The position numbers were made by a program, and so were the translations under genes. Below, in pieces: positions 1-64,000 of a stretch of DNA of 64,000 nt; position 1 is the first letter of the stretch; each line of letters opens with the position of its first letter. The notes beneath the pieces are model-generated. The model had not been told where the DNA came from. It did no database searches and worked only from the letters and a program-made list of their open reading frames with translations. This stretch comes from an uncultured bacterium (lineage in GTDB: Bacteria; Babelota; Babeliae; Babelales; Babelaceae): assembly GCA_963713855.1 (NCBI GenBank), contig OY970209.1, positions 1,408,001-1,472,000 of the forward strand, written 5' to 3'.

Positions 1-6
1 TACCAG

Positions 7-492
7 ATGCCACATAAGTACGATGAAAAGTTTATGCGTAGAGCCATCGAGCTTAGCGAGATTGGCTCGATTGTCAAAAAGGCAGGTGGTGTTTTTGGCG
101 CTGTTATAGTAAAAGATAATGAGATCGTCGGCGAAGGCTACAATCAGGTAAGGGCCCAAAACGATCCTACCTGGCATGCTGAAATTCAGGCCATACGTGA
201 AGCTTCAAAAAAACTAAAAACTCCCCATCTAAAAGGTTGCGTTCTTTACACTTCTGCAGAATGCTGTCCAATGTGCCTTTGTGCGACATATTGGGCACAT
301 CTTGATCACATCTATTATGCTTCTCAAATGGAAGACGCATTAAAATATGGCGATTTTGAAGACATCAATTTCCTTGCTGAAGTTTGCAAAAAACCACAAG
401 ACCGTATCATTAAGTCTACTCAAGTTATGCGGGAAAGTGCGGTGTCTGTCTGGAAGAAATTCCATGATATGCCCGATAGGCCACGCTATTAA
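7..492 (+). CDS. Zn-dependent nucleoside/guanine deaminase (cytidine/deoxycytidylate deaminase family)
   Basis: HAE and CCPMC zinc motifs; FGAVIVKD and DPTWHAEIQAIREA segments. Confidence 0.9.
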   Translation: MPHKYDEKFMRRAIELSEIGSIVKKAGGVFGAVIVKDNEIVGEGYNQVRAQNDPTWHAEIQAIREASKKLKTPHLKGCVLYTSAECCPMCLCATYWAHLDHIYYASQMEDALKYGDFEDINFLAEVCKKPQDRIIKSTQVMRESAVSVWKKFHDMPDRPRY

Positions 493-513
493 TAGCTAAC
501 ATAGAGGATTTTA

Positions 514-1464
514 ATGTCTGAAAAAGTGGTCACGAACGGTGTAATTTTGGTAACACAAACGCGTGTGAAAGATGGTAAAGACGGTGAATTTGCACAGTGG
601 CAGACCATTCTAAGCAAAGCCATTGCAAAGTTTCCCGGATACACTTCATCTTCTATTACACCGGCAAATCCACCCGTACAGTTGGACTGGGTAATTATGC
701 AGCATTTTGATTCTGCAGAACACGCTAAAACGTGGCTTCAATCGCCCGAGAGGCAAGAACTTTTAAAAAAAGCAAAGGACCTTATAGCGGGTTTTGACGA
801 CGTCTATCTTTTAGACGAAAAAAAAGAAACTCAAAATGCTGTGGTTGCTACAATCACTGCAAAAATAGAACCTCAAGATACTGAAAAATTTTTAGAGTGG
901 CATGCCCGTGTTGCTGCGATTCAATCAACATTCTCTGGGTTTATCGGTGCTCGTTTAGAAAAGCCCCGTCCCGGCATTAATGATTCCTGGATTACTATCT
1001 TAACGTTCGATTCAGATAAGCATCTTGAAGCATGGCTTAAATCTTCAGAACGAAAAAAACTCATCGATGAATTACAAACTTTTAGTAGCGAAAGCCATTT
1101 GCGAAAAGCATACTTCGGATTCGATTTTTGGTTTTCCAAAAATGAATATCGCTCCGTCTGGAAAGAGAACATGCTTGTGTTGCTTACCCTCTATCCTGTA
1201 GTGTTTTTGCTTTCGTATATCACAAAACCTCTCATCGCAAAAGGGCTTCCAAGCTGGCTTGCACTTTTTTTTGGAAACGCCCTATCAACAGCAATTTTGG
1301 GGTGGGTGACTGTACCATGGCTTATGAAAATGTTTAATTGGTGGTTGCACCCATCAGGGCGGTTTTCAAAAAGGCTTACCATTCAGGGAGTTTTAATTGT
1401 TGTCCTATTATATTGCGTGAGTCTATACATTTGTTGGCAACTTTTTACGCATCGAGCACCTTAA
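514..1464 (+). CDS. Membrane protein with two antibiotic biosynthesis monooxygenase (ABM)-like domains
   Basis: Duplicated FPGY/FSGF...FDS..H...WL.S.ER units and three C-terminal hydrophobic helices; starts 21 bp after the deaminase. Confidence 0.8.
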   Translation: MSEKVVTNGVILVTQTRVKDGKDGEFAQWQTILSKAIAKFPGYTSSSITPANPPVQLDWVIMQHFDSAEHAKTWLQSPERQELLKKAKDLIAGFDDVYLLDEKKETQNAVVATITAKIEPQDTEKFLEWHARVAAIQSTFSGFIGARLEKPRPGINDSWITILTFDSDKHLEAWLKSSERKKLIDELQTFSSESHLRKAYFGFDFWFSKNEYRSVWKENMLVLLTLYPVVFLLSYITKPLIAKGLPSWLALFFGNALSTAILGWVTVPWLMKMFNWWLHPSGRFSKRLTIQGVLIVVLLYCVSLYICWQLFTHRAP

Positions 1465-1865
1465 TACTCTTTTTCAAGATTTTTGCACCTCTTGATGTAT
1501 ACTGCAATTCCGATGCAAAGAACTACAATAGCAGCACCGACTTCAGTGTACGCAATTGTAAGCCACGTATCCTTGTTTAATAGGCCCCATTTCTCTCTAC
1601 AAACTCCTTTATCGTTGTTTTTCAAGCAGGTTAAAACTCCGTTATTGTTAACTATGTCTCCAAGACATCTTTCCAAATCAAGTTCGCTTTCATGTTGGCT
1701 TCCATCATTCGCTTTGCATAAACACGATAACAAAAAATCTTTTTTAACGCATTCACTGCAGGAGTCCTTGTATGGCCCTGATGGAAGTGTTTGCCGAGTT
1801 TGAGCAGTTACAACTTGAGTCGATAAAATAAGCGCGAGAAATAACGTTCTAAAAATTGATTTCAT
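1461..1865 (-). CDS. Cyanovirin-N-like (CVNH) repeat protein with signal peptide and C-terminal TM, paralog 1
   Basis: GPYKDSC..C......LSCLCKANDG...SELDL..C.GDI.N.NGVL.C. Start moved to the ATG at 1865, behind a GGGGAGG RBS. Confidence 0.75.
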   Translation of the reverse strand: MKSIFRTLFLALILSTQVVTAQTRQTLPSGPYKDSCSECVKKDFLLSCLCKANDGSQHESELDLERCLGDIVNNNGVLTCLKNNDKGVCREKWGLLNKDTWLTIAYTEVGAAIVVLCIGIAVYIKRCKNLEKEY

Positions 1866-1994
1866 AGTATCCTCCCCATCTGCTGGCAGCTCTTTATACA
1901 TCTCGCCACATAAGCCGTCCCCGCTTTAAGCAAACATAAAATCAAACGGTCGACTTCTAGCTATCTGCAATTCGTATAATTAACCATTGACCGT

Positions 1995-2405
1995 TTAAGC
2001 AGCTTTTTTACTTTTGAATGCTATTATCCCTTGACGAATCGTAAAGAAAAGAAGCCCTAACCCACCCATGATAGCAACAGATCCAGCAATTACATATGTC
2101 TGCTTGCTCATGCGCCAGCCGGTTTTGTCCCTGCAAACCCCTTCCACATATTTGGGTGAACATTGTAGTACACCATTCTCATTAATTATATCCCCCGGAC
2201 AAGTTTCTAAGTCAAATTGACTTTCATTCTGGCGCCCATCGTTAGCTTTACATAAACAGGATAGCAGATGCTCTTTTTTAACGCATTCAGTACAGGAGTC
2301 CCTGTACGGCCCAGGTGGCATGAGAAATTGTATTGCCTCTTGAGCCACTACGACTTGTGGCGCTAAAAAGAGTGCGAGAAATAATGCTGTAAAAAGTGCT
2401 TTCAT
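1995..2405 (-). CDS. CVNH-like repeat protein with signal peptide and C-terminal TM, paralog 2
   Basis: Same Cys pattern as paralog 1; ATG at 2405 behind AAAGGA; TM followed by a basic tail. Confidence 0.75.
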   Translation of the reverse strand: MKALFTALFLALFLAPQVVVAQEAIQFLMPPGPYRDSCTECVKKEHLLSCLCKANDGRQNESQFDLETCPGDIINENGVLQCSPKYVEGVCRDKTGWRMSKQTYVIAGSVAIMGGLGLLFFTIRQGIIAFKSKKAA

Positions 2406-2547
2406 ACTTTTTCCTTTCAAACTCACTCCGATAAGCGTAGTTCAAAGTTACAATCAAGTCTAGCAATGTATATGAGCTTCCTACTCTATACCAATAACGT
2501 TCTGGGGCTTACGAAATTAGTTCATGCTCTATTTTTGGATTTCATGC

Positions 2548-2913
2548 TTATTGGCGAACCTCAAGTTCCTTGACACGCGCTTTTAGCAAAAGATAAATGA
2601 ATCCACCACAAACAAACGCGCCTAGGTTTCCAAGAGCAATATAGAGAGTCGTTTTCCCATCGCTTCTAGGCGAAGATTTTAAAACACCATTATCGTTAAT
2701 TATCTCATGGATACAAGATTCGCAATCTAGCTCGCTTATTTGCAAGCTTCCATCAATTTTCTCACATAGGCACGATAACAAATGGGCCTTTTTAACACAC
2801 TCACGGCAGGAATTTTGGTAAGGACCGGCTGGAAGAAAAAGCTGTAAATTTTGAGCCATGACTTGAGGTGTAAAAATCAGTGCGAATACTAACGCTTTAA
2901 GAATTGCTTTCAT
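2548..2913 (-). CDS. CVNH-like repeat protein with signal peptide and C-terminal TM, paralog 3
   Basis: GPYQNSCRECVKK..LLSCLC...DG....SELD; lacks the Cys after NGVL and the GVCR segment. Confidence 0.72.
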   Translation of the reverse strand: MKAILKALVFALIFTPQVMAQNLQLFLPAGPYQNSCRECVKKAHLLSCLCEKIDGSLQISELDCESCIHEIINDNGVLKSSPRSDGKTTLYIALGNLGAFVCGGFIYLLLKARVKELEVRQ

Positions 2914-3106
2914 ACTTTCCTTTCCAATGCACGAGAAACCTCCAACAGAGTAGCCTTTACAAGAATAAAGTCTAGTCCTTGGTTATCCCTAGGATTGAGC
3001 AACTAAAGCATGATTTATTGAAGCTTATAGCAGAAGATAAATTTGCATCGCTTCCAGAAAAAGTGGCCATCATAGCTAATGCGACTAACCCTACATTTTT
3101 TCAAGG

Positions 3107-4359
3107 CTATTTTATCTGTCTTGCAATCTCGATTCCTTTGCCGACAGGAGCTGCACCAGCTTGGTTAATGGCAACGAACATGGCAAGGTCTTTATCTGGA
3201 TTGAGGATAAGGGCCGTGCTAAATCCAGCCGTCTCGCCATCTTTAAAAATTACAGGTCTAAGGTCAGACCTACTTGCATCGCCCACATTATTGATCCAGG
3301 CCATAGCTTGCTTATTATAGGCCTTTGGCATAGTATAGATAGGTCTTTGAGCATCCTTCATAGCTCTTATGAGGTCTGCAGGCATACTCTTTCCATTTAC
3401 CGTTCTATGACCAATATTAGCTTCAGCAAAACTAAGCATGTCACGAGGTGTCGAACGAAACCCACCAGCCGCGTACCAGGCAAAGACAGGCCAGCTAGGA
3501 GCTATTGCGCCATCTTTAAGATGCCCTTGCGCCAAGCGTGCTTGCTGCTCCGTTGTTGGATACAGTGTCGTATCTACCATGCCAAGCGGTCTTATAATCT
3601 CTGCTGTTACTTGATTCTCCCAAGACTTTCCTGTCGCTGTTTCAAGCAAGTAGCCTAATAACCCTACGCCCGAATTGGAGTAGAGGAAAGGAGCAGGAAT
3701 TGGTGTTGTGGGCGTCCAACTTGAAATCCAGGTTAGAAAGTCATTAGCTGTGTATTCTTTTATGCTTCTTTGTTCAAGTTTTGCAGGTATATTTGTTGGA
3801 TCATCAGGTAAGCCGGATGTAAAATCTGCAAGCTCAAGTGGAGTCATGGCCTGCGCTGCTGGCTTTAAGGTATAACCCTTTGGCATATAATTTTGTACCG
3901 ATACATTTGGGTAAATCTGATTACGATTAATTGCAAGAGCAAATAACGTGGTCGTAAATACTTTGGTATTGGATCCGATTTCGACAAGCGTATCAGGCGT
4001 AAATGGGGAGAGGCAGTGGCTGAGCCATAGCTAAAAAAGTACCGCTCACCACGTAATGACACAGCTACAATAGCTCCAGCAAGATTTTCTTTAAGAAGGT
4101 ACGGCTTCATGATGGCGTCAACAGTCTCTTTAACTGTTGGAGAAGAATCATCAAGCATCTTTACCGAGACAGCGGCAGATGCAACACTGCTTGATACATT
4201 TTGACTGACCGATTGTTGATTGGCCAACGTGGGCAATAGCGTCGGATTCGTCACGTGGGGCATTAGCGTACCCTGTTCACTTAGATGCGACTCACGAGCC
4301 ACTTTACACGTCATATTGCTAACTATCATCAATGCCAAAAAAAATAGTATAGTATTCAC
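3107..4359 (-). pseudogene. Class C beta-lactamase-like serine hydrolase, frameshifted
   Basis: The upstream frame gives a signal peptide and GAIVAVS...FSYG. A frame change near 4005-4015 gives PFTPDTLVEIGSNTK (SxxK), continuing to YSN and KDG. Confidence 0.85.
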
Positions 4360-4436
4360 AACAATCCTTATGCTTTAAGGTAATGGTGTTAACCTATCTA
4401 ATATCTTTCTTGAGCGTCAAGAGTAGTTGGCTTCAC

Positions 4437-4691
4437 TTAATCTATAACAGGGTCTGTATATTTTTTTGCTTTTTTGGAACGTCTTAAAACGAGTCTAATG
4501 TCCCCCTGTAAACTTCATAATTTGTACGAACTCCCAACCTTGGGAATCAAAATCATTCACTACTTGCGTGAGTTCAGTTTCTTCAAAAGCACCGGCATCT
4601 GAGAAAAAGAATTTAAAAATTGACATAGAGCTCAAATCACTCGGGTTTGGGCCGCCTTAAGTATAAACCTCACAATCTTGTATTCGAACAT
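4437..4691 (-). pseudogene. Degraded small DUF4177-like gene
   Basis: Collinear minus-strand pieces separated by frameshifts: MFEYKIVRF / ELTQVVNDFDSQGWEFVQI / IRLVLRRSK. Confidence 0.55.
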
Positions 4692-4910
4692 AAAAGCACC
4701 ATCACAGCAGAATATTTGAAGTTGCTCTATTAATTTTACTATTCATTTTTTAAGGTTGCTAGTAGCAAGTTATTTACGAATAAATGAATTCGGCTTATAA
4801 AACTAACTGTTCCATAAAAATAGTTTTTCCATTTTACAGCTCATCTTTTAGCAGTTTACTACTATTATTTTTCATAGTATAATTACACACAAAAAACTAA
4901 GAGAAATCAA

Positions 4911-5834
4911 ATGAGAAAAATAATTGTAGCTTTCATTCTTGGAAGTGCAGCCTTGACTTCGGCAGGGAAGGTTGAACCTGCTCCTGATTTACCTCAGGTA
5001 TTGGCCGCAGCTCAGCGCGGCTTTCTTGAAGGCATAGCAGAAGAGCCTAAAATCATTGCTGCTTGTTTAAAAAAGTCATCAGATGATGTTACACAATGGC
5101 TTTATGATGTAGCAAACAAGGACATTATACATTTTTCTCTCTTGCTGCCGCGCGCTCAAGCATGCTTTTTTTCCGGATTTGCAACAACTCTTTTCATTCT
5201 TGAGATTTTAGTAAGACGTATTTCTGATGAGATACCAACTTTACTAATGGCTGGTCTTACAAAATACGCAAGACTTTTAGCTCTTATAGCTCTGATAAGC
5301 AGTTTTCTTGTTAGCCTTGGCGATAATGAACAACCACATTGGTATGAATACCTTAAAGGATTCGGTCAGGGCCAAGCCGAACCACTGCGCCCTTTTTTAC
5401 AAGCTTTAGTACCTCTAATAGCAGCCTTACCTAAATTTTTCGATGCTATAGAAACCGCCTTTCCACCACAGCAAGGACTAATCTGGGCTTCTAAGCTATA
5501 TCAAAAAGGGAAAAAATCGTTACAATCCCAACCAGCCACCATACAAACTTCTTATTCTACTAGTTTTGTATTCGCAAATATCTTAACACTCGGTCTGTGG
5601 AGTTACATTGTATATCATAGCCTGAAAAGAAATTTACCGAGATTTAGAACTATTCAAGATGAGCGATTGAGTCAAGTGTATTTTATCGCATTTATTCTCT
5701 TTCCTACTGCATGCGCTTTATCATCGGTCTATAAAACTTATTCGAGAACAAAAGTCCTTTATGAGTACTTCGTATTTGACAGTAAGATATATTTCGTGTC
5801 TCTTCCTGAGTCTAGGATAGTGTCTCCCTCCTGA
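4911..5834 (+). CDS. Hypothetical multi-TM membrane protein with signal peptide
   Basis: 307 aa ORF, N-terminal signal-like sequence, several hydrophobic helices. Confidence 0.65.
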   Translation: MRKIIVAFILGSAALTSAGKVEPAPDLPQVLAAAQRGFLEGIAEEPKIIAACLKKSSDDVTQWLYDVANKDIIHFSLLLPRAQACFFSGFATTLFILEILVRRISDEIPTLLMAGLTKYARLLALIALISSFLVSLGDNEQPHWYEYLKGFGQGQAEPLRPFLQALVPLIAALPKFFDAIETAFPPQQGLIWASKLYQKGKKSLQSQPATIQTSYSTSFVFANILTLGLWSYIVYHSLKRNLPRFRTIQDERLSQVYFIAFILFPTACALSSVYKTYSRTKVLYEYFVFDSKIYFVSLPESRIVSPS

Positions 5835-7243
5835 CCCAGAAATAATTTTGTCTCGATCGACTCCAACCAGTCGCGATCTATGCTTTCAAATTTTCTTATA
5901 ACTGGTTTATTATATCGTTCTCGAAGAAAATTATAGCTATACAGTGCTTGTTTTTTATCATCTTCATTTTGATGATTAGATAAATGGCTGATAACACGTG
6001 ATAGTAAGTCCAATGTTTGATCCTTGCCCTGTATGACTTCCGCTTTCCAACTATCAAAAAGCAGTTCTTTCCAACGCTCATACTCTCGCTTTTCTTTTTG
6101 GAGCACTTCCTGATATTTCTTTTTCAACACGGATCCCATAATCGTTTTTTTTGCAAGTTTTGGAAAAAGTTCCTCGGTTTGCAAAGGCACACATTTGCCC
6201 CGATTTTTCCACTCGTTAAGCGCCTTAATAACATCAATGCCATGGTCTTTCAAAAAACCAGCCATATAAAAAACACGTTCAACGTTTGAAGGATGGGGAG
6301 AGATAAAAATGCATCTTTCTGAATGAATTGGAGAATCAGTTTGTTTAGCCCAAATATCCATCATCTGTAAGATGGGGCTTATTTTGCGCTGCTCAAAAAG
6401 CTTATCAAGCATAAACAAGTCTGCGCGCCTTTCCTTTGAAAACCTGTAAAATGCTTCTTCGTCTTGCGTTAATTCATCCCAAATTGGTTCGTCTGGATGG
6501 CCAGTTAGGAGCTTACTGATCTCGAGATTGTGAGAGCTCTCAAATATTTTTTTGCCTATTAAACTATAGCGCTCGATTCTTTTAAGATCGTTCAGAAAAG
6601 ATTTTTTACTAATAAGGTCGTCGATTGATTTGATGCCTCGTTCCAGTTGCCTCTTGGAAAAACCATCCTTATTATGAATGTGGCCCAATTCATGATAAAG
6701 AGCAAACAATAAACTATCCGTATCGGGAGAGGTTTTACACAAAGCAACATAGGGAGTTTTCATACCTAGACCTGAATAGGCCTGATAACCGGATTTAGCA
6801 GACGTTGCTAAAGTAATGACGTCGCCAGTCAATTCCGTTTTTTGCTGAGCTTTTTTGGACAGCTCTAAAAGTTCAAGAGTGGGATATTCCCATCCTTCAT
6901 GCTCTTCTATCAATGTAAGTGTTTCAATTTCTTGTCTGAGATCATCTAAAAATGGTTTAGAAATGTCTTTAACTGATTCTGCTTTTGAAAAACCTAAAAA
7001 TTCTCGCAAAAAATTGTAAGCACGCAGTATGTCAGTTTCATCACTTGAATCTTTTTGAGCTCTTTGTTCAGATTCTATGAAATCTAACACTTTTGCAATG
7101 CCACTAATAAATGTTGGTGATTTATCCTTATAAGCCTCATTGACCTCATGCTCCAACTTTTGAAACGGCAATGAGGATGTATCTGCCTGCACGTAGCAGG
7201 AAGATATCAAAAAAAGTAAAAGCTTGAAGATCGAAACCCTCAT
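5759..7243 (-). CDS. Exported M48-like zinc metallopeptidase flanked by two YNxLR motifs
   Basis: Signal peptide; LYHELGH (HEXXH), ERRAD and HPSNVER. Confidence 0.7.
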   Translation of the reverse strand: MRVSIFKLLLFLISSCYVQADTSSLPFQKLEHEVNEAYKDKSPTFISGIAKVLDFIESEQRAQKDSSDETDILRAYNFLREFLGFSKAESVKDISKPFLDDLRQEIETLTLIEEHEGWEYPTLELLELSKKAQQKTELTGDVITLATSAKSGYQAYSGLGMKTPYVALCKTSPDTDSLLFALYHELGHIHNKDGFSKRQLERGIKSIDDLISKKSFLNDLKRIERYSLIGKKIFESSHNLEISKLLTGHPDEPIWDELTQDEEAFYRFSKERRADLFMLDKLFEQRKISPILQMMDIWAKQTDSPIHSERCIFISPHPSNVERVFYMAGFLKDHGIDVIKALNEWKNRGKCVPLQTEELFPKLAKKTIMGSVLKKKYQEVLQKEKREYERWKELLFDSWKAEVIQGKDQTLDLLSRVISHLSNHQNEDDKKQALYSYNFLRERYNKPVIRKFESIDRDWLESIETKLFLGQEGDTILDSGRDTKYILLSNTKYS

Positions 7244-7244
7244 G

Positions 7245-8021
7245 TTAGACCTTTAAAAGCAAGTGTGATTCAGTACTATTTTTATACGAGGTCTTAGCTC
7301 CATCTTTAGCAGCGTCAACTGCCTTAACTATGGCTCGTACTTCCTCTATACTAAGTGCCCACACACATGGATCCCCATCCCATTTTTTTTCTTGCATCTT
7401 GAAGAGCAAATAATCTGAGAAAGTAGTTTCGCGCAAGCGGCAATTATAACTTTCAAAGCATTCTTGCCATTTAACCACATCTTCAATCATGTTTGGATCG
7501 TCGATGTGCTCAATCAAGAAGAACAGCATAGGTCTGACATAATCGTGAGTTATACACCATTGGTAGTCGACCCATTCAATCACGTTGACTAATGATTGCG
7601 CTGTCACACGTGCACCTTGCGCAAGAAGGCTCGCGCTTTGAGCTCGATTTAGCCCACGCGCAGCCTTTGCTAACGCTTTATCAAGCGGGGATGCAAATCC
7701 CTTAAAAGTCTTTTTTTCGTCTTGTTTTTTGAATGAGTAAAATGGCGATTCTTGCATCTTTGGTTGCTCACTTACCCCGAACAATGAGTTATAAAAGGCT
7801 TGCCCTTTTACAAATTCATCGTGGGCTTCTTTGTAGTCACCTCTTTTATCAGGATGGCATTTGAGCACAAAGTCCTTGTAAGCCTTTTTTATTTCATGTA
7901 TAGAACTGGATGAGGTGACTTCAGGATGCGCACAATCTATCGTTTTTGTCTGAGTTTTGATTGTTGAGAGAGAGATGAATAAAAGGATAAGAAAAAATGA
8001 GTATAAGCCCTTAAAAAGCAT
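7245..8021 (-). CDS. Signal-peptide protein with N-terminal J-domain
   Basis: EIKKAYKDFVLKCHPDK (HPD motif); ATG at 8021 behind AAGGAG; stop lies next to the start of the M48-like gene. Confidence 0.75.
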   Translation of the reverse strand: MLFKGLYSFFLILLFISLSTIKTQTKTIDCAHPEVTSSSSIHEIKKAYKDFVLKCHPDKRGDYKEAHDEFVKGQAFYNSLFGVSEQPKMQESPFYSFKKQDEKKTFKGFASPLDKALAKAARGLNRAQSASLLAQGARVTAQSLVNVIEWVDYQWCITHDYVRPMLFFLIEHIDDPNMIEDVVKWQECFESYNCRLRETTFSDYLLFKMQEKKWDGDPCVWALSIEEVRAIVKAVDAAKDGAKTSYKNSTESHLLLKV

Positions 8022-8211
8022 TTTAAACTCCTTCAACTACTTTAACTTTTTATTCAATTTCATAATAGCAAATATTATAAAATAAAGCGATACGAAAAAG
8101 ACAGTCACAGGATCAAGATGATGCTTTGTAGCTTTAAACCCATGCGATTCCTACATTGATCGCTTTGTCAAGACAATGAGCGATTCGATATTGACGTACA
8201 AGCCCAAGAAT

Positions 8212-8574
8212 TTATGCTGATGCGTAGAATGAAGAGACTTTATATGTCTTACAAGTATCATCAGCTGCGACCTTCGATGAGGCTGTCAATTTTTTACCTT
8301 CACTTACTTGGGTGACAGCAAGCAAGAGCCCGCTCAAGGGATCATAAGCATTAAGTGTGACGGCGGCGTTAAATAATTGATTTTCTCCTGGCTTGATACT
8401 CACCGACTGAATCCCCTTAGGTATGCCCTTCAATGTGGAAAAAAGAGCCGCCTTAGTACTGTAAGCTGTATCGTTCAGAACGTTTATGCAAACGCTCTTT
8501 TCTATAACACCGGGTATTAGTCCCTGTGCAGAGCTGCAAATAGCTAATAAGGCTAGGTATACGTATTTTTTCAT
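8212..8574 (-). CDS. Small exported hypothetical protein
   Basis: Signal peptide, AGGAG RBS, two Cys in the mature part. Confidence 0.7.
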   Translation of the reverse strand: MKKYVYLALLAICSSAQGLIPGVIEKSVCINVLNDTAYSTKAALFSTLKGIPKGIQSVSIKPGENQLFNAAVTLNAYDPLSGLLLAVTQVSEGKKLTASSKVAADDTCKTYKVSSFYASA

Positions 8575-8644
8575 TCTATTCTCCTTTAATATGGTGGCTG
8601 AGCGCGATTTTAATACTCCTTAAATACATTTCAGCGTGCTGATC

Positions 8645-9073
8645 TTAAGCGCATGGCACCCAGGACGCAACAAATTTTCCTTTAGAATCCTTGTTAATAT
8701 AGATAGTAAGTGGATGGAAAGTAGCCTTACAAAATGCACGCGGATCCAAAGAAACCCGTTGTGACACACTCGCAGCGTAGAATAGAGGAAACATACTTGG
8801 CGTACTTGATCCTGAAGAAACATTAAGATAGTTTGCGCAACAACCGATAGGTGTTGAGGTGTAGACCGTTGATAATTGACCACTCGTTTGGCCAGCCTTG
8901 AGTGTAGTGGATGCATTACTACATCCGCCAAGACCACCGAGTAAATTCCCGCCAATCATTTCCACCTTGATTGTTTCATTCTTGAGGCAGTTAACCACAT
9001 AGTAACTATACCCTCTGGCCGACGCAGCTAGAAACAACATCCCGACGCAAAATAGCAAGGAAAAAAGTTTCAT
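8645..9073 (-). CDS. Small exported Cys-containing hypothetical protein
   Basis: Signal peptide, AAGGAG RBS, six Cys in the mature part. Confidence 0.7.
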   Translation of the reverse strand: MKLFSLLFCVGMLFLAASARGYSYYVVNCLKNETIKVEMIGGNLLGGLGGCSNASTTLKAGQTSGQLSTVYTSTPIGCCANYLNVSSGSSTPSMFPLFYAASVSQRVSLDPRAFCKATFHPLTIYINKDSKGKFVASWVPCA

Positions 9074-9173
9074 TTACTCTCCTTCTATCATTTAATTAAT
9101 TTAATAATAAACTATTTTGATTAAAAAGAGCAAGAATTAGGAGGTCGAAGAGTGCATAGATCTGCATACAGCC

Positions 9174-9857
9174 TTACTTTTGCTGAGCCAATAAATCCAG
9201 GAGTGCTTTGGCAGCCGGTCCTGACGATGCGGGATTCTGTCCAGTCACAAGGCGTCCATCAACAAGTACAAAGCTATGCCAATCTGGTGCCTTTTGGTAG
9301 ATAGCGCCCACTCTTTTAAGCTCATCTTCGACCAGAAAGGGAACAACCTTGGTCAAGTGCATGGCTTCTTCTTCGCCATCGGTAAAGCCCGTCACTCGCT
9401 TGCCTTTTATGAGTAAGGCATCGTTAATTCTTACTCGATGGAGCACACCGGAAGCGTGACAGACTGCTGCAACAGGTTTTCCTGAGTTATAAAAAGACTC
9501 AATGAGATCAATCGCATCAGGATTATCGACAATGTCCCACATCGGGCCATGTCCACCCACAAAAAAAACAGTATCAAAATCTTTGGCTTTCATGTCAGCT
9601 AGCTTAGCTGTTTGAGAAAGCGCTTTTTGTGCAACCTTATCTTGCTTGAAGCGTGCCATCGCAGGAGTTTGATTTTCTGGTAGATCGCTTTTAGGGTCTA
9701 CAGGTGGTTGACCACCTTTTGGTGAGGCAAGCGTTACGTCTGCTCCGGCATCCCTAAATACAAAATAAGGAGCTGCAAATTCTTCAAGCCAAAACCCGGT
9801 CTTGCGACCAGTGTTACCTAGTTGATCGTGCGATGTCAGTACCATAAGGATCTTCAT
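9174..9857 (-). CDS. DJ-1/PfpI family (glyoxalase III/Hsp31-like) protein
   Basis: KILMVLTSH, TGFWLEE, GGHGPMWD, AAVCH, VTGQNPAS. Start placed at the ATG at 9857. Confidence 0.92.
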   Translation of the reverse strand: MKILMVLTSHDQLGNTGRKTGFWLEEFAAPYFVFRDAGADVTLASPKGGQPPVDPKSDLPENQTPAMARFKQDKVAQKALSQTAKLADMKAKDFDTVFFVGGHGPMWDIVDNPDAIDLIESFYNSGKPVAAVCHASGVLHRVRINDALLIKGKRVTGFTDGEEEAMHLTKVVPFLVEDELKRVGAIYQKAPDWHSFVLVDGRLVTGQNPASSGPAAKALLDLLAQQK

Positions 9858-9916
9858 GCTCGTTTTCTCCTGCCCTTCTTTATAGGTTGATTTTACATTG
9901 CTTAAAAAGTAACCTT

Positions 9917-10438
9917 TCAACGGTCCAGTGAGTTACTAACCTTATTAATCTCTTTAAGCTCTTCGATTCGCACACTAGCAAGTCCATGACCGGGTGAATG
10001 CATAACATAGATTTTTGAGTCAGCTATATCGGGCTGCCAGCCATATGAAACTTTTGCTTCTCCGCTAAACATGCTGTAGGTTATTTTCCCCACAAAACAA
10101 ACAACCAAGGGTCGATACTTTTTGATAGCACTAAGTATTCGCTTGCTGTTTGGTAAAGCCTCTACTCTTTTAAGCTCGCTAGCAGTCCGTGTGGCCCTGT
10201 CTACCACGTTCAGTAAGCCGAGCCTATATTTGTTCTTAAAATCTCGCAAAAAAAGCCGCTTTAGTAGTACATCATTTTTTAATTGCGAGCGCGTTTCTGG
10301 TAAAAGGCCCGCTTCATGAAGGAGATACCAAAACAATTTATTATTGGAATAAGGTATGCCACGGCTATAAGAACCAGGGTGTGGATTAATACCTACGAAT
10401 AAAATCTTTAAGCCATAACCGACTTGATACTGTATCAT
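9917..10438 (-). CDS. mug: G/U mismatch-specific uracil-DNA glycosylase (MUG/TDG family)
   Basis: LKILFVGINP, N.FW.LL..AG, GL.NVV.R.T, VCFVGK. Start is approximate. Confidence 0.8.
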   Translation of the reverse strand: MIQYQVGYGLKILFVGINPHPGSYSRGIPYSNNKLFWYLLHEAGLLPETRSQLKNDVLLKRLFLRDFKNKYRLGLLNVVDRATRTASELKRVEALPNSKRILSAIKKYRPLVVCFVGKITYSMFSGEAKVSYGWQPDIADSKIYVMHSPGHGLASVRIEELKEINKVSNSLDR

Positions 10439-10538
10439 TATTAGCCTTACATTCACCAAAGGTTTTACGAAACTATACCATAAAAGCTGATGTATCATAC
10501 GTAAAAAAAACTAAATTACGTAAAGCACCCGTGACATA

Positions 10539-11778
10539 TCAAATACGAAGCGCTGATTTAGTAAACTCATTTTGAAATAATCCATAGGGATCATGGTGCC
10601 TAATAGCTTTTTTTAGCTTTGTAAAATCGTAATTCTCTACTACTTCAGGTTCTAAGACGGTTTTTCCAAGATGGGGTTTGTCTCCAAGTTCTACAAGAAT
10701 TTTGCTTAAATCACGTACCATTAAACGAGCATTTTTTTGTTGATCGTTCAAAGTCACCTCAACTAAAGTGGTATCTCGCCCATATGCTAAATCGTTAATA
10801 ATCTCAGTTGCTTTTTGAAAACGGCACCAAAACCGCAAGACATATGTTCCTTTCTTCCGAAAGGCGCTTATTATTTCCATAATACGTTCGTATGCATGAA
10901 CCAGATTTTTTTGGTCAAGTGCGTATTCCAATGAAAAAGCGTGGGAGCGAGGAACGTGCTCAAAATAGTCAAACTTACCTCTAATAGCATCAGGTTCATA
11001 GGTAAATAATTCTGACGCAAAAATGCCGATCGCGGGAATCCACGTAGTTAACAAAACTTCAAGCTTGGAAACTATGCGGCTCGAAAGTGGCATAAGAGAC
11101 AAATCCCAAAAAAGACGCTTCAAGCTACGATGAGCCTTTTCTTTGGTCATAAAAATATCAGTCTTTAAAATTCTTCCTGAGTAAGGACCAAAAAGGAGAC
11201 AAAGCGTAGAAGGAGCAACGCTCAGGCCATCCAGACTTTTTAATAGCGCGTGCTTATACTTAACGCTAGTTGCTTTATAAACTTTAATGCTAAGCCGAAG
11301 GACTACACCAAGAAGCCCATAATTCACAAAAAGATCCGGATCAGTAAGTAAGCTAAGGTTTCCTTGCCCATCGACAATAAGCATGCCTATAACATGGTTG
11401 GCCATAGAATCCCAATAATGACTCCCGTTATGGGCCCCACAAAGGATTGCGCCACCAATGGTGATATACTTGCTTTCTGGAGTTCCATACAATTTTAAAT
11501 CATAGCGCTTAAGATACGTACGAATATCTTTTAAGGCCATACCCGGGGATACTGTAAGAATAGCTTCTAGTTCGTGAGAATCTGTATAATGAATGAGAGG
11601 ATCTTCAATGAAGTCACCGGTATAAATCATATGTGGAGAATCAAAGACTGAGCTATGAAGAAGCCCTTCCATAAGCGCGGACCTTTTTTTTACTTTTTAT
11701 GATATCTAAAACACGGTTATAAAGAGCAGATTCTTTGGAGCGCAAACTTTTTTCTAACTCTTGTGTTGCTACAATCAT
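10539..11778 (-). pseudogene. FAD-linked aldonolactone oxidase-like protein (gulono/arabinono-lactone oxidase family), frameshifted near the N-terminus
   Basis: ITIGGAI..GAHNG, GLLGVV, EY, KPHLGK, DPYGLFQN. The missing N-terminus (M...KKVRAYG) lies in another frame starting at 11778. Confidence 0.7.
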
Positions 11779-11990
11779 GCTAAACTCATAAAATAAGATA
11801 TATTTTATACTAGATAGAATAGTTGCTCCAAATCAAGCAAAATCGCAAGCTATCGCAACTAAATCGTTGCAGTTATGCTATAAGCTTGGGCTAGTTGTTC
11901 TATGCAGATTCCTTTTTTTTTGCTATTTTGATCGTCAATGTCTGCTATTTACTAGCAACTTTTGCATAAAAGAGCTTCCAAGGATTATTT

Positions 11991-12920
11991 ATGAGAGTAA
12001 GCATCTTTTTCTTTGCGCTTATTGTTATGCTACAAAACACTATAAAATGCATGGAACATCACCATTCTTCTTCTAAAGTAGTAAGGGAGCTCTATCCAAA
12101 TGCTCAAGATTTTAATGATAACGAAGATGCTGTAGACCAGTCTGAGATATATCAAGATGAAGATCTGCCTGATACCGCCGACAATCTGAATCAAGAAACT
12201 GAATATATTAGTGATGAAGACGCTACCGCAAGCAACGAAGAAGAGTATGAACCTTCACCGGAAAAGCCTAGCGCGCAAGAACTATATTACAGAAGACGAG
12301 CCCAAGAAGCACTTAATAAAAAAAAGCAAAGTTTTAGAGACAGAATGAGCCGTACTATACAGCTTTTTCTTTCCTCCATTAGAGTAGAAAGCTTACTACC
12401 ACAAGCTTACAACCTGCTTCTTACACTCATTCAGGAAATGGAAAGAAGCGAGCTAGCTGTAGGAAGCTGTGAGCTTGAAGACGAAACGACTTTGGCGCGA
12501 CATTCTCTTTTATACTACCTTCTACAAGCACGCTTCGAACAACGAAATACTGGGCTTGCTCAAGAGATTGCTTACGTCATTCTCAAAAATGCGCGTGTTG
12601 TTATTCCATTAGCTATTCCTTGCGTCGTCTTTACTTTCTCGAACGACAATGCTCTTTTAAGTAATGGCCTTCTTGGTTTTGTAGCCGCTGTTCTCGTATA
12701 TGGCGCCATTTTATTATCTGAAAAAAATCTTATACCTTGGCTAGCCTCTAATGACCCGAACTTAAGCATTCTTGACGCTATGATACAGCATGTAGCAAAG
12801 ATTGTAGCTAATGAAGGGGTAGATAAAGAAACGTATAAATATATTAAGAAGTTGCACAAAGACGAGTCGGTAGGAGCAATAGTGGATTGCTTGCTTAACA
12901 TTTCTACTAGCCGGAGTTAG
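11991..12920 (+). CDS. Exported hypothetical protein: acidic region plus C-terminal two-TM domain
   Basis: Signal peptide then ME; D/E-rich tract; C-terminal domain similar to the next gene. Confidence 0.75.
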   Translation: MRVSIFFFALIVMLQNTIKCMEHHHSSSKVVRELYPNAQDFNDNEDAVDQSEIYQDEDLPDTADNLNQETEYISDEDATASNEEEYEPSPEKPSAQELYYRRRAQEALNKKKQSFRDRMSRTIQLFLSSIRVESLLPQAYNLLLTLIQEMERSELAVGSCELEDETTLARHSLLYYLLQARFEQRNTGLAQEIAYVILKNARVVIPLAIPCVVFTFSNDNALLSNGLLGFVAAVLVYGAILLSEKNLIPWLASNDPNLSILDAMIQHVAKIVANEGVDKETYKYIKKLHKDESVGAIVDCLLNISTSRS

Positions 12921-12995
12921 TGATTTAGTGTCAAATAAAAAATACTAAGTCTCGTTACCAGTGAAGTGGTTTTCTTTCAAAAAGGTTAAGGATAT

Positions 12996-14177
12996 ATGCG
13001 AGTAATAGTTTTTTTAGTCACATTTATGATGCTCTATGTAACATGCAGTAATTGCATGGAGCACCCATCTGACAAAGATGAACTTAAACCAAAGCTCTTT
13101 ACTGCCCTCAAAACAAATAGGTACGAAGAGGCAAAAGAAATTTTGTCTGCAATGTATAGATCTACCGATGGTGATGCATTCAATATCAATGCAATCAAAG
13201 ATAAAAATGGGAATACGCCATTACATATAGCGGGCTTTTCTGGCAACCCTGACTTAGTAAGGCTTTGTTTTAAATATGGCGCAATCATATGGCAAAAAAA
13301 TGATCTGGGACAAACGCCACTGGCATTCTTTGAAGAGTACATGGCCGAATTAGAAAATTTTGAAGATGAAAAAGAAGATAACCTTGCCTTTAAAAACCAA
13401 CAACAAATAAGAAGTTTGCTTATGCATCAGATAGAGAGCCACTATATTAGTCCTCAATTACAGCTTGTTCTTGCAAATCCTGCAGAGTTTGGGCTCATCG
13501 AATATGACGGTACTCCTCCTGATAATGGTGCTGATAGAGAAGAAGAAATCTTCGCAAAAAAAACTTCATTGCTAGACAGAGAAAGCAAAATGTTATTTGT
13601 AGAAGAAATGAGGGATGTTATATCCCGCTTTTTCATTTTACTCCAATCGAGAAGCTCTCAAATAGAGGCCCTCAAAATGCTTCGCGAATTGATCAAGGCG
13701 ATGCAAAACCGGCAATTTGAGATAGGTCACTTTCAACTTTTTGACCCCGGCACCTTAGTGAGTCATTCTCTGCTTTATCACTTACTTGAAGCACGCTCTG
13801 CTCAGAACGAAGCAATCGCAATAGGTAAACTTAACCCTCAACTCATTCCTCAAATCTTGAGTATTGCTTCCGCGCTCTTTATCTTATTCATTACTCTCAT
13901 AATCTTTGAAAACAAGTTCTTCTTGAGTGTGGGTGCAACGGCTTTTTCATATGGTGGCACTTTAATCTCAGGGCGCTATTACGTGCCAAGATTGCTCCCA
14001 CACACTCCAGCGTCTGATTGGTTTAATCCTCTTATTCAGGAAATGATAAAGGTTATTCAGGAAATGGAGGGCCTCGTTGATGAAGAAACGCGCCAGTATA
14101 TTAAGATCTTACACCAAGAAGAACCAGAGTCACCGATAATAAAAGAGCTTTATGATGCATTTTGCGATGAAGTGTAA
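12996..14177 (+). CDS. Exported ankyrin-repeat protein with C-terminal two-TM domain
   Basis: GNTPLHIAGFSGNPDLVRLCFKYGA and GQTPL; signal peptide then ME. Confidence 0.85.
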   Translation: MRVIVFLVTFMMLYVTCSNCMEHPSDKDELKPKLFTALKTNRYEEAKEILSAMYRSTDGDAFNINAIKDKNGNTPLHIAGFSGNPDLVRLCFKYGAIIWQKNDLGQTPLAFFEEYMAELENFEDEKEDNLAFKNQQQIRSLLMHQIESHYISPQLQLVLANPAEFGLIEYDGTPPDNGADREEEIFAKKTSLLDRESKMLFVEEMRDVISRFFILLQSRSSQIEALKMLRELIKAMQNRQFEIGHFQLFDPGTLVSHSLLYHLLEARSAQNEAIAIGKLNPQLIPQILSIASALFILFITLIIFENKFFLSVGATAFSYGGTLISGRYYVPRLLPHTPASDWFNPLIQEMIKVIQEMEGLVDEETRQYIKILHQEEPESPIIKELYDAFCDEV

Positions 14178-14191
14178 TGCAATCGACTTTC

Positions 14192-15724
14192 TTATGCAGG
14201 TTTCCAATATTTATCTCTGATCGCTCTCATAAGGGAACTTTTGATTTGTCGCTCTCGCTTGGATGTTTTTTCAGGATCGTTGCTTGATTGATCAGGCACA
14301 CTTTTTAGAGAATTTTTTACCTGTTTTTCCGATGGCTCATCTTTTAATCCATCCTGATTTTGCTCACTCATCGAAACAGTAATTTCTTTTGTATCGTCAA
14401 TTCTCTGAGCTTGGAACGAAGATCGCCCCATCGCTACGTCTGCATTTGAAGTAAAGCTCTCGTTATTTATTTGCTGCTCAACAGGTTCAATTTCAATGAT
14501 GTTAACGCCAGCCTCAACTTGCAACATTTCAGGAAGCATCCGCGAGGACATGTTAAAAGCCTGACAGGGTGCTGGAGTAACTAATTCATTATTTTCCTGA
14601 ATAGCTGCTTTGGGAAACTGCTGAAAAACTAAAAGAATGATTGGCGCAGAGTTTTGAGGCTCAAGAGTTGCTGGTAGAACCATAGATTTCTTTTCTGCAA
14701 ATGCTAAGGACTCTGTTGCTGACGAGGATAGCATAAGAACAGGTGACTTCTGCACAAAATCAGATCCTTGCTTGATTAATGTTTGAATGCTTACGATACC
14801 TTCTTGTACAAGCAGCTCTTTGAGTATTTTTTGTACAAAAAATAGCGGATTACCTTCTATCAGCTCCGGTATAAGATCGAGCTTAATCAAAATACTTTTT
14901 GGTGTATTGACCATCAAAATGATTTGCGTGGAAGCTTGCTTAACAGTATCCCTATTTTGGTACTGCTCATGTACCACAAGAGCACTTTTTTGACCTGTGT
15001 AATCCTTATCAAAAGAGACGTCAGTGTAATTGTACTGATCAGGCACATTACGTACGATTCGAGAAATATTAGAAGATTCGTATAGAGGTGCAATGACGGA
15101 ATCGTCAAAATAAGTAGGGTTTGATGCCTGCTCTTTTAAAAGGATTCCATTTGAAAAAGGGGAAATAATAATTGACTCAAATCGATCGAGGTTATTTGTT
15201 TTGTGAGAGAATGCTTCGGCAACTGATACCGGGTTGCGATCAATGAGCTCATTGTAAAGCGGCTGATCTAGAGACGGTGCGCTATTATTGTCACGAGCCA
15301 GAAAAAGAACAGGTTGGTCATTAGAAGACGTATCGAATTCTTCAACTTTGAGCAGCTGTGAAGGATAAAAAAACGTAGTCCAGTCCTGAAAGGCAAGACC
15401 TGCCTTAACAAGTCCCGTAATTACAAGGACGAGAGCTACCAGACTTGGAATTTGAGCTGACTGCGGATTTGCCACATCCAATGCATTTCGTATCCCGTCA
15501 TATCCAAGAAGAGTGCCCAGGGATATGCAACTGGCTGATTCAAGAGTGAGATAAATAGGACCGTAATCTGTCGACCTATCTACTTGGGTGCTCACTGCAT
15601 ACGAGTGTTGATTTTGTTTTACAAGGGCTTGAAACTTTTGGCCTTCGTTGGTCGACTGCGCTCTTAAAAGCGGTTGGTTTATCGTACAAAAAATGAGTGT
15701 GCTGAACACTATTTTTTTATTCAT
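14192..15724 (-). CDS. Hypothetical protein with signal peptide and hydrophobic hairpin
   Basis: Long ORF with signal-like N-terminus; no recognised domain. Confidence 0.65.
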   Translation of the reverse strand: MNKKIVFSTLIFCTINQPLLRAQSTNEGQKFQALVKQNQHSYAVSTQVDRSTDYGPIYLTLESASCISLGTLLGYDGIRNALDVANPQSAQIPSLVALVLVITGLVKAGLAFQDWTTFFYPSQLLKVEEFDTSSNDQPVLFLARDNNSAPSLDQPLYNELIDRNPVSVAEAFSHKTNNLDRFESIIISPFSNGILLKEQASNPTYFDDSVIAPLYESSNISRIVRNVPDQYNYTDVSFDKDYTGQKSALVVHEQYQNRDTVKQASTQIILMVNTPKSILIKLDLIPELIEGNPLFFVQKILKELLVQEGIVSIQTLIKQGSDFVQKSPVLMLSSSATESLAFAEKKSMVLPATLEPQNSAPIILLVFQQFPKAAIQENNELVTPAPCQAFNMSSRMLPEMLQVEAGVNIIEIEPVEQQINNESFTSNADVAMGRSSFQAQRIDDTKEITVSMSEQNQDGLKDEPSEKQVKNSLKSVPDQSSNDPEKTSKRERQIKSSLMRAIRDKYWKPA

Positions 15725-15872
15725 ACAACCCAAAATACTCGGTTACTTAATCCTGAATGTTTGGATTCATAGAGGATTCATTTTAAAAACATTTACAACT
15801 CTTTGATAGAATCTGGAGTGATTCTGATCTGGTAGGCTACTATGCAAATAAAGTTTTGTAAACGTTTAGCTG

Positions 15873-15901
15873 TTGACGGTCTTTGTTAACAATGGTATAC
15901 C
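15873..15901 (+). promoter_or_regulatory. Sigma70-like promoter
   Basis: TTGACG-17 bp-TATACC with an extended TG, upstream of an AAGGAG RBS. Confidence 0.5.
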
Positions 15902-15942
15902 GTTGAGAAGGTTGAGTTAATTTTTAAAAAAGGAGAAATGCG

Positions 15943-17136
15943 ATGAAATTATCCCACATAATTACATGCACATTGCTATATGCAATGAACTTATCATTGT
16001 ATGCTGGTTGTTGTCTTCAATACTTTACCACCTACGATGTACCTGCAAGCTCGGGAAACGTTTCAAGGATTGCAGTTTCGCCCAATGGCTCTTATTTAGC
16101 CAGTTCAAATTGGAATCCTCCTCAATCAAGCACAGTCACCATATTTAACTTGACTGGCACTTTTTCTGCTAATTCTTACCCAATACCCCATGGAACTGCG
16201 GGCGATAATACCCCCCTTGCAATCCAATTTTCACCAAATGGTTCTTTTCTTGCCACCGCCAATACTTCAAATGACATAACAATTTTTCAAGTTAGTGCAC
16301 AAGGTGTGCTTAGCGGAGCGGTTTCCTATCCAATGGGCACTAATTGCTGTAGTAGCTTGGTATTTACGCCAGACAGCTCGCACATTGCAGTTCTTGGAAC
16401 AGGTTCAAATAGTGTTATTATGTGCGCAATATCTGGTACTGGAGTAATAACGGGAAGTACTTCCTACACACTACCTACTGGAGCCACTTCTCCACAAGCG
16501 CTGGCTATTTCACCCAACGGCTCGCTTCTTGCAACATGTAATGGTTCAGGAAATGTAACTTTATTTAAGTTGAGTAATGGCGTGCTAAGTGGAGGAACAA
16601 ATACCGCTACATCATCCGATGGTGCTAATGGGATAACGTTTTCACCTGATGGTACCTTGCTTGCAGTTGCCAATAATAGTACATTTGGTTCTGGAAATAT
16701 AAGTCTGTTTGGTGTATCAGGCGGTGCACTCAGCGCTGTTACAAATTATGCTCTACCTTCGGGTTCTCATGGCCCAACTGATCTTGCTTTCTCGCCAGAT
16801 AATGCTTGCCTTGTTGTTTCTAATGGAGGTGACTTTAGTTCAAATAACCTAAACACATTTACCGTATCTGGAGGCACGCTCACCAACGCCACGGCTTTTA
16901 CTGTTCTTGCTGGATACCCAGTATTTTTCGGATCTTATCTTGCCACAGGCGGAGGTAACGGTCCAGTGGTATTTCTCAATACTTTCTCTGAAGGCACATG
17001 TCAAACTACGACCGCAACTACAGCAACCGGGACAACAGCAACTCAAACTACGACTAGCACAACCGGTTCATCTGATGCTTCCTCCATAAGTAATTCACTT
17101 CACCTACTTTACAAGATGCGCTCCTTGTTCCAGTAA
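15943..17136 (+). CDS. Exported beta-propeller (lactonase/WD40-like) with Thr-rich tail
   Basis: Repeated FSP[DN]G..LA..N...[VI][TS][IL]F blades, signal peptide, poly-Thr/Ser C-terminus. Confidence 0.85.
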   Translation: MKLSHIITCTLLYAMNLSLYAGCCLQYFTTYDVPASSGNVSRIAVSPNGSYLASSNWNPPQSSTVTIFNLTGTFSANSYPIPHGTAGDNTPLAIQFSPNGSFLATANTSNDITIFQVSAQGVLSGAVSYPMGTNCCSSLVFTPDSSHIAVLGTGSNSVIMCAISGTGVITGSTSYTLPTGATSPQALAISPNGSLLATCNGSGNVTLFKLSNGVLSGGTNTATSSDGANGITFSPDGTLLAVANNSTFGSGNISLFGVSGGALSAVTNYALPSGSHGPTDLAFSPDNACLVVSNGGDFSSNNLNTFTVSGGTLTNATAFTVLAGYPVFFGSYLATGGGNGPVVFLNTFSEGTCQTTTATTATGTTATQTTTSTTGSSDASSISNSLHLLYKMRSLFQ

Positions 17137-17142
17137 CGCTTA

Positions 17143-17179
17143 TAATAGGCTGTGGAAATTGACTTTGCACAGCCTATTA
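17143..17179. terminator. Hairpin, probable intrinsic terminator
   Basis: TAATAGGCTGTG...CACAGCCTATTA just after the stop codon. Confidence 0.7.
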
Positions 17180-17465
17180 ACCAAATCGTTGCGTTAACAG
17201 CAAAGAGCGATACGATTTTTAAAGACTACTACTTGCAAGCTTAATTCTTGCTCTTTATACTTGTGAAAGTACTCTAAGCAAAACTAAGGAATCAGCCATG
17301 GCATCAAAGATGCTCGACTTAATTCTTTCTAGATATTTATTGTTGAGCCGTAAGCGGTAAAAAAGTAACAAGCACTATTGAAAGTGCAATAAGTCAGAAA
17401 TGGGTAAACTATTTTTCTAAGAAAGAACATTTGCCTATGATTATTTTATAAAGGAAAATCAGCGC

Positions 17466-18695
17466 ATGAAATTGATAAGCACGATCGCTATCATCTACCT
17501 TTCAAGTCTTTTCAATTTTTGCTGTGGCATGGAAGAACGCGGTAGCAACGAAAAAACAAAACAATCAAGCTGTCGCAAAGCATCGTTAGCGTTGAGAAAA
17601 AGTTTAAATTCTGGCAAATGGTGTGAGACTTCTGACTTTGAGGCATACATCGCAGCGCTAAAGAAAATGATTGAAGATGGTGCCCACGTTAACACTTTTC
17701 CTAATGCGCAAATACTTACCTCTCAAACCCCTCTTACGTCAGTGTGCAGAGTAGAAAATGGTGTTTTTTTAGATAGACTGTTAAATCGAATAAAAATGAC
17801 CAGCTTTTTACTAGAACAGGGGGCAGATCCAAATGACCGTGTCGACAGTTTTCAAGAAAAAAAAGCATTTCCCAACCCAGCTGAATTTGACTCAACAAAT
17901 CATTACTTAGCACTTAATACAGAAGCAAGCCCACTTGAATTAGTGGCCTACCATGGAGATGTTACAAGCATAATCTTACTCGCTGAGTACGGGGCTCACA
18001 TAAATCTTCAAGATGAAAACTTGGCAAAGCGCATCAATACACTTTTTGAAAACGAAGAGGCATACGCACTAGATAATATACTAAGCACATGGCGCTTTCC
18101 CCGATTTCCTTCAGCTCTTCCCACAGATAGTGCAACAAGTTGTCACGCTCAACGTCAGATTATTAAATTGATAATCTTGCAGCAAGAAAGTGAAGCTCTC
18201 AAATTTCTTGAATCCAGCGTTAATGAAATCAACCCGGAACAATTGGGAACGATTTTTCTTGTAGCTGCTGGTCAGAACATGCCAGAAATTATCAATTATA
18301 TCCTTAGGCACAATACTTCTCCTGAACTTCATCAGGAAGCATTTTTGCGAGCCTCGGCGAGCGGTCATACATCGATTATAAATCTACTTTTAGATTCCGC
18401 TATTCTTGAAACGGAAACTTGGATAGAAACGCTTAACAGGGGATTATATCTTGCGGCAATACGAGGACATGTCGAGGTAGTCAGGTTATTTAGAGAACGC
18501 TTTTCCTGGCTCAATTTTGCACTCATTGCAAATCGACTACATGAACTCTTAGAGTTAAATACCATCTCGCCAGATTATAGAATTCGCTATCGAGCGATAG
18601 ATTTTATGCTAACAGACACCTATCAAACGACGTCTTTGCTAGATAATTCACTGGCCACTCCCCAGGTAAATCTTTTAATTCCAGGATTTTTATAA
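17466..18695 (+). CDS. Exported ankyrin-repeat protein
   Basis: LLEQGADPN, SPLELVAYHG, ASASGH.., LAAIRGHVEVV; signal peptide then ME. Confidence 0.85.
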   Translation: MKLISTIAIIYLSSLFNFCCGMEERGSNEKTKQSSCRKASLALRKSLNSGKWCETSDFEAYIAALKKMIEDGAHVNTFPNAQILTSQTPLTSVCRVENGVFLDRLLNRIKMTSFLLEQGADPNDRVDSFQEKKAFPNPAEFDSTNHYLALNTEASPLELVAYHGDVTSIILLAEYGAHINLQDENLAKRINTLFENEEAYALDNILSTWRFPRFPSALPTDSATSCHAQRQIIKLIILQQESEALKFLESSVNEINPEQLGTIFLVAAGQNMPEIINYILRHNTSPELHQEAFLRASASGHTSIINLLLDSAILETETWIETLNRGLYLAAIRGHVEVVRLFRERFSWLNFALIANRLHELLELNTISPDYRIRYRAIDFMLTDTYQTTSLLDNSLATPQVNLLIPGFL

Positions 18696-18782
18696 TATTA
18701 GTTCCAGGTACTTTATTGAATGGAACGGTAGATAATTTGGTGCTTGGTCGTTAAAAGAAAAGGATAAGCGTAAGTAAAAAAT

Positions 18783-18813
18783 GAGTAAGATAGGAGATCT
18801 TCCTATCTTACTC
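18783..18813. terminator. Hairpin between convergent genes
   Basis: GAGTAAGATAGGA-GATCT-TCCTATCTTACTC, perfect 13 bp stem. Confidence 0.75.
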
Positions 18814-18839
18814 TAAAGCTATGGATAGCCTTGAGCTAC

Positions 18840-19139
18840 TTATTGCATATCGGACATGTCACTATCGTCTCCAGATTTGTCCATGTCCTCTTGCATTGCT
18901 TGCATACCCTTTATGACACCGGCAAGCATTAAGCCTTTCTTGGTCCTACGAAGACCTTGAGTTATTTGATCTAATGCATGATAGGCATCGCCAATACCGC
19001 GATGAGTTTGTTTGATCCCACGCATTATTTTCATTTTAGCCATTGACATGCCAGGTGACATATCTCTCATAGCAGGCATAAGCGCAAAAGATAAGCTTGG
19101 CGCTAACGTAAGTAATGTTAACAGAATAAAACGTTTCAT
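18840..19139 (-). CDS. Small exported methionine-rich protein
   Basis: ATG at 19139 behind AAGGAG; signal peptide; 13 Met in about 80 mature residues. Confidence 0.75.
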   Translation of the reverse strand: MKRFILLTLLTLAPSLSFALMPAMRDMSPGMSMAKMKIMRGIKQTHRGIGDAYHALDQITQGLRRTKKGLMLAGVIKGMQAMQEDMDKSGDDSDMSDMQ

Positions 19140-19449
19140 ATTCCTACTCCTTTGTTTGAATTGTCTAACATAGCGACTATTTAATTCTAATATAATTATT
19201 TTAATAAAATCAACATAAAGTAAATGACTCCATGACTTGAAAGTTAAGGTAAGCTTTAAGCTGAGCCTCACGCTAAGTTAATGAAGATCTTTCTTAACGT
19301 GAGATAATTGACCTGCAGCTGAAGGACACTGCGCGGCCTAGCAGCAACGCCATACTAAACGAAGCGATTTGTTTTGGTAATATTTTGAAGATATGACTCA
19401 TACATATATAAAACAGCTAGTTGGTGCTCTGGGCTTTTAATAGCAATAA

Positions 19450-19478
19450 TAGAGCCCACGTGCTAACCGTGGGCTCTA
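19450..19478. terminator. Hairpin, probable terminator
   Basis: TAGAGCCCACG-TGCTAAC-CGTGGGCTCTA downstream of the minus-strand gene ending at 19536. Confidence 0.7.
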
Positions 19479-19535
19479 CCTAAATCTTAGTACGGACGCC
19501 AGAGGTCGTCATTTTCACAAATTTAACGTGTAAAG

Positions 19536-20096
19536 TTATTGACATGTAGTCATGCAAACTTTTCCTGGAGGACATTCAGGGCGCGTGAATGAAACACTTT
19601 CAGCGAGCTTGCCATTTTTTACAGGATACAAGGTTGCATCAGATAAATCTTCACTTGTGCAAATTTTTCCTTGAGGGCATTCAGGAAACGTCATACGATC
19701 GGAGGCATTCCAGCTGATCATAAGTGTTTTCATGATAGAGCTCAGAGTAACGAGAGCCTCAAATGGCAAAGTTGCAACAGAAAGTGGTATAGCTAATCCG
19801 CGTTTTTGAGCCCTAATCAGCAGCGCGATAAGACCAGCCACGCCCAAGGTAGTCAATGCGGACCCTGTGTCAAAGGCTATCGCCTCAGTTGTCGACATTG
19901 ACTCTACTTTTTTGCCAAGCCCCTTAAAAAAATCCTCGGGTGAACTAGCAAAATCTAGAGGAGCCGTAACTGTTGTCCACGCCCCTTTATCAAGCGCAGC
20001 CTTAATTTCTGCATACGTACTCTCTTGAGAGTAAGCATCCATACAAAACCACGCCGAGCCAAGAAAACTAAATAACAAAAAAAATTGTTTCATCAT
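19536..20096 (-). CDS. Hypothetical membrane protein with duplicated PECPxGKxC motif
   Basis: Signal peptide, hydrophobic hairpin, PECPQGKIC and PECPPGKVC. Confidence 0.7.
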   Translation of the reverse strand: MMKQFFLLFSFLGSAWFCMDAYSQESTYAEIKAALDKGAWTTVTAPLDFASSPEDFFKGLGKKVESMSTTEAIAFDTGSALTTLGVAGLIALLIRAQKRGLAIPLSVATLPFEALVTLSSIMKTLMISWNASDRMTFPECPQGKICTSEDLSDATLYPVKNGKLAESVSFTRPECPPGKVCMTTCQ

Positions 20097-20238
20097 GTAC
20101 CTTCCACTTAAATTCATGTACCAAACCACACTCTTTATTTTCAAATATACTTACATTGTAGCAATAGCCACCTAAAAGTCAAACCAATTCGAGCTAAAAC
20201 GCCTCTAGCAGGGGGAATTTTTAAATCAAGATGCCTTC

Positions 20239-21480
20239 TCAAGGATTTGATTGCGTATACGCTCTAACTAAAGGATCATTATACCTTCTATAAAGGGCGC
20301 AACAAAAGCCCAGGGCACCAATCAAGGTGACGGAGGCAGTCGCCACACCGATAACTGTTCTGCAAATATCGTCACATTGCTCGTGACTCTCACTTACGTG
20401 ACAACCGAACACCGTTACATCGTTTGAAACTATGTTTGCGGTAGCAAGATATAAGCTATTTGGTGAAAACGTGATTGAGTCTGGACCAACTGAATAAGGT
20501 GGTAAAGAATACTCAGTGAATCTGCTTAGAGTACCTTCAGCATCTACGTTAAATAGTCCTACACCACTTCCATCAAACGCGATAGCAAGATACATACCAT
20601 TTGGTGAAAACGCTGCTGCCTGAGGACGTTCTCCTGAAGGTATTGCGTGTGATAAAGCCTTGTGTAGAGAGCCGTCTAGTCCTACGCTAAATACGGTTAT
20701 ATCTTTTGAAATAGTGTTAGCGGTAGCAAGATACAAACCATCTGGGGAAAATGATGCAGAGCTTGGAGCCTTGGAGTGCGAAGGTAACGCATAAGGCTTA
20801 CCGATGCTCAGTTTACAATCAGCGTCGACGCTAAAAATCGTTACCTCATTTGAATTTTGATTAGCAACAGCCAAAAGCGAACCATTTGGTGAAAATGCTA
20901 TAGACACGGGAGCTCCGGCTCCTGAAGGTAATGCGTATGATGTACCTTCGCTCAGTTGGCCGCCCATTACATGAAATAGGGTCACATTGGTTGATTCACT
21001 ATTAGCGGTAGCAAGACATAATCCATTTGGCGAAAATGCTAAGGCAACAGGTTGTGTGGAACCAGGAGGCAATGGATATGAAGTAGATGTCTTAAAATTG
21101 CTATCCGCTCCTACATCAAATAATGTCACGTCATTCGAACCTTTGTTAGCAGTAGCCAAATACCAGCTATCTGGCGAAAATGCTAATGCGTTAGGAGTTT
21201 TAGAGCCTAAAGGCAAAAGGAGAGAAATAGCATCACTCAACACTCCCCCCTCTTTTACACTAAACATTGTTACATCATTCGAACCAGGAGGAAAATCACT
21301 ATTATTGCCGTTAGCGGTAGCAAGATACGCTCCGTTTGGTGAAAACACTACTGATCGTGGACTTTTAGAGCCGACAGGCAAAGAATAGGACATACCACCA
21401 TTATCGAATGAACAATTAGCAGTGATTTGTGTACAGCTTACGACGGCTAGAATCGTGATAAGTAAAATAGTAACATTCAT
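20239..21480 (-). CDS. Exported 7-blade beta-propeller with C-terminal TM anchor
   Basis: Seven FSP[ND] blades; ATG at 21480 behind GGGGAG; TM followed by RRY. Confidence 0.88.
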   Translation of the reverse strand: MNVTILLITILAVVSCTQITANCSFDNGGMSYSLPVGSKSPRSVVFSPNGAYLATANGNNSDFPPGSNDVTMFSVKEGGVLSDAISLLLPLGSKTPNALAFSPDSWYLATANKGSNDVTLFDVGADSNFKTSTSYPLPPGSTQPVALAFSPNGLCLATANSESTNVTLFHVMGGQLSEGTSYALPSGAGAPVSIAFSPNGSLLAVANQNSNEVTIFSVDADCKLSIGKPYALPSHSKAPSSASFSPDGLYLATANTISKDITVFSVGLDGSLHKALSHAIPSGERPQAAAFSPNGMYLAIAFDGSGVGLFNVDAEGTLSRFTEYSLPPYSVGPDSITFSPNSLYLATANIVSNDVTVFGCHVSESHEQCDDICRTVIGVATASVTLIGALGFCCALYRRYNDPLVRAYTQSNP

Positions 21481-21801
21481 TTGCTTCTCCCCATGACGGT
21501 TTTCTAAAGACCTACATGCATCAACATCCCTGACTCTAGTGAAGCATAATATAATTGTCAACGATAGTACCTTGCCCAATAGCTTCAAGATAACAGCGTT
21601 TGAACAATCTGAGAAAATGATGAAAAGAGTTTTGGGCACAACTTTGTAGGACGTCTTGTCAATGCGTCTCTAGGACCAAGCTGCTTGGCATGCGATTCGT
21701 TTTACAATCTTCTAATGACTGAGAAGCTTTGAAAAGACTAGCGGCAGGATTCAATATTCAAAAAAAACTAAATGATTAGAAATTCAAAAACTGCATAAAA
21801 T

Positions 21802-21841
21802 AGGAGCTCTTGGAAAATTAAGCAGTGTTCCCAGAGCTCCT
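21802..21841. terminator. Imperfect hairpin, possible terminator
   Basis: AGGAGCTCT...AGAGCTCCT downstream of the minus-strand gene ending at 21869. Confidence 0.5.
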
Positions 21842-21868
21842 GTAACAAAAATCTTAGCTCTCTTTGAC

Positions 21869-22495
21869 TCAGAACTTTTCAGGAAACTGTTTTACTATGC
21901 CATCCGAAAGCCCATTTGCCATCGCTTGAATTTGCTGACGGATTTGATCATAAAGATTTATAGCTTTGTCCCATTCTTGCTTAAGGGTTGCAGTAGCTTG
22001 ATCTGCGGTAAGCTTAAGGTGTTGGTTAAGCATTGCCATCATTTCTTCTCGAGGCCAATTAGGGTTAGCTTTTGAAAGAAACGACGCAATGTCTTGGGCA
22101 TTCTCATGCCAGCGTTTATCCGCGTCCTCAAGTTTTTGTTTGTTTCCCGATTTTGCAGCCGATACAAGATCAACTGCTATGAGGATATGTTCTTTTAAAA
22201 GCTTAGTAAGCGCAGCCCCTGCAGAGGTACTATAGTAGGGAACAATAGCCTTACCAATATCTTCTTGGTTTTTTAATAATCGTTCGGCAACTTCTTTAGT
22301 ATTAGGAATATCGGAAAGTGCTGACACAATATACTCATGCGTCCAGATAACATGGTCCGCCCATAAGCCTTGCATAGCTTCACGCAACTTTTGAACACTT
22401 GACAACTGCATAGGATCATGATTCTGAGTAAGCCCATAACTTGAACACATAACCAGTGCCAAAGAAAAAGCCAGAATTAAAGGCGTCTTCTTCAT
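21869..22495 (-). CDS. Exported helical conserved protein (LWxDHVxWT family, function unknown)
   Basis: LWADHVIWT, RLLKNQEDIG, LLKEHILIA, NPNW, HLKLT; signal peptide; AAGGAG RBS. Confidence 0.7.
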   Translation of the reverse strand: MKKTPLILAFSLALVMCSSYGLTQNHDPMQLSSVQKLREAMQGLWADHVIWTHEYIVSALSDIPNTKEVAERLLKNQEDIGKAIVPYYSTSAGAALTKLLKEHILIAVDLVSAAKSGNKQKLEDADKRWHENAQDIASFLSKANPNWPREEMMAMLNQHLKLTADQATATLKQEWDKAINLYDQIRQQIQAMANGLSDGIVKQFPEKF

Positions 22496-22831
22496 TTTTC
22501 TCCTTAATCGATTTCATTAAGACAATAACCATAATCCACTTTATTCTTGTTTTGACATATAATGGGTATTAATTTCAAGATATTATTTAGATTGAAATCT
22601 TATTATGGTTGAGACCTTCATAAGAACTATATTTTTCTCAAAGCAAAAGCGAAAGAAGATAGCAACAAGAGTATAAATGCTCGTGACAAAAAAGGTCGTG
22701 CTTACTTTTTAAGCAGCCCAGTAAAATAAGGAGTTAAGTTTTACTAATAAAGACTGTGATACTCAAATAAACTTCGGTAGAGCAAATGCCAAAGCAGCTT
22801 CTTACTCTTAAAAACAATAGACAAAGACACG

Positions 22832-24067
22832 TTATTCAACGTCGTTATTATGATGTAAATACGAAAGTGTTTCCGTAAGAAAGCTCTGTTTGAAAGAGCT
22901 CGCAGCACCTGTGCTCGTTCCTGCACCCGTGCTTGCAGTAGTGCCTGTGCCCGTCGCTGTAGTAACACCTGTGCTCGTAACTGTGCTTGGACAGCCAGAG
23001 GTGGCAAACAAGGTTACATCATTTGATATTTCGTTAGCGGTAGCTACGTAATTGCCTGAAGGTGAGAACACCACCGACAAAGGATTCTGAGAGCCATTTG
23101 GTAATAGGTAAGATGCGGCTCCACTCAATACTCCGCCCGCTCCGACAGTAAACAGGGTGACATCATTCGAACCATTGTTTGAACTCACTAAATAATTGCC
23201 CGATGGCGAAAATGCTACTGACGAGGGTTGTAGAGAAACAGATGGTACCGTATAAGACATGGCACTATTTATGGCTCCTCCAGTTCCCACCTGAAATATG
23301 GTAACATCACCCACGTTACCATTTGAACTACCGTTAGCAGTAGCAATATAAGAACCATTTGGCGAAAAAGTTACTGACTGAGGTCCGCTAGAAGGATAAG
23401 GCAACGCAGAGGATTTTCCTCCGCTTAACGCTCCTCCTGCTCCCACCGTAAATACCGTTACGTCATTTGAAGTACTGTTAGCAGTGGCCACATAATTACC
23501 CGACGGCGCGAATGCTATTGAGACGGGATTGGTAGAACCGGCAGGTAAATCGTAAGATGCTCCTACACTCAATACCCCTCCTGCTCCAACCTGAAACACT
23601 GTTACATTATTCGAGAACGTATTAGCAGTAGCCACGTAATTACCAGATGGTGAAAACGCTATTGAAAGAGGATTGCCAGAACCATTCGGTAAAGCATACG
23701 AAGAAGCTCCGCTTAATGCTCCTCCTGCCCCTACCTGAAACATGGTGACATTGATCTGGTAATAATTGGCGATAGCGAGGTACGCACCCGACGGGGAAAA
23801 CGCTATTGATCTAGCTTCGGAAGGAAAATTAGGCAATGTATAGGACATGCTTCCACTTAATACTCCGCCGGCTTCAACCGTAAATACTGTTACGTTATTT
23901 GAAGCATCATTAGCAGTAACCACATAATTTCCTGATGGTGAAAACGCAACTGAAAAAGGAGCTTTAGAACCAGTAGGCAACGGATATGATGTTCCGCACA
24001 TTGCGCACAAACGCACATGCGCCATTAAAAACAATGCCGCCGTTATGATTGTTTTCATCATCTTCAT
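22832..24067 (-). CDS. Exported 7-blade beta-propeller with Thr/Gly-rich tail
   Basis: Seven regular blades of type SYxLPxGS..P.S[IV]AFSPSG.Y.ATAN..SN[DN]VT.F.VG.GG.LS. Confidence 0.9.
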   Translation of the reverse strand: MKMMKTIITAALFLMAHVRLCAMCGTSYPLPTGSKAPFSVAFSPSGNYVVTANDASNNVTVFTVEAGGVLSGSMSYTLPNFPSEARSIAFSPSGAYLAIANYYQINVTMFQVGAGGALSGASSYALPNGSGNPLSIAFSPSGNYVATANTFSNNVTVFQVGAGGVLSVGASYDLPAGSTNPVSIAFAPSGNYVATANSTSNDVTVFTVGAGGALSGGKSSALPYPSSGPQSVTFSPNGSYIATANGSSNGNVGDVTIFQVGTGGAINSAMSYTVPSVSLQPSSVAFSPSGNYLVSSNNGSNDVTLFTVGAGGVLSGAASYLLPNGSQNPLSVVFSPSGNYVATANEISNDVTLFATSGCPSTVTSTGVTTATGTGTTASTGAGTSTGAASSFKQSFLTETLSYLHHNNDVE

Positions 24068-24257
24068 TAAAACTTACTCCCTCATTACTACAGCCTTTTT
24101 TGTTGATGGTCATCCTTTTTTTATTTCTTCCCCATCAACTTTTAGCTCATTTAGAATTGAGTTGAGCATATGCGATCTTAAGGAAAAAACAAGGAAATCT
24201 CTAGAGCGTAGTAACTTAAAATAGTATTAAAGACTTCAAAAGTGCGAGCCTCAATTT

Positions 24258-25064
24258 TTAGCGATTCAATTTATGAAAAGCATACATTGAAAGACTTGCT
24301 GAGAGTATAGTAATCAGCGTAAGCCAAAACGCTGCTATCCATATATGACTACCAACCATCTTGCCAAGTAAAAGAGCACGAATCGCCTCAATAGCATGGG
24401 TATATGGCTGATTTTCAGCGATCACACGTAAAAAAGAAGGCATAGTTGATGTTGGTATGATTGCCGAACTTACCATTGTCAGAGGAAAAATAAAGATAAA
24501 AGCAAACTGTTGTGCAGCTTCAACACTTTTACTCCACAAAGCAAGCATTACCATAAACCACGAAGTAGCAAAACTTGTTAGAAATACTATGCCGCAAACG
24601 CAAAGCCATGCAATAGGCGATGCTTGTGAGTGAAATCCTACAGCCAGACTGACGACTATAACAACAAGCATGACAAATGCCGATCTTATCACGCTAGCAA
24701 CAACGTGACTGCCAAGAATTGCCGATTTAGCCACGGGCAATGAACGAAATCGGTCAAATATACCCTCATTAAGCTCTTGAGCAACACCAAGGCAGACAAC
24801 AGTCGTACCAAAAATGGTATTCATAATGAGCGAACCCGCCATAAAAAAGTTTATATAGCTAATGCCGTCATCAACAGCAATCGCCCCTCCAAATAGATAA
24901 CGAAACATTACCGTATACATAATAGGTTGAATAATTATGGCTGAAACCTGATCAGGATCGCGAAAAGTATGCAGCAAGTGCCGTTTTACAAATTGTCCTA
25001 AATCTTTTAAATACCAAAGAAAAGTAAATTTTTTTGGGCAACAAACGCCCGTTAACGTACTCAT
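24258..25064 (-). CDS. ABC-2 type exporter permease (DrrB-like)
   Basis: RDPD..., GIFDRFRSLP, AENQP; about six TM helices; overlaps the ATPase stop. Confidence 0.9.
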   Translation of the reverse strand: MSTLTGVCCPKKFTFLWYLKDLGQFVKRHLLHTFRDPDQVSAIIIQPIMYTVMFRYLFGGAIAVDDGISYINFFMAGSLIMNTIFGTTVVCLGVAQELNEGIFDRFRSLPVAKSAILGSHVVASVIRSAFVMLVVIVVSLAVGFHSQASPIAWLCVCGIVFLTSFATSWFMVMLALWSKSVEAAQQFAFIFIFPLTMVSSAIIPTSTMPSFLRVIAENQPYTHAIEAIRALLLGKMVGSHIWIAAFWLTLITILSASLSMYAFHKLNR

Positions 25065-26023
25065 TGGAGTTTCCTCAAAGGTTTTTGCAAAGAGTTTAGA
25101 TTTATAAATACATCATCAAGCGTTGGTTTATGAAGGTACTGGCTTTGAATGTGGACTTTTTTTTCTATAAGGATGCCAAGTACTTCATGCAAGCACTTGG
25201 TTCCGTCTATACCACTGGGCAAAGGAACGATAATGGCTTGCGATTGAATTTTGATTAATGGGGATGTGTTTTTTAAATAACTTGAAGCTAAGAGGACATC
25301 TTCCTGTGGATGTAAAACAATTTTTAGGTAGTTATTACTTAATTGTGATTTAAGTTGCTCGGCGTTACCAGAAGCTATAATGGTACCTTGCTTTATAATA
25401 GAAATTGTATCCGCTAATCTATCTGCTTCTTCAAGATACTGTGTCGTCAATACAATAGTGGTCCCCCTTTTAGCAAGGTCGCTTAAAGCTACCCAGAGAG
25501 TTTCACGACTCATAGGATCAAGGCCCGTTGTCGGTTCATCAAGAAAGAGAACAGAAGGATTACCAATTAGGCTCATTGCTAAATCAAGCTTACGTCTCAT
25601 CCCACCAGAGTAAGTGCCAACAAGCATATCTGTTGCCGGGGCCAAATCGAACTGATCAATAAGTTCTTTTGCACGTGTAAAAGTATCGCGAACCGTGCCG
25701 CCGTATAACCTTCCCATTATGCAGAGATTTTCCATTCCGGTAAGCCGATTATCAAGAGAAAGTCCTTGACCGGTAAGTCCGATTACCTGCTGAACTGCTT
25801 TAGGATTTTCTACAACATCTATGCCTTCCACATAAGCTTTACCTGCGTCAGGCTTTAAGAGTGTTGTAAGAATTCGTATCAGTGTGGTTTTGCCGGCACC
25901 GTTAGGCCCTAATAATGCAAAAATGGTGCCCGGTTCCACCGTCAAGTTGATGTCCTTTAGGACAGGGATCTTACCGTACGATTTTTTAAGATTTTTAACT
26001 TCTATGGCTAACTTTTTTTGCAT
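25061..26023 (-). CDS. ABC exporter ATP-binding subunit (DrrA-like)
   Basis: Walker A GPNGAGKT, signature YSGGMRRK, Walker B LFLDEPTTGLDP, TTQYLEEA. Confidence 0.95.
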   Translation of the reverse strand: MQKKLAIEVKNLKKSYGKIPVLKDINLTVEPGTIFALLGPNGAGKTTLIRILTTLLKPDAGKAYVEGIDVVENPKAVQQVIGLTGQGLSLDNRLTGMENLCIMGRLYGGTVRDTFTRAKELIDQFDLAPATDMLVGTYSGGMRRKLDLAMSLIGNPSVLFLDEPTTGLDPMSRETLWVALSDLAKRGTTIVLTTQYLEEADRLADTISIIKQGTIIASGNAEQLKSQLSNNYLKIVLHPQEDVLLASSYLKNTSPLIKIQSQAIIVPLPSGIDGTKCLHEVLGILIEKKVHIQSQYLHKPTLDDVFINLNSLQKPLRKLQ

Positions 26024-26024
26024 A

Positions 26025-26594
26025 TTAGTCTGCTCTCTTTTTACAAGTTAGATGTTGTTCAATGCCGCGTATTAGTGCATCCTTGCCAAATTCAAACCAT
26101 GCATCATAGTAACTTTGTGGAGCAGGAGGGGGCTTTGGAAGATCACCAAATTCAGCAAGAGCGTGACCTGTTACAAATACGGCTACCGATTGCAAAGAGT
26201 ACAGGGCTTGTTGAGTAGTGATGCCCGATTTTTCCATAATCGCTATGAGGGGAGCTACCAACTCTAAACTATTAGTTGGTGAATGAATGGCTACAAGGCT
26301 GACAGCCCCTGGATCATCCTTTAAACCCTTTCTTAGCATTTTGGCAAAATCGCCAAGAGCCTCCTGCCACGATGTGTAATCGACTGAAGACGTAAGAATC
26401 AGCTTATTAATGATATGATCCACAATAAGCTGCTCAAGATCAAGCCTACTTGGTACATGATAATAAAGTGAAGCAGCCTCAATATGCAATTCACTTGCCA
26501 GCCGGCGCATACTTAATTGAGTTATCCCGTCAGCGTTAATAATTTTTAGTGACGCCATCACTAAATCTGTTTTAGTAAGCGGTTTGTTTTTCAT
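26025..26594 (-). CDS. TetR family transcriptional regulator
   Basis: LSMRRLASELHIEAASLYYHV helix-turn-helix; TetR C-terminal-like region; first gene of the operon. Confidence 0.92.
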   Translation of the reverse strand: MKNKPLTKTDLVMASLKIINADGITQLSMRRLASELHIEAASLYYHVPSRLDLEQLIVDHIINKLILTSSVDYTSWQEALGDFAKMLRKGLKDDPGAVSLVAIHSPTNSLELVAPLIAIMEKSGITTQQALYSLQSVAVFVTGHALAEFGDLPKPPPAPQSYYDAWFEFGKDALIRGIEQHLTCKKRAD

Positions 26595-26633
26595 CTTTGA
26601 ACCATGCTAATTACCCAACCATTTATAACCTAT

Positions 26634-26662
26634 AGACTAACCTAACTACGTTAGTTAGTCAA
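26634..26662 (-). promoter_or_regulatory. Promoter with overlapping palindromic operator candidate
   Basis: Minus strand TTGACT-17 bp-TAGTCT enclosing CTAAC-N3-GTTAG, with outer GACTAA/TTAGTC arms. Confidence 0.6.
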
Positions 26663-26809
26663 CAATCAGCATACTCGTGATATCTTGAAATAAAAGCTTC
26701 AAAGTCTTTATTTAAGCTGTAAATGATCTGATACAATTTGAATTTTTCATTGACTTTTAGTAATTAATTAATTTAAATTGATTATTGTTAGATCATTAAG
26801 GAATGGGAC

Positions 26810-27859
26810 ATGTTTAAATCGAGATTAAAAATCTACCTTATAACAATAGTATTTCTTATAACCAATTTCGTTGTGTTTCCCGCTACTAAAATTGGCTGCG
26901 AAAACGAAGGCTATGAGTGGAATCCAGATTCTTCTATCTGCTGTCCCGTTGGGCAGGTTTATAGCAATCCGAGCTATCCAAATTATCCCGGTTCGGGAAA
27001 GCCTGGCTATGGAGGGTGTTGCCCCAAAGGCCAGTTATACGACCAATCTACTGGCATGTGCTGCACAAAAGATAAATTCAACCTAAATACCAATACATGT
27101 TGTCCATTAAACAACCCCTTCTTCAGTAATCCAACTAATCGCCGTAATCAGGGTGGTTGTTGTCCCCAAGCAAATAACGTCTACTATGCGTCTGGCACAT
27201 GCTGCCCACAACAACAATATAACGTAAATACGAACCAATGCTGTCCTCAGGGACAAGTTTTTAGTAATCCAACAAAAACTCCTGGACAAGGAAACTGTTG
27301 TCCCACAGGACAAGTGTTTGATGCAACAGGCAGCTGCTGCTTAGCAGCGCAGTATAATCCAAACACAAACCAGTGCTGCCCTCAAGGACAAACTTTTAGC
27401 AATGCTTCTGGTAAGGGAGCTTGTTGCCCCAATGGTCAAATATATGGGGGGGATGGAAATTGTTGTCCATCGACGCAGTATAATCCAAATACAAAACAAT
27501 GCTGCCCTCAAGGACAAACTTTTAGTAAACCTGGTTACTCAATGTATGCCTCGCTTCAGTCCCCTGGAGGATGTTGCCCACCGGGCCAGATTGCTGCAAC
27601 GGCCAACAGTTGCTGTCCTCAAAAACAGTACAACACCGTGACAGGAAAGTGTTGCCCCACAGGTAATCACTCTACCAACGACGATACCCCGGGAGTACCA
27701 CCTTGCTGTCCTAATTCGTCAAAATATTTTCATGACGTAGGAAACTGCTGTCCCTTAGGCTCAGTTCCAAGCAATTACGTCGCGAACTTATGCGTGCCGC
27801 CTTCCCAAAAAAACGTACCCCCCGCGTCACCAGCCCCTTATGTAGCCTTCAGCAATTGA
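26810..27859 (+). CDS. Exported cysteine-rich CC-repeat protein (galaxin-like repeats)
   Basis: Signal peptide; 18 CC pairs in CCPxGQ and YNPNTxQCC units. Confidence 0.85.
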   Translation: MFKSRLKIYLITIVFLITNFVVFPATKIGCENEGYEWNPDSSICCPVGQVYSNPSYPNYPGSGKPGYGGCCPKGQLYDQSTGMCCTKDKFNLNTNTCCPLNNPFFSNPTNRRNQGGCCPQANNVYYASGTCCPQQQYNVNTNQCCPQGQVFSNPTKTPGQGNCCPTGQVFDATGSCCLAAQYNPNTNQCCPQGQTFSNASGKGACCPNGQIYGGDGNCCPSTQYNPNTKQCCPQGQTFSKPGYSMYASLQSPGGCCPPGQIAATANSCCPQKQYNTVTGKCCPTGNHSTNDDTPGVPPCCPNSSKYFHDVGNCCPLGSVPSNYVANLCVPPSQKNVPPASPAPYVAFSN

Positions 27860-28114
27860 TCTGCTTTTATAGAAAGCAAACTTTAGTATGACGATAAAAG
27901 CGATTACTTTCGCACTAATGCAAACACAATAGCTAAATCTTTCGACAGTAATTATATTCTGAGAGGCTCGTATAGCAAGCACTGCGTTTAAAGGATTAAA
28001 TGCTTCAAGATAGCCAGTCTTGCATTTTCACATCGTTTCTATAGGCTTACAATCTGAATTGAAAATGTCTTTTTTTGTACATGAGTAAAACCCTAAACAC
28101 GGGGGAAAGTTCTA

Positions 28115-30400
28115 ATGAAACTTGTCCTTTTATTGTGTGCATTGCTATTCACGGTGCATTTAGAATGTATAGCTATTTGCTCTTTGCAACCGGGCGTATC
28201 ATATCCGGCACCTATTGGATCCATACAACCAGGGTCAGCAAAATTCTCACCCTCTGGCACATATTTAGCTATTGGGAATAGAGTCTCAAACAATGTGGCG
28301 ATGTTTACCCTTACTGAAGGCGTTTTAACGGGAGGCAAACTGTATGCTCTTCCTGTAGGCTCTACAGCTATAGGTGACATAGGTTTTTCCCCGGATGGTG
28401 CTTATCTTGCAACACCAAATGTCAGTTCAAATAATGTCACGATATTTTCTGTCGGAGTAGAAGGACAACTCACGGGAGCAACTTCATACCCACTCCCCGT
28501 CGGCTCAACGAGTCCCCAGGCACTCACATTTTCACCGTCAGGTTTATATTTAGCCACTGCTAATCCGGGTTCCAATGACGTAACAATATTTACCGTAGGA
28601 GTTGGTGGAGTTTTAAACGCGGGTACATCGTATACCGTACCTGCAGGCTCACCTTATCTCGTAGCATTTTCACCCGACGGAGCATATTTAGCAGTCACTA
28701 ATGCAAGCGCAAATAGCGTGACAATGTTTACGGTCGGAATAGGCGGAACCTTAAGTAATCCCATCGCTTATCCTTTACCCGGAACTTCCGCAGGTCCGCA
28801 GGGAGTAGCATTCTCACCTTCAGGAACGTATTTAGTTACCGCTAACAATACCTCCAATGATGTTAGTTTATTTACTGTAGGATCGGGAGGAATTTTAAGT
28901 CCAGGCACATCATATCCTTTACCTTCCGGTTCCACGGGTCCCCATCTAATAGCTTTTTCTTCTGACAGCAAGTATGTGTCAACAACCGACTTTACCTCAA
29001 ACGCAGTAACTTTGTTTACCATAAGTCTTAACAGCACGCTCACAAATTCTGCCTCGTATCCGTTGCCTTCCGGTTCTACTATACCCTCGGGGTTGGCGTT
29101 TTCACCTTCCGTAAACTATGTAGCTACTGCTAACAATGGGGGCGATATAACACTATTTAGTACTGCAGGCTGCCAAGTAAACCAAACGAGCACAGGAGTT
29201 TCTTATCCATTACCTCTTGGTTCTCAGGAACCGGACGCAATAATCTTTTCGAATGATGCAACACTTCTTGCAACAGCGAATTATAATACGAGCGACGTAA
29301 CCCTCTTTGCCGTAAATCCCCAAAATACATTGAATACCGGTACTTCTTTTTCTTTACCATCAGGTTCATTTTCTCCATCAAGTCTCGCGTTTTCTCAAAA
29401 TACCTCATATCTAGCAACTGCCAATAGCAAATCAAACGACGTTACCGTATTTAAAGTATCTGCTGGAAAACTCATATCGGGTAATTCATTCAAACTTCCA
29501 GCAGGCTCTTCTGAGCCTACATCAATCAATTTCTCGCCAAACGATGCTTATCTTCTTACGGCAAATAGCAATTCAAGCGACATAACAGTGTTTAAGATGA
29601 TCTCCGGAGCTTTAACTGGTGCTCTTTCATACACGTTACCTTCTGGATCCATTTCTCCGGTTTCTTTAGCTTTCGCGCCGGATGGCTCCTATCTTGCAAC
29701 CGCGAATGTTATCTCGAATGACGTAACGCTTTTTAACCTAACCAATGGCGTATTGGATAGTATATCGTCCCAGTCTTTACCAGCTTCTTCTAATAGGCCA
29801 CGCTCGATCGTCTTTTTGGCCACTTTAAATGGTGAACTTTTTATTGCTACAGCTAATAGTGATTCAAATGACGTAACGGTATTTCCCATCAATGGAGGCT
29901 TATTGGGCTTAGGAAAATCCTATCAACTGCCCGTGGGCTCTATTAATCCTTTGTTTGTCGCAGTATCGTCCAATGGTGCGTACTTAGCCACTGCTGATAG
30001 CGCTTCCAATAGCATTACGCTATTTAAAGTTACCAATGACACATTAGAACTAGCTACTTCTTATTCCCTACCTCCTGCATCAAGCAGCGATGTAGCTTTA
30101 ACCTTTTCACCAGTTTTTTCAAATGGGGACATACTTATTGCAACAGCAAATAGCGGTTCAAACGATGTTTCAGTCTTTCCTCTTTTAGGAGCAGGAACAG
30201 GAAGTGAAGGAGGCGATGGTGGAGGTTTTAACAATGCTTATATTGGTATAATCGTTGGAACGACGGTCGGAATTCCTCTCGTTCTTGGCGGACTGACTAT
30301 AGCAGGCCTAGCGGGCTTTGCTTTGTATAAGTACTCACTAAGACACAAAGGCGTTGGAAGCGTTAATTTTAGCGGTGATGAATCATCAGCCACGCTCTAA
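28115..30400 (+). CDS. Exported tandem double beta-propeller with C-terminal TM anchor
   Basis: About 14 blades in two sets joined by GCQVNQTSTG; Gly linker, long TM, short tail. Confidence 0.9.
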   Translation: MKLVLLLCALLFTVHLECIAICSLQPGVSYPAPIGSIQPGSAKFSPSGTYLAIGNRVSNNVAMFTLTEGVLTGGKLYALPVGSTAIGDIGFSPDGAYLATPNVSSNNVTIFSVGVEGQLTGATSYPLPVGSTSPQALTFSPSGLYLATANPGSNDVTIFTVGVGGVLNAGTSYTVPAGSPYLVAFSPDGAYLAVTNASANSVTMFTVGIGGTLSNPIAYPLPGTSAGPQGVAFSPSGTYLVTANNTSNDVSLFTVGSGGILSPGTSYPLPSGSTGPHLIAFSSDSKYVSTTDFTSNAVTLFTISLNSTLTNSASYPLPSGSTIPSGLAFSPSVNYVATANNGGDITLFSTAGCQVNQTSTGVSYPLPLGSQEPDAIIFSNDATLLATANYNTSDVTLFAVNPQNTLNTGTSFSLPSGSFSPSSLAFSQNTSYLATANSKSNDVTVFKVSAGKLISGNSFKLPAGSSEPTSINFSPNDAYLLTANSNSSDITVFKMISGALTGALSYTLPSGSISPVSLAFAPDGSYLATANVISNDVTLFNLTNGVLDSISSQSLPASSNRPRSIVFLATLNGELFIATANSDSNDVTVFPINGGLLGLGKSYQLPVGSINPLFVAVSSNGAYLATADSASNSITLFKVTNDTLELATSYSLPPASSSDVALTFSPVFSNGDILIATANSGSNDVSVFPLLGAGTGSEGGDGGGFNNAYIGIIVGTTVGIPLVLGGLTIAGLAGFALYKYSLRHKGVGSVNFSGDESSATL

Positions 30401-30503
30401 ATCTATAAAAATTTCGGGAACAGCTTAAGAATATTTCAAAAGATGCTTATAGTTTGCTCAGCATAGAATTATTAGGCGAAAGCTCTTAAATCATTGTGCT
30501 CTT

Positions 30504-30531
30504 TTGACAATTAACAAAAGTCTACTAAAAT
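30504..30531 (+). promoter_or_regulatory. Sigma70-like promoter
   Basis: TTGACA-16 bp-TAAAAT, 45 bp upstream of the ATG at 30576. Confidence 0.55.
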
Positions 30532-30575
30532 GATGCTAGTTAATTTGATTATGACTAACTTGAAAGAATGTTTAT

Positions 30576-31310
30576 ATGAAATTTTATCGATCTAGTATTT
30601 TCTTTATGCTTGCGATTAGCTCTTGTTGCATTAGCAGTGGAATGGAAAGGCGGCGAACGCATTGGGGTGCTGCACAAACAACCTTAACCATGTTGCGGCA
30701 TATGTTTCCTGGAGAAGTTAAACAGTACGGAATCTCATTTCCTGATGGTAGAGCTTACCAGACGACATCGGGTTCTCACATTGATACTCCAAATGAGGAT
30801 TTTGCTACCGTAGCCTTCTTAGGAGGAGCTGAAGATGCGTCGAAATTCCGGCGAGCTTTATCAAAACATAGAAGAAAATTTGGAAGCATTGATAATCCTG
30901 CTCCATTTCTAATTGATCGAGAGGATGGCCGCCCAATTTTAGCTACGCTTGCGCAACTTGCTGCAATCGCGGGCAATTGGGATGCTCTACACGGGCTTGC
31001 TGCAGAAGGCGCGAATATGAATGCTGTCACTCATGATTTACCTGAAACCCCGCTTCAACTGTTGCAAATCCAGGCAGTGAATGCGGCAAGGGAGTGGGGC
31101 GTGGACGAAACTGCCTTGCTTTCTGAGATAGAAGCAACTTGGACACGAAATATAGAATCTGGCCAAGGAATGATTTCTCGAGTAGCCGATCGCCACCAAT
31201 TGACACGAGAACGAGCACAAGAGAGCCGTCAAAGCTGTCAAACCAAGCTCTTACTGGCAACCTTGATCTTTATACTTGTAATCTGGAATATGACGCCATC
31301 AGGGTCTTAG
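30576..31310 (+). CDS. Exported protein with a degenerate ankyrin-like repeat and C-terminal TM
   Basis: TLAQLAAIAGNWDALHGLAAEGANMN...ETPL; signal peptide then ME; hydrophobic C-terminus. Confidence 0.7.
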   Translation: MKFYRSSIFFMLAISSCCISSGMERRRTHWGAAQTTLTMLRHMFPGEVKQYGISFPDGRAYQTTSGSHIDTPNEDFATVAFLGGAEDASKFRRALSKHRRKFGSIDNPAPFLIDREDGRPILATLAQLAAIAGNWDALHGLAAEGANMNAVTHDLPETPLQLLQIQAVNAAREWGVDETALLSEIEATWTRNIESGQGMISRVADRHQLTRERAQESRQSCQTKLLLATLIFILVIWNMTPSGS

Positions 31311-31383
31311 AATATATCTCTCAAACTAAGAACAAAAGCACAAAAAGCATCAATTTTGGATCAAGCCTAATAAATACTATAGC

Positions 31384-31417
31384 CAAGAGAGAGCGCGGCT
31401 AATAGCGCTCTCTCTTG
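31384..31417. terminator. Hairpin between convergent genes
   Basis: CAAGAGAGAGCGC-N8-GCGCTCTCTCTTG. Confidence 0.75.
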
Positions 31418-31431
31418 CATGCCAGTTTTTA

Positions 31432-33396
31432 TCAGTTTAGTTTAGCCAAAGCCATTACATACAGTCGATCCTGTCCAAGTTCATGACCGAAAGTTTCTCT
31501 CAAAGCAGTTTTTTCTTCATAAGACAAGTTAGATAAGATTCCTAAATCAAACGACATGACCATTTCTGCCTGTTTTTGAGACGTCGTTGCATTAACAATT
31601 GACCGAGCTAGAGCCTTATCCCGTTGATCACTATTTTGAGAATTAATCGTAGCAAGAGCGTAGAGTACATCAGCATATTGAGCACCTTCGATAGCATTTA
31701 AATAATCCATCAATTGCGGCTTAATAGCTTGAGAAATATCCCCATGTTCTAACCGCCTTATTATAAAGAGCAGTTTTTCATTGAAAACCTGCTTCAAGCC
31801 AGCATTCGATTGCTTTGACAACAATTCGGCCAACAACGATTCCTGCATATCACCATTGGCAAAAACCATTGATACTTCCACAGTGAACTTTTGAGAATCA
31901 TTTATTCTCTGTTTTGCTTGCAAAGCATCGATAGCGCGACAGAAAGCACTATAATTCTCATGATTCATTGGTAAAATACCCAAAGCATGCCAAAGACCAT
32001 GTTCTAATAGATCGGGATCTTGAGCACGTAAAAGATCAATCATGAATTGCTGAGCGATAACAGTGTTGTCCACAGAAATCAAAGTATCTTCGCCATGCGC
32101 CCTTTGCGCGTAAGACAATACCGAATAAGCTATAGCGGTTATAAGTTTTTTCTTTTTTTCTGTTTGGGTCTCATTGTGGTAAGCATTAATGAACTCTGGA
32201 ACAAGCTCGTAAGCTGACATAGCTCCTAATTTATCAAGCAGATATGAAAACTCATCTACATCACGGTGCTGCGCCAAGCTCCATAGGTAACTCACTTTTG
32301 TCCCATGGGAAATGTTCTCATCGTTGACGTAGGCTTGTATTCTGTCCTGGAATGAATCTGCAGACACTGCTCTTGTATTTTTTATATCAAACGGCGCATT
32401 TTCGCTGCGCTTAAACAAAAAGCTGTTATACGTATGCCGCGGAATTAGTTTTACGTAACGTACGGTCGGTAGTCGTACGTTAAATCCTTTCAGATAACAG
32501 TCAATTACAAAAGTATCACAACGAAATTTACCCCTGATTATACCTCTTTCGGTGATAAATCGATTTTGCGTTTGGTCGTAAACAGATCTTGAAGTATAGC
32601 TTCCTTCTCTCCATTCCTCATCAGAAGTATACTCGGGATTAAATGACATTTGGGCTTTGCCAGCAAATACTGCAGCTTGTGCTTGATAAAAGTCAACAAA
32701 ACCTGAGCCATCAAGCCCGTAGACTTCTCCCCAGTAAGGACTCAATTTTTTAAAACCGCTTAACTTGTTAACTTGTAAAACAGGATGCTCATTCAAAGCT
32801 TCAATGACTGAAGGCAAACCAAACTCCATAAAACCTATATGCCCAGCAAAACTCCAAGGGGGCTGGTTTAAATCGCGCCCCAATACGTCAGCAGTACAAC
32901 TTGAAGTGTACGAACAAAGAGCAGAACCGTCCGAACAATCTGACCTCGAGCCATGGGGACAGCGATAAGACGGCTTTATGACAGCACCTCTGGTAGCTAC
33001 CACATAATTAGGGTCTCGATTATGAATGCATTCAGCTTTCCAAAATTCACTTCTTGCACCCCCTCTACTAATAATCTCATTGTAAACATCCGCTCTATAT
33101 GCCGGAAAATCTTCGGGATATTGATCGGAGTAACTATCAAATTTTGGCCCAACCCAATGGCAGTCCTCAATTGGCTCAGTTTTTATCAATGCGTCTATTA
33201 GTTTGTCCTTACTAGATTTGTGAACATACTCAAAATGAGCATCACAACAACTATCATATTTCGTCGAGGCGTACACAACCGAATCAAACCAATCACCCGA
33301 AAATTCAGGCATAACATCAGCACATAATGACCAACATATATTTGCACTAACAACGAGCGCTATGAGGCGTATCGTGATACTTTGAATGAGCGTCAT
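31432..33396 (-). CDS. Large exported protein with a possible permuted NlpC/P60 domain and helical C-terminus
   Basis: ATG at 33396 behind AGGAGG; Cys-rich N-terminus; GHIG...VIEA...FRCDTFV (His before Cys). Confidence 0.6.
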   Translation of the reverse strand: MTLIQSITIRLIALVVSANICWSLCADVMPEFSGDWFDSVVYASTKYDSCCDAHFEYVHKSSKDKLIDALIKTEPIEDCHWVGPKFDSYSDQYPEDFPAYRADVYNEIISRGGARSEFWKAECIHNRDPNYVVATRGAVIKPSYRCPHGSRSDCSDGSALCSYTSSCTADVLGRDLNQPPWSFAGHIGFMEFGLPSVIEALNEHPVLQVNKLSGFKKLSPYWGEVYGLDGSGFVDFYQAQAAVFAGKAQMSFNPEYTSDEEWREGSYTSRSVYDQTQNRFITERGIIRGKFRCDTFVIDCYLKGFNVRLPTVRYVKLIPRHTYNSFLFKRSENAPFDIKNTRAVSADSFQDRIQAYVNDENISHGTKVSYLWSLAQHRDVDEFSYLLDKLGAMSAYELVPEFINAYHNETQTEKKKKLITAIAYSVLSYAQRAHGEDTLISVDNTVIAQQFMIDLLRAQDPDLLEHGLWHALGILPMNHENYSAFCRAIDALQAKQRINDSQKFTVEVSMVFANGDMQESLLAELLSKQSNAGLKQVFNEKLLFIIRRLEHGDISQAIKPQLMDYLNAIEGAQYADVLYALATINSQNSDQRDKALARSIVNATTSQKQAEMVMSFDLGILSNLSYEEKTALRETFGHELGQDRLYVMALAKLN

Positions 33397-33494
33397 AGAC
33401 AATTCCTCCTTGGTTATTTTGTCCATTAATCAAACCATCTTTACCATACCATGCAAACTTGTGAAGTCGCAGAAAGTTTAAGACTCGGTAACAA

Positions 33495-34763
33495 TTAATT
33501 TACCTGCACCGAACTAAGCAACTGTAGGCGCTCAGCAGAGTTTTTATTAAAATAATATTTCTTCAACAAGAAAGCACTAATTAGTATAGCAGTACCTAAA
33601 GCTAAGGTGCCCCCAACACTAACCCCGATAATACAGCCAACACCACAACCATCATCATCTTGAGAACCACTATTTTGAGATGCAAGTGTTGCTATAATTA
33701 TCGAGCTATTTGGAGTTTCGTCAGAAGGGCCATATGTATTAGCAATAGCAATAAACATACCGTTAGGCGAAAACGAAACTCCAAAAGGGTTGCCGGTTCC
33801 CGATGGTAAGCTGTACGAAAATGGATTAGTTAAACCACCATTCTTTGGATTGGCTGCCGTAAACAAGTTCATATCATTTGATTGGTAATTCACAACAGCC
33901 AGACAATTACCGTTAGGTGAAAACGCCAATGCATTCGGCTTATTGGAATTTGATGGTAAAACATACGAGGTCGGCTGACCAATCACCTTATCATTTACCT
34001 CAAACAAAGTTACATCATTTGAATCGTAATTTGTGGAAGCAAGATACGAGCCATCTGGCGAAAATAGAACGGCGCCCGGCTTACGAGAAGTAGAGGGCAA
34101 TGGGTGCGAAGTACCATTCGTGAGTTTTCCTTCTATGACTCGAAAGACAGTCACATCATTGCTAACTAAATTAGCAGTGGCAAGCAGCGAATTATCAGGT
34201 GAAAAAGTTACCCAATACGTTTCCGATGAGCCTACTGGTAAAGCGTATGATACGCCAGGGCTCAATATTCCACCGGGTTTTACACCAAACATCGTCACGT
34301 CATTTGAAAATACGTTAGCAGTTGCAAGATATAAACCATTCGGCGAAAATGCTATCGATTGAGGATAGGTTGATCCTGAGGGCAAAGCATACGTAGCATT
34401 GACAGCTAAAGTACCACCTGGACTTACGTTAAAAACTGTTACATCGTATGAATAATAATTAGAAGTAGCAAGATATAAACCATCCGGCGAAAATGCTAAT
34501 GAAGAAGGATTATTAGAATGACCTGGCAACGGATAGGTGGCACCTTCATTAATTACTCCATCATTGAATGCAAACATAGTTATTGCATTTGAATTAAGAT
34601 CGGGGCTAGCAAGATATGCGCCATTGGGGGAAAATAATACCAAATTAATCCACTTAACATTGGTATGCAACGAATGCGCCTCCAAGGACGATACATCGCA
34701 GTTCTTAGACTCCAAGTTAGCCACAACAATAAACAGACTCGCTACAAAATACATCTTCATCAT
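33495..34763 (-). CDS. Exported 7-blade beta-propeller with C-terminal TM anchor
   Basis: Seven FSP[ND] blades; TM followed by KKYY and a short tail. Confidence 0.88.
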   Translation of the reverse strand: MMKMYFVASLFIVVANLESKNCDVSSLEAHSLHTNVKWINLVLFSPNGAYLASPDLNSNAITMFAFNDGVINEGATYPLPGHSNNPSSLAFSPDGLYLATSNYYSYDVTVFNVSPGGTLAVNATYALPSGSTYPQSIAFSPNGLYLATANVFSNDVTMFGVKPGGILSPGVSYALPVGSSETYWVTFSPDNSLLATANLVSNDVTVFRVIEGKLTNGTSHPLPSTSRKPGAVLFSPDGSYLASTNYDSNDVTLFEVNDKVIGQPTSYVLPSNSNKPNALAFSPNGNCLAVVNYQSNDMNLFTAANPKNGGLTNPFSYSLPSGTGNPFGVSFSPNGMFIAIANTYGPSDETPNSSIIIATLASQNSGSQDDDGCGVGCIIGVSVGGTLALGTAILISAFLLKKYYFNKNSAERLQLLSSVQVN

Positions 34764-35073
34764 TATCTCCTACTCGCCTTTAAGCTTCTAAACTACCGTC
34801 ATCTCCTTGATGATCCACAAGCGATTTTAAGATATCTTTTACTTTTATTTTTGTCTCCAATTACTTTAGCCATAATTTATAGAATCATTAATTGATTATC
34901 GTCTTATATTTCTCAAACTCAACCATGTAAACCCCATTTAGAAAACTCGAATTTTTTAAAGCCCTTGCTTGAGCTGCAGGTAAAATAATGCAATTATTGA
35001 TATTTTGTACGTAAGTATGGTTAAATATAAAATATAAGTATTTTAAAAACTGTATCATTAGTAGGAAAACCAC

Positions 35074-35511
35074 ATGAAAAAACGTGTACTGTTAATGCTC
35101 TTATTATGCGGTAATTTTTTTAGTACGTCATTTGAGAGTAGCGCGTATACCTCTTTTTCATATGGCGCTAAAGATATATCTCATCGCAAAAGTCGTTCTT
35201 TTAAAAGATTTTTATGGCGCCAAAAACATCGGTTTCCTTTTTTTAGGCGTAGCCCTCAAGCCTCTAGTTACGTTTTTGACGTTTTAGATTACATTGAAAA
35301 GCACAACGGAAAGGCGCCGCCGGGATATGTTGGAGGCAGGGTTTTTAGTAATTATGATCGTCGGTTGCCAATAAACGCTTATTATCATGAGTATGATGTG
35401 CATCCTTTAAGGCAAGGAGTCAATCGAGGAGCTGAACGGCTTGTTAGAGGAAATGACGGCACCGCTTTTTATACACAGGATCATTATAGAACTTTTAAAA
35501 GAATAAAATAA
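35074..35511 (+). CDS. Exported microbial ribonuclease (barnase/RNase Sa/N1-T1 family)
   Basis: GGRVFSN....LP, YHEYDV, RGAERLV, YTQDHY.TF; signal peptide. Confidence 0.92.
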   Translation: MKKRVLLMLLLCGNFFSTSFESSAYTSFSYGAKDISHRKSRSFKRFLWRQKHRFPFFRRSPQASSYVFDVLDYIEKHNGKAPPGYVGGRVFSNYDRRLPINAYYHEYDVHPLRQGVNRGAERLVRGNDGTAFYTQDHYRTFKRIK

Positions 35512-35524
35512 TAAGGGATATCTT

Positions 35525-36028
35525 ATGGAATTTTTAAAACGTATAACAAGCCTTTGCCCACCATATATACACCTTATTTCCGGTAGCAACGAAAAGCTTA
35601 ATCGCCTGGATGAGCTTATTAAAAAAGCAGAAGGTCAAAAGGCGCTCGTAAAGATCATTGATGGTAATAATTGTAAAACGCGTGAACAACTTTTTGAAGA
35701 ATTTGAAGATGTTCTGGAGTTTCCAGACTATTTTGGTCATAATTGGCAGGCACTTGACGAGTGCTTACATGACTTAAGTTGGCTTCCAGCAATGGCATAC
35801 ATTCTCATTATCAAAGATTTTAATAAAGTTCTGAAAGATTCAAAAGAAGATAAAAAAATTCTCATCGATATACTTGTAAAGACCTGCAATGCGTGGGCAA
35901 GCGGACAACATTACGGTGCTCTTACAAGAAAGCCAACCCCATTTCACGTTCTTTTACATGCCACTGAGCACACGAGGGTGGAGATTCTCCTTCTTTCGGA
36001 AACTCCCCAAGTTCATGAGCTTGATTAA
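35525..36028 (+). CDS. Barstar family ribonuclease inhibitor
   Basis: IDG......LF......L.FPDYFGHNWQALDECLHDLSWL; 13 bp after the RNase. Confidence 0.92.
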   Translation: MEFLKRITSLCPPYIHLISGSNEKLNRLDELIKKAEGQKALVKIIDGNNCKTREQLFEEFEDVLEFPDYFGHNWQALDECLHDLSWLPAMAYILIIKDFNKVLKDSKEDKKILIDILVKTCNAWASGQHYGALTRKPTPFHVLLHATEHTRVEILLLSETPQVHELD

Positions 36029-36160
36029 CTATTATTGGCTTCTAGAAGTATTTTTGAGTGATATTCTTATTTATTGATATCTGAAAATGTGCTATCTTGA
36101 TAGTAGCATCATTATTGCAAAAAGACCTATCAGATGGGTTTTTAACTCTTGGGGATATCA

Positions 36161-36928
36161 ATGACAACTTTAGTACGATTTTTAAATATTGCCGTGTGTG
36201 TGCTGGCGGTAGCCTCTTCAACGCATCTTTCGGCTCAAGACCGTAAAGGGATACGCTTAAAACTTGTAGGCCAGGACGGATATTATGATCCTTATCTTGA
36301 TCGACACGTTTCATGGGATGAGCATCATAGAAACGAGTATGAAAGGGCTACCCAAAAACTGGCAAAACCGGTTGAGCAGGTTGACCCTCTTTGCCGTAAG
36401 CGCTTACTTGATACTTTAGAGGCTACCGGCGCTGGTAGGATATTTGTTGGCGCCATGAAAAAAGCTTTCGGCCCTCAATGGCTTTCAAAAATCCCTGCTT
36501 TAACACTTCCTACCTCTCAAGAAAGAGCTGAGGCTGGCAGATTCAAAGGTGGCACTGGTTACATTGATTATATTGTAGCTTCTGAGCTAGAACAGCTTGG
36601 CACCGCTATTGCGTGGGGATGTGATGAGTACCGAAGACCATTTATTGCTGTGGTATACGATGTCTATATGCTAAACAAACAAGATATTCTTAAACGTGGC
36701 ATAGTCCAAACATTCTTCTTACGATATACCGAAATTCCTGATGTGTGGATGCTTGCAGGTACAGGCTATCTAGGCGCTACAGCTGGGTCAGGTCTTGTGC
36801 GTGCTCAAGATTTTGAGGATGTAGTTACACTCCTTAAAGACGGCTTTGTAACTGTTAAAGGTCCTGAAGGATCACAAAATTATCCATTTGTTGAATTACA
36901 TATACCCCGTTTTGCATCAAGAAATTAG
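36161..36928 (+). CDS. Exported hypothetical protein
   Basis: Signal peptide; GYIDYI, RPFIAV and VQTFFLRY segments; followed by a terminator. Confidence 0.7.
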   Translation: MTTLVRFLNIAVCVLAVASSTHLSAQDRKGIRLKLVGQDGYYDPYLDRHVSWDEHHRNEYERATQKLAKPVEQVDPLCRKRLLDTLEATGAGRIFVGAMKKAFGPQWLSKIPALTLPTSQERAEAGRFKGGTGYIDYIVASELEQLGTAIAWGCDEYRRPFIAVVYDVYMLNKQDILKRGIVQTFFLRYTEIPDVWMLAGTGYLGATAGSGLVRAQDFEDVVTLLKDGFVTVKGPEGSQNYPFVELHIPRFASRN

Positions 36929-36939
36929 GCTCTATAGAT

Positions 36940-36970
36940 AAAGGTGCTGGCAAAGCCAGCACCTTTTTTT
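36940..36970 (+). terminator. Rho-independent terminator
   Basis: AAAGGTGCTGG-CAAAG-CCAGCACC followed by seven T. Confidence 0.85.
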
Positions 36971-37202
36971 GTCAGCTCTTTTAAGCTATCGCTTTGCCTA
37001 AAGCTCTTGAAAATCGAATCAAGTACCAGAAAGCTACATCAAGTGATGTCTTTGTTGAATTGACTTTGCGCAGATGATCTTGATACATTTATTAGTACAA
37101 ATATTAAGTTATTTTTATTTGAAAAATAGCTGATGGTAAATTTTGTGTGGGTTTTACTTTCTCCATCTTTAAAAAAGAGCTTTCAGAAAAAAGGAGAATG
37201 CA

Positions 37203-37631
37203 ATGAAGTATTTTAAGAGTTTAGCAATGTTACTCGTTGCGACGCTAATGCCTGTGGCTGGGCATGCCGCGTTATTCACGATTCAAAATAATGGAATAAA
37301 CTCCGTTCAGGTCACTCTCGATGTAGTTAATGAAATTACGGGTAATAGCCTGACGCCGCTCACCGGTACTGCTGTCCCAGGAAAGCCACCTATACAGCTT
37401 GATGCTCATGGGGGTAACTGCGCTTGGGGTGTTAGACTTTCAAAAGGAGAAGGAAGATTTGATGCATGGGGTGCAGCCACACAGGTTAACGGAACGGATG
37501 CTACCGGAACGAAGCCTGTTCAAATGTGTCACGACGGAACCATTACGTTGACCACAGCACCGGCTTCTGGACCACAGGGTGCAGTGGGTATGGTAGTATG
37601 GACTATAAACAATCCAACTTCTTACCCTTAA
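37203..37631 (+). CDS. Small exported protein, paralog A
   Basis: Signal peptide; LTGTA, LDA..NC...RLSKGEG..D..G, WTI.NP shared with the next gene. Confidence 0.8.
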   Translation: MKYFKSLAMLLVATLMPVAGHAALFTIQNNGINSVQVTLDVVNEITGNSLTPLTGTAVPGKPPIQLDAHGGNCAWGVRLSKGEGRFDAWGAATQVNGTDATGTKPVQMCHDGTITLTTAPASGPQGAVGMVVWTINNPTSYP

Positions 37632-37724
37632 ACGTACCAGTGCAGCGTTTTTGTGATTATGAATCTATCGGCAAGGGCAGTTTTCTGAGGCTGTATCAAA
37701 ATGAAGAATTATAAGGAGAGAAAA

Positions 37725-38147
37725 ATGAAGTTTTTAGGAAGATTACTATGGTCAATTAGTATAATGTTAACGCCGGTAACAGCTCTACAGGCAGCGGTAT
37801 TGACCATTGAAAATAGAGGAATATATTCTGTTCAGATCGATCTTTCTTTAGTCGACCGCGATAACCAAATCAAAAGTGCCGGTATACTTACTGGCACAGC
37901 TCCTGCAGGAAGGATGATACGACTTGATGCGGGCAAAAATTGTGTAACAACAATCAGGCTTTCCAAGGGAGAGGGAGGACTTGATGTCCATGGTGACATT
38001 ACGAAATACAATGTTAACGACGCCGATGCCAGCGGAGCAAAGCAGGTAAGAATATGTAATAATGCAACCATTACCTTAACAAATGAGCCCGTTCCAGGCG
38101 TATGTCCCGTACGGTGGACTATTCAAAATCCATCAATCCCACACTAA
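37725..38147 (+). CDS. Small exported protein, paralog B
   Basis: ATG at 37725 behind AAGGAG; collinear similarity to paralog A. Confidence 0.8.
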   Translation: MKFLGRLLWSISIMLTPVTALQAAVLTIENRGIYSVQIDLSLVDRDNQIKSAGILTGTAPAGRMIRLDAGKNCVTTIRLSKGEGGLDVHGDITKYNVNDADASGAKQVRICNNATITLTNEPVPGVCPVRWTIQNPSIPH

Positions 38148-38421
38148 CCATTTTGACTACAGTCTGCAAATCTTCTATTTAAACCGCCAAAGCTTCTCGT
38201 TCACAGTTTTTCTTGTGCGCAGGAAGCCAAGGCGGCTTTCATTTGATCTTTTTTTTTGCTCCAAAGCGCTTCTTTTTCCTCAACTTCTTTTAATTTGATA
38301 AAATCGAGCGAAGGTACTATGATGACTTCGTTCATCAACGAAATATACAATTCTTGAGATACCTATACCAGCAATTAGCTGAAAAATACGTCGGGTTTCA
38401 TACTTAAAAAGGAGAGTATCT

Positions 38422-39273
38422 ATGTACTTGAAAGCTACAGCATTGTGTCTTATTGGTCTTTCGTTCCTACTTACAACTCATGAAACGCGTCCATTTAAAG
38501 TGGGAAACGTAGAGGTTACCAAAGAAGGTGCAGCGATGGGGGTGGGCGCTACAGGACTGGCGATATATTTTGGAATCGCAAATCTTAATAGGGATGCAAT
38601 TGGAACCGTTCGTGGCCTCGGTTTTACCCAAGAGGAAGCTAAAGGGCTTACAGTTATTTTAACCGTGCTCTTTGTATTACAAGCACTAGGTTTTCATAAC
38701 ATAACGTGGCCTGTATGGCTGTTAGGTATTGTAACGGTATCTAAGTTGCTTCAAGGTGGCGTTGATCCAGTTCGAAGATTGGGAAGGCGTATAGAATATG
38801 GCCATTTACCTTTAGCAATGGCAGTTATTCTTATGGGCGTTTTTGCGATTTGGCAGCAGGGCGCAGTAGTATTCAATCATAAAACCTTGTCTGATTTTAT
38901 AGGTATGTTTTTAGCTACTTTTGGCACACTGAAAGCAATAAACTTTGAACACTTCATAGCTCCTTTCGTGCAGTATGACTTAATAGCGTCGTTTTTCAGT
39001 CTGTACGCCTACCTGTATCCGATTATTGAACTCGCTGTTGGGTCAGCTATCTTGAGCAATGCATATGTTGATGTAGCAACAACAGTAACAGCAGGATTAG
39101 CCGGTCTTGGTATTGTGGATGCGCTTGTTACATTGTTGAAGGGTAAGGTTGTCATTCCTAATCATTTAATCAGTTTCAGAGTAGCACCTCCTTTGCAGGT
39201 GACTGAAACGATACTGATGGCCATAGCAAGCTGGGCCAAACTATTACCTCTATTTCGTAAGATAGGTTTTTAA
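38422..39273 (+). CDS. Membrane protein with MauE/DoxX-like domain
   Basis: FIGMFL.TFG.LK, F.QYDLIA....YAYLYP.IEL; several TM helices. Confidence 0.65.
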   Translation: MYLKATALCLIGLSFLLTTHETRPFKVGNVEVTKEGAAMGVGATGLAIYFGIANLNRDAIGTVRGLGFTQEEAKGLTVILTVLFVLQALGFHNITWPVWLLGIVTVSKLLQGGVDPVRRLGRRIEYGHLPLAMAVILMGVFAIWQQGAVVFNHKTLSDFIGMFLATFGTLKAINFEHFIAPFVQYDLIASFFSLYAYLYPIIELAVGSAILSNAYVDVATTVTAGLAGLGIVDALVTLLKGKVVIPNHLISFRVAPPLQVTETILMAIASWAKLLPLFRKIGF

Positions 39274-39394
39274 GTTTTTGTGACAGGTGAGGTTGATCTT
39301 TTTGGCCAACCTTACCTGTTTTTTGGCGTTTGCGGTCATATAAAAAGTGAGCTATGATAGCACTACTTATGCGACTTTTTCAAAAAGGAGCACC

Positions 39395-40411
39395 GTGATA
39401 AAGCATAGCATAGCTCTCATACTTAGTGCCTTATTGTGCACTTTCTTATTTTGCGCAGCCGATGGCACTAAAGAGGTGTTTCTTGCAGAATCGCCTTACT
39501 CTTTAGAAGCACATTTTAGTGCTCTTTTTTTACGGCCAACGAGTATTCTTGACTATGCTGCTGAAGCCCCACCACGTCCTTCATCACAGCGCACCAGAAT
39601 ATTCGATATAAATCCTGATTTTCATTTTGGTTTTGATGTAGGCTTTGATGCGGTTGTTTCAGGCACTAACACAAGTATAGCCTTTGACTGGAAGCATTTA
39701 AGGTCTGCACATTCGGCAGCCCATAATGCCTTACGTGAAAACGTGATCGGACCCCTATTTGCGATAGGCGAGTCTGACTACAAAAAAGCTCGCGGCCATG
39801 TGAATTTCAAGTTTGACGAAATTACCGTTACTGCTGGCCAATTGGTGCATTTTGGAGATTGTTTGCAAACAAATTTATTTGCCGGTGTTCGTTTTGCAAG
39901 GATCAGGCAATGCTTGCTTTCACGTTTTGCAAATACTGACAAGTCCATTGTACGTACACTTGAAGCTCCTTCTCAATTTATGGGAACTGGACTTCTTATC
40001 GGGTTTAGTTTTGCTTATAATTTCTTAAGTAATCTCTACTTTACGGGAAATGCATCAGCGGCACTTCTTGTGGGATCTATACACAATCAGACAGATTTTA
40101 CTGCCATTTCACCAACAATACCTCCTGTGCAAAGTACGGCCGTACAAAAAAGGCGTTGCACCGTGCCTACTTTTGAGGATAAGATTGCTCTCGCATGGTA
40201 CTTTGGCATAGGTGAGGCACGTATGAGTATTGAGGCAGGTTATTTTATTACCCTTTTTATTAATGCCCTACAGTCTATCAATATAAGCAACGATGTTATC
40301 ACTTTACCTAAAGGGCCTGACGCAGCTCGCGTATTCGCCCATACTTTTCATCGAACAGCAAGCAATTTCGCTCTCAGTGGACCTTACGTGACCGTATCTC
40401 TTGCTTACTAA
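39395..40411 (+). CDS. Outer-membrane porin, Legionella MOMP/Lpg1974-like
   Basis: ALFLRP, INPDFHFGFD, AGQLV.FG, FAGVRFARI, C-terminal LSGPYVTVSLAY; GTG start behind AAGGAG. Confidence 0.75.
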   Translation: MIKHSIALILSALLCTFLFCAADGTKEVFLAESPYSLEAHFSALFLRPTSILDYAAEAPPRPSSQRTRIFDINPDFHFGFDVGFDAVVSGTNTSIAFDWKHLRSAHSAAHNALRENVIGPLFAIGESDYKKARGHVNFKFDEITVTAGQLVHFGDCLQTNLFAGVRFARIRQCLLSRFANTDKSIVRTLEAPSQFMGTGLLIGFSFAYNFLSNLYFTGNASAALLVGSIHNQTDFTAISPTIPPVQSTAVQKRRCTVPTFEDKIALAWYFGIGEARMSIEAGYFITLFINALQSINISNDVITLPKGPDAARVFAHTFHRTASNFALSGPYVTVSLAY

Positions 40412-40548
40412 AACACATTAAATTTGATGAAATGGCCTACCAAAAGAGCTATCTAACTATCTTTCTGTATGAAAATGTCACAAATTCTTGATTTTTAGTA
40501 ATTAAAATTGCTAACGTTAATTTAGAGTGATGTTATGGATGGTATTTT

Positions 40549-40812
40549 ATGATAAAATATATTTTGTTTCTGGGGATCATCACCTGGTGCTTTCAAGTTC
40601 AACCTGATGACCCCAAACCGTGTCTAACGGCATACGATTGCACAGATTTAAATAATCCGTGCCCATGCTATTCTGCAAAAGAGTGCAAGCTCAGGTCAAA
40701 CGAAGCTACCGATTTTCCAATATTTGAACTGAGAGACTCTGCGCGTAATTACTGCTATTGTACTCCATGGGATTTTGACAATTATAAAAAGTTGTGCGCG
40801 GCTAAGGAGTAA
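40549..40812 (+). CDS. Small exported cysteine-rich protein
   Basis: Signal peptide; eight Cys in the mature part, including CPCY and CYC. Confidence 0.65.
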   Translation: MIKYILFLGIITWCFQVQPDDPKPCLTAYDCTDLNNPCPCYSAKECKLRSNEATDFPIFELRDSARNYCYCTPWDFDNYKKLCAAKE

Positions 40813-40821
40813 GAAGCTCTT

Positions 40822-41574
40822 ATGACAGTCTTAGTAACGGGTATTGCGCTGCTCATACTTTATTTATTCGGTATGATAGTTCTTGTCACCTATAAGGGTG
40901 ATACAAGTATTGCTAATTTTACCTGGGGCGGAGGCGTGCTGCTTGTAGCGGTTTATTCCTTTTTTACGCTAAGTCAGATGGGACCGCGACAGATACTGAT
41001 TACTACTATGACAGTACTCTGGGCGTTGCGTTTAATTGTTTACCTCTACGTTCGCTACACTGGTAAAGATCCCCGATTTACGGCTTGGAAATGGCAAGGA
41101 TTAAAGGCGCTTTTGATTAATACCGTTTGGGTGCTTGGGCAAGGCGTTATGATTGCTCTCATGAGTATTCCTGCATTAATAGTCAATACAAGCTCAGTAA
41201 ATCACTTAGGACCTCTTGACGTTCTCGGAGCGGCTTTATGGTTTGTTGGCTTTCTTTATGAGGCTATGAGCGATTACCAGTTATTTACCTTCATGCATAA
41301 TCCTGCCAATAAGGCCCACGTTATGCAGTCTGGTCTTTGGAGATATTCTCGTCACCCTAATTATTTTGGTGAAGTTGTTATGTGGTGGGGTATGTACCTC
41401 ATTGCTTTATCGGTGCCCTATGGCTATATCGCCATCATAGCTCCGATTACTATTACCTTTCTAATCTTATTCGTAACGGGCGTTCCTATGGCTGAAAGGC
41501 CATTTTCTAAAAACCCGGAATATCAGGAATATAAGCGCAGAACGAGCGCGTTTATCCCTTGGTTTTTAAAATGA
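40822..41574 (+). CDS. DUF1295 (steroid 5-alpha reductase-like) membrane protein
   Basis: DPRF, SDYQL..F, SGLWRYSRHPNYFGE..MWWG, Y.EYKRRTSAFIPW. Confidence 0.9.
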   Translation: MTVLVTGIALLILYLFGMIVLVTYKGDTSIANFTWGGGVLLVAVYSFFTLSQMGPRQILITTMTVLWALRLIVYLYVRYTGKDPRFTAWKWQGLKALLINTVWVLGQGVMIALMSIPALIVNTSSVNHLGPLDVLGAALWFVGFLYEAMSDYQLFTFMHNPANKAHVMQSGLWRYSRHPNYFGEVVMWWGMYLIALSVPYGYIAIIAPITITFLILFVTGVPMAERPFSKNPEYQEYKRRTSAFIPWFLK

Positions 41575-41577
41575 ATT

Positions 41578-41790
41578 TCAACGAATTTTCGTTAATGCGG
41601 AGCCTTTATGCATGGCTAAGTGATCAGTTTTATCACTCTTAATTAAATACTGTGGCTCCTCCTTTGAAGCGTGAACAATGTAATTTTTAAACAGTATTTG
41701 GGATGTTATTTTTTTCTTAATGACTCCGGAAACTCGGCCAGCCTCCGAGTTCCACTCTACGTGGTCGCCGACCTTAAATTCTTTTGCCAT
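41578..41790 (-). CDS. DUF2945 / Hva1 Tudor-like small protein
   Basis: FKVGDHVEWNSEAG, ASKEEPQYLIKSDKTDHLAMHK. Confidence 0.85.
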   Translation of the reverse strand: MAKEFKVGDHVEWNSEAGRVSGVIKKKITSQILFKNYIVHASKEEPQYLIKSDKTDHLAMHKGSALTKIR

Positions 41791-41859
41791 ACTCTTTACC
41801 TAGTACCTAAAAAACCTGTAATGCTATAAAGTACCTTATGCAGAGTGTGAGATGTAAGC

Positions 41860-42411
41860 ATGACTCAAAGCAAGCAAAAAATTACCGTTTTTACCATAGG
41901 CCATTCAACGCGCTCTTTGGAGCAGTTTATTGAGCTTATAAAGCACTATGGCATTAAGCACGTTATAGACATCCGAACAATTGCTAGATCCCGCTTTAAC
42001 CCGCAATTTAATGAAGAAACGCTTCCAAAATCTCTTAAATCTAAAGGGATCAGCTACACTCACATGAAAGAGCTTGGTGGTCTTCGCCATGCATCTCCCG
42101 ATTCGATAAATACTGGTTGGCATAACGCTTCATTTCGCGGGTATGCTGACTACATGCAAACGGACGCATTTGCTAAAGGTATAGATCTACTTATCAAGTA
42201 CGCTTTACATGATCAAATAGTGATAATGTGTGCAGAAGCTGTACCTTGGCGCTGCCACAGATCACTTATAGCAGATGCCCTTCTTGTTAGAGGCATTGAT
42301 GTTGAAGATATATTCTCGCAAACCTCTGTTAAACCACACAAGCTCACACCATGGGCCCAAGTTCATGGACACACTATTACGTATCCCGAAAGTGACGAGC
42401 CTAAAAGTTAA
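41860..42411 (+). CDS. DUF488 family protein
   Basis: FTIGHSTR, DIR....SR.NPQFN, LGGLR, MCAEAVPWRCHRSLIAD. Confidence 0.92.
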   Translation: MTQSKQKITVFTIGHSTRSLEQFIELIKHYGIKHVIDIRTIARSRFNPQFNEETLPKSLKSKGISYTHMKELGGLRHASPDSINTGWHNASFRGYADYMQTDAFAKGIDLLIKYALHDQIVIMCAEAVPWRCHRSLIADALLVRGIDVEDIFSQTSVKPHKLTPWAQVHGHTITYPESDEPKS

Positions 42412-43291
42412 TGTTCAGTGACGCCCAAAGTGTAACGATATATTTATTTCCAAACACCTTTGGCTTGTGGTCATAACCGTATGAAATATCGAATAATAAC
42501 CTGCTTGGCAGATCGTTGATAAAGAATTTATATTTGTACACGGCGTAAAAGTTACTTCTCAGGTAGTTAGCTTTTTCTGTAATGTCATCAAGGTGTGGAT
42601 GAACGCGGGCTCCAAAACGAGCGCGCGCTGTATACCCTGCCTCAATGCCTTGATTTTCCCAATTGTGTTTATAGGCAAAAAACAAGTCTCCGACATTTCC
42701 AAGGGTAAAAAGATGATCTTTTTCTGTGGTATCTCTGCCATGTCTGGAAATAAAGCGAATGTATCGTGCACCGTATAAAAAGGCGCTCGTCTGTTGTGAT
42801 CCGTAAAAACCGTCAAGTTGTACACCAAAGCCAACTTGGCTGTAGCCAAAATCGGTGTGCTGTAGTCTCAACAGCCTATGTGTTGGAATTCCGACTAACC
42901 CTGATATCGTCACGTCTGCTTTTTTATTGAGGATAAAATTGTGTCCTACTGTAAAAAGAATATCATCAGCTTCGGTGTCTGAAAAGGTACTTCCATTAGG
43001 CTCATGCTCTTTTATATGCGAGAACGCAAAATCAATACGAAAATAATTATGACCAAAGTCATAAATATAGGATCCCAAGCTTCCTAAAAAATTTTGACGG
43101 GTGCCATCGTGCTTTTTTCGAAATTGGTCAAAGGGCAAGATGACAGCCATATGAGGTTTTTCTTCCGTCTTTTCAAAGATGGGCTGCTTTGTAATTTGCG
43201 CGATGCGAAAGTTATATACCATCGATACTGCCAAAAGATTTGCGTGCGGCAGCGTGCTTAAAAGTATAGCACATAATATGAATTGCTTCAT
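42401..43291 (-). CDS. Putative outer-membrane beta-barrel protein
   Basis: Signal peptide, aromatic amphipathic strands, C-terminal Phe (WASLNINF). Confidence 0.6.
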   Translation of the reverse strand: MKQFILCAILLSTLPHANLLAVSMVYNFRIAQITKQPIFEKTEEKPHMAVILPFDQFRKKHDGTRQNFLGSLGSYIYDFGHNYFRIDFAFSHIKEHEPNGSTFSDTEADDILFTVGHNFILNKKADVTISGLVGIPTHRLLRLQHTDFGYSQVGFGVQLDGFYGSQQTSAFLYGARYIRFISRHGRDTTEKDHLFTLGNVGDLFFAYKHNWENQGIEAGYTARARFGARVHPHLDDITEKANYLRSNFYAVYKYKFFINDLPSRLLFDISYGYDHKPKVFGNKYIVTLWASLNINF

Positions 43292-43554
43292 TAATAACCC
43301 TTTTGAGCGCACTTGTTTAATCCTAGATTTAATAAGCTAAAAGCCAACAAGCTTAAATATTGACGCCCGTAATTCCTCAATTTTGTACAAATCATAAACT
43401 AGAGTTACATTATTGTACAAAATCTCTCGCAATGGTTTATGGTTAGGTTTAGCAAAAGCCATAGCGACATATTTTACCCAGAAAGTATTCTCAAAATGAT
43501 TTAATTCTGGTAATATGAGGTTAGAAATCTCATATTGCAAGGAAAAATGAGATC

Positions 43555-44697
43555 ATGTTTAACAGATTGCTGAATTTGCCTCTTAAATCAAAGACGAGCA
43601 TTTTTCTATTTGGCCCTCGAGGTACAGGTAAGACTTCATGGCTCAAGAGCCATTTGCCAGAAGCTGTCTATCTTGACCTTCTTGATTTTAATACCTACAG
43701 TTTTCTTTCCGCAAATCCTACTAGACTTGAGCAGTTTATTCCTCCGCTCTATAATGACTGGATCATTATAGATGAGGTTCAGCGTGTACCGGAGCTACTC
43801 AATGAGGTACACCGCCTCATTGAAAGCAAGAGGTATCGTTTTATACTTACAGGTTCTAGTGCTCGAAGTTTGCGGCGCAAGGGCGTAAATCTGTTAGCTG
43901 GCAGAGCTTTTAAATATCATATGCACCCTCTCACTATTCAAGAAATTGGTAACGTTTTTAACCTCACTCATTCGCTTCAGTATGGCCTCTTGCCGATGGC
44001 TGTGACTGGTGAACATCCTAAACAATATTTAGAAAATTATGTGCAGACCTACCTTCGTGAGGAAGTTATTCAGGAAGGAATTACGAGGAATATTGGTGCG
44101 TTCAATCGTTTTTTGGAAATAGCAAGTTTCTCTCAAGGAAATGTACTCACAATGACGGAAATCGGGCGCGAATTGGCCCTTAGCAGATTTACCGTCGCTA
44201 ATTACTTTGCAATTCTTGAGGATTTGCTGATAGGTATCAGAATCCCGCCTTTTATGGAACGCGCCAAGCGCAGAATGGTAGCTCATGAAAAGTTTTACTT
44301 TTTCGATACGGGTGTATATCGCACCATACGTCCCATGAGGCCACTAGACACTCATGAAGAAGCTGATGGAGCAGCGTTAGAGACACTCTTTTTGCAATCT
44401 GTCAGGGCTATCAACGATTATCTGGAGCTAGGTTATGGAATATACTTTTGGAGAACTTCATCTGGAAGCGAGGTAGATTTTATTCTCTACGGTCCACGTG
44501 GCTTACATGCATTCGAAATTAAGCGATCGCCACGTGTAACAAACAAGGAACTCAGAGGATTACGCTCTTTTGGAGAAGATTACCCAAGTGCAAAGTTGCA
44601 TCTGCTTTTTATGAGCGCACAAAAAGAATATCATAGCTCCATTATTGCAAGACCTTTTGAAGCTGCTTTAAAAGAGTTACCTGAACTTCTTAGGTAA
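43555..44697 (+). CDS. AAA+ ATPase (AAA_14) with DUF4143 and C-terminal nuclease-like motif
   Basis: GPRGTGKT, IIIDEVQ, LTGSSAR, LAGRA, KFYFFDTG, FWRT..G.EVDF...FEIK. Confidence 0.92.
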   Translation: MFNRLLNLPLKSKTSIFLFGPRGTGKTSWLKSHLPEAVYLDLLDFNTYSFLSANPTRLEQFIPPLYNDWIIIDEVQRVPELLNEVHRLIESKRYRFILTGSSARSLRRKGVNLLAGRAFKYHMHPLTIQEIGNVFNLTHSLQYGLLPMAVTGEHPKQYLENYVQTYLREEVIQEGITRNIGAFNRFLEIASFSQGNVLTMTEIGRELALSRFTVANYFAILEDLLIGIRIPPFMERAKRRMVAHEKFYFFDTGVYRTIRPMRPLDTHEEADGAALETLFLQSVRAINDYLELGYGIYFWRTSSGSEVDFILYGPRGLHAFEIKRSPRVTNKELRGLRSFGEDYPSAKLHLLFMSAQKEYHSSIIARPFEAALKELPELLR

Positions 44698-44904
44698 GAG
44701 AGCCAACTTCAAACTCAGAATTTACCCGAGGGCAAATAATCATCTCAAACATAAAAAACGAGCGTTTATAAAAAGGCTCGTTTCACTTGTCATGATCTTG
44801 ATTTGTTTTAAGTAAAATATTGACTATTTTAACATGTTTGTATTAAAGTAGAGAGTAATTGAAACAAACTAAAAATTGCTCTTTCTGCTAAAGGAGAAAT
44901 CTTA

Positions 44905-46344
44905 ATGAGCCGGCTGAGAAAGAAACACTTAATCATTTTTACTCTTTGTCTTGTGGCATCCGGTTATATTGATGGTATGGAAAAGAAGAAATATTCACCT
45001 AAGGCAACTAAGGAATTAATTATTGCTGTTGAAGGTGGGGATCTTGAGGCAGCTAAAGCAGCGTTTGAGCAGGGAGGTGACCCTAATGCCCAGTTACCAA
45101 TTTTCCTGCCCGGCATGCAGGGATTGAGAGAACTCCCACGCTTTTACCTTAAATTTGGATTTAACCTTCTAGAGTACGCTATTGCGACCGGTAATTTACC
45201 AATGGCTCGCTTTCTGGCTAGACATGCGACCTTTAATCCTCACAAATTCGAAAAACTTGGGCTAGGAAACCTTTTAAATCTTGCGGTTCAATCAGGCAAT
45301 CTTGACATGGTACAATGGGTACTAGGGGAAGGCGCCGAAGTACTCGCACCGAGCGGTTTTTATCGTGATAGGCCCATTGATATGGCTCTTATCTATGGTC
45401 ATCCACATCTAATTAGCTATCTGAGGTCACAAGGTGCTTACATACCGGGGGGCCCTAGGGATCTAATCGCGCAAATCATTGAAGAATCCCTCCGCGTGGG
45501 AAGAACGGAAGAAAGTATCATTGAAAGCGTCGAACTTGCTCTTGAAAATGGTTATGACATCAATGCTCCTTTGCTACGTTTGTTTCGTCCCTTAGTCCTT
45601 GGTATCGAGGCTGGCCTCAATAATCTTGTTCAACTTCTCGTTGAACAAGGTGCGACACTTACTAATTCAGTAAGAAAAATTCTCAAAGACAAAAACATAA
45701 AAAGTATCTTTAATAACACTCTTCTAGATGCGATTGCGTTCGGGTATAAAGACACAGTTTTAGTTTTACTTGCAGAACTAAAGAGTAAGGAGAAGTTGAG
45801 CAATAGTGAGATACTGCTCATCCGCCGCGCTTTAAATCTTGCATCAGCGCAAGGTTTTGAAGAGATTGTCGTAGAACTTTTAGCTCATTTTAGTAATTAT
45901 CTAAACAGAGAAACTATTGGCCGGTCACTCTATCTAGCCACGAGAAACGGTCATCTAAATGTGGTCCAAGATCTCTTTGAAAGTCAAAGTGGTTCGATTC
46001 AGCACAATTCTTTAGATTGGAGACCATACTTAGCAAGAGCTTTGCGTGCCGCAATCTTAAGAAGCCAAACCAACTCAGAGATTCTTAGTTTTTTTCTTAC
46101 CAACGATTTTCTTTACAATTTAGGAATCCCTATTGATGCGGTTGACCAAATAAGGGATATGGTTAATGACCCCCATATTACGATGGAAAACAGACAGTAC
46201 CTTGAGGAACTACTGGCGACCTTGACACGCCATCAGCGTGCAGTGGGACTTAGGGAGGCTGAGCTACTCGCACAACAAGAAACCAGTTTGATTAGAACAT
46301 TACCTGAATCAGTTTTAAGTAGAGTCGTCGGCTATCTCCATTAA
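44905..46344 (+). CDS. Exported ankyrin-repeat protein with C-terminal F-box-like motif
   Basis: Multiple ankyrin repeats; ends LIRTLPESVLSRVVGYLH; signal peptide then ME. Confidence 0.85.
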   Translation: MSRLRKKHLIIFTLCLVASGYIDGMEKKKYSPKATKELIIAVEGGDLEAAKAAFEQGGDPNAQLPIFLPGMQGLRELPRFYLKFGFNLLEYAIATGNLPMARFLARHATFNPHKFEKLGLGNLLNLAVQSGNLDMVQWVLGEGAEVLAPSGFYRDRPIDMALIYGHPHLISYLRSQGAYIPGGPRDLIAQIIEESLRVGRTEESIIESVELALENGYDINAPLLRLFRPLVLGIEAGLNNLVQLLVEQGATLTNSVRKILKDKNIKSIFNNTLLDAIAFGYKDTVLVLLAELKSKEKLSNSEILLIRRALNLASAQGFEEIVVELLAHFSNYLNRETIGRSLYLATRNGHLNVVQDLFESQSGSIQHNSLDWRPYLARALRAAILRSQTNSEILSFFLTNDFLYNLGIPIDAVDQIRDMVNDPHITMENRQYLEELLATLTRHQRAVGLREAELLAQQETSLIRTLPESVLSRVVGYLH

Positions 46345-46489
46345 CTTCCTAGGGCTATCTCGATCCCCGCTCTTTGGATGACTATGCGCTTGCAGTTGAT
46401 TTGCTGGCATTACGATTCTGAGAATTAGCCCCAATGTTAAGCTGAAAATTCAAGTTATATAAGAAAGAATATAACGGTTAATGATTGCT

Positions 46490-46522
46490 CTCTGGGGATG
46501 ACGCTAGACGTCATCCCCAGAG
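46490..46522. terminator. Hairpin between convergent genes
   Basis: CTCTGGGGATGACG-CTAGA-CGTCATCCCCAGAG, perfect 14 bp stem. Confidence 0.78.
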
Positions 46523-46556
46523 CAGATCCCTTTATAGAGCTTATTTGAACTATTTC

Positions 46557-48653
46557 CTAATCTGCAGATGCATTACTTAGAGGTTCTCTTTGCAAGAAAT
46601 CTCTAAGAAGGAGTGTAGGATGCTTGCTGCCGCCTTTACTTAGAATGGTATTTCTATAACGCTTTCCTGTTTCTACGTTATCGATTCCTTGCTCTTTTAT
46701 ATACTTAAATAGATCGCGGGCATATTCTTGCGCCCAAGCGTATCCATAATAGCGTGAGCCATAAACACCAAGATGCAAGAAGGCTGATTCAAGGTGTTCA
46801 TCTTGCGAAGTCTGCTTATGTGGACAGTATTTTTGTTGCATAGAAAGCATAATCGAATGGGCACTCTGACTTGCGCTACGCTTAAATAACTGAAGTGAAG
46901 TTTGGGCAAAAACAAGCTGTCGTCTTACAAAATCTATGTCATCGATCTCTTTAAGAGCGATCATTGAATCGATGATTTCATCAGGAAGACTTTCGCCTGT
47001 CTTATAGTGTTTGCTGATGCGCTTTATCATATCTTTTTCCCACATCCACTCTTCAAGCATCTGGGACGGCATCTCGACAAAGTCAATCTTGTCTTTTGTT
47101 CCAGCGAATTTTGCCATTCGCGTATTACTAAATAGTGTGTGAAGAGCATGTCCAAATTCATGGAAAAAGGTTGTAACATTATCGTGCGTCAAGAGAGAAG
47201 GACGGTCAGCCTGCGGTTTTGGAAAGTTTGCCATCACAATCCCTACACTAGGTGATGTCTTACCATCATTTTGCTTTAAAGGATGAATGACAGGTAAATG
47301 GGCAGCGTGTGAATATTTCCCTTCACGCGGAAAAAGATCAAGTATGATATATCCAAGGAAAGTGCCGTCTCCTTCGCTTGCTTCTAGAACAATTGTATCT
47401 TTATTCCAAGGCATTGAGTAATCAAGTCTTTTTAGTTGAATACCGAAAAACGACTCATAGAGCTCAAGAAGAACTTTGAGCGTGTAATCTGCCGGGAAAT
47501 ATTCTGCAATCTTTTGGTGATCGATATTATAATGCTTTTTTCGATAGGTATTTTTAATCAAAGTCCAGTCCCAGGGTTTAAAAATGCCTTGTTCTGTTAA
47601 TGCTATCCCCTTGGGAAGATTGGCCTTGTAGATCTTAAGAAGCTCATCCATTTTCTCACGGGTTTTTATATCTAAGCGGTCAAGAAACTTTTCCACCACT
47701 TCTGGAGACTGTGCCATCTCATCCTCAAGCTCATAGTGAGCGGTGGTTTTATACCCAAATAGGTGAGAAAGCTTTTCTTGAGCCTCTCTTAAATCCTCGA
47801 GCACCTTATCGTTAACGGGCCAGGCGTGAGTAGCATATGCAGCCCACAAGGCCTTACGAGTAGCTTCTACCGTGCAATTTTGAAAGACGGGAACGGACGT
47901 TGATGAGCCGATTCCCACTTTACAGAGGCCTTCAGGCGTTCGTTCCAGACCCTTTATAAAATCTTCAGGCATGCCTGCTAGCTGGCTTTCTGTAACGCAG
48001 ATATGCTTCTTTGCATCTTCATTAATATTAAGGCCAAAACTTACCTTAAGTTTGCTGATTTTTTTTCTTAGCGCTTGAGCTTGCTTTCGTATACCCTCTG
48101 GAAGCCCCATGCCGCTTTGCTTGTACGCCTTGAGGACTTCCTTGATATAATCGCTTGATTCTTCATCAAGTAACTCGTATTTTCGTGCGCCGAGTTCATA
48201 TCCCTCGAGTGCTTTATAAAGCGACTCATTTTGCGTTATCGCTCCAATCTGAAACTCAATAAAGCGATCGAGCTGCGTCTTACAAATATCCCGTATCGCT
48301 TTATCTTCGCTTAGTTGCAAAAGGGCCGCTATAAGAGAGGATTCAATTTCCAAGTGGTTTGAGGCTTCATCGTATGCTTTAAAAGTATTTTTAAACGTTC
48401 TCTTACTATCTGGAAGTGCAATAATAGTGTCAAGAGCCTTTCGAGTCAGGTCTAACGCGCTATCGGTTCGTTTAATAATGTCTTTTTCTGATGTGGGAAA
48501 TACCTCCATCAGATCATGGACATTTCTTACAACCCGGGGGTTTAAAGAGGGCTTTGCCCTATTACTCGAAATAAAAAAACCCGCCACTAAAATCGGAAAG
48601 GTATAAAGTAAAAGCTTACACATATTTTTCATTGTTCTTGATGTATTGTCCAT
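46557..48653 (-). CDS. M3A metallopeptidase (thimet oligopeptidase/oligopeptidase A-like) with signal-like N-terminus
   Basis: DLFPREGKYSHAA, FFHEFGHALH, DFVEMPSQMLEEW, YYGY.W. Start may be 48632. Confidence 0.93.
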   Translation of the reverse strand: MDNTSRTMKNMCKLLLYTFPILVAGFFISSNRAKPSLNPRVVRNVHDLMEVFPTSEKDIIKRTDSALDLTRKALDTIIALPDSKRTFKNTFKAYDEASNHLEIESSLIAALLQLSEDKAIRDICKTQLDRFIEFQIGAITQNESLYKALEGYELGARKYELLDEESSDYIKEVLKAYKQSGMGLPEGIRKQAQALRKKISKLKVSFGLNINEDAKKHICVTESQLAGMPEDFIKGLERTPEGLCKVGIGSSTSVPVFQNCTVEATRKALWAAYATHAWPVNDKVLEDLREAQEKLSHLFGYKTTAHYELEDEMAQSPEVVEKFLDRLDIKTREKMDELLKIYKANLPKGIALTEQGIFKPWDWTLIKNTYRKKHYNIDHQKIAEYFPADYTLKVLLELYESFFGIQLKRLDYSMPWNKDTIVLEASEGDGTFLGYIILDLFPREGKYSHAAHLPVIHPLKQNDGKTSPSVGIVMANFPKPQADRPSLLTHDNVTTFFHEFGHALHTLFSNTRMAKFAGTKDKIDFVEMPSQMLEEWMWEKDMIKRISKHYKTGESLPDEIIDSMIALKEIDDIDFVRRQLVFAQTSLQLFKRSASQSAHSIMLSMQQKYCPHKQTSQDEHLESAFLHLGVYGSRYYGYAWAQEYARDLFKYIKEQGIDNVETGKRYRNTILSKGGSKHPTLLLRDFLQREPLSNASAD

Positions 48654-48898
48654 GCGCTACTCGGATAAAGGTTTAAAATGATTTTCTGTATTTGACTATA
48701 CCAATAGTAACTTTATTGTCAATAATTTGATAATTATATTTTAAAACTGAATATAAATATCATTATTTTACGACTCGAGTGAGTTAGCACACTATGCAAG
48801 ATAAAATCGTTCTCGTCAACGCTGAGTGCATTTGTTTTGACTTTCCTATTTTATATATTTATAACTGTATAAAACAGACTACCCTTAAGGATATTTTT

Positions 48899-49624
48899 AT
48901 GAAAAAAACGCTCGTAGGTATATTTCTATTGACTAACTTCTGGTGTTTCATCAGTTGCTCCGATGTACAAAACTTCGAGTTAAAAATAATTAATAATTTG
49001 AAAGATGAGCTTGAAGTTGTTATAGCAGATTCAGCTTCTCCGTTTAGGCGTTTGAGATGGACGGTGCCAACCGGAACCTATAAAACGAAACTGGGCGTAA
49101 CTGATCTTAATAAGCCATATCTGCAATATATAAGTGTATCGCAATGCGTAAGTATGGCTGCCAAGCTTTGGTCTTTAGCTCATGGGTATGTCAAAGAGAT
49201 TATTTATGAGGAAAATCTTGTCGAACTGCCAACAACATTTTCAACGTACGGTCCTCTTATTATTGAAATATCTAAAGATAATACTGGAAAGATATTTACA
49301 AGAAGATACTGGGAAAAAACAGCAGACCTATTTCAAAAGACAAATGCTCATTATGCTAAAGAGTACATTAATCTCGAAACATACGAAAAAGGACAAGAAA
49401 CGCCTGACCATCGACCTATCAGATTCTTTGATGAGAATTTAGCAGAACAGTATGAAATTCTCGGCTTAAAACAGGGCAGTACAGAACAAGAAATCAAAAA
49501 AGCCTATCGAAAACTTGTACTTGAATGGCATCCTGATAAACACGAAAACAAAGCTATGGCACAACAGATGATGCAAAAAATTAATCAAGCTTACGAGGCT
49601 CTTTTGGCCTTTCGAAATCAATAG
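48899..49624 (+). CDS. Signal-peptide protein with C-terminal J-domain
   Basis: YEILGL......EIKKAYRKL.LEWHPDK...INQAYEAL; ATG at 48899 behind AAGGA. Confidence 0.88.
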   Translation: MKKTLVGIFLLTNFWCFISCSDVQNFELKIINNLKDELEVVIADSASPFRRLRWTVPTGTYKTKLGVTDLNKPYLQYISVSQCVSMAAKLWSLAHGYVKEIIYEENLVELPTTFSTYGPLIIEISKDNTGKIFTRRYWEKTADLFQKTNAHYAKEYINLETYEKGQETPDHRPIRFFDENLAEQYEILGLKQGSTEQEIKKAYRKLVLEWHPDKHENKAMAQQMMQKINQAYEALLAFRNQ

Positions 49625-49678
49625 GTAAACAAGATTAGCCTTTTTGCGGTGCTATAAAAACAATCATATTTATTCGTT

Positions 49679-50524
49679 TTAGCCTGGTTCCATTGAAAAT
49701 TCGTGCAACCATGGCTCTTTTGAAAGCTGCTCAGCAGTGACTGCTTCACTATTCCTGCCATAAAGCTGTCGTGTATCGATGTATTGAGGTATGTTGTTTT
49801 TGCGTGCACTATCACTAAAGATAATGAACTCATATCTTTTGGTCTCGTCAGTATACGTGAGTCTGTCTAGATACGGGTACTGTATTAGATAAGTACAGTG
49901 GACAAGAGGCACTTCAACGATCCCTTTAACTGTAGAGAGCAATGGAACGTAGCGAAAATCGTCTTGCATGTAGCCCCAAGAATTAACTCCTGCAAAAAAA
50001 TTTGCCCACAACGAGTTATCTGATTTACGAAGAAGTGGCGCTATGATAGGAACATCTGCATCAATAAGAGATTCCAAGGTTGAAGGTTGTATAAAATTAT
50101 CACAATCAGCCGTAAAATAATGAGACTTGTGCGCGATTGCCCACCGTAATGACTCATTTCTCATTTTTCCAAGCACGGACAAACGAAGAGCATTCCACTC
50201 GTGATGGCCATAATCCTGAACGTTTTCAGCAACGTCAACGTCGTTAAAGTAAATACTTTTATAGCGATGGCTAACGCGGTCAATCCATTCTCTCAAAAGT
50301 TCTTTGGTTCTATCAGTATTATTATTTGTTCGAATCCATAGGTGTGTGCGACTTGCCGGCCATGTTTGTCTTTCTATACACTGCAGGTAAAGAGGCAAAC
50401 AATGCGCCTTGTCTTTAGCTAAGATTGCGATAGTTACGGTAACGCCATCAGGATCTGAATTTTCAATTGATGAAAATATTCTGGTATACATCAGTAGCGC
50501 TAAAAGAAATACGATAATCTTCAT
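49679..50524 (-). CDS. Exported GT-A fold glycosyltransferase, COLGALT1/PLOD-like, paralog 1
   Basis: IAILAK..AH.LP, RTNNNTD.T..LLREW, ADCDN (DxD), IIAPLL, NF.A....GY, VP.VH.TYLI. Confidence 0.8.
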   Translation of the reverse strand: MKIIVFLLALLMYTRIFSSIENSDPDGVTVTIAILAKDKAHCLPLYLQCIERQTWPASRTHLWIRTNNNTDRTKELLREWIDRVSHRYKSIYFNDVDVAENVQDYGHHEWNALRLSVLGKMRNESLRWAIAHKSHYFTADCDNFIQPSTLESLIDADVPIIAPLLRKSDNSLWANFFAGVNSWGYMQDDFRYVPLLSTVKGIVEVPLVHCTYLIQYPYLDRLTYTDETKRYEFIIFSDSARKNNIPQYIDTRQLYGRNSEAVTAEQLSKEPWLHEFSMEPG

Positions 50525-50567
50525 GAACACCTCGCGTGCCTTTAAAAACACATTTTGTTTACGTTGC

Positions 50568-51395
50568 TCAAACAGTTAAAATGTTCGCCATTTCTGACTC
50601 AATGATTTTAGATAGCGACCTGTATCCTCTAAATTCGCTGATCCAGGGTTCTTTTGAAAATGACTCGACATCATTAGAAAAACTTATATGCCCATATATA
50701 ATGCGTGTATCAAGGTACTGTGGTATTGCATTGTTGCGAGCTGATTGACTGAAAATGACGTAGGGATGTCTAGTTGTTTGATCCACAAAAGACAATTTTG
50801 GTATAAATTCCCATCTAACAAGATAGGTGCCATGCACTACGGGTACCTCTATCAATCCTTTGTATTCTTGCCCGAGAAGATGATGATAGAATAGACAGTC
50901 ACTATAATAGCCTTGCGCGTCTATGCATGCGTGATAATTCGAAAATAGGGTGCTTCCAGTACGCAATAACGGAGCTATTATGGGTAATTTTGGCTTTAAA
51001 AGCAGCTCAATTGTCGATGGTGCAATAAAAGCAGTACCGTCAAGTTCAAAATAATGTGATGAGCGTGCATGAGCCCAATAAGCTGCTTTCTCGTGAATAT
51101 TGCCATCCACATACACCTCGTCACTGTCCCTTTGAACATAGTGGATGCCGCGGTATTGATATTTTACTTCACCAATCCACTGCTCAAATATGCGACAAGA
51201 TTGCACATCGGTAGAGGGTACAGAAATGTAAAGATAGGTTTTATTTTTAGGCCAGGTCTGATTTTCTATCGTCGCTAAAAAAAGTGGCAATAGATGCGGC
51301 TTACTGTTTTGTAGAAGAGCTATCGTAACAACATCCTCTTTACAGATAGCGCGAAAGCAAATCAGAAAACTAACTATAACTAACCATAAGCGCAT
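50568..51395 (-). CDS. Exported COLGALT1/PLOD-like GT domain, paralog 2
   Basis: Collinear with paralog 1; the DxD position reads ELDGT. Confidence 0.75.
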   Translation of the reverse strand: MRLWLVIVSFLICFRAICKEDVVTIALLQNSKPHLLPLFLATIENQTWPKNKTYLYISVPSTDVQSCRIFEQWIGEVKYQYRGIHYVQRDSDEVYVDGNIHEKAAYWAHARSSHYFELDGTAFIAPSTIELLLKPKLPIIAPLLRTGSTLFSNYHACIDAQGYYSDCLFYHHLLGQEYKGLIEVPVVHGTYLVRWEFIPKLSFVDQTTRHPYVIFSQSARNNAIPQYLDTRIIYGHISFSNDVESFSKEPWISEFRGYRSLSKIIESEMANILTV

Positions 51396-51419
51396 GCGTA
51401 CCTCACTACTTCAAAAGTG

Positions 51420-52910
51420 CTAATTTGGAGCTTTCGTGTGCTGAATTAATAAAACACGGCTTCTGTAGCCCGTCTTTGGTACCACATAGGTAAGAATAGG
51501 GTTGCCCTTACAATTAAATGGTGGTTTTGTAAGATCCAGAGAGCGGTATTCTCCACGCTTGATATCCTGATTAAGCCACTCATCCGGATCGAGGCTGTTG
51601 GTTATAAGGCAATACTTATACTTTTTAAACATCTCAATAAGTTTTTCAACGTCCTGATTGGTTAAATGTTGCAGAACGTCCTTACAAATGAGAAGATCGG
51701 CTTGTGGTAATTCAGACTTAAGGGCATCAAACTCTTCAAAATGAATGTGATCATTTTCATAACGGGACTTATTGAGTGCCACAACACTCGGTACCACTTC
51801 TAGACCACGATACTCTATTCCTTGCCAGTCGATAAGATGAGAAAACTCCCATAAGCCACAGCCAAGATCTACGACCGATTTTATGGCGTGATCTTTTAAA
51901 AAGTTTTGCAACATGATGCGATAGCTTATTGTTGCCTCTACGGTGGATCCTTTTCCAGAGGTACTTTCTCCGTCCTTATCGATACGCCAGATTTTTTGGT
52001 CATAAATTTCAGTAAAAACGGCTGACGAATCTCTGTTTTTAAGAAAGCCTAATTGGTCATTAATGCTAGCAACCTGAGAAACGCAGCTTGCAAATTCATT
52101 AATCCAAGGTTCTCCAATCAGTGCTTGTGCATTTTCGGCGAATGTTATACGTCCCTTCGTCGAGCGTGTATCAATATACTGACGAATTCCCGTTTTCCGA
52201 GCGACGTCACTAAAAATAACGTAAGGATAACGATCACTGTTGTCATCGTAAGAAACTTTATCAAGCACAGCGTGGCGAATGAAATACGTACCATTTACGA
52301 CGGGAACAGTTATAAGGCCGCGCACTTCTTGCGCTAATAGATTGGCATAAAGAGGGCAATCTTTAAAATAACCATTTTGGTCAATACACGCATGGTAATT
52401 AGAAAATAAATTGTTTCCCGTTCTCAATAAAGGGGCAACAATAGGCAATTTTGTTTTAACAAGTGTCTCAAGCGTAGATGGAGCAATAAAATGGTTGCAA
52501 TCAACAACGAAGTAATGTGACTTATTATCATTAGCCCAATCAACCGATTTTTTCGAGATTTGACCAGAAGTCTTCAGCCGAATAGGGTCCCACTCGTCAC
52601 GATCATAAAGGTTTGCCTTTTCCTGCTCATCAGCATAGTCAAAATGAATACCAAGATAATCGCTCTTTACTACATCGGTCCAGTCCGTAACAGTCTTTAC
52701 AACGTCAATGTCTTTACAGTCTACATGTATATATAAATATGTTTGCTTTTTGGGCCAGGTTTGATTTTCTATAGAAGCAAGATGTAAGGGCAATGTATGT
52801 GGCTTATTTCTTAGTAACAGGGCCATAGTTACGGTTTCCTGTTCTTGCACCTTACAATCGCAGCAGAAAAATGTAAAAAAACAAATAAAAGAAAAGTAGA
52901 TGAGATTCAT
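51420..52910 (-). CDS. Exported COLGALT1/PLOD-like GT domain fused to a class I SAM methyltransferase, paralog 3
   Basis: GT domain (VDCNH), then FTEIY...W, SG.GS, SVVDLGCG, DLLICKDVLQHL. Confidence 0.82.
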   Translation of the reverse strand: MNLIYFSFICFFTFFCCDCKVQEQETVTMALLLRNKPHTLPLHLASIENQTWPKKQTYLYIHVDCKDIDVVKTVTDWTDVVKSDYLGIHFDYADEQEKANLYDRDEWDPIRLKTSGQISKKSVDWANDNKSHYFVVDCNHFIAPSTLETLVKTKLPIVAPLLRTGNNLFSNYHACIDQNGYFKDCPLYANLLAQEVRGLITVPVVNGTYFIRHAVLDKVSYDDNSDRYPYVIFSDVARKTGIRQYIDTRSTKGRITFAENAQALIGEPWINEFASCVSQVASINDQLGFLKNRDSSAVFTEIYDQKIWRIDKDGESTSGKGSTVEATISYRIMLQNFLKDHAIKSVVDLGCGLWEFSHLIDWQGIEYRGLEVVPSVVALNKSRYENDHIHFEEFDALKSELPQADLLICKDVLQHLTNQDVEKLIEMFKKYKYCLITNSLDPDEWLNQDIKRGEYRSLDLTKPPFNCKGNPILTYVVPKTGYRSRVLLIQHTKAPN

Positions 52911-53239
52911 TGGAAGCTCTTAATTTTGCGTATGTATCAAAGCCCTTTTATTTTGGCTAGTGATATGTATACCACACATAGGCTGTAAATGGAAGCGACC
53001 AAGTTACTGCAAATCAAAAAAATATCCTGAAATTCCTGCTTTTCATGATTTCCATTTACCGCCTTCTTAAGCTCTCGTATAAGCACGAAATACGGCGACG
53101 AGGGGAGTACCAATCGCCCTACCAAAAATAGCTCTTAGAAATCATTTAACCTTGTTCTTAGCTTCTCGCTTGAAAAGAAACCATATTGTTGCTGAAAACC
53201 CAGTAGCAGTTAGCACCACCAGGTATTGCAACCACTTTT

Positions 53240-54466
53240 TTAAACGGGCGTTGTTCGCAAGATCCGATGTATCAGGAAACTAGCTATACCTGTTCCTACC
53301 ATCAAAAGCACAAGGGTAGCTGGCACCCCTAACGTCGTTCCTAGAATTACGCCCGGAGGTCGCAGCCATTTATTCCAAAAGAATTCATTTCGAGAGAGCT
53401 CTTGAGAAAGACCGCTGACCACAAACACTGTCATATCATTGAGATTGGAAGTAATTAATAATGTCTCGTCACCATTTTGCGCAAAAACGATTGATGTAGG
53501 CTTTATAGAGTTGGATGACAGACCATAGGTTGTCGCTCCGTTACCGCAATCTAAAGGGTGATAACCATATATAGGTAAACCCCATGTCGTGACATCGTCT
53601 GATTCTGTATTTACGGCAACAATGTGCTGACTATCTGGTGAAAAGACGATAGCACTAAGGCCCTTTGAAAGGAAAGGTTCTGCACATGGAATAGCATCAA
53701 TCAATAGACCATCTTCGGTTACCTTAAAAAACGATACATCGCCTGACTTATTAGCAGTAACAATATGTTTTCCATCGGGAGAAAACGCTATAGATACGGG
53801 ATTGTTCGAAGGCTCTGGCAACGCAAAAGGCGACTTATAAGTTTCACTCAAGGTGCCATCTTGATTCACCTCAAGAATTGTTATATTGTTTGATTTTTCA
53901 TTAGCTATAGCAAGAAGCTCACCATTCGGTGAAAAGGTTGCATCATGTTTACCATCAGGAAAAGCTGAAAAGGTGTAATTAGAAACTTTGCTTAATTCTG
54001 CGTTGCGAGTTACGTGTAACAATGTCACTTCGTTCGAATTTTTGTAGGTAATAGCCAAATGCTTACCATCCGGAGAAAATACCGTTGAAGAGAGATCTAA
54101 AGAGGGCAGAGTGAAAGTAAAATCAGTTTGAGTCAGCAGACCATCATCATTTACCAGAAACATAGTTACAAGAGTATTACAGCTAAAGGCTAAGAACTGG
54201 CCATCCGGCGAAAATGCTAACGAGTAACTTTTAGAAGTCCCCAGAGATACAGTAGACCTGTCACTCAATGAAAGTCCCTTATCTTTTATTTTCAAGATAA
54301 CGATTCTTGACCTTTTATCAATCATAGCCAAATGACGACCATTTGGACTTACCTTGAGGGAATCGCCAGCAAAATCAAAGCTTTTTGCGTGCCGCAACAA
54401 GATTGCGTTTATGGGAACGAAAACTGGCATGAGTATAAAAATATACTTTACGATGCTTTTTAACAT
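53240..54466 (-). CDS. Exported beta-propeller with C-terminal TM anchor (divergent paralog)
   Basis: Repeated FSPDG blades, ALP..S..P.SIAFSPDG, TM followed by HRILR. Confidence 0.85.
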   Translation of the reverse strand: MLKSIVKYIFILMPVFVPINAILLRHAKSFDFAGDSLKVSPNGRHLAMIDKRSRIVILKIKDKGLSLSDRSTVSLGTSKSYSLAFSPDGQFLAFSCNTLVTMFLVNDDGLLTQTDFTFTLPSLDLSSTVFSPDGKHLAITYKNSNEVTLLHVTRNAELSKVSNYTFSAFPDGKHDATFSPNGELLAIANEKSNNITILEVNQDGTLSETYKSPFALPEPSNNPVSIAFSPDGKHIVTANKSGDVSFFKVTEDGLLIDAIPCAEPFLSKGLSAIVFSPDSQHIVAVNTESDDVTTWGLPIYGYHPLDCGNGATTYGLSSNSIKPTSIVFAQNGDETLLITSNLNDMTVFVVSGLSQELSRNEFFWNKWLRPPGVILGTTLGVPATLVLLMVGTGIASFLIHRILRTTPV

Positions 54467-54885
54467 ATTTTACCTATTACAATAAGTCCAGATTTCAGTA
54501 CTATATTTCGTATTTTAGATCATCAGTTATTTTTGTAAAGCGAAGAAGCATCGATTTCGCTTCTAGCTGGGCTTTCAAGTGAAATACAAGAGCTTATTAG
54601 AATACAGTCAGCCAAACTTATTATCTTTATACTTCTAAATCTTAAAACCCGAATTTATAAATATTAGAAATTATTATAATTGCTAGGTAACACTATCGTG
54701 AAATCATTAACGCTATACCTAATTGCAGTTCTTGTGTTCTGTTGGCCAAGCAAAAGAACAGGAGGCGTTAATAAGCGAGGCTCAAGGTGTTGTGCTAAAA
54801 GGCCAGGAAGCTAAAGGAGTATTTACGTCAGACGATAAGAAGTACGCTTACATTTTATATCAGGAGCTTTAACAAGCCTTAAAGG

Positions 54886-55500
54886 CTATGCCTGCTGATT
54901 ATTGCTTGTTCTGTATTGCTTTAGCATTTTTTTGACCTTATTTACATATGCCTCACGTGTATCTTGCCAAGCCTTAATAACTCGTTCTTTTGAAGCATCG
55001 GGATTTTGTAACAAAAACTGTTGAGTAAAATTAATATAAGCCCATTCTTTTTTAGGAGGCACTTTCTCATGTTGTCTACGGGTATATTGTTGCTGCCAGA
55101 ATGCGGCAAACTCTGCATATGTAGGAGGATCACCCAGCATCCAGCGGTTTTTAAGCCAGTCAATTCCGAACGCAGTAAAATGAAAATGATTGCCCACAAG
55201 TACTTTAAAAAATGCCCGAGTTTTGGCATCATTCTTGTACGCGCCATATAACATCAAGGCACTGGTTTCTAGACGATATCGCACACCTTTTTTTGCCTTC
55301 GATATGGTCGGAATTTGCTTTGGTGGTACTATTTTGCCAGTCTCTATATATGTCATAATACGATGGATCAGCTCAATTTTATTGCCGTTTGTTGGCAAAC
55401 TATACGATAAGCACACATCTTTAAGCTCATTCATTTTCATATAGTGCAAAGCTTCATTTAATGCAAGTAATTCGGCTGCTGACCATAGATGCGCCTTCAT
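54886..55500 (-). CDS. SAP-domain protein with DUF6434-like region
   Basis: MKMNELKDVC....LPTNGNKIELIHRI (SAP pattern); RAFFK..VG.HFHF and TYAE....W. Start placed at 55500. Confidence 0.72.
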   Translation of the reverse strand: MKAHLWSAAELLALNEALHYMKMNELKDVCLSYSLPTNGNKIELIHRIMTYIETGKIVPPKQIPTISKAKKGVRYRLETSALMLYGAYKNDAKTRAFFKVLVGNHFHFTAFGIDWLKNRWMLGDPPTYAEFAAFWQQQYTRRQHEKVPPKKEWAYINFTQQFLLQNPDASKERVIKAWQDTREAYVNKVKKMLKQYRTSNNQQA

Positions 55501-55937
55501 ATCTTCCCATTTCAGATTTTTTCGGCTTCGATTGCGAGCTATCAAATCTAGTTTTACGTCTTTAAGAATTGCTTGCAAGATATTTGCTATTTTATTCGGA
55601 GCCCTGTTCGATCAATAATTTCACGATTGTCGTGAGCACCGCAACTCTGATGAAAAAATAGCGCGAATCAAAGATGTTTGGGCGCTGGTGCAGAATAAAT
55701 AATTTCCACATCTCGAATCTTGAATTTCAGCTACCTCTATAGCCCAAATTCTAAGTCGCGAGGATTGTACTATCGCTGGCTGTCCACGCTTAATCCAACT
55801 ATCTGGAATCAGCCTAGAAAAAGAAAACTGATCTGCGCTTGATACAAAAGAAATCATTGACTAATATACTTATAAAATCTTATATTTAGATTATATATTT
55901 CATGAATTATATTTTCGGGCTTTCATGAGAGGCAATC

Positions 55938-58403
55938 ATGAGGATTTTATGTTCATACCTATTTTTAATGTGTTGTATAGGCTCAGCTTCATTGTACAGT
56001 AACGCTCCTCTAGAAATTGAAATTGCAAGTAAAGATCTCGCCTTAAAAAATCAACAAGAGTTCGAAGAAAAATTAAACTCTTTAATAAGCGTCGCTAAAT
56101 CCACCCTTGCAAAACCTCTGACCGAGAATAATAAAAGATACGCTTCTCAAATACACACCCAGCTATCAGTTTTGCTTGATATTTATGGGCATCGATATCC
56201 TATCGAGCCATCATTGCGTAAAGAAATCGTAAACCTACTCACTAAGCCTTCCGATACTGCGCCAACTAAAAAAGAAAGCCCTATAAAAGCAACAGAGGTA
56301 TCTATACCTGCACTCGGACTTACTTATCACCCAGGCTTTAAACTTCCTTTCATAAAGCAAAGCCCTGGTCAAATACTTACCCAAACACAAGTTTATTTAC
56401 AGGTTCCCGAATTGAGGAGCCGGGCATATAGTCTTATAAGATCATTAGAACAAGAACATGGCACTGAAGCTATTGCTCCTTATCTCTCATTAATACCTGA
56501 TATTATACGACAAGAAGTTGCGCTCAAGGATTATGATGTATTCTACCATGGACAACATGGTGATTTCGCATTTTTATACGATGTTATTAAGGAAATACAA
56601 CAGTGGCTAGCTGTTCGTCAAGAAACGAAGCACTTTGAGTATCTTCGAACTCCAGGTATGTTCCATCTCGATCAAAGCCTAAAAGAATTTCTTAAAGCAA
56701 CTTTTAGCGAAGATCAAAGTGCTTTCTCTCAGGGAAGTTTTGACAAAACACACCAAGATCTTCTCCTCTCTGTTAATTTATCACTTTTTGGTAGTTCTGA
56801 TGCATCTAATGAATCTTCATTTGCTTATTTCGTTGCAGGATATAATGCCTACACATCATCAACTCGTCCTCTGCTAGAGAAGCTTTTTGACCACTTTGAT
56901 TTCAAGAAATCGTACCTTGACGAGTTATTAGCTCTTTCAGAAAAATTTAGAAAAGGTGCTGAAAAAGGTAACCTTCTACAAATTTTTATGCCACGAGACA
57001 AAGTAAACGACTTGGTCTACTTAAGCGGTGGTTTTGGTGGGTTACCTGTAGGAGTAAAACCTTCATACTTCCATCCATTGGATTTTCCAAGATATGCACA
57101 AGCCCACCCAATCAAGGTAAAGGATGATGCAGGCAAAATACGAACGTATAACTTAAAGACAATGGATACCAGAACCTATCTGGATTTCTACCGCAGCAAT
57201 CCTCAAGCTATTAATCCTGATGATATGGATGTAATTCAAGGAAGGATTCTTCTTAATAATGATTTTCTAACGTACTCTCGCGAAGGAATAAAAATCTATT
57301 CTTACAATTTTATAACCATTAACCACGTCGAACAATACAAAAAAGAATTTAAGAGAATTATTAGCCGTATGATGCTCGACTGGCTTACCAGTCCAACTGA
57401 TACTTTTCTTAAAGAACGTTACCATATTGTTCAGAAAGCTTTTAAAAAATACACACCGGCTTCAAAAGTTGGAATAACTATAACACCTAAGCAAGAAAAC
57501 AAGCATCCATTGGTAAATGAGCAACAACAAGCACGGGATTTTTGGAAAAAATATTTTGCCCTTCAAAAAGCTCGCCGTAAAAAATTTCAGACACCTATAC
57601 CGTCCAGAAGACCCTATGCCAAAGGTGAAAAAGATGTAATGACGGTACGTTGGGCATTAGATCAATTTTTAACAGCAAGTGATAAAAGAGAGAGACTGGA
57701 TGCCTACAATGCTCTTAGAGAACTATTTAACCTTGAGCTTGCAGTTGCTCCCATTGAGATCGATACAGAATGGGTCTCAAATGAGAATCGCCAATCCCTT
57801 ATACAAATTATGAAAAATAACCTAGCATTAAATGAATCCTCAGTTGAAAAGAAGGTCTATCTGCTAAATTCCATATTTGAACCGGAATGTTTCGGCGAAG
57901 ATTATCTCCACTTATTTAAAAGTACTTCGGAACGCAGCACTATCTTAGATGAGATGCGGCTTATAGCTTATAATGAACTACGTAGCATGCTTCATCAATC
58001 AACCGCTCTATCAACAAACGATATAGATGAGGCATGGTTAGACCACCAAGATACTACTCTGTTTAAATACATCGTTAATACACATTTAGTACAGAGCTTA
58101 AATACATCTCCAAAACAGCAGTACTTTCTTACAGCCCTTGCTCTTGGTGACGTGTATCCATTAAGTCATCTTTTAGAGAACTCTACGTACGACTTATGTT
58201 TTTCCGAAGAACGTGAAGAGCGAATAAGATTTAACGCTTATAATCTCCTACGTCAGATGCTCAATCTTGCTGTAGCACCCTCGCCATTTCACATGGATAA
58301 AACCTGGCTTGAGAACATACACGGAAAATTAAACGATGTGTTTCATTCCACTAAAAAAGGACGGCAGTTTCTAGATTCTTTAACAGAGTCTTTTTTTGGA
58401 TAG
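55938..58403 (+). CDS. Large exported protein with a possible ADP-ribosyltransferase-like core and three C-terminal YNxLR repeats
   Basis: 821 aa, signal peptide; VFYHG, LLSVNLS, LLQIF, QGRILL; three YNxLR...[IM]DxxW units. Confidence 0.6.
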   Translation: MRILCSYLFLMCCIGSASLYSNAPLEIEIASKDLALKNQQEFEEKLNSLISVAKSTLAKPLTENNKRYASQIHTQLSVLLDIYGHRYPIEPSLRKEIVNLLTKPSDTAPTKKESPIKATEVSIPALGLTYHPGFKLPFIKQSPGQILTQTQVYLQVPELRSRAYSLIRSLEQEHGTEAIAPYLSLIPDIIRQEVALKDYDVFYHGQHGDFAFLYDVIKEIQQWLAVRQETKHFEYLRTPGMFHLDQSLKEFLKATFSEDQSAFSQGSFDKTHQDLLLSVNLSLFGSSDASNESSFAYFVAGYNAYTSSTRPLLEKLFDHFDFKKSYLDELLALSEKFRKGAEKGNLLQIFMPRDKVNDLVYLSGGFGGLPVGVKPSYFHPLDFPRYAQAHPIKVKDDAGKIRTYNLKTMDTRTYLDFYRSNPQAINPDDMDVIQGRILLNNDFLTYSREGIKIYSYNFITINHVEQYKKEFKRIISRMMLDWLTSPTDTFLKERYHIVQKAFKKYTPASKVGITITPKQENKHPLVNEQQQARDFWKKYFALQKARRKKFQTPIPSRRPYAKGEKDVMTVRWALDQFLTASDKRERLDAYNALRELFNLELAVAPIEIDTEWVSNENRQSLIQIMKNNLALNESSVEKKVYLLNSIFEPECFGEDYLHLFKSTSERSTILDEMRLIAYNELRSMLHQSTALSTNDIDEAWLDHQDTTLFKYIVNTHLVQSLNTSPKQQYFLTALALGDVYPLSHLLENSTYDLCFSEEREERIRFNAYNLLRQMLNLAVAPSPFHMDKTWLENIHGKLNDVFHSTKKGRQFLDSLTESFFG

Positions 58404-58471
58404 CAATTGAGCAAGAGCACTTTTAACGACTCATCTATACGTGATGTCTAAAAACGCACTTAACAGATTTA

Positions 58472-59233
58472 TTATTCTGAGCTATCTTTTAAGCAGCCTT
58501 TTAAAAGTTCTACTTCTTCAATTGGCGTAAGATTCGAGATACCCATAAGCAAGAGAATTGACTTTACCAGAAAATTAGGCATGCGTATAGCTTCAGAAGC
58601 CTCATAGTTTTTTATCATAGAAAGCACTACATCGGATCTACCATTTTTAACAAGTTTTTGGCATGCAAATAAATCTGCCTCACGTTCGTGGTCAATTTTA
58701 TGGGCAGCATGCATAGATGATTGCAAAGTGCTAAATAGCGGTATTCCTATCAAATATGAAAACCCCAATAACGATTTGCCTGCTTTAAAATGAGCAAAAG
58801 ACTTATACAAAAAATAGCACGCCAAAATGGCCGCTATTAAAGACTCCGCCCTCATGAGTATAGATTCTTGTATAGCTGTAGCGTGATCATAATGAAGGTG
58901 ACCCACTTCATGATAAATTGCAAAGAGTTTTTCAGCTTGAGAGTATGCTGATGTTGATTGAGATGGAAATACGATAAATCTTTGTCCCTCCTGCCTAAAC
59001 GTATGAGCCCATTCACCACCGCTTTCTAAAATAATAACGTTCTCGGTAATTCCGCACTCATCTAAAACTTTTCGCGCCTCAGTCTCAACCAAAACTGAAG
59101 CCGGCCTAAGATTTCTTTCGGACATAACGCGCGCCTTGATGCTCTCTGATTCTAATATATCATTACTACCGGTGGCATAAACGCAATTGATTAATAAGAT
59201 ACCCATACAAAAAATCTTTAAAGCACAACTCAT
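58472..59233 (-). CDS. M48-like zinc metallopeptidase with signal peptide and TM segments
   Basis: IYHEVGH (HEXXH) and EREAD; similar to the core of 5759..7243. Confidence 0.75.
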   Translation of the reverse strand: MSCALKIFCMGILLINCVYATGSNDILESESIKARVMSERNLRPASVLVETEARKVLDECGITENVIILESGGEWAHTFRQEGQRFIVFPSQSTSAYSQAEKLFAIYHEVGHLHYDHATAIQESILMRAESLIAAILACYFLYKSFAHFKAGKSLLGFSYLIGIPLFSTLQSSMHAAHKIDHEREADLFACQKLVKNGRSDVVLSMIKNYEASEAIRMPNFLVKSILLLMGISNLTPIEEVELLKGCLKDSSE

Positions 59234-59530
59234 GCGAAACCTCAAGCTTTAAAACGAATATCAATTTGTAATACAGCTCTCATATAATACGATCTGAAAA
59301 TAAAAAGTCAATATGAGTTAAATCCGAAATATCCTCAAATTACATTCAAACATGGCGGAGCATGAGTTATGCGCCCACTAAAACGGATAAAATATCTTTT
59401 AAATGCACAAAACACAAAGCCTATTTCATGAATTTGAATAAGTATATGCCATTCTCGCCCGGAGCTGTGAGAATACCGTTCTCTGTCTGGGCGTCTAAAG
59501 TTTCTTGAAAATCCAAAGAAGTCATTTTAA

Positions 59531-59959
59531 TTAAGAGGCCTTCTTTCTTAATTGGTTGAATTCATCGTGAGTCCACCATTCGATATTTAAAACACCTGAA
59601 TGGCTCTTGAGTGAATCGTCAATCGCGTTCTTAATAGTTTCTACAAATTTTGTAGTGTCTACCTTCTTAAAAAAGAAGCGCCTAACGAATGGAACATGTG
59701 GTTCGATAAAACACAAAAAACCATTTGGATATTCTTCGTAATTTGCACAACCTATCCACGTATTAAAATTTTCATTACGAATGGGTACAACCCAGCCCCA
59801 ATCTTCAACAAATGGCTCATCTACAGGTATTCCTCTTTTTTCAAGTTCAAGGTGTAGAAAGTCAGCAAGACGTTTGCCAAATATTCCAGGGTTAACCATT
59901 TCCGCTTCATCTTCGTAGGCAGGAAATTGATCGGAACAAAATTCTACATAAGTCTTCAT
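59531..59959 (-). CDS. Hypothetical protein, possibly an orphan immunity protein
   Basis: NPG.FGKRLA and EDWGW motifs; acidic and aromatic; no signal peptide. Confidence 0.6.
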   Translation of the reverse strand: MKTYVEFCSDQFPAYEDEAEMVNPGIFGKRLADFLHLELEKRGIPVDEPFVEDWGWVVPIRNENFNTWIGCANYEEYPNGFLCFIEPHVPFVRRFFFKKVDTTKFVETIKNAIDDSLKSHSGVLNIEWWTHDEFNQLRKKAS

Positions 59960-60123
59960 CTTAAAGCCCACTTAATATGTTAGGTCGATTTTTTGTTAAG
60001 GATAGACTAAATAACTGGCTTGCTCAATAATGGCATACCTAGATTATAGACGGCGCCATCTAGCAGTATCTCGGCCACTCATTAAGTAGCAAAAAAGCCA
60101 TTTTTAGAATAATCGGCCTACCC

Positions 60124-60696
60124 TCATTGAGCTTTTTGAAGGAGCTCTAATATCTGCACCGTTTTTTGAAGTTCGTTCATGGTTTCTTCTTTTGTTAATT
60201 TCAAACCTAAGAGGTTATCAGAGTTCGCTTTTATTAACTCTAATAAGCCAGTTGCTATTCCTACTATTAACGCTAAAGCTCCGATACCCGTCAGTGCGTA
60301 GGTATATCTCGAATCACATTGAACCGGACGCCCTGTCAAGCGCGGAATTTGCTTATATATCAAATAAATACTTAATGGAATGAGGGCTGCGCCTCCAAAT
60401 GCATTGTAGAGATTAACCTGCTCTTGCTCTTCATCTTCTAGCTCGATTTTCAAGCTTTCTATCTCTTCAAGAGCTAAAGCAGAAAGAATGCGCCGTTCCT
60501 TCTTAGCAAGTGATCCGTGCTGATACAGCAGATGACTAACAGACTCTGGGTCATGCTGCTCGACAGCTCTTTCAATGTCTTTAAGAGATATAGCAGGGCT
60601 AGAAGCCTTAAAGTGAAAACAGCCAAAGAACAGTGCCATGTATGCAAATAGCGCTATAACATTTTCATTTTTAATCATGAATGCTCCATCAAACAT
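60124..60696 (-). CDS. Hypothetical membrane protein (hydrophobic hairpin between helical regions)
   Basis: Signal-like N-terminus, two TM segments. Start may be 60678. Confidence 0.65.
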   Translation of the reverse strand: MFDGAFMIKNENVIALFAYMALFFGCFHFKASSPAISLKDIERAVEQHDPESVSHLLYQHGSLAKKERRILSALALEEIESLKIELEDEEQEQVNLYNAFGGAALIPLSIYLIYKQIPRLTGRPVQCDSRYTYALTGIGALALIVGIATGLLELIKANSDNLLGLKLTKEETMNELQKTVQILELLQKAQ

Positions 60697-61380
60697 GCTT
60701 TAGGCCTAAGATCATACTAAACGTATGTTAACATAAATTCTAATATTGAAAAAAAATAGCACTTTAGCAATAAAAAGGTCAAGCTTGAGCAGGCCGAAAA
60801 CAATTGAATGAGAAAAGACATAGAGAGCCTTGAACAAGTCATGCTTAAAGTAGCCTAATACTTTGAAATGAGGCGCCTAGAATATAAGCAATTATTCTAA
60901 AATATAGTTAAAAAATAGCTTATTTATCCATAGATAGTCAAAGAGTTTCGAACTCTGACTCGCAAGAGAAAGTTTCAAAGAGCATACTAGTGCTGTACTT
61001 GAAAACAAGCATAATCTTTACTCCAAAGAGCTCAAGGAACTGCCAGCAGCTGATCAGATTATTAAATTACCGCAGGAAATTGCGTAATGTATAGCAAAGA
61101 CTCTAATTCTGCCACCCTCGGCGGAAGTTTTTTTTCTAAAGCGATCTTGCATGATTGGGATGATAAGCGTGCTTTTTAATTCTGGGAATGTATCAGTGCG
61201 ATGCAACTTCAATCAATTTTGTATATCATCGAATCGATATTTGATCATTGTGAAGATGAAAGAAAAATGGGTGATGAAGAGCGCAATAAATTGGCTCGCT
61301 CCCGCAATATTGACATTATTTTGAGATTTTAGTTATTATTTTAATGTCGGTAGATAATTTAATAATAAAGGAGATAGAGC

Positions 61381-61752
61381 ATGAAGAAAACATTACTACT
61401 GATACTTTTAGTGTCATATACCCATATAAGTAACACCAGCACGACTAAGCAAGAGTGCTCACAAGGTCAGTCCTATGATGCAGTAGCCAATGTATGCTGC
61501 GATAATAATCTTTTTAGCGCAGCAAGCAAGCGTTGTTGCCCAAGTGGATATGCTCCGACATCGAATAAAGGTGGTGGTCTTATGCTATCGCCTTGGAGTC
61601 CGAAATTTCTTCCTGATTCAGATAAGATTTGTTGTCCTTTAGGCAGCCAAGCCGTTCCTGTTGGGGGAGGGAAATATTACAAATTCGTTTGTTGTGCTAA
61701 GCGAACCGAGGATTTTCCTTGTCAAGTAAAAAAAACAAATCCTCCGGTATAA
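61381..61752 (+). CDS. Short exported CC-repeat protein related to 26810..27859
   Basis: Signal peptide, AAGGAG RBS, four CC pairs, shared CCPLGS. Confidence 0.8.
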   Translation: MKKTLLLILLVSYTHISNTSTTKQECSQGQSYDAVANVCCDNNLFSAASKRCCPSGYAPTSNKGGGLMLSPWSPKFLPDSDKICCPLGSQAVPVGGGKYYKFVCCAKRTEDFPCQVKKTNPPV

Positions 61753-61887
61753 ACCTGCCTATTTAAGCAAGCTTTTTCTAATAGAGGCATCCTGACAACG
61801 CTAATACAAGATTGATAGGAATAAGTGGATTGCTGTTTTCATGCATTGCAAAAAGCTTGTATAAGCTACAACTCGTTGGCGCATTAA

Positions 61888-62192
61888 GATAGGTTTTACC
61901 AGACTATTCGAGATCAGACCATTGGCGTTAATATCCAGCTCGAGCAACTCCAAGAGGACCAAGATAATTATTACGTTACAGCAAAATGCCTTCTGGGTTT
62001 AGCTAATCGAGCATTTGAACTTTTTACAAGTTCTGAAATTGAAGAAAAGCGACAGGTTATGAAACTTGTACTATCGAACGTCGAGATGGCCGGAAAAGCG
62101 CTCTACGACGTTCAACCGCCATTTGATATGATCCTAAAATGTTCGGATCGTCAACTATGGCGTACCTAAGAGACTTATTCAGGAACAGAGAA
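61888..62192 (+). pseudogene. 3-prime remnant of a large serine recombinase
   Basis: Start-less open frame DRFYQTIRDQ...LQEDQDNYYVTAK.LL.LANRAFELF.SSEIEEKRQVMKLVLSN...PFDMILKCSDRQLWR, recognised from memory as a recombinase C-terminus. Confidence 0.7.
62158..62192 (+). repeat. Imperfect direct repeat copy 1 (att-like)
   Basis: TGGCG-TACCTAAGAGACTTATTCAGGAACAGAGAA; 27 of 36 columns match copy 2, with one gap. Confidence 0.6.
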
Positions 62193-62277
62193 ACAAACTA
62201 GACACATTTTCACGTGCTTTAAGAATAGCTACGTGAAACACTAACCAAAAATACCTGCTCTTTCAAAGCTTATGCTG

Positions 62278-62559
62278 CTACTTCATTTCTCTGAACATTT
62301 TTAAATGCTTATTTTCGTCATTCATAAACACTTTCAGTTGACTCATATTGTAGCCATATCGCTCAAAAAGACCTCGAAGCTCAAGCAAGTCTAGCTTGGG
62401 TATATTTTTTGATACGACATACACGTATACCTCTTTCCCAATTCCCTTACATCCTATTACAGATTTAATCTTTTTAAGCCACTCAAACATTGCATCTTCA
62501 TCATATTGAGGAGAATAAAAGGTGAGCGGAGTTAATATAAGAGTAACTTGATCATTCAT
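62278..62559 (-). CDS. Putative immunity protein of the upstream Hint toxin
   Basis: Intact 93 aa ORF starting 7 bp after the reconstructed toxin stop; no signal peptide. Confidence 0.7.
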   Translation of the reverse strand: MNDQVTLILTPLTFYSPQYDEDAMFEWLKKIKSVIGCKGIGKEVYVYVVSKNIPKLDLLELRGLFERYGYNMSQLKVFMNDENKHLKMFREMK

Positions 62560-62566
62560 AATTTTT

Positions 62567-63450
62567 CTATTTAGTAGGAGGTCTAGTTTTTCCGCCGGGA
62601 TAGATATTATTTACACGATCTCCATCGGGATTTACAATATCCAATGTGGACCGGCATGACCATAAGGACCGCTTGGTACCCAATAGTTGCCATCTTTATC
62701 TGGCCAACCATGCTGATCAGTTTCGGGATGAGGCTGCTTTTTCCCATCAGAATTTTTGGGAGGAATATATCCATCTTTTTCACCAGGCTTATCAGGAATG
62801 GAAAGGTCATAAAGACGGTTGAACTCTTCCTAATTTGCAGTTCTTCCTGATGCACCAAACAACTTTTTAAAAGCTCCATTTACAAAGAATTTTGAAGCTA
62901 TTCCACCTAAAGTAGCGAGAACTCCCATTCCTACGGCATTCCAGCCAACAAAAGCTAAACCTTGGCCTGCTCCCCATGCAAAAAGCGGTATTATATTATG
63001 CACTAATATATCTTCTCTTGATACACAGAAATTATGATACTCCTCTACGGTAAGATCATAAGCAATATCATGAGTAACTATTTCTAAGATATGACCAACT
63101 TTAACGAACTCTAAGCAATTTTTTAAAAGTGAATGGCCTACTTTGAGCTCTTCTGCTTTTACCCACTTTCCTTCTAAAGGGAGATAAAATATGTGATCAT
63201 CTGCTACAACTATTTCCTCGCCATTAACAACAACGCGAAAAAAACGTGAAGCTCCTTTATGTTCTATATGCGTAACACTTCTCTCAATACAAGAGCCCTT
63301 AAAATCAAAACAAATGACTTTATCACCTTCTTTAAGCTCTTCTATTGGTATGTAGCCATTTGAGACTTTAACTAAAGTTCCACTTAAAAACCCTTCTCCT
63401 CGAGCAACGTTTATCGCCAAGAAACATATAAGTATTAAGATTCTTTTCAT
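62567..63450 (-). pseudogene. Polymorphic toxin: signal peptide, Hint domain, hydrophobic segment and Ntox37-like tip, inactivated
   Basis: GF.SGTLV, IEELK.GD.V, DH.FY, YDLTVEEYHNF.V...ILVHN. Reading through TAG (62830-62832) gives GWPDKDGNYWVP...GHAGPHW; a frameshift near 62640 gives (D)IVNPDG...NIYPGGKTR. Confidence 0.85.
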
Positions 63451-63613
63451 GCTTTTTCTCTTTAGATATTTCTAACGTACAATCAAATCTGCTTCAGTGT
63501 AGAATGAACTTTAATAAAGTCAACGGTGTGTTTGCTTGCAAGACAGTTGCTGTTAACAAGAAAGAAAACATAAATCAGGGCTGCGGTTAGAAAATGATGA
63601 GCTTAAAATTATT

Positions 63614-63641
63614 GAGGTTTTTAAAGCGGCTTAAAAACCTC
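63614..63641. terminator. AT-rich hairpin, possible terminator
   Basis: GAGGTTTTTAA-AGCGGC-TTAAAAACCTC. Confidence 0.45.
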
Positions 63642-63678
63642 TACCAAGACAGTATAGATAATACCAGCCTTTAAGTGC

Positions 63679-63714
63679 TGGCGGCACCTAAGCGACGCAT
63701 TCGGAAATAGAGAG
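63679..63714 (+). repeat. Imperfect direct repeat copy 2 (att-like)
   Basis: TGGCGGCACCTAAGCGACGCATTCGGAAATAGAGAG; translates WRHLSDAFGNRE. Confidence 0.6.
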
Positions 63715-63763
63715 ATTAAACCAAACTTACTTTTTAAAATAGGAGATCTCTTTAATTTCTTAC

Positions 63764-64000
63764 TCAATAAGTAATGGCAATAGTTTTGTCTTTACAATTT
63801 ATATGCACCAGCCCACCATTAGGAACAACTATTTGCGGGTCTGTATGACCAAAATTCAGATTAAAAACAACAGGAAGATTAGCGTTGTAATCCTGCAAAG
63901 CTTGCTGAATTGCTTCTCTCTGATTTGTTACATAGTGCCCTCTACCTTCAGGCGGCAACATATGCATAAACTGCGTCTTTGGTAACCCAACTAAGATAGC
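63764..64000 (-). CDS. S66 family LD-carboxypeptidase/MccF-like peptidase, C-terminal part (runs off the window)
   Basis: PVVFNLNFGHTDPQ.V.P.G catalytic His motif. Confidence 0.85.
   Translation of the reverse strand, partial: AILVGLPKTQFMHMLPPEGRGHYVTNQREAIQQALQDYNANLPVVFNLNFGHTDPQIVVPNGGLVHINCKDKTIAITY

Follow-up and report, generated by a model that had tools for sequence, protein, structure and literature searches.

A YNxLR module, predicted to be three-helical, associated with divergent M48-like proteases in one family of Babelota

BepA (YfgC) of Escherichia coli is a periplasmic M48 protease that bears a signal peptide and has a helical interaction domain attached to it; this domain is of the TPR type and mediates protein contacts. 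In M48 enzymes the third zinc ligand is a glutamate carried on a downstream helix within an ExxAD-like motif. The window analyzed here, a stretch of 64,000 nt from a member of the Babelota, a phylum of obligate associates of protists, encodes a protein (ORF1) that resembles BepA in having a signal peptide and a soluble HExxH domain of the M48 type to which an all-helical domain is appended. The appendage differs, being a non-TPR module of ~70 residues that is placed before the core and often behind it as well.

A repeated module in two proteins of the window

Six-frame translation of the window yields the pattern YN.LR exactly five times, where 1.46 occurrences are expected by chance from residue composition. 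A sequence-only reading had described these sites as a gap-free 24-residue motif, and the peptides it quoted are identical to those encoded at the positions it gave. Y1, N2, L4 and R5 are invariant in all five strings; position 13 is A and position 20 is D in four of them, position 19 is I or M, and position 23 is W or F. As had also been noticed, the two ORF1 copies flank the HExxH core (Table 1). The motif is real, although it forms only the center of a larger unit of ~70 residues, and all five copies are present, although the count of five copies in two proteins is far too low on the scale of the genome: an HMM iterated over the 5489 stop-to-stop ORFs of the 1.52 Mb genome recovers 34 copies in 19 ORFs. 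The five window copies have domain E-values of 1.1e-12 to 2.9e-19 in this search, and the identical search of reversed ORFs gave no match at E ≤ 1e-3 (best 0.0036) as against the 34 forward domains. The profile is stronger evidence for a family than the number of YN.LR matches.

Table 1. Features of the two module-bearing proteins of the window
Feature	Position	Strand	Details
ORF1, 494 aa	5759..7243	-	Signal peptide, N-terminal module, M48-like HExxH core, long helix, C-terminal module
ORF1 signal-peptide-like N-terminus	7184..7243	-	~20 residues, lipobox-like ISSC; heuristic and lipobox regex
ORF1 N-terminal YNxLR module	6896..7126	-	Core-adjacent subtype; domain E 1.4e-16; 24-residue core 6947-7018
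ORF1 M48-like zinc-protease core	6164..6895	-	HELGH 6680-6694; ERRAD 6419-6433
ORF1 C-terminal YNxLR module	5813..6031	-	Domain E 2.9e-19; 24-residue core 5864-5935
YN.LR cores in ORF1	6947-7018, 5864-5935	-	Six-frame motif search
ORF2, 821 aa	55938..58403	+	Signal-peptide-like N-terminus, ~540-residue region, three C-terminal modules
ORF2 module 1	57609..57827	+	Domain E 1.1e-12; core 57705-57776
ORF2 module 2	57846..58091	+	Domain E 2.2e-14; core 57969-58040
ORF2 module 3	58125..58361	+	Domain E 1.8e-14; core 58239-58310
YN.LR cores in ORF2	57705-57776, 57969-58040, 58239-58310	+	Six-frame motif search

The copies are homologous. A profile search of 1.84 billion representative proteins found 307 of them in 148 proteins at E ≤ 1e-3 (93 of these proteins at ≤ 1e-10), with a signature of Y (98%), N (96%), R (89%), W (91%) and D (81%). 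Their mean net charge is -2.2, the consensus of the 307 copies contains no conserved Cys or His, and helix 3 often has a Trp/Tyr-rich face, W..(5)..Y..WK. The helical fold is a prediction: AlphaFold2 gives three helices for the C-terminal module of ORF1 on its own (pLDDT 88.6), and for the entire mature protein (pLDDT 86.0, pTM 0.85) it places helices at residues 24-41, 48-61 and 75-93 for the N-terminal module and at 386-401, 406-422 and 436-447 for the C-terminal one. The three copies folded, one alone and two within ORF1, thus share a pattern in which helix 1 and a turn would be followed by a helix 2 ending in YNxLRELL, a 13-residue loop (g-L-P-x-A-x-S) and a helix 3 starting with ID-x-x-WL. 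The pTM also suggests that modules and core are arranged in a defined way in the ORF1 model.

The initial reader did not recognize the family, and it is also without a name in Pfam-A 2025 and NCBIfam 20.0, where a described repeat was sought and no family was found over the module in ORF1 or ORF2. When 32 copies were scanned singly against Pfam at E ≤ 10, nine families were matched, each by one copy (best E 0.023), and fold searches of the module returned generic helical-bundle matches only (best Z 6.7; Foldseek best E 2.4). The analysis confirms that the YNxLR motif belongs to the center of a genuine module that had no name before and has three predicted helices.

The description of a mobile module also holds, as it is portable, occurring at N-termini, at C-termini and in arrays. 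Multiplicity among the 148 representatives ranges from one to six per protein, with arrays of four to six copies in 18 proteins, and some carriers consist of modules only. ORF2 has no Pfam family over cut-off, and searches of its N-terminal part against PDB sequences and an atlas gave no match; it shares a ~470-residue non-module domain with its paralogue L007 (468 positions aligned, 34% of them identical). Other partners are few among the representatives: weak DnaJ matches in two proteins, ankyrin in one and WD40 in one.

The M48-like core and its linkage to the module

HELGH of ORF1 corresponds to the HExxH zinc-binding helix and ERRAD to the ExxAD-like motif. In an alignment of 57 sequences the H, E and H of the former and E250, A253 and D254 of the latter are invariant, and the carriers compared have the context pDlD..L..lYHELGHI around HExxH in common. 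The best structural match of the core is BepA (6ait_E, Z 11.2, 173 residues aligned, rmsd 4.1; 6sar, Z 10.6), followed by the M48 peptidase 3c37 (Z 9.5), BlaR1 (Z 7.7) and Ste24/ZMPSTE24 (Z 7.3-7.5), with unrelated rows at Z ~6. By Foldseek the best match has an E of 0.062 (Ste24p, probability 0.90). We call the core M48-like, of a divergent subfamily, because ORF1 (16.1 bits) and the paralogues L009 (20.2), L015 (16.9) and L017 (18.3) fall under the 20.3-bit gathering cut-off of PF01435; L008 (20.7) and L014 (26.8) exceed it, and 12 of the 148 representatives match PF01435 at E ≤ 1e-3.

The module is linked to this core. HExxH occurs in 87 of the 148 representatives, all of them among the 123 that are at least 250 aa long, and a core HMM matches 85. 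Within these 85 proteins, 78 module copies lie upstream of the core with their ends no more than 45 residues away from it, while 48 copies lie behind it. In the genome under study, all 11 strong core matches (E ≤ 1e-62) bear the module. The proposal of different catalytic cores is only partly borne out: a few other partners exist, but a single clade-specific M48-like core accounts for 85 of the 148 representatives and for 11 of the 19 carriers in the genome. Core-adjacent copies form a position-specific sequence subtype of their own: for 130 of the 307 copies the nearest neighbor in another protein carries the same position label, whereas 500 shuffles gave 92.8 such copies on average and never more than 118. 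The core is absent from 63 representatives, and the module therefore works without the protease too.

Distribution, export context and possible roles

The distribution is restricted. Of 261 genomes searched in the phylum, five have the module, and these belong to one family; the core is found in four of the 41 genomes of that family, each of which also bears the module; two related genomes gave 41 and 18 module matches. By a lenient heuristic, 17 of the 19 carriers have a signal-peptide-like N-terminus, as against 510 of 919 proteins (55%) in the proteome, a count in which the carrier paralogues are not independent. The expected enrichment in exported proteins is thus present but only modest, as about half of the proteome looks exported, and with so high a background it is weak evidence of export. 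Lipobox-like N-termini are seen in ORF1 and L008. The genome holds two secretin genes and has no FHIPEP or VirB4 match as a marker of type III or type IV secretion. An exported location of the carriers is plausible, and they may be carried past the inner membrane. An excerpt of PMC6561590 reports signal peptides in 44% of CDS of a related organism, and secreted M48 peptidases in a member of the phylum other than the one analyzed here.

With moderate confidence, we propose that the unit is a lineage-specific three-helix protein-recognition or positioning module of exported M48-like proteases that was later duplicated and spread. Its origin or expansion would have gone hand in hand with a single clade-specific family of M48-like zinc metalloproteases that are exported, and would have taken place in a few genera of this phylum, whose members depend on hosts and have reduced genomes. 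One module of the distinct subtype would have been placed directly before the protease core; extra copies would then have been added before the core, behind it and in arrays made of modules alone, up to six of them, and ORF2 and a few other unrelated exported proteins would also have gained copies. By analogy with the TPR domain of BepA, the module may serve the attached enzyme by holding on to a substrate, partner or host target, and added copies could provide avidity or reach. The conserved Y, N, R, D and W may form a binding site on the surface, or may only stabilize the corner of the helix-loop-helix. The range of one to six copies and the module-only proteins fit a binding or scaffold unit, and a plain translocation signal seems less likely than a protein-recognition domain. 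Binding of a host cofactor by the module is possible.

A translocation signal, the initial reader's first suggestion, would make the module a tag by which Sec-exported proteins leave the periplasm or enter the host, either through recognition by a type II-like secretin machinery or along another route. In 125 of the 148 representatives the first module does begin no further than 110 residues from the N-terminus, and the signal-peptide-like N-termini and the two secretins, without FHIPEP or VirB4, are also compatible with such a tag. However, we know of no portable linear tag on type II substrates, there are up to six copies per protein, in 71 of the 148 the last module ends no more than 40 residues before the C-terminus, one position-specific subtype goes with the protease core, and the array proteins P0002, P0004, P0008 and P0011 fail a crude signal-peptide rule. 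According to an excerpt of PMC4776705, every TM6 genome studied there has two copies of gspD, whereas 256 of the 261 genomes searched in the phylum lack the module, which is therefore no general requirement of the secretin machinery. We consider an export tag very unlikely. A broader version, in which one dedicated receptor (a type II-like secretin or an abundant host structure) would read the module as an address label across the exported arsenal of the clade, with module-only arrays as multivalent scaffolds for this receptor, is unlikely, although if true it would mean that an entire group of enzymes, proteases among them, could be routed or docked by copying one 70-residue unit. Module-only proteins with five or six copies coexist with enzymes bearing one to three, an observation consistent with self-association, in which the enzymes would assemble on the arrays into a putative secreted multi-enzyme complex. 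No observation argues directly against this; we give this most improbable reading little weight.

The core-adjacent copy could also be a pro-domain, intramolecular chaperone or lid that folds or inhibits the enzyme until activation, the remaining copies being duplicated leftovers. The 78 copies directly upstream of the core in 85 representatives, with their distinct subtype, argue for this, as does the pTM of the ORF1 model, which suggests that the modules pack on the core. The BepA alignment begins at model residues 74-76, in helix 3 of the N-terminal module, and helix 3 may therefore be part of the protease domain too. Pro-MMP-10 is the top Foldseek row for the lone module, though not a significant one (E 2.4, TM 0.33, probability 0.13). 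Yet the same signature is kept in the 63 representatives without the core and there are 48 copies behind it, 18 proteins carry the longer arrays, and the consensus offers no conserved Cys or His for a zinc-blocking switch, so that a pro-domain is distinctly unlikely. We judge it similarly improbable that the module binds to the wall or outer membrane of the bacterium itself, keeping exported enzymes at the surface in the manner of LysM, SLH or PG_binding_1. The presence of one to six copies at the termini of exported hydrolases, the lineage-specific family, the lipobox-like N-termini and the Trp/Tyr-rich face of helix 3 would suit an envelope anchor; the negative mean charge would not, and none of the nine Pfam families touched by the 32 copies is wall-binding. 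The phylum is, moreover, described in an excerpt of PMC4776705 as having a degenerated cell envelope.

About half of the proteome of these bacteria appears exported, and very few of the proteins concerned have an assigned function. The module flags a coherent, expanded set among them, 19 ORFs in this genome, and ties it to an assayable activity, that of the predicted zinc protease. It offers a concrete handle on how the phylum acts on its hosts or maintains its envelope, and it is a candidate new entry for domain databases.

Comparison with known families

Several known domains were considered as relatives. TPR and Sel1 repeats have no family match in copies or carriers, and their helix-turn-helix units of 34-36 residues contrast with three helices in ~70. 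The type III needle proteins PrgI and BsaL align with the module profile over ~60 residues, including YN..R and DID, and make up three of the six PDB sequences at E ≤ 10, but the matches are not significant (PrgI E 0.24 and 0.96, BsaL E 0.39). The needle subunit helix is continuous where the module has a Pro-containing loop, and the best PF09392 match in the genome, 12.7 bits against a cut-off of 29.4, is in a frame with stops. Among the N-terminal SAM-like families of phage integrases (PF13102, PF02899), clusters of PF13102 rank first in a language-model search (score 0.95), and one representative, P0005, matches PF13102 at 23.6 bits (cut-off 22.3). Only 113 of 256 features are shared in that search, however, in the range of chance matches or distant relatives; PF13102 is matched by one of 32 copies (E 0.025), the module profile compared by hhalign with 29 XerC/D SAM_1 domains gives a probability of 0.12%, and the net charge is unlike that of a DNA-binding domain.

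The three-helix pro-domain of MMPs, of the PG_binding_1 type, is likewise a small unit N-terminal to a zinc protease, but the pro-MMP-10 row is no real match, PF01471 is matched by no copy, and the consensus contains no cysteine-switch-like residue. Nor is the module a J domain (PF00226), as its consensus lacks HPD and none of 32 copies matches. We also note that true J domains are encoded in the neighboring genes at 7245..8036 and 48794..49624.

By itself the module overturns nothing known, because it is common for exported proteases to carry helical accessory domains and for lineages to have effector repeats of their own. The analogy with BepA rests on architecture rather than on homology of the accessory domains, as the fold searches found only generic bundles. 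Unlike the C-terminal TPR domain of BepA, the YNxLR..ID..WL module is repeated up to six times and is also found without a protease.

The module around the YNxLR motif

The sequence-only reading had described a gap-free 24-residue motif repeated five times across two different exported proteins. Scanned in all six frames, the 64 kb window gives exactly five matches to YN.LR, two in ORF1 (the M48-like protease) and three in ORF2, and the five scanned peptides are identical to those originally quoted. Both ORFs are as described, and the residue preferences claimed position by position hold on all five strings. As 1.46 YN.LR matches are expected in the window from composition, the pentapeptide alone is merely suggestive, and the decisive evidence lies at the profile level.

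The same YN.LR and downstream pattern recurs across many ORFs of the source genome, a single contig of 1,521,901 bases with 41% G+C, in which the window occupies 1408001-1472000. We built an HMM from 23 seed copies with their flanks and ran it through four iterations on the 5489 stop-to-stop ORFs that reach 60 aa. It converged at 71 positions and found 34 domains in 19 ORFs, with domain E-values of 1.1e-12 to 2.9e-19 for the five copies in the window, and the motif proved to be the core of a larger module. Of the 34 copies, 32 make up alignment A1, from which two partial copies with the lowest scores (in carrier L012, and the second copy of carrier L001) were excluded; when the A1 profile was run against reversed ORFs, there was one match at E 0.0036 and none at 1e-3, versus 34 forward domains. 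Every copy in A1 has the Y, and at least 90% of copies have the N, the L and the R.

The A1 profile was also searched against ~15 billion proteins clustered at 50% identity, each cluster being represented by one protein. This recovered 148 carrier representatives at E <= 1e-3, of which 93 have E <= 1e-10 and 34 have E <= 1e-30. A single representative has as many as six stretches, and together they hold 307 module copies. Across these copies the consensus residues are Y (98%), N (96%), L (83%), R (89%), E (71%), S (64%), I (76%), D (81%) and W (91%), and the mean net charge is -2.2.

Positions of the carriers, their motifs and other genes in the window
Feature	Positions	Strand	Length or basis
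ORF1	5759..7243	-	494 aa
YN.LR 24-residue motif copies in ORF1	6947-7018; 5864-5935	-	six-frame scan
HELGH (ORF1 core)	6680-6694	-	sequence
ERRAD (ORF1 core)	6419-6433	-	sequence
ORF2	55938..58403	+	821 aa
YN.LR 24-residue motif copies in ORF2	57705-57776; 57969-58040; 58239-58310	+	six-frame scan
M48-like gene next to ORF2	58472-59245	-	257 aa
J-domain protein next to ORF1	7245-8036	-	
Second J-domain protein	48794-49624	+	
SAP-domain protein	54886-55578	-	230 aa
AmpH-like ORF pair	3107-3886; 3865-4359	-	
ORF converging on ORF1	4911-5834	+	307 aa
Beta-propeller paralogues	15943-17136; 20239-21639; 22832-24067; 28115-30400; 33495-34763; 53240-54466		
ORF with intein-region match	62830-63450	-	206 aa

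Predicted fold and candidate identities

When modelled alone by AlphaFold2 on A1, with the C-terminal copy of ORF1 as the first row, the module forms three helices (2-18, 23-39 and 53-64; pLDDT 88.6, pTM 0.77). Helix 2 ends with YNxLR, and a 13-residue loop leads to helix 3, which begins with ID..WL. In a model of mature full-length ORF1 made from a 57-sequence alignment (pLDDT 86.0, pTM 0.85), the helices of the N-terminal module span 24-41, 48-61 and 75-93, and those of the C-terminal module 386-401, 406-422 and 436-447. Since the same pattern is seen in both ORF1 modules, and in all copies modelled, the modelled copies are predicted to fold alike, as the earlier proposal of a common module supposed. 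A Foldseek search of the PDB gave a best E of 2.4, and a wide fold search independent of Foldseek placed the CheA P1 domain highest (Z 6.7) among generic helical bundles; matches at this level would reflect only a common helical arrangement.

The family, which the sequence-only reading did not recognise, is likewise missing from the sources consulted. In none of the 19 carriers, ORF1 and ORF2 included, does a Pfam-A family fall on the module, and NCBIfam has none on it in ORF1 or ORF2. The 32 copies scanned singly against Pfam at E <= 10 drew nine families, each matched by one copy, with a best E of 0.023. No description of the module was found in the literature on Dependentiae secretion, effectors, M48 and other metalloproteases or YNxLR-type strings, and the papers that contain a YNxLR, YNFLRE or YNFLR string are unrelated by title. 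The sole name among seven homologues of ORF1 is 'hypothetical protein', given to three of them.

Several candidate identities were tried and rejected. A J domain was prompted by the YNxLR..LG...S..I look of the module and by an adjacent J-domain gene; PF00226 matches none of the 32 copies, the consensus is without HPD, and no J domain is found among 50 rows of the wide fold search. For a type III needle mimic, PrgI and BsaL match at E 0.24-0.96 only, and the genome has neither a needle gene nor an FHIPEP gene. An integrase SAM-like domain reached an atlas score of 0.95, yet its Pfam match is weak and limited to one of the 32 copies, and hhalign against 29 XerC/D domains returned a probability of 0.12%. 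In the related genome G004 the module ORF adjoins a truncated XerC/D-like gene, the two being separate ORFs. The N-terminal domain of XerC/D (Phage_int_SAM_1) is itself present in 27 of 31 related genomes, with none at E <= 1e-5 in the source genome, G015, G012 or G009. Finally, a match to Swi5 (E 0.0034) spans only helices 1-2 up to YN.LR and was read as coiled-coil resemblance.

Protease core, module arrangement and distribution

The sequence-only reading saw the motif in two different exported proteins; across the family one partner, the M48-like core, dominates. HExxH is present in 87 of the 148 representatives (87/123 of those of at least 250 aa), with pDlD..L..lYHELGHI.h.D as the context common to carriers, and the 57-sequence alignment has a conserved core of 250 residues with an invariant HExxH and, downstream of it, an invariant E..AD. 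PF01435 scores 16.1 bits on ORF1, below its cut-off of 20.3, and only 15/148 representatives match M48 or M78 in Pfam at E <= 1e-3. Residues 76-356 of the ORF1 model align with E. coli BepA (Z 11.2, 173 residues, rmsd 4.1), and further structural matches are to the M48 peptidase 3c37 (Z 9.5), BlaR1 (Z 7.7) and Ste24/ZMPSTE24 (Z 7.3-7.5); the modelled structure thus points to an M48-like core more clearly than Pfam, which detects it faintly.

A core HMM matches 85/148 representatives and 11/19 carriers of the source genome, where each of the 11 strong hits (E <= 1e-62) carries one module or more. Core hits without a module number four there; they are weaker or fragmentary, and among them is the gene next to ORF2. 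This gene, which lies 69 bases past ORF2 and on the other strand, encodes a signal peptide and a distant M48-like HExxH core without YNxLR (PF01435 18.4 bits, core HMM E 6.7e-16). Other partners are rare among the 148 representatives: DnaJ matches, both under the Pfam cut-off, occur in two (P0018 and P0078), ankyrin in one alongside M48, and WD40 in one, while some carriers are little besides 4 to 6 modules. The N-terminal region of ORF2 has a paralogue in another carrier, L007 (34% identity over 468 aligned positions); phmmer against the PDB gave a best E of 1.4 for this region, with no usable atlas match.

One module is found in 58 representatives, two in 47, three in 25, four in 7, five in 7 and six in 4, and the first begins within 110 residues of the N-terminus in 125/148. 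Among the 87 HExxH proteins, modules lie before the motif only in 55, on both sides in 27 and after it only in 5. In the 85 core-bearing representatives, 78 copies end no more than 45 residues upstream of the core, and 46 of these have another core-adjacent copy as their nearest neighbour in a different protein. Taking all copies together, the position label of the nearest neighbour agrees for 130/307 copies versus 92.8 +/- 9.5 in 500 shuffles (maximum 118), a test inflated by related sequences and therefore taken to describe subtypes, not to give a probability; in this description, core-adjacent copies form a distinct subtype. An aromatic helix 3 (WL....Y..WK......W) is a tendency of copies that stand before another module.

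The module is present in five of the 31 genomes of the relatives set, with 34 matches in the source genome, 41 in G001 of the same genus, 18 in G015, 3 in G008 and 1 in G004. In the phylum sample it occurs in 5/261 genomes and 4/145 genera, all in the family of the source genome (4/40 genomes, the source genome not counted), and the search of the other 20 families gave no match. The range of the core subfamily is also narrow and almost the same as that of the module: at E <= 1e-10 it is found in 4/41 genomes of this family (13 matches in the source genome, 15 in G001, 5 in G008 and 7 in G015).

Two loci appear to carry disrupted copies. At G001:C1:186511-192096, module and core matches extend over ~5.6 kb on one strand through several large open frames (587-672 aa), two of the matches crossing a stop codon, and the cluster looks like a recent tandem duplication with some decay. 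L012, at the very start of the source contig (C1:32-340 and 339-710, minus strand), consists of a core fragment and, in the adjacent frame, a fragment with a signal-like N-terminus and truncated module, probably a single carrier gene that a frameshift has interrupted.

The window holds other genes of note. The J-domain protein that abuts ORF1 has a hydrophobic signal-like N-terminus (PF00226 34.2 bits, HPD present), and in the second the J domain is C-terminal; an exported J domain would be unusual and may act on host Hsp70. A protein with a eukaryote-type SAP domain (PF18953 E 5.5e-10, PF02037 E 7e-7) and a weak DUF6434 match under the Pfam cut-off is likely a host-nucleus-directed factor. 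Two overlapping ORFs, one the N-terminal and the other the C-terminal part, jointly match an AmpH / class C beta-lactamase-like serine hydrolase, and this gene appears split. Six paralogous beta-propeller (lactonase / PQQ-repeat-like) proteins within 40 kb constitute a further expanded family in this accessory-rich region. An ORF with several hydrophobic segments converges on ORF1 with a 76-base overlap at its 3' end, and another matches the intein C-terminal splicing region TIGR01443 (25.8 bits, cut-off 15.6). An Rfam scan of the window found no RNA families.

Export and possible roles of the module

Inspected by eye, the N-termini of the 19 carriers comprise 15 short classic hydrophobic signal-like sequences, two longer hydrophobic ones and two with none; ORF1 and carrier L008 have lipobox-like sequences. 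By a lenient heuristic, 17/19 carriers are signal-peptide-like versus 510/919 of the remaining ORFs that reach 200 aa (Fisher p 0.004, with paralogues non-independent). The enrichment in exported proteins anticipated by the sequence-only reading is therefore genuine, though modest against so high a background, and two earlier heuristics did not discriminate carriers (108/148 vs 485/867; 94/148 vs 335/702).

The module represents a genuine domain family, narrow in range and not named before, homologous across its copies, confidently folding and lineage-restricted; it is tightly linked to one protease core, has a position-specific subtype and is duplicated into arrays. A plain export tag, close to the translocation signal first suggested, fits poorly with the multiplicity of modules, their C-terminal copies and the core-adjacent subtype, and it is impossible as a general requirement of the secretin machinery because 256/261 phylum genomes searched are without the module. 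For the core-adjacent copy a role as pro-domain or lid is possible, which leaves the other 229 copies unexplained. Envelope anchoring and self-docking are less probable alternatives, a two-copy complex prediction (score 0.01) being neutral on the second. We give roughly even chances to the preferred reading, by analogy with the TPR domain of BepA: the module would serve the attached enzyme in recognition or positioning, and added copies would provide avidity or reach.

The wider setting agrees with what has been described for related bacteria. Two gspD copies and ATP/ADP translocases were reported in all TM6 genomes studied by Yeoh et al. (PMC4776705), and the features tested in the source genome fit, with two secretin genes, four TLC ATP/ADP-translocase matches in a row, and no match to FHIPEP or VirB4. 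In Chromulinavorax destructans, Deeg et al. (PMC6561590) describe 44% of CDS as having putative signal peptides, and M48 as one of the secreted peptidases. The module family is no categorical surprise; it offers a handle on an almost unstudied proteome, and its themes are familiar ones: exported proteases with helical accessory modules, and host-dependent bacteria with lineage-specific expansions.

Follow-up and report, generated by a model that had tools for sequence, protein, structure and literature searches.

Repeats bracketing a toxin-immunity cassette are probably junctions in a fossil array of site-specific insertions at a tRNA-Asp gene

A decayed toxin-immunity cassette lies between two similar repeats, R1 and R2, near the right end of the window, by which we mean the whole 64,000-nucleotide stretch of DNA analysed. 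Our findings support the view that both repeats are real att-type junctions, the scars of a serine-recombinase mobile element. We consider them likely to be part of a fossil array that arose by site-specific insertion at the 3' end of tRNA-Asp and that includes cassettes without a recombinase. The evidence consists of the repeat pair itself, a family of such sites next to tRNA-Asp, the large serine recombinase (LSR) whose tail contributes to some of these sites, and comparable units in related genomes.

The repeat pair and the cassette between the repeats

The features in and around the cassette are listed in Table 1. R1 starts at window position 62158 and R2 at 63679, both on the + strand. 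A global alignment gave 27 identical columns out of 36 with one gap, which reflects a base missing from the R1 core (TGGCG, from 62158). Aligned locally to region 62201-64000, R1 scored at best 18, a value reached by none of 1000 shuffles of that region (mean 9.8, maximum 17), and elsewhere in the window the best score was 13 on the + strand and 11 on the - strand. The similarity claimed in an earlier note on this DNA therefore held in the shuffle test that had been named beforehand. In R1, an imperfect hairpin arm (62116-62157) sits within the coding tail of the recombinase remnant and folds with -10.9 kcal/mol, which was equalled by 0 of 200 shuffles, and its right (P') arm ends at approximately 62192. 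R2 is composed of a hairpin (CCAGC..GCTGG, 63661-63683), the core TGGCGG (63679-63684) and a P' arm that extends to approximately 63714; here, 12 of 200 shuffles folded equally well. On the minus strand, there is a terminator-like pattern that overlaps the hairpin of R2, and in the promoter and terminator scans the counts were not above those of shuffles (14 terminator-like patterns versus 8.3, sd 3.1). ARAGORN detected no tRNA in 55000-64000 and a search of 58000-64000 against Rfam was negative at E<=1, which ruled out a tRNA or known RNA in these regions as the source of the repeat.

Table 1. Features of the window discussed in the text
Feature	Position	Strand	Basis
M48-like HExxH protein gene	58472..59245	-	68% DNA identity to gene in tRNA-Asp-proximal unit of G001
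LSR C-terminal remnant, ~95 codons	61879..62169	+	profile positions 389-484 of 485, E 5e-36
Site R1, recombinase-tail arm / core / P' arm	62116..62198	+	alignment, fold
Candidate immunity gene, 93 aa	62278..62559	-	8 bp downstream of toxin gene
Polymorphic-toxin pseudogene: signal peptide, PT-HINT, Gly-rich linker, Ntox37	62567..63450	-	domain matches
Site R2, hairpin arm / core / P' arm	63661..63720	+	covariance model 74.4 bits, E 3e-20
LD-carboxypeptidase gene, 3' part, first gene of unit after R2	63764..64000	-	Peptidase_S66C

The recombinase remnant was recognised with an LSR profile built from 6 intact relatives (485 positions), and Pfam alone gave no match in it. Everything upstream of profile position 389 is gone, and what is left is 78% identical to the tail of a tRNA-adjacent pseudogene. 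As the earlier note had stated, the remnant ORF stops inside R1, and the proposed reading of R1 after a one-base repair agrees with a second remnant 3.8 kb downstream (locus L005, 5846-6031), an ORF with the unbroken form of the tail, ...CSDRQLWRYLSNAFRNRE... Within the window by itself, this is a fossil feature.

The toxin gene is broken as well. Pfam matched PT-HINT on 62830-63450 (E 2e-13) and Ntox37 on a separate piece, 62635-62826 (E 1.6e-7). Read through from the start codon, the toxin frame contains three stops, which we interpret as one premature in-frame stop, after codon 206 (~62829), and a frameshift near 62640, because the last piece continues in another frame. The candidate immunity protein belongs to no family in Pfam or PHROGs. 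A paralogue of its gene, 40% identical, is found at L172 (2223-2633), fused behind an orphan Ntox37 C-terminal fragment and positioned downstream of an intact PT-HINT toxin; of the genome's five PT-HINT toxin genes, three are situated outside the array described below. Between R1 and R2, the toxin gene and the candidate immunity gene are indeed the only genes, since the further ORFs there are short and overlap both. On the best reading, the toxin cassette is one small unit, bordered at R1 by what is left of an older full element and at R2 by the unit's own hairpin arm. The unit that follows R2 begins with an LD-carboxypeptidase gene, the full length of which (L005, 3764-4828) encodes the S66 N- and C-terminal domains, and ends beyond the window in the second recombinase-tail remnant.

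A family of sites adjoining tRNA-Asp

R1 and R2 are members of a ten-copy family that lies entirely on the + strand, at genome positions 1470158-1490721. An nhmmer profile made from 8 copies rescored those 8 at E 1e-14 to 1e-18 and added two further copies (E 4e-7 and 4e-6), and it found no other site at E<0.01 in the 1.52-Mb genome. The 10 same-strand sites span 26.7 kb of an island adjoining the tRNA gene. Each site consists of a left arm, which is either an LSR tail or a short hairpin, the core TGGCGG, and a conserved P' arm of ~30 nt. The core corresponds to the final six bases of tRNA-Asp in reverse complement, and the array ends with the tail of an LSR pseudogene, TGGCGG, and then the reverse complement of tRNA-Asp(GTC). 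The array is anchored at tRNA-Asp, 25 kb beyond the remnant next to the toxin, and not at that remnant. Counted over the whole array, there is one tail/core/tRNA junction, two are tail/core/P' and eight hairpin/core/P'. These hybrid junctions (tail/TGGCGG/tRNA-Asp, tail/TGGCGG/P' and hairpin/TGGCGG/P') have only the short core in common with the target, and at tRNA, tail and hairpin junctions alike, shared sequence gives way to unshared sequence at the same six bases. In both tail/core/P' copies, the conserved arm of ~30 nt extends the reading frame of the LSR tail.

With ten sites and the tRNA junction as borders, 7 of 10 units are without any recombinase sequence. Cargo genes occur on both strands and comprise toxin-antitoxin pairs, two toxin-immunity pairs, peptidases and decayed LSR elements, and units down to 0.84 kb contain complete toxin-antitoxin operons. 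For a conserved 279-aa protein and other cargo, neither Pfam nor PHROGs gave a match that would indicate a function. On the far side of the cassette, judging from its similarity to a gene of the same-genus genome G001, the M48-like gene may belong to an earlier, decayed portion of the island. At 59353 there is a TGGCGGAG motif that matches the G001 flank, and with the covariance model no scoring site flanks the gene in this genome.

According to the alignment, the sites have a hairpin followed by a conserved, non-palindromic arm of 30 nt. For four of the eight hairpin arms, at most 5 of 200 shuffles folded as well as the arm, and for a fifth the number was 12. For two of the three tail arms, all but 0 or 1 of 200 shuffles folded less well, and the other three hairpin arms and the tRNA-adjacent tail arm folded no better than shuffles. 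Hairpin potential is thus not universal among the arms. When tRNA-Asp trailers without an LSR nearby were inspected, 7 of 17 showed a perfect stem of at least 6 bp anchored on the terminal GCCA, with stem sequences that differed among the seven. In this classification, two trailers are the tails of a more divergent LSR, and the L054 trailer has no LSR within 1.8 kb. The hairpin arms resemble the natural tRNA-Asp trailer of the family, and they probably replace this trailer, with a presumed trailer function, as long as the unit is tRNA-proximal.

The recombinase and its target

The tRNA-adjacent LSR pseudogene (L006, 9436-10887) contains Resolvase (E 2e-18), Recombinase (E 3e-8) and Zn_ribbon_recom (E 4e-8) domains. 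The LSR profile had five matches in the genome, which come down to a single pseudogene, divided among three frames, and two remnants of the tail, so that all three recombinase copies are broken. The profile search revealed no intact LSR of this family in the genome, and therefore nothing can be on the move at present. A second recombinase, of the kind found in small/large pairs, was not detected either, as the Resolvase-domain ORFs in the 6.2-kb full element are all pieces of one pseudogene.

Of 8 LSR reading frames examined in sister genomes, 7 terminate at the 3' end of an antisense tRNA (Asp, Glu, Arg or Gln) or continue through it, the exception being a remnant in G001. From 80 further loci, 45 of 77 LSR ORFs ended inside an antisense tRNA, the targets being Glu (16), Asp (12), Arg (11), Asn (5) and Gln (1), and the cores for Glu and Gln targets vary in step with the tRNA end. 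Since LSR frames stop inside tRNA genes, the att site must lie in the 3' end of the recombinase gene itself, as the earlier note had supposed. The family is apparently large and undescribed: one scan yielded 262 confirmed stretches, and among the papers searched none pairs Dependentiae with a serine recombinase. A family that targets conserved tRNA 3' ends, with an att site overlapping its own stop codon, is of interest for site-specific integrase tools.

Sites in related genomes

Related sites were found at E<=0.01 in 9 of 40 other genomes of the family. G001 carries a different set of units at the same tRNA-Asp compared to the present genome (G000), among them an M48-like gene between a hairpin/core/P' and a hairpin/core/tRNA-Asp junction. 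Its arms have different stems within one genome (GCCATAC/GTATGGC and GCCAG/CTGGC). In G004, a 2.9-kb unit (DUF1016, CPBP protease, methyltransferase-like) is located between two near-identical hairpin+core copies, the right one of which abuts tRNA-Asp. No LSR was present within 1.8 kb of this tRNA, and there was no LSR-like ORF among the listed ORFs of at least 60 aa in the unit, as judged without a Pfam scan. The near-identical flanking arms of this unit also fit homologous recombination or arm duplication. Recombinase-less units thus occupy the tRNA-proximal position in two other genomes. A single full element is seen in G020, with hairpin/core/P' 6.3 kb upstream of the LSR and tRNA-Glu.

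The earlier note predicted array units with different cargo, and had set beforehand that relatives without variable cargo between such repeats would speak against it. The same-strand array and the other units at the same tRNA-Asp in G001 agree with the prediction, and the cargo of G000 and G001 differs. The 12.4-kb stretch left of the island gave only 4 scattered short matches in G001, and synteny between the two genomes outside the island is too scrambled for the insertions to be dated. The 4-kb flanks of the 80 related LSR loci contained no site at E<=0.01 with the covariance model; as the model is specific to the genus-level P' arm, this negative result carries little weight. Homologues of the VapC cargo elsewhere (41-49% identical) had a site nearby in 0 of 11 loci. 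Two metagenome scans gave 0 matches to the genus-level site pattern and 4 uninformative ones to the family-level P' pattern, all single sites on short contigs without a tRNA or second site. For a 10-kb stretch of the array no sequencing run was listed, and neither circular junctions nor empty sites nor strain polymorphism came to light, so that there is no sign of current activity.

How the array may have formed

The att site of the LSR overlaps the end of its own gene, and the crossover probably lies within TGGCGG. After integration, the LSR gene stops inside the tRNA (...QLWRG*), and when unintegrated or in tandem it reads into the P' arm (...QLWRYLSNAFRNRE...). We infer that each new unit entered beside the tRNA and displaced older units outward, so that every event would leave one junction made of the right arm of the previous unit, the core and the P' arm of the newcomer. 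Full elements are ~6 kb in size with the LSR tail as right arm, and the array contains three of these, all decayed. The small units of 0.8-3 kb, without a recombinase, have as right arm a short hairpin ending in TGGC, and their cargo is a toxin-antitoxin pair, a toxin-immunity pair or a single gene. Their movement would presumably have depended on an LSR that acted in trans from another locus.

Classical LSRs recombine attP with attB only, and insertion into a hybrid site is not textbook behaviour. The model needs LSR insertion into such a site (previous arm/core/tRNA), which counts against it.

A different course of events would be that only full LSR elements integrated in tandem and then decayed, the small units being deletion remnants that were never independently mobile and the arms being copies of the tRNA trailer that gene conversion or unequal crossing-over had multiplied. 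In favour of this, an LSR remnant closes three of the units, every recombinase copy in the genome is defunct, the G000 hairpin arms look like diverged copies of one sequence (ATGCCAGC..AAG.GCTGGCGG), and two G004 arms are near-identical. However, random deletion would need to have stopped precisely at the core 8 times among 10 junctions, on every occasion sparing a hairpin arm without similarity to the LSR tail, the G001 arms differ in stem within one genome, and 0.84-kb units still hold complete toxin-antitoxin operons, and we regard this scenario as unlikely. It is less probable still that the repeat is a structural or regulatory element, for example a tRNA-trailer or terminator-like hairpin with a conserved tail, scattered in a variable island that was shuffled by homologous recombination and not by an LSR. 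Similar hairpins after tRNA-Asp in 7 of 17 relatives without an LSR nearby, and the terminator-like pattern over the R2 hairpin on the minus strand, fit this idea, but terminator-like counts did not exceed those of shuffles, Rfam gave no family match, the 30-nt arm continues the LSR-tail frame in two tail/core/P' copies, all 10 copies have one orientation relative to the tRNA, and the same six-base boundary recurs in tRNA, tail and hairpin junctions. Chance similarity of two short AT-rich stretches might be suspected from a match of only 27 of 36 columns and a best shuffle score of 17 versus the observed 18, but it is refuted by the ten one-strand copies within 27 kb found genome-wide with nhmmer (E down to 1e-18) and by the related sites in 9 of 40 other family genomes (E<=0.01).

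Site-specific insertion at tRNA-Asp thus being the preferred reading, a more far-reaching version of it can be put forward tentatively, although we would not quite give it an even chance. A tRNA-targeting LSR may serially insert tiny recombinase-less cassettes in trans at the tRNA 3' end, as a Dependentiae-type form of cassette capture. Each cassette of 0.8-3 kb would own an att site composed of a tRNA-trailer-like hairpin, a 6-base core and the conserved arm, with toxin-antitoxin, toxin-immunity and effector-like genes as cargo. If true, this would be a functional analogue of the integron with a different enzyme, using double-stranded hybrid sites that are unexpected for classical LSRs. Mobility of recombinase-less cassettes would mean that LSRs repeatedly accept hybrid sites, which bears on the rules of LSR site choice. 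It would also show how protist-associated, obligate intracellular Dependentiae, with their small genomes, maintain a changeable set of toxin, antitoxin and effector-like genes beside a tRNA.

Comparison with known systems

Tandem accretion by serine recombinases has already been described, in SCC elements and in the ssrA islands of Dehalococcoides, and on the best reading our array would be closer to SCC composite islands or to these ssrA islands than to an integron. SCC/SCCmec elements of staphylococci (CcrAB) are serine-recombinase elements that enter the 3' end of one conserved gene, and their composite islands contain internal att repeats and pseudo-elements without recombinase genes. The SCC system differs in that it targets a protein gene (rlmH/orfX), uses paired CcrA/CcrB, involves much larger elements, and has neither a hairpin arm nor an att overlap with the recombinase gene. 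In the accretion of streptococcal ICEs and CIMEs, att-flanked units without recombination genes stand in tandem with a recombinase-bearing element, as they do here, but these elements use tyrosine integrases, long identical cores and conjugative partners.

Chromosomal integrons rely on the tyrosine integrase IntI, which recombines attI with attC as folded single strands, and hold co-oriented cassettes expressed from Pc; attC sites have paired R/L boxes. The likeness lies in arrays whose small cassettes are promoter-poor to single-operon and abound in toxin-antitoxin pairs, with a structured site after each cassette, one orientation and an adjoining recombinase gene. In contrast, the present array has a serine recombinase, genes in both directions and a tRNA anchor. 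No tyrosine-recombinase family, of IntI type or other, appeared among the 9 + 29 ORFs of at least 50 aa scanned in array and flanks, and with cargo on both strands the cassettes are not co-oriented behind a common promoter. The integron-like behaviour suggested in the earlier note applies to the outcome only, and of its overall interpretation the att junctions, the site in the recombinase's own 3' end and the variable-cargo array are supported.

In the Dehalococcoides islands, the LSR DsiB integrates at the 3' end of the tmRNA gene, and several islands follow in tandem downstream, bounded by direct repeats of the gene's 3' end (PMC3146451). These islands have a 20-bp gene-end repeat, measure several kb, carry dehalogenase genes and encode two serine recombinases, DsiA and DsiB; in some of them the integration module is missing, and the authors consider such islands as cis-mobilisable elements acquired through accretion (PMC3146451). 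What they and SCC share with our array is the presence of tandem units at the 3' end of one conserved gene, att repeats, and units without a recombinase. The array described here differs in having tRNA targets, only ~6 bases in common with the gene, a repeat whose conserved part (the P' arm) comes from the element, an att site overlapping the recombinase stop codon, and units down to 0.84 kb. Unlike both the ssrA islands (DsiA/B) and SCC (CcrA/B), only one recombinase gene is seen per element. The tycheposons of Prochlorococcus are likewise tRNA-anchored variable islands with repeated integration at one site, in which newcomers push older elements inward and which are strewn with degenerate integrases and partial att sites (bioRxiv 10.1101/2020.12.28.424599). 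They differ by tyrosine recombinases in 910 of 937 elements, by repeats of partial tRNAs, and by the replication genes that the elements carry (bioRxiv 10.1101/2020.12.28.424599).

Repeats R1 and R2 bracket a broken toxin gene

The att-like repeats R1 and R2, which begin at window positions 62158 and 63679, align with 27 of 36 columns identical and one gap. The best local score of R1 in the downstream 1.8 kb was 18, a value that none of 1000 shuffled sequences reached (maximum 17), and elsewhere in the window R1 scored at most 13. Only two genes, both on the minus strand, lie between them, so the proposal of the earlier note that similar repeats bracket a toxin-immunity pair stands. The stretch before R1 matched positions 389-484 of a large serine recombinase (LSR) profile (485 positions, built from six intact recombinases) with E 5e-36, which confirms the recombinase remnant that had been noticed there and that Pfam alone does not recognise. 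Immediately left of this remnant is a gene for a cysteine-rich secreted protein of 123 aa, the sole match of which was a weak, sub-threshold Galaxin repeat (E 4e-4).

The first 206 codons of the toxin gene encode a signal peptide and the PT-HINT domain, and the next piece carries the Ntox37 match. Two lesions, an in-frame stop following codon 206 and a frameshift near 62640, break the frame, and this copy is dead; the cassette is an ordinary kind of polymorphic-toxin pair. Elsewhere in the source genome (G000), an intact paralogue with a different C-terminal domain precedes several small genes, among them an orphan Ntox37 end fused to a 93-aa-protein homologue. This fusion supports the assignment of the 93-aa ORF as candidate immunity gene. 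Within the orphan module, the last ~20 Ntox37 residues are joined in frame to the immunity-like protein, and the gene for the intact PT-HINT toxin and three small ones lie upstream of the module, the usual arrangement of spare toxin tips.

The repeats belong to a family of ten sites next to tRNA-Asp

Sites were located by BLAST and then with a profile of the copies in G000, a single 1.52-Mb contig of 41% G+C. Ten sites were found, all in the same orientation. In nhmmer, the eight copies used to build the profile rescored at E 1e-14 to 1e-18 and two additional ones at 4e-7 and 4e-6, with no further match at E<0.01 in the 1.52-Mb genome. A third recombinase tail, ending in TGGCGG, lies approximately 6 kb past the last site and directly abuts the reverse complement of tRNA-Asp(GTC), beyond which lie tRNA-Asn and tRNA-Val.

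The core TGGCGG is common to all ten sites and precedes a conserved right arm of ~30 nt (P'), with consensus TACCTAAGCGACGCATTCAGGAATAGAGAA. In two of them, R1 and the site at 1473927, the left arm is the 3' coding end (tail) of an LSR, whose reading frame continues across the core into P'; the unbroken copy (1473927) reads ...CSDRQLWRYLSNAFRNRE.... The remaining eight have a short hairpin as left arm (GCCAGC-loop-GCTGGC), the 3' side of which shares TGGC with the core. An imperfect hairpin with its end at the same bases is also present in the LSR tail. When the arms were folded as single-stranded DNA, each against 200 shuffles, at most 5 shuffles folded equally well for four of the eight hairpin arms and 12 for another, while three folded no better than shuffles. 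For the tail arms, these numbers were 0 (R1), 1 (the second remnant), and 55 (the tRNA-adjacent pseudogene).

The units between successive sites carry genes in both directions. Paralogous secreted HExxH (M48-like) and long repeat proteins are encoded within the island and next to it, with a single member in each unit, and look like a diversifying effector family. The full element, a unit ending in an LSR, also encodes a 279-aa protein without a Pfam or PHROGs family. Its DNA is ~69% identical in five other genomes, always at most a few kb from an LSR gene, and it could act in directionality or replication.

Coordinates of sites, units, and other features (G000 unless stated; each site is listed with the unit that follows it)
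Feature	Position	Strand	Description
M48-like/repeat-protein set	window 55938-58403, 58472-59245; L005 7159-8400; L006 2009-4285		
TGGCGGAGTC motif	window 59353		retained in G000
Secreted protein	window 61381-61752		123 aa
Recombinase remnant	window 61879-62169		before R1
Candidate immunity ORF	window 62278-62559	-	93 aa
Toxin gene	window 62567-63450	-	PT-HINT E 2e-13, Ntox37 E 1.6e-7
Site R1	genome 1470158	+	tail arm, core, P'; unit A: broken toxin, immunity candidate
Site R2	genome 1471679	+	hairpin arm, core, P'; unit B: LD-carboxypeptidase, DUF1016 fragment, LSR tail remnant
Site	genome 1473927	+	tail arm, core, P'; unit C: Gp49-like toxin, HI1420-type antidote
Site	genome 1475041	+	hairpin arm, core, P'; unit D: M48-like protein, 413 aa
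Site	genome 1476997	+	hairpin arm, core, P'; unit E: broken toxin, HTH antitoxin
Site	genome 1477926	+	hairpin arm, core, P'; unit F: intact PT-HINT/Ntox33 toxin, DUF4279 protein, antidote fragment
Site	genome 1479976	+	hairpin arm, core, P'; unit G, 842 bp in all: PIN toxin, small upstream ORF
Site	genome 1480818	+	hairpin arm, core, P'; unit H, 7 kb: TetR and ABC-transporter genes
Site	genome 1487899	+	hairpin arm, core, P'; unit I: 758-aa protein
Site	genome 1490721	+	hairpin arm, core, P'; unit J, full element, 6.2 kb: ends in LSR pseudogene at tRNA
279-aa protein	genome 1492921-1493760 (L006 6921-7760)		in full LSR element
Orphan Ntox37 module	genome 1265223-1265633 (L172 2223-2633)		
Intact toxin paralogue	genome 1266780-1267640 (L172 3780-4640)		
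Doubled cores, G001	L040 2527-2570, 3690-3750		

The recombinase carries its attachment site in its own 3' end

The tRNA-adjacent recombinase is a pseudogene, its sequence split among three frames, and its Resolvase, Recombinase, and Zn_ribbon_recom domains identify it as an LSR. It is nearly full length and the outer two copies are stumps of 95 and 34 codons; a search with the LSR profile found no intact LSR in the G000 genome, and the locus is a fossil there. In sister genomes, intact LSRs of 485-535 aa end in ...CSDRQxWRG*, ...WRP* or ...WRAR*, and they stop within, or read through, the antisense 3' end of tRNA-Asp, -Glu, -Arg or -Gln. A wider survey of 80 further loci gave a callable LSR ORF in 77. 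The stop codon falls within an antisense tRNA in 45 of them (Glu 16, Asp 12, Arg 11, Asn 5, Gln 1), and cases of run-through of the antisense tRNA gene and of contig ends are among the remaining 32. Since the bases shared at the junction change with the tRNA (Asp TGGCGG, Glu TGGCGT, Gln TGGCTG), the crossover maps to the six 3'-terminal bases of the tRNA gene. These tRNA-matched cores and the LSR frames ending at antisense tRNA 3' ends bear out the suggestion that the attachment site and the 3' end of the recombinase gene overlap, and integration swaps the last ~36 LSR codons for two or three codons plus a stop from the tRNA gene. At several loci (L026, L098, L107, L114, and others) the frame passes through the tRNA without stopping, and such tails, e.g. 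...GRKDSNLR... or ...GDSNPCFRRERAMS, are translated antisense tRNA. Close relatives of this LSR (52-65% identical) were found on contigs labelled as Patescibacteria groups or Gammaproteobacteria (L155, L162, L163, L167, L169-L171, and others), ending in tRNA-Asn in the labelled cases, which could reflect either genuine cross-phylum spread or binning error.

Among tRNA-Asp genes at 22 loci of the family (L050-L079), an LSR tail adjoins the tRNA in 5, and no LSR is present within 1.8 kb in 17. In 7 of these 17, a perfect stem of at least 6 bp starts on the terminal GCCA of the tRNA, with differing stem sequences; in G000, only one of 38 tRNAs, the neighbouring tRNA-Asn, has such a trailer stem. 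In the tRNA-Asp trailer hairpin, the terminal GCCA together with 2-6 more bases forms the 5' arm, and the stems covary; the hairpin may signal processing or termination specifically in the Dependentiae-type family.

Sites and recombinase-less units in related genomes

A covariance model of the site matched 10 of 41 family genomes, G000 included, at E<=0.01. A genome of the same genus (G001) has ten sites, five of them downstream of tRNA-Asp and one beside an intact LSR at tRNA-Gln. The cargo of its tRNA-Asp island (M48-like gene, LSR pseudogene element, ParD/YafQ, ankyrin, WD40, IS110, MsrAB) differs from that in G000, thus cargo between the repeats does vary among relatives. In another genome of the family (G020), a hairpin-core-P' site lies 6.3 kb upstream of an LSR at tRNA-Glu, as a single full element, so that in an ordinary integration the far side is formed by the hairpin arm.

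Units without a recombinase occupy the tRNA-proximal slot in two cases. In G001, an M48-like gene is flanked by hairpin-core-P' and hairpin-core-tRNA-Asp. In G004, from another genus, near-identical copies of a 45-nt hairpin plus core flank a 2.9-kb unit, with P' after the left copy and tRNA-Asp after the right. By sequence appearance, its three large ORFs would encode a DUF1016-type nuclease, a CPBP-type protease, and a methyltransferase-like protein; none of the ORFs listed for the unit looked LSR-like, and no LSR was present within 1.8 kb of tRNA-Asp. In the G001 tRNA-proximal unit, a second core, TGGCGGAGTC, precedes both hairpin arms, the doubled cores being ~25-30 nt apart, and may have been left behind by an emptied unit.

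Probable accretion at the tRNA-proximal site

The junction types follow attP x attB recombination logic: tail-core-tRNA is an attR and hairpin-core-P' an attL, and tail-core-P' would form when a newcomer inserts beside a resident full element. Full elements leave only tail-type arms, so they cannot alone account for an array of many different left arms, and the arms therefore arrive with their units. The most economical explanation would be that full elements, and small units with a hairpin as their own right arm, repeatedly entered at the tRNA-proximal site; the state of LSR decay, from near full length beside the tRNA to stumps outside, agrees with this. The small units would have been mobilised in trans, the hairpin presumably substituting for the tRNA trailer while a unit adjoins the tRNA.

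Several observations count against this account. Classical LSRs are not known to use hybrid sites, three of the five PT-HINT toxin genes in G000 lie outside the array, and none of 11 homologues of one cargo gene elsewhere was accompanied by sites. Homologous exchange would also fit the flanking arms in G004, which are near-identical around the unit. Considering the sites, the LSR, and the junction types together, we regard accretion by a serine recombinase as likely, and of the earlier interpretation this part holds up; the integron-like capture of single cassettes, its other part, is only plausible.

Tandem accretion by an LSR at an RNA gene is already known. In Dehalococcoides, the 3' end of the conserved RNA gene ssrA hosts tandem islands made by a large serine recombinase, some islands described there have no integration module, and the authors liken them to SCC (PMC3146451). 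The tycheposons described in Prochlorococcus are tRNA-anchored islands from repeated integration, mostly by tyrosine enzymes (bioRxiv 10.1101/2020.12.28.424599). A literature search found no paper pairing Dependentiae with a serine recombinase, and broader ones, judged by their result listings, no description of this LSR family. In contrast to these described islands, the G000 array has tRNA targets that share just six bases, an att site overlapping the recombinase stop codon, hairpin arms, and units of integron-cassette size that are rich in toxin-antitoxin and toxin-immunity pairs.
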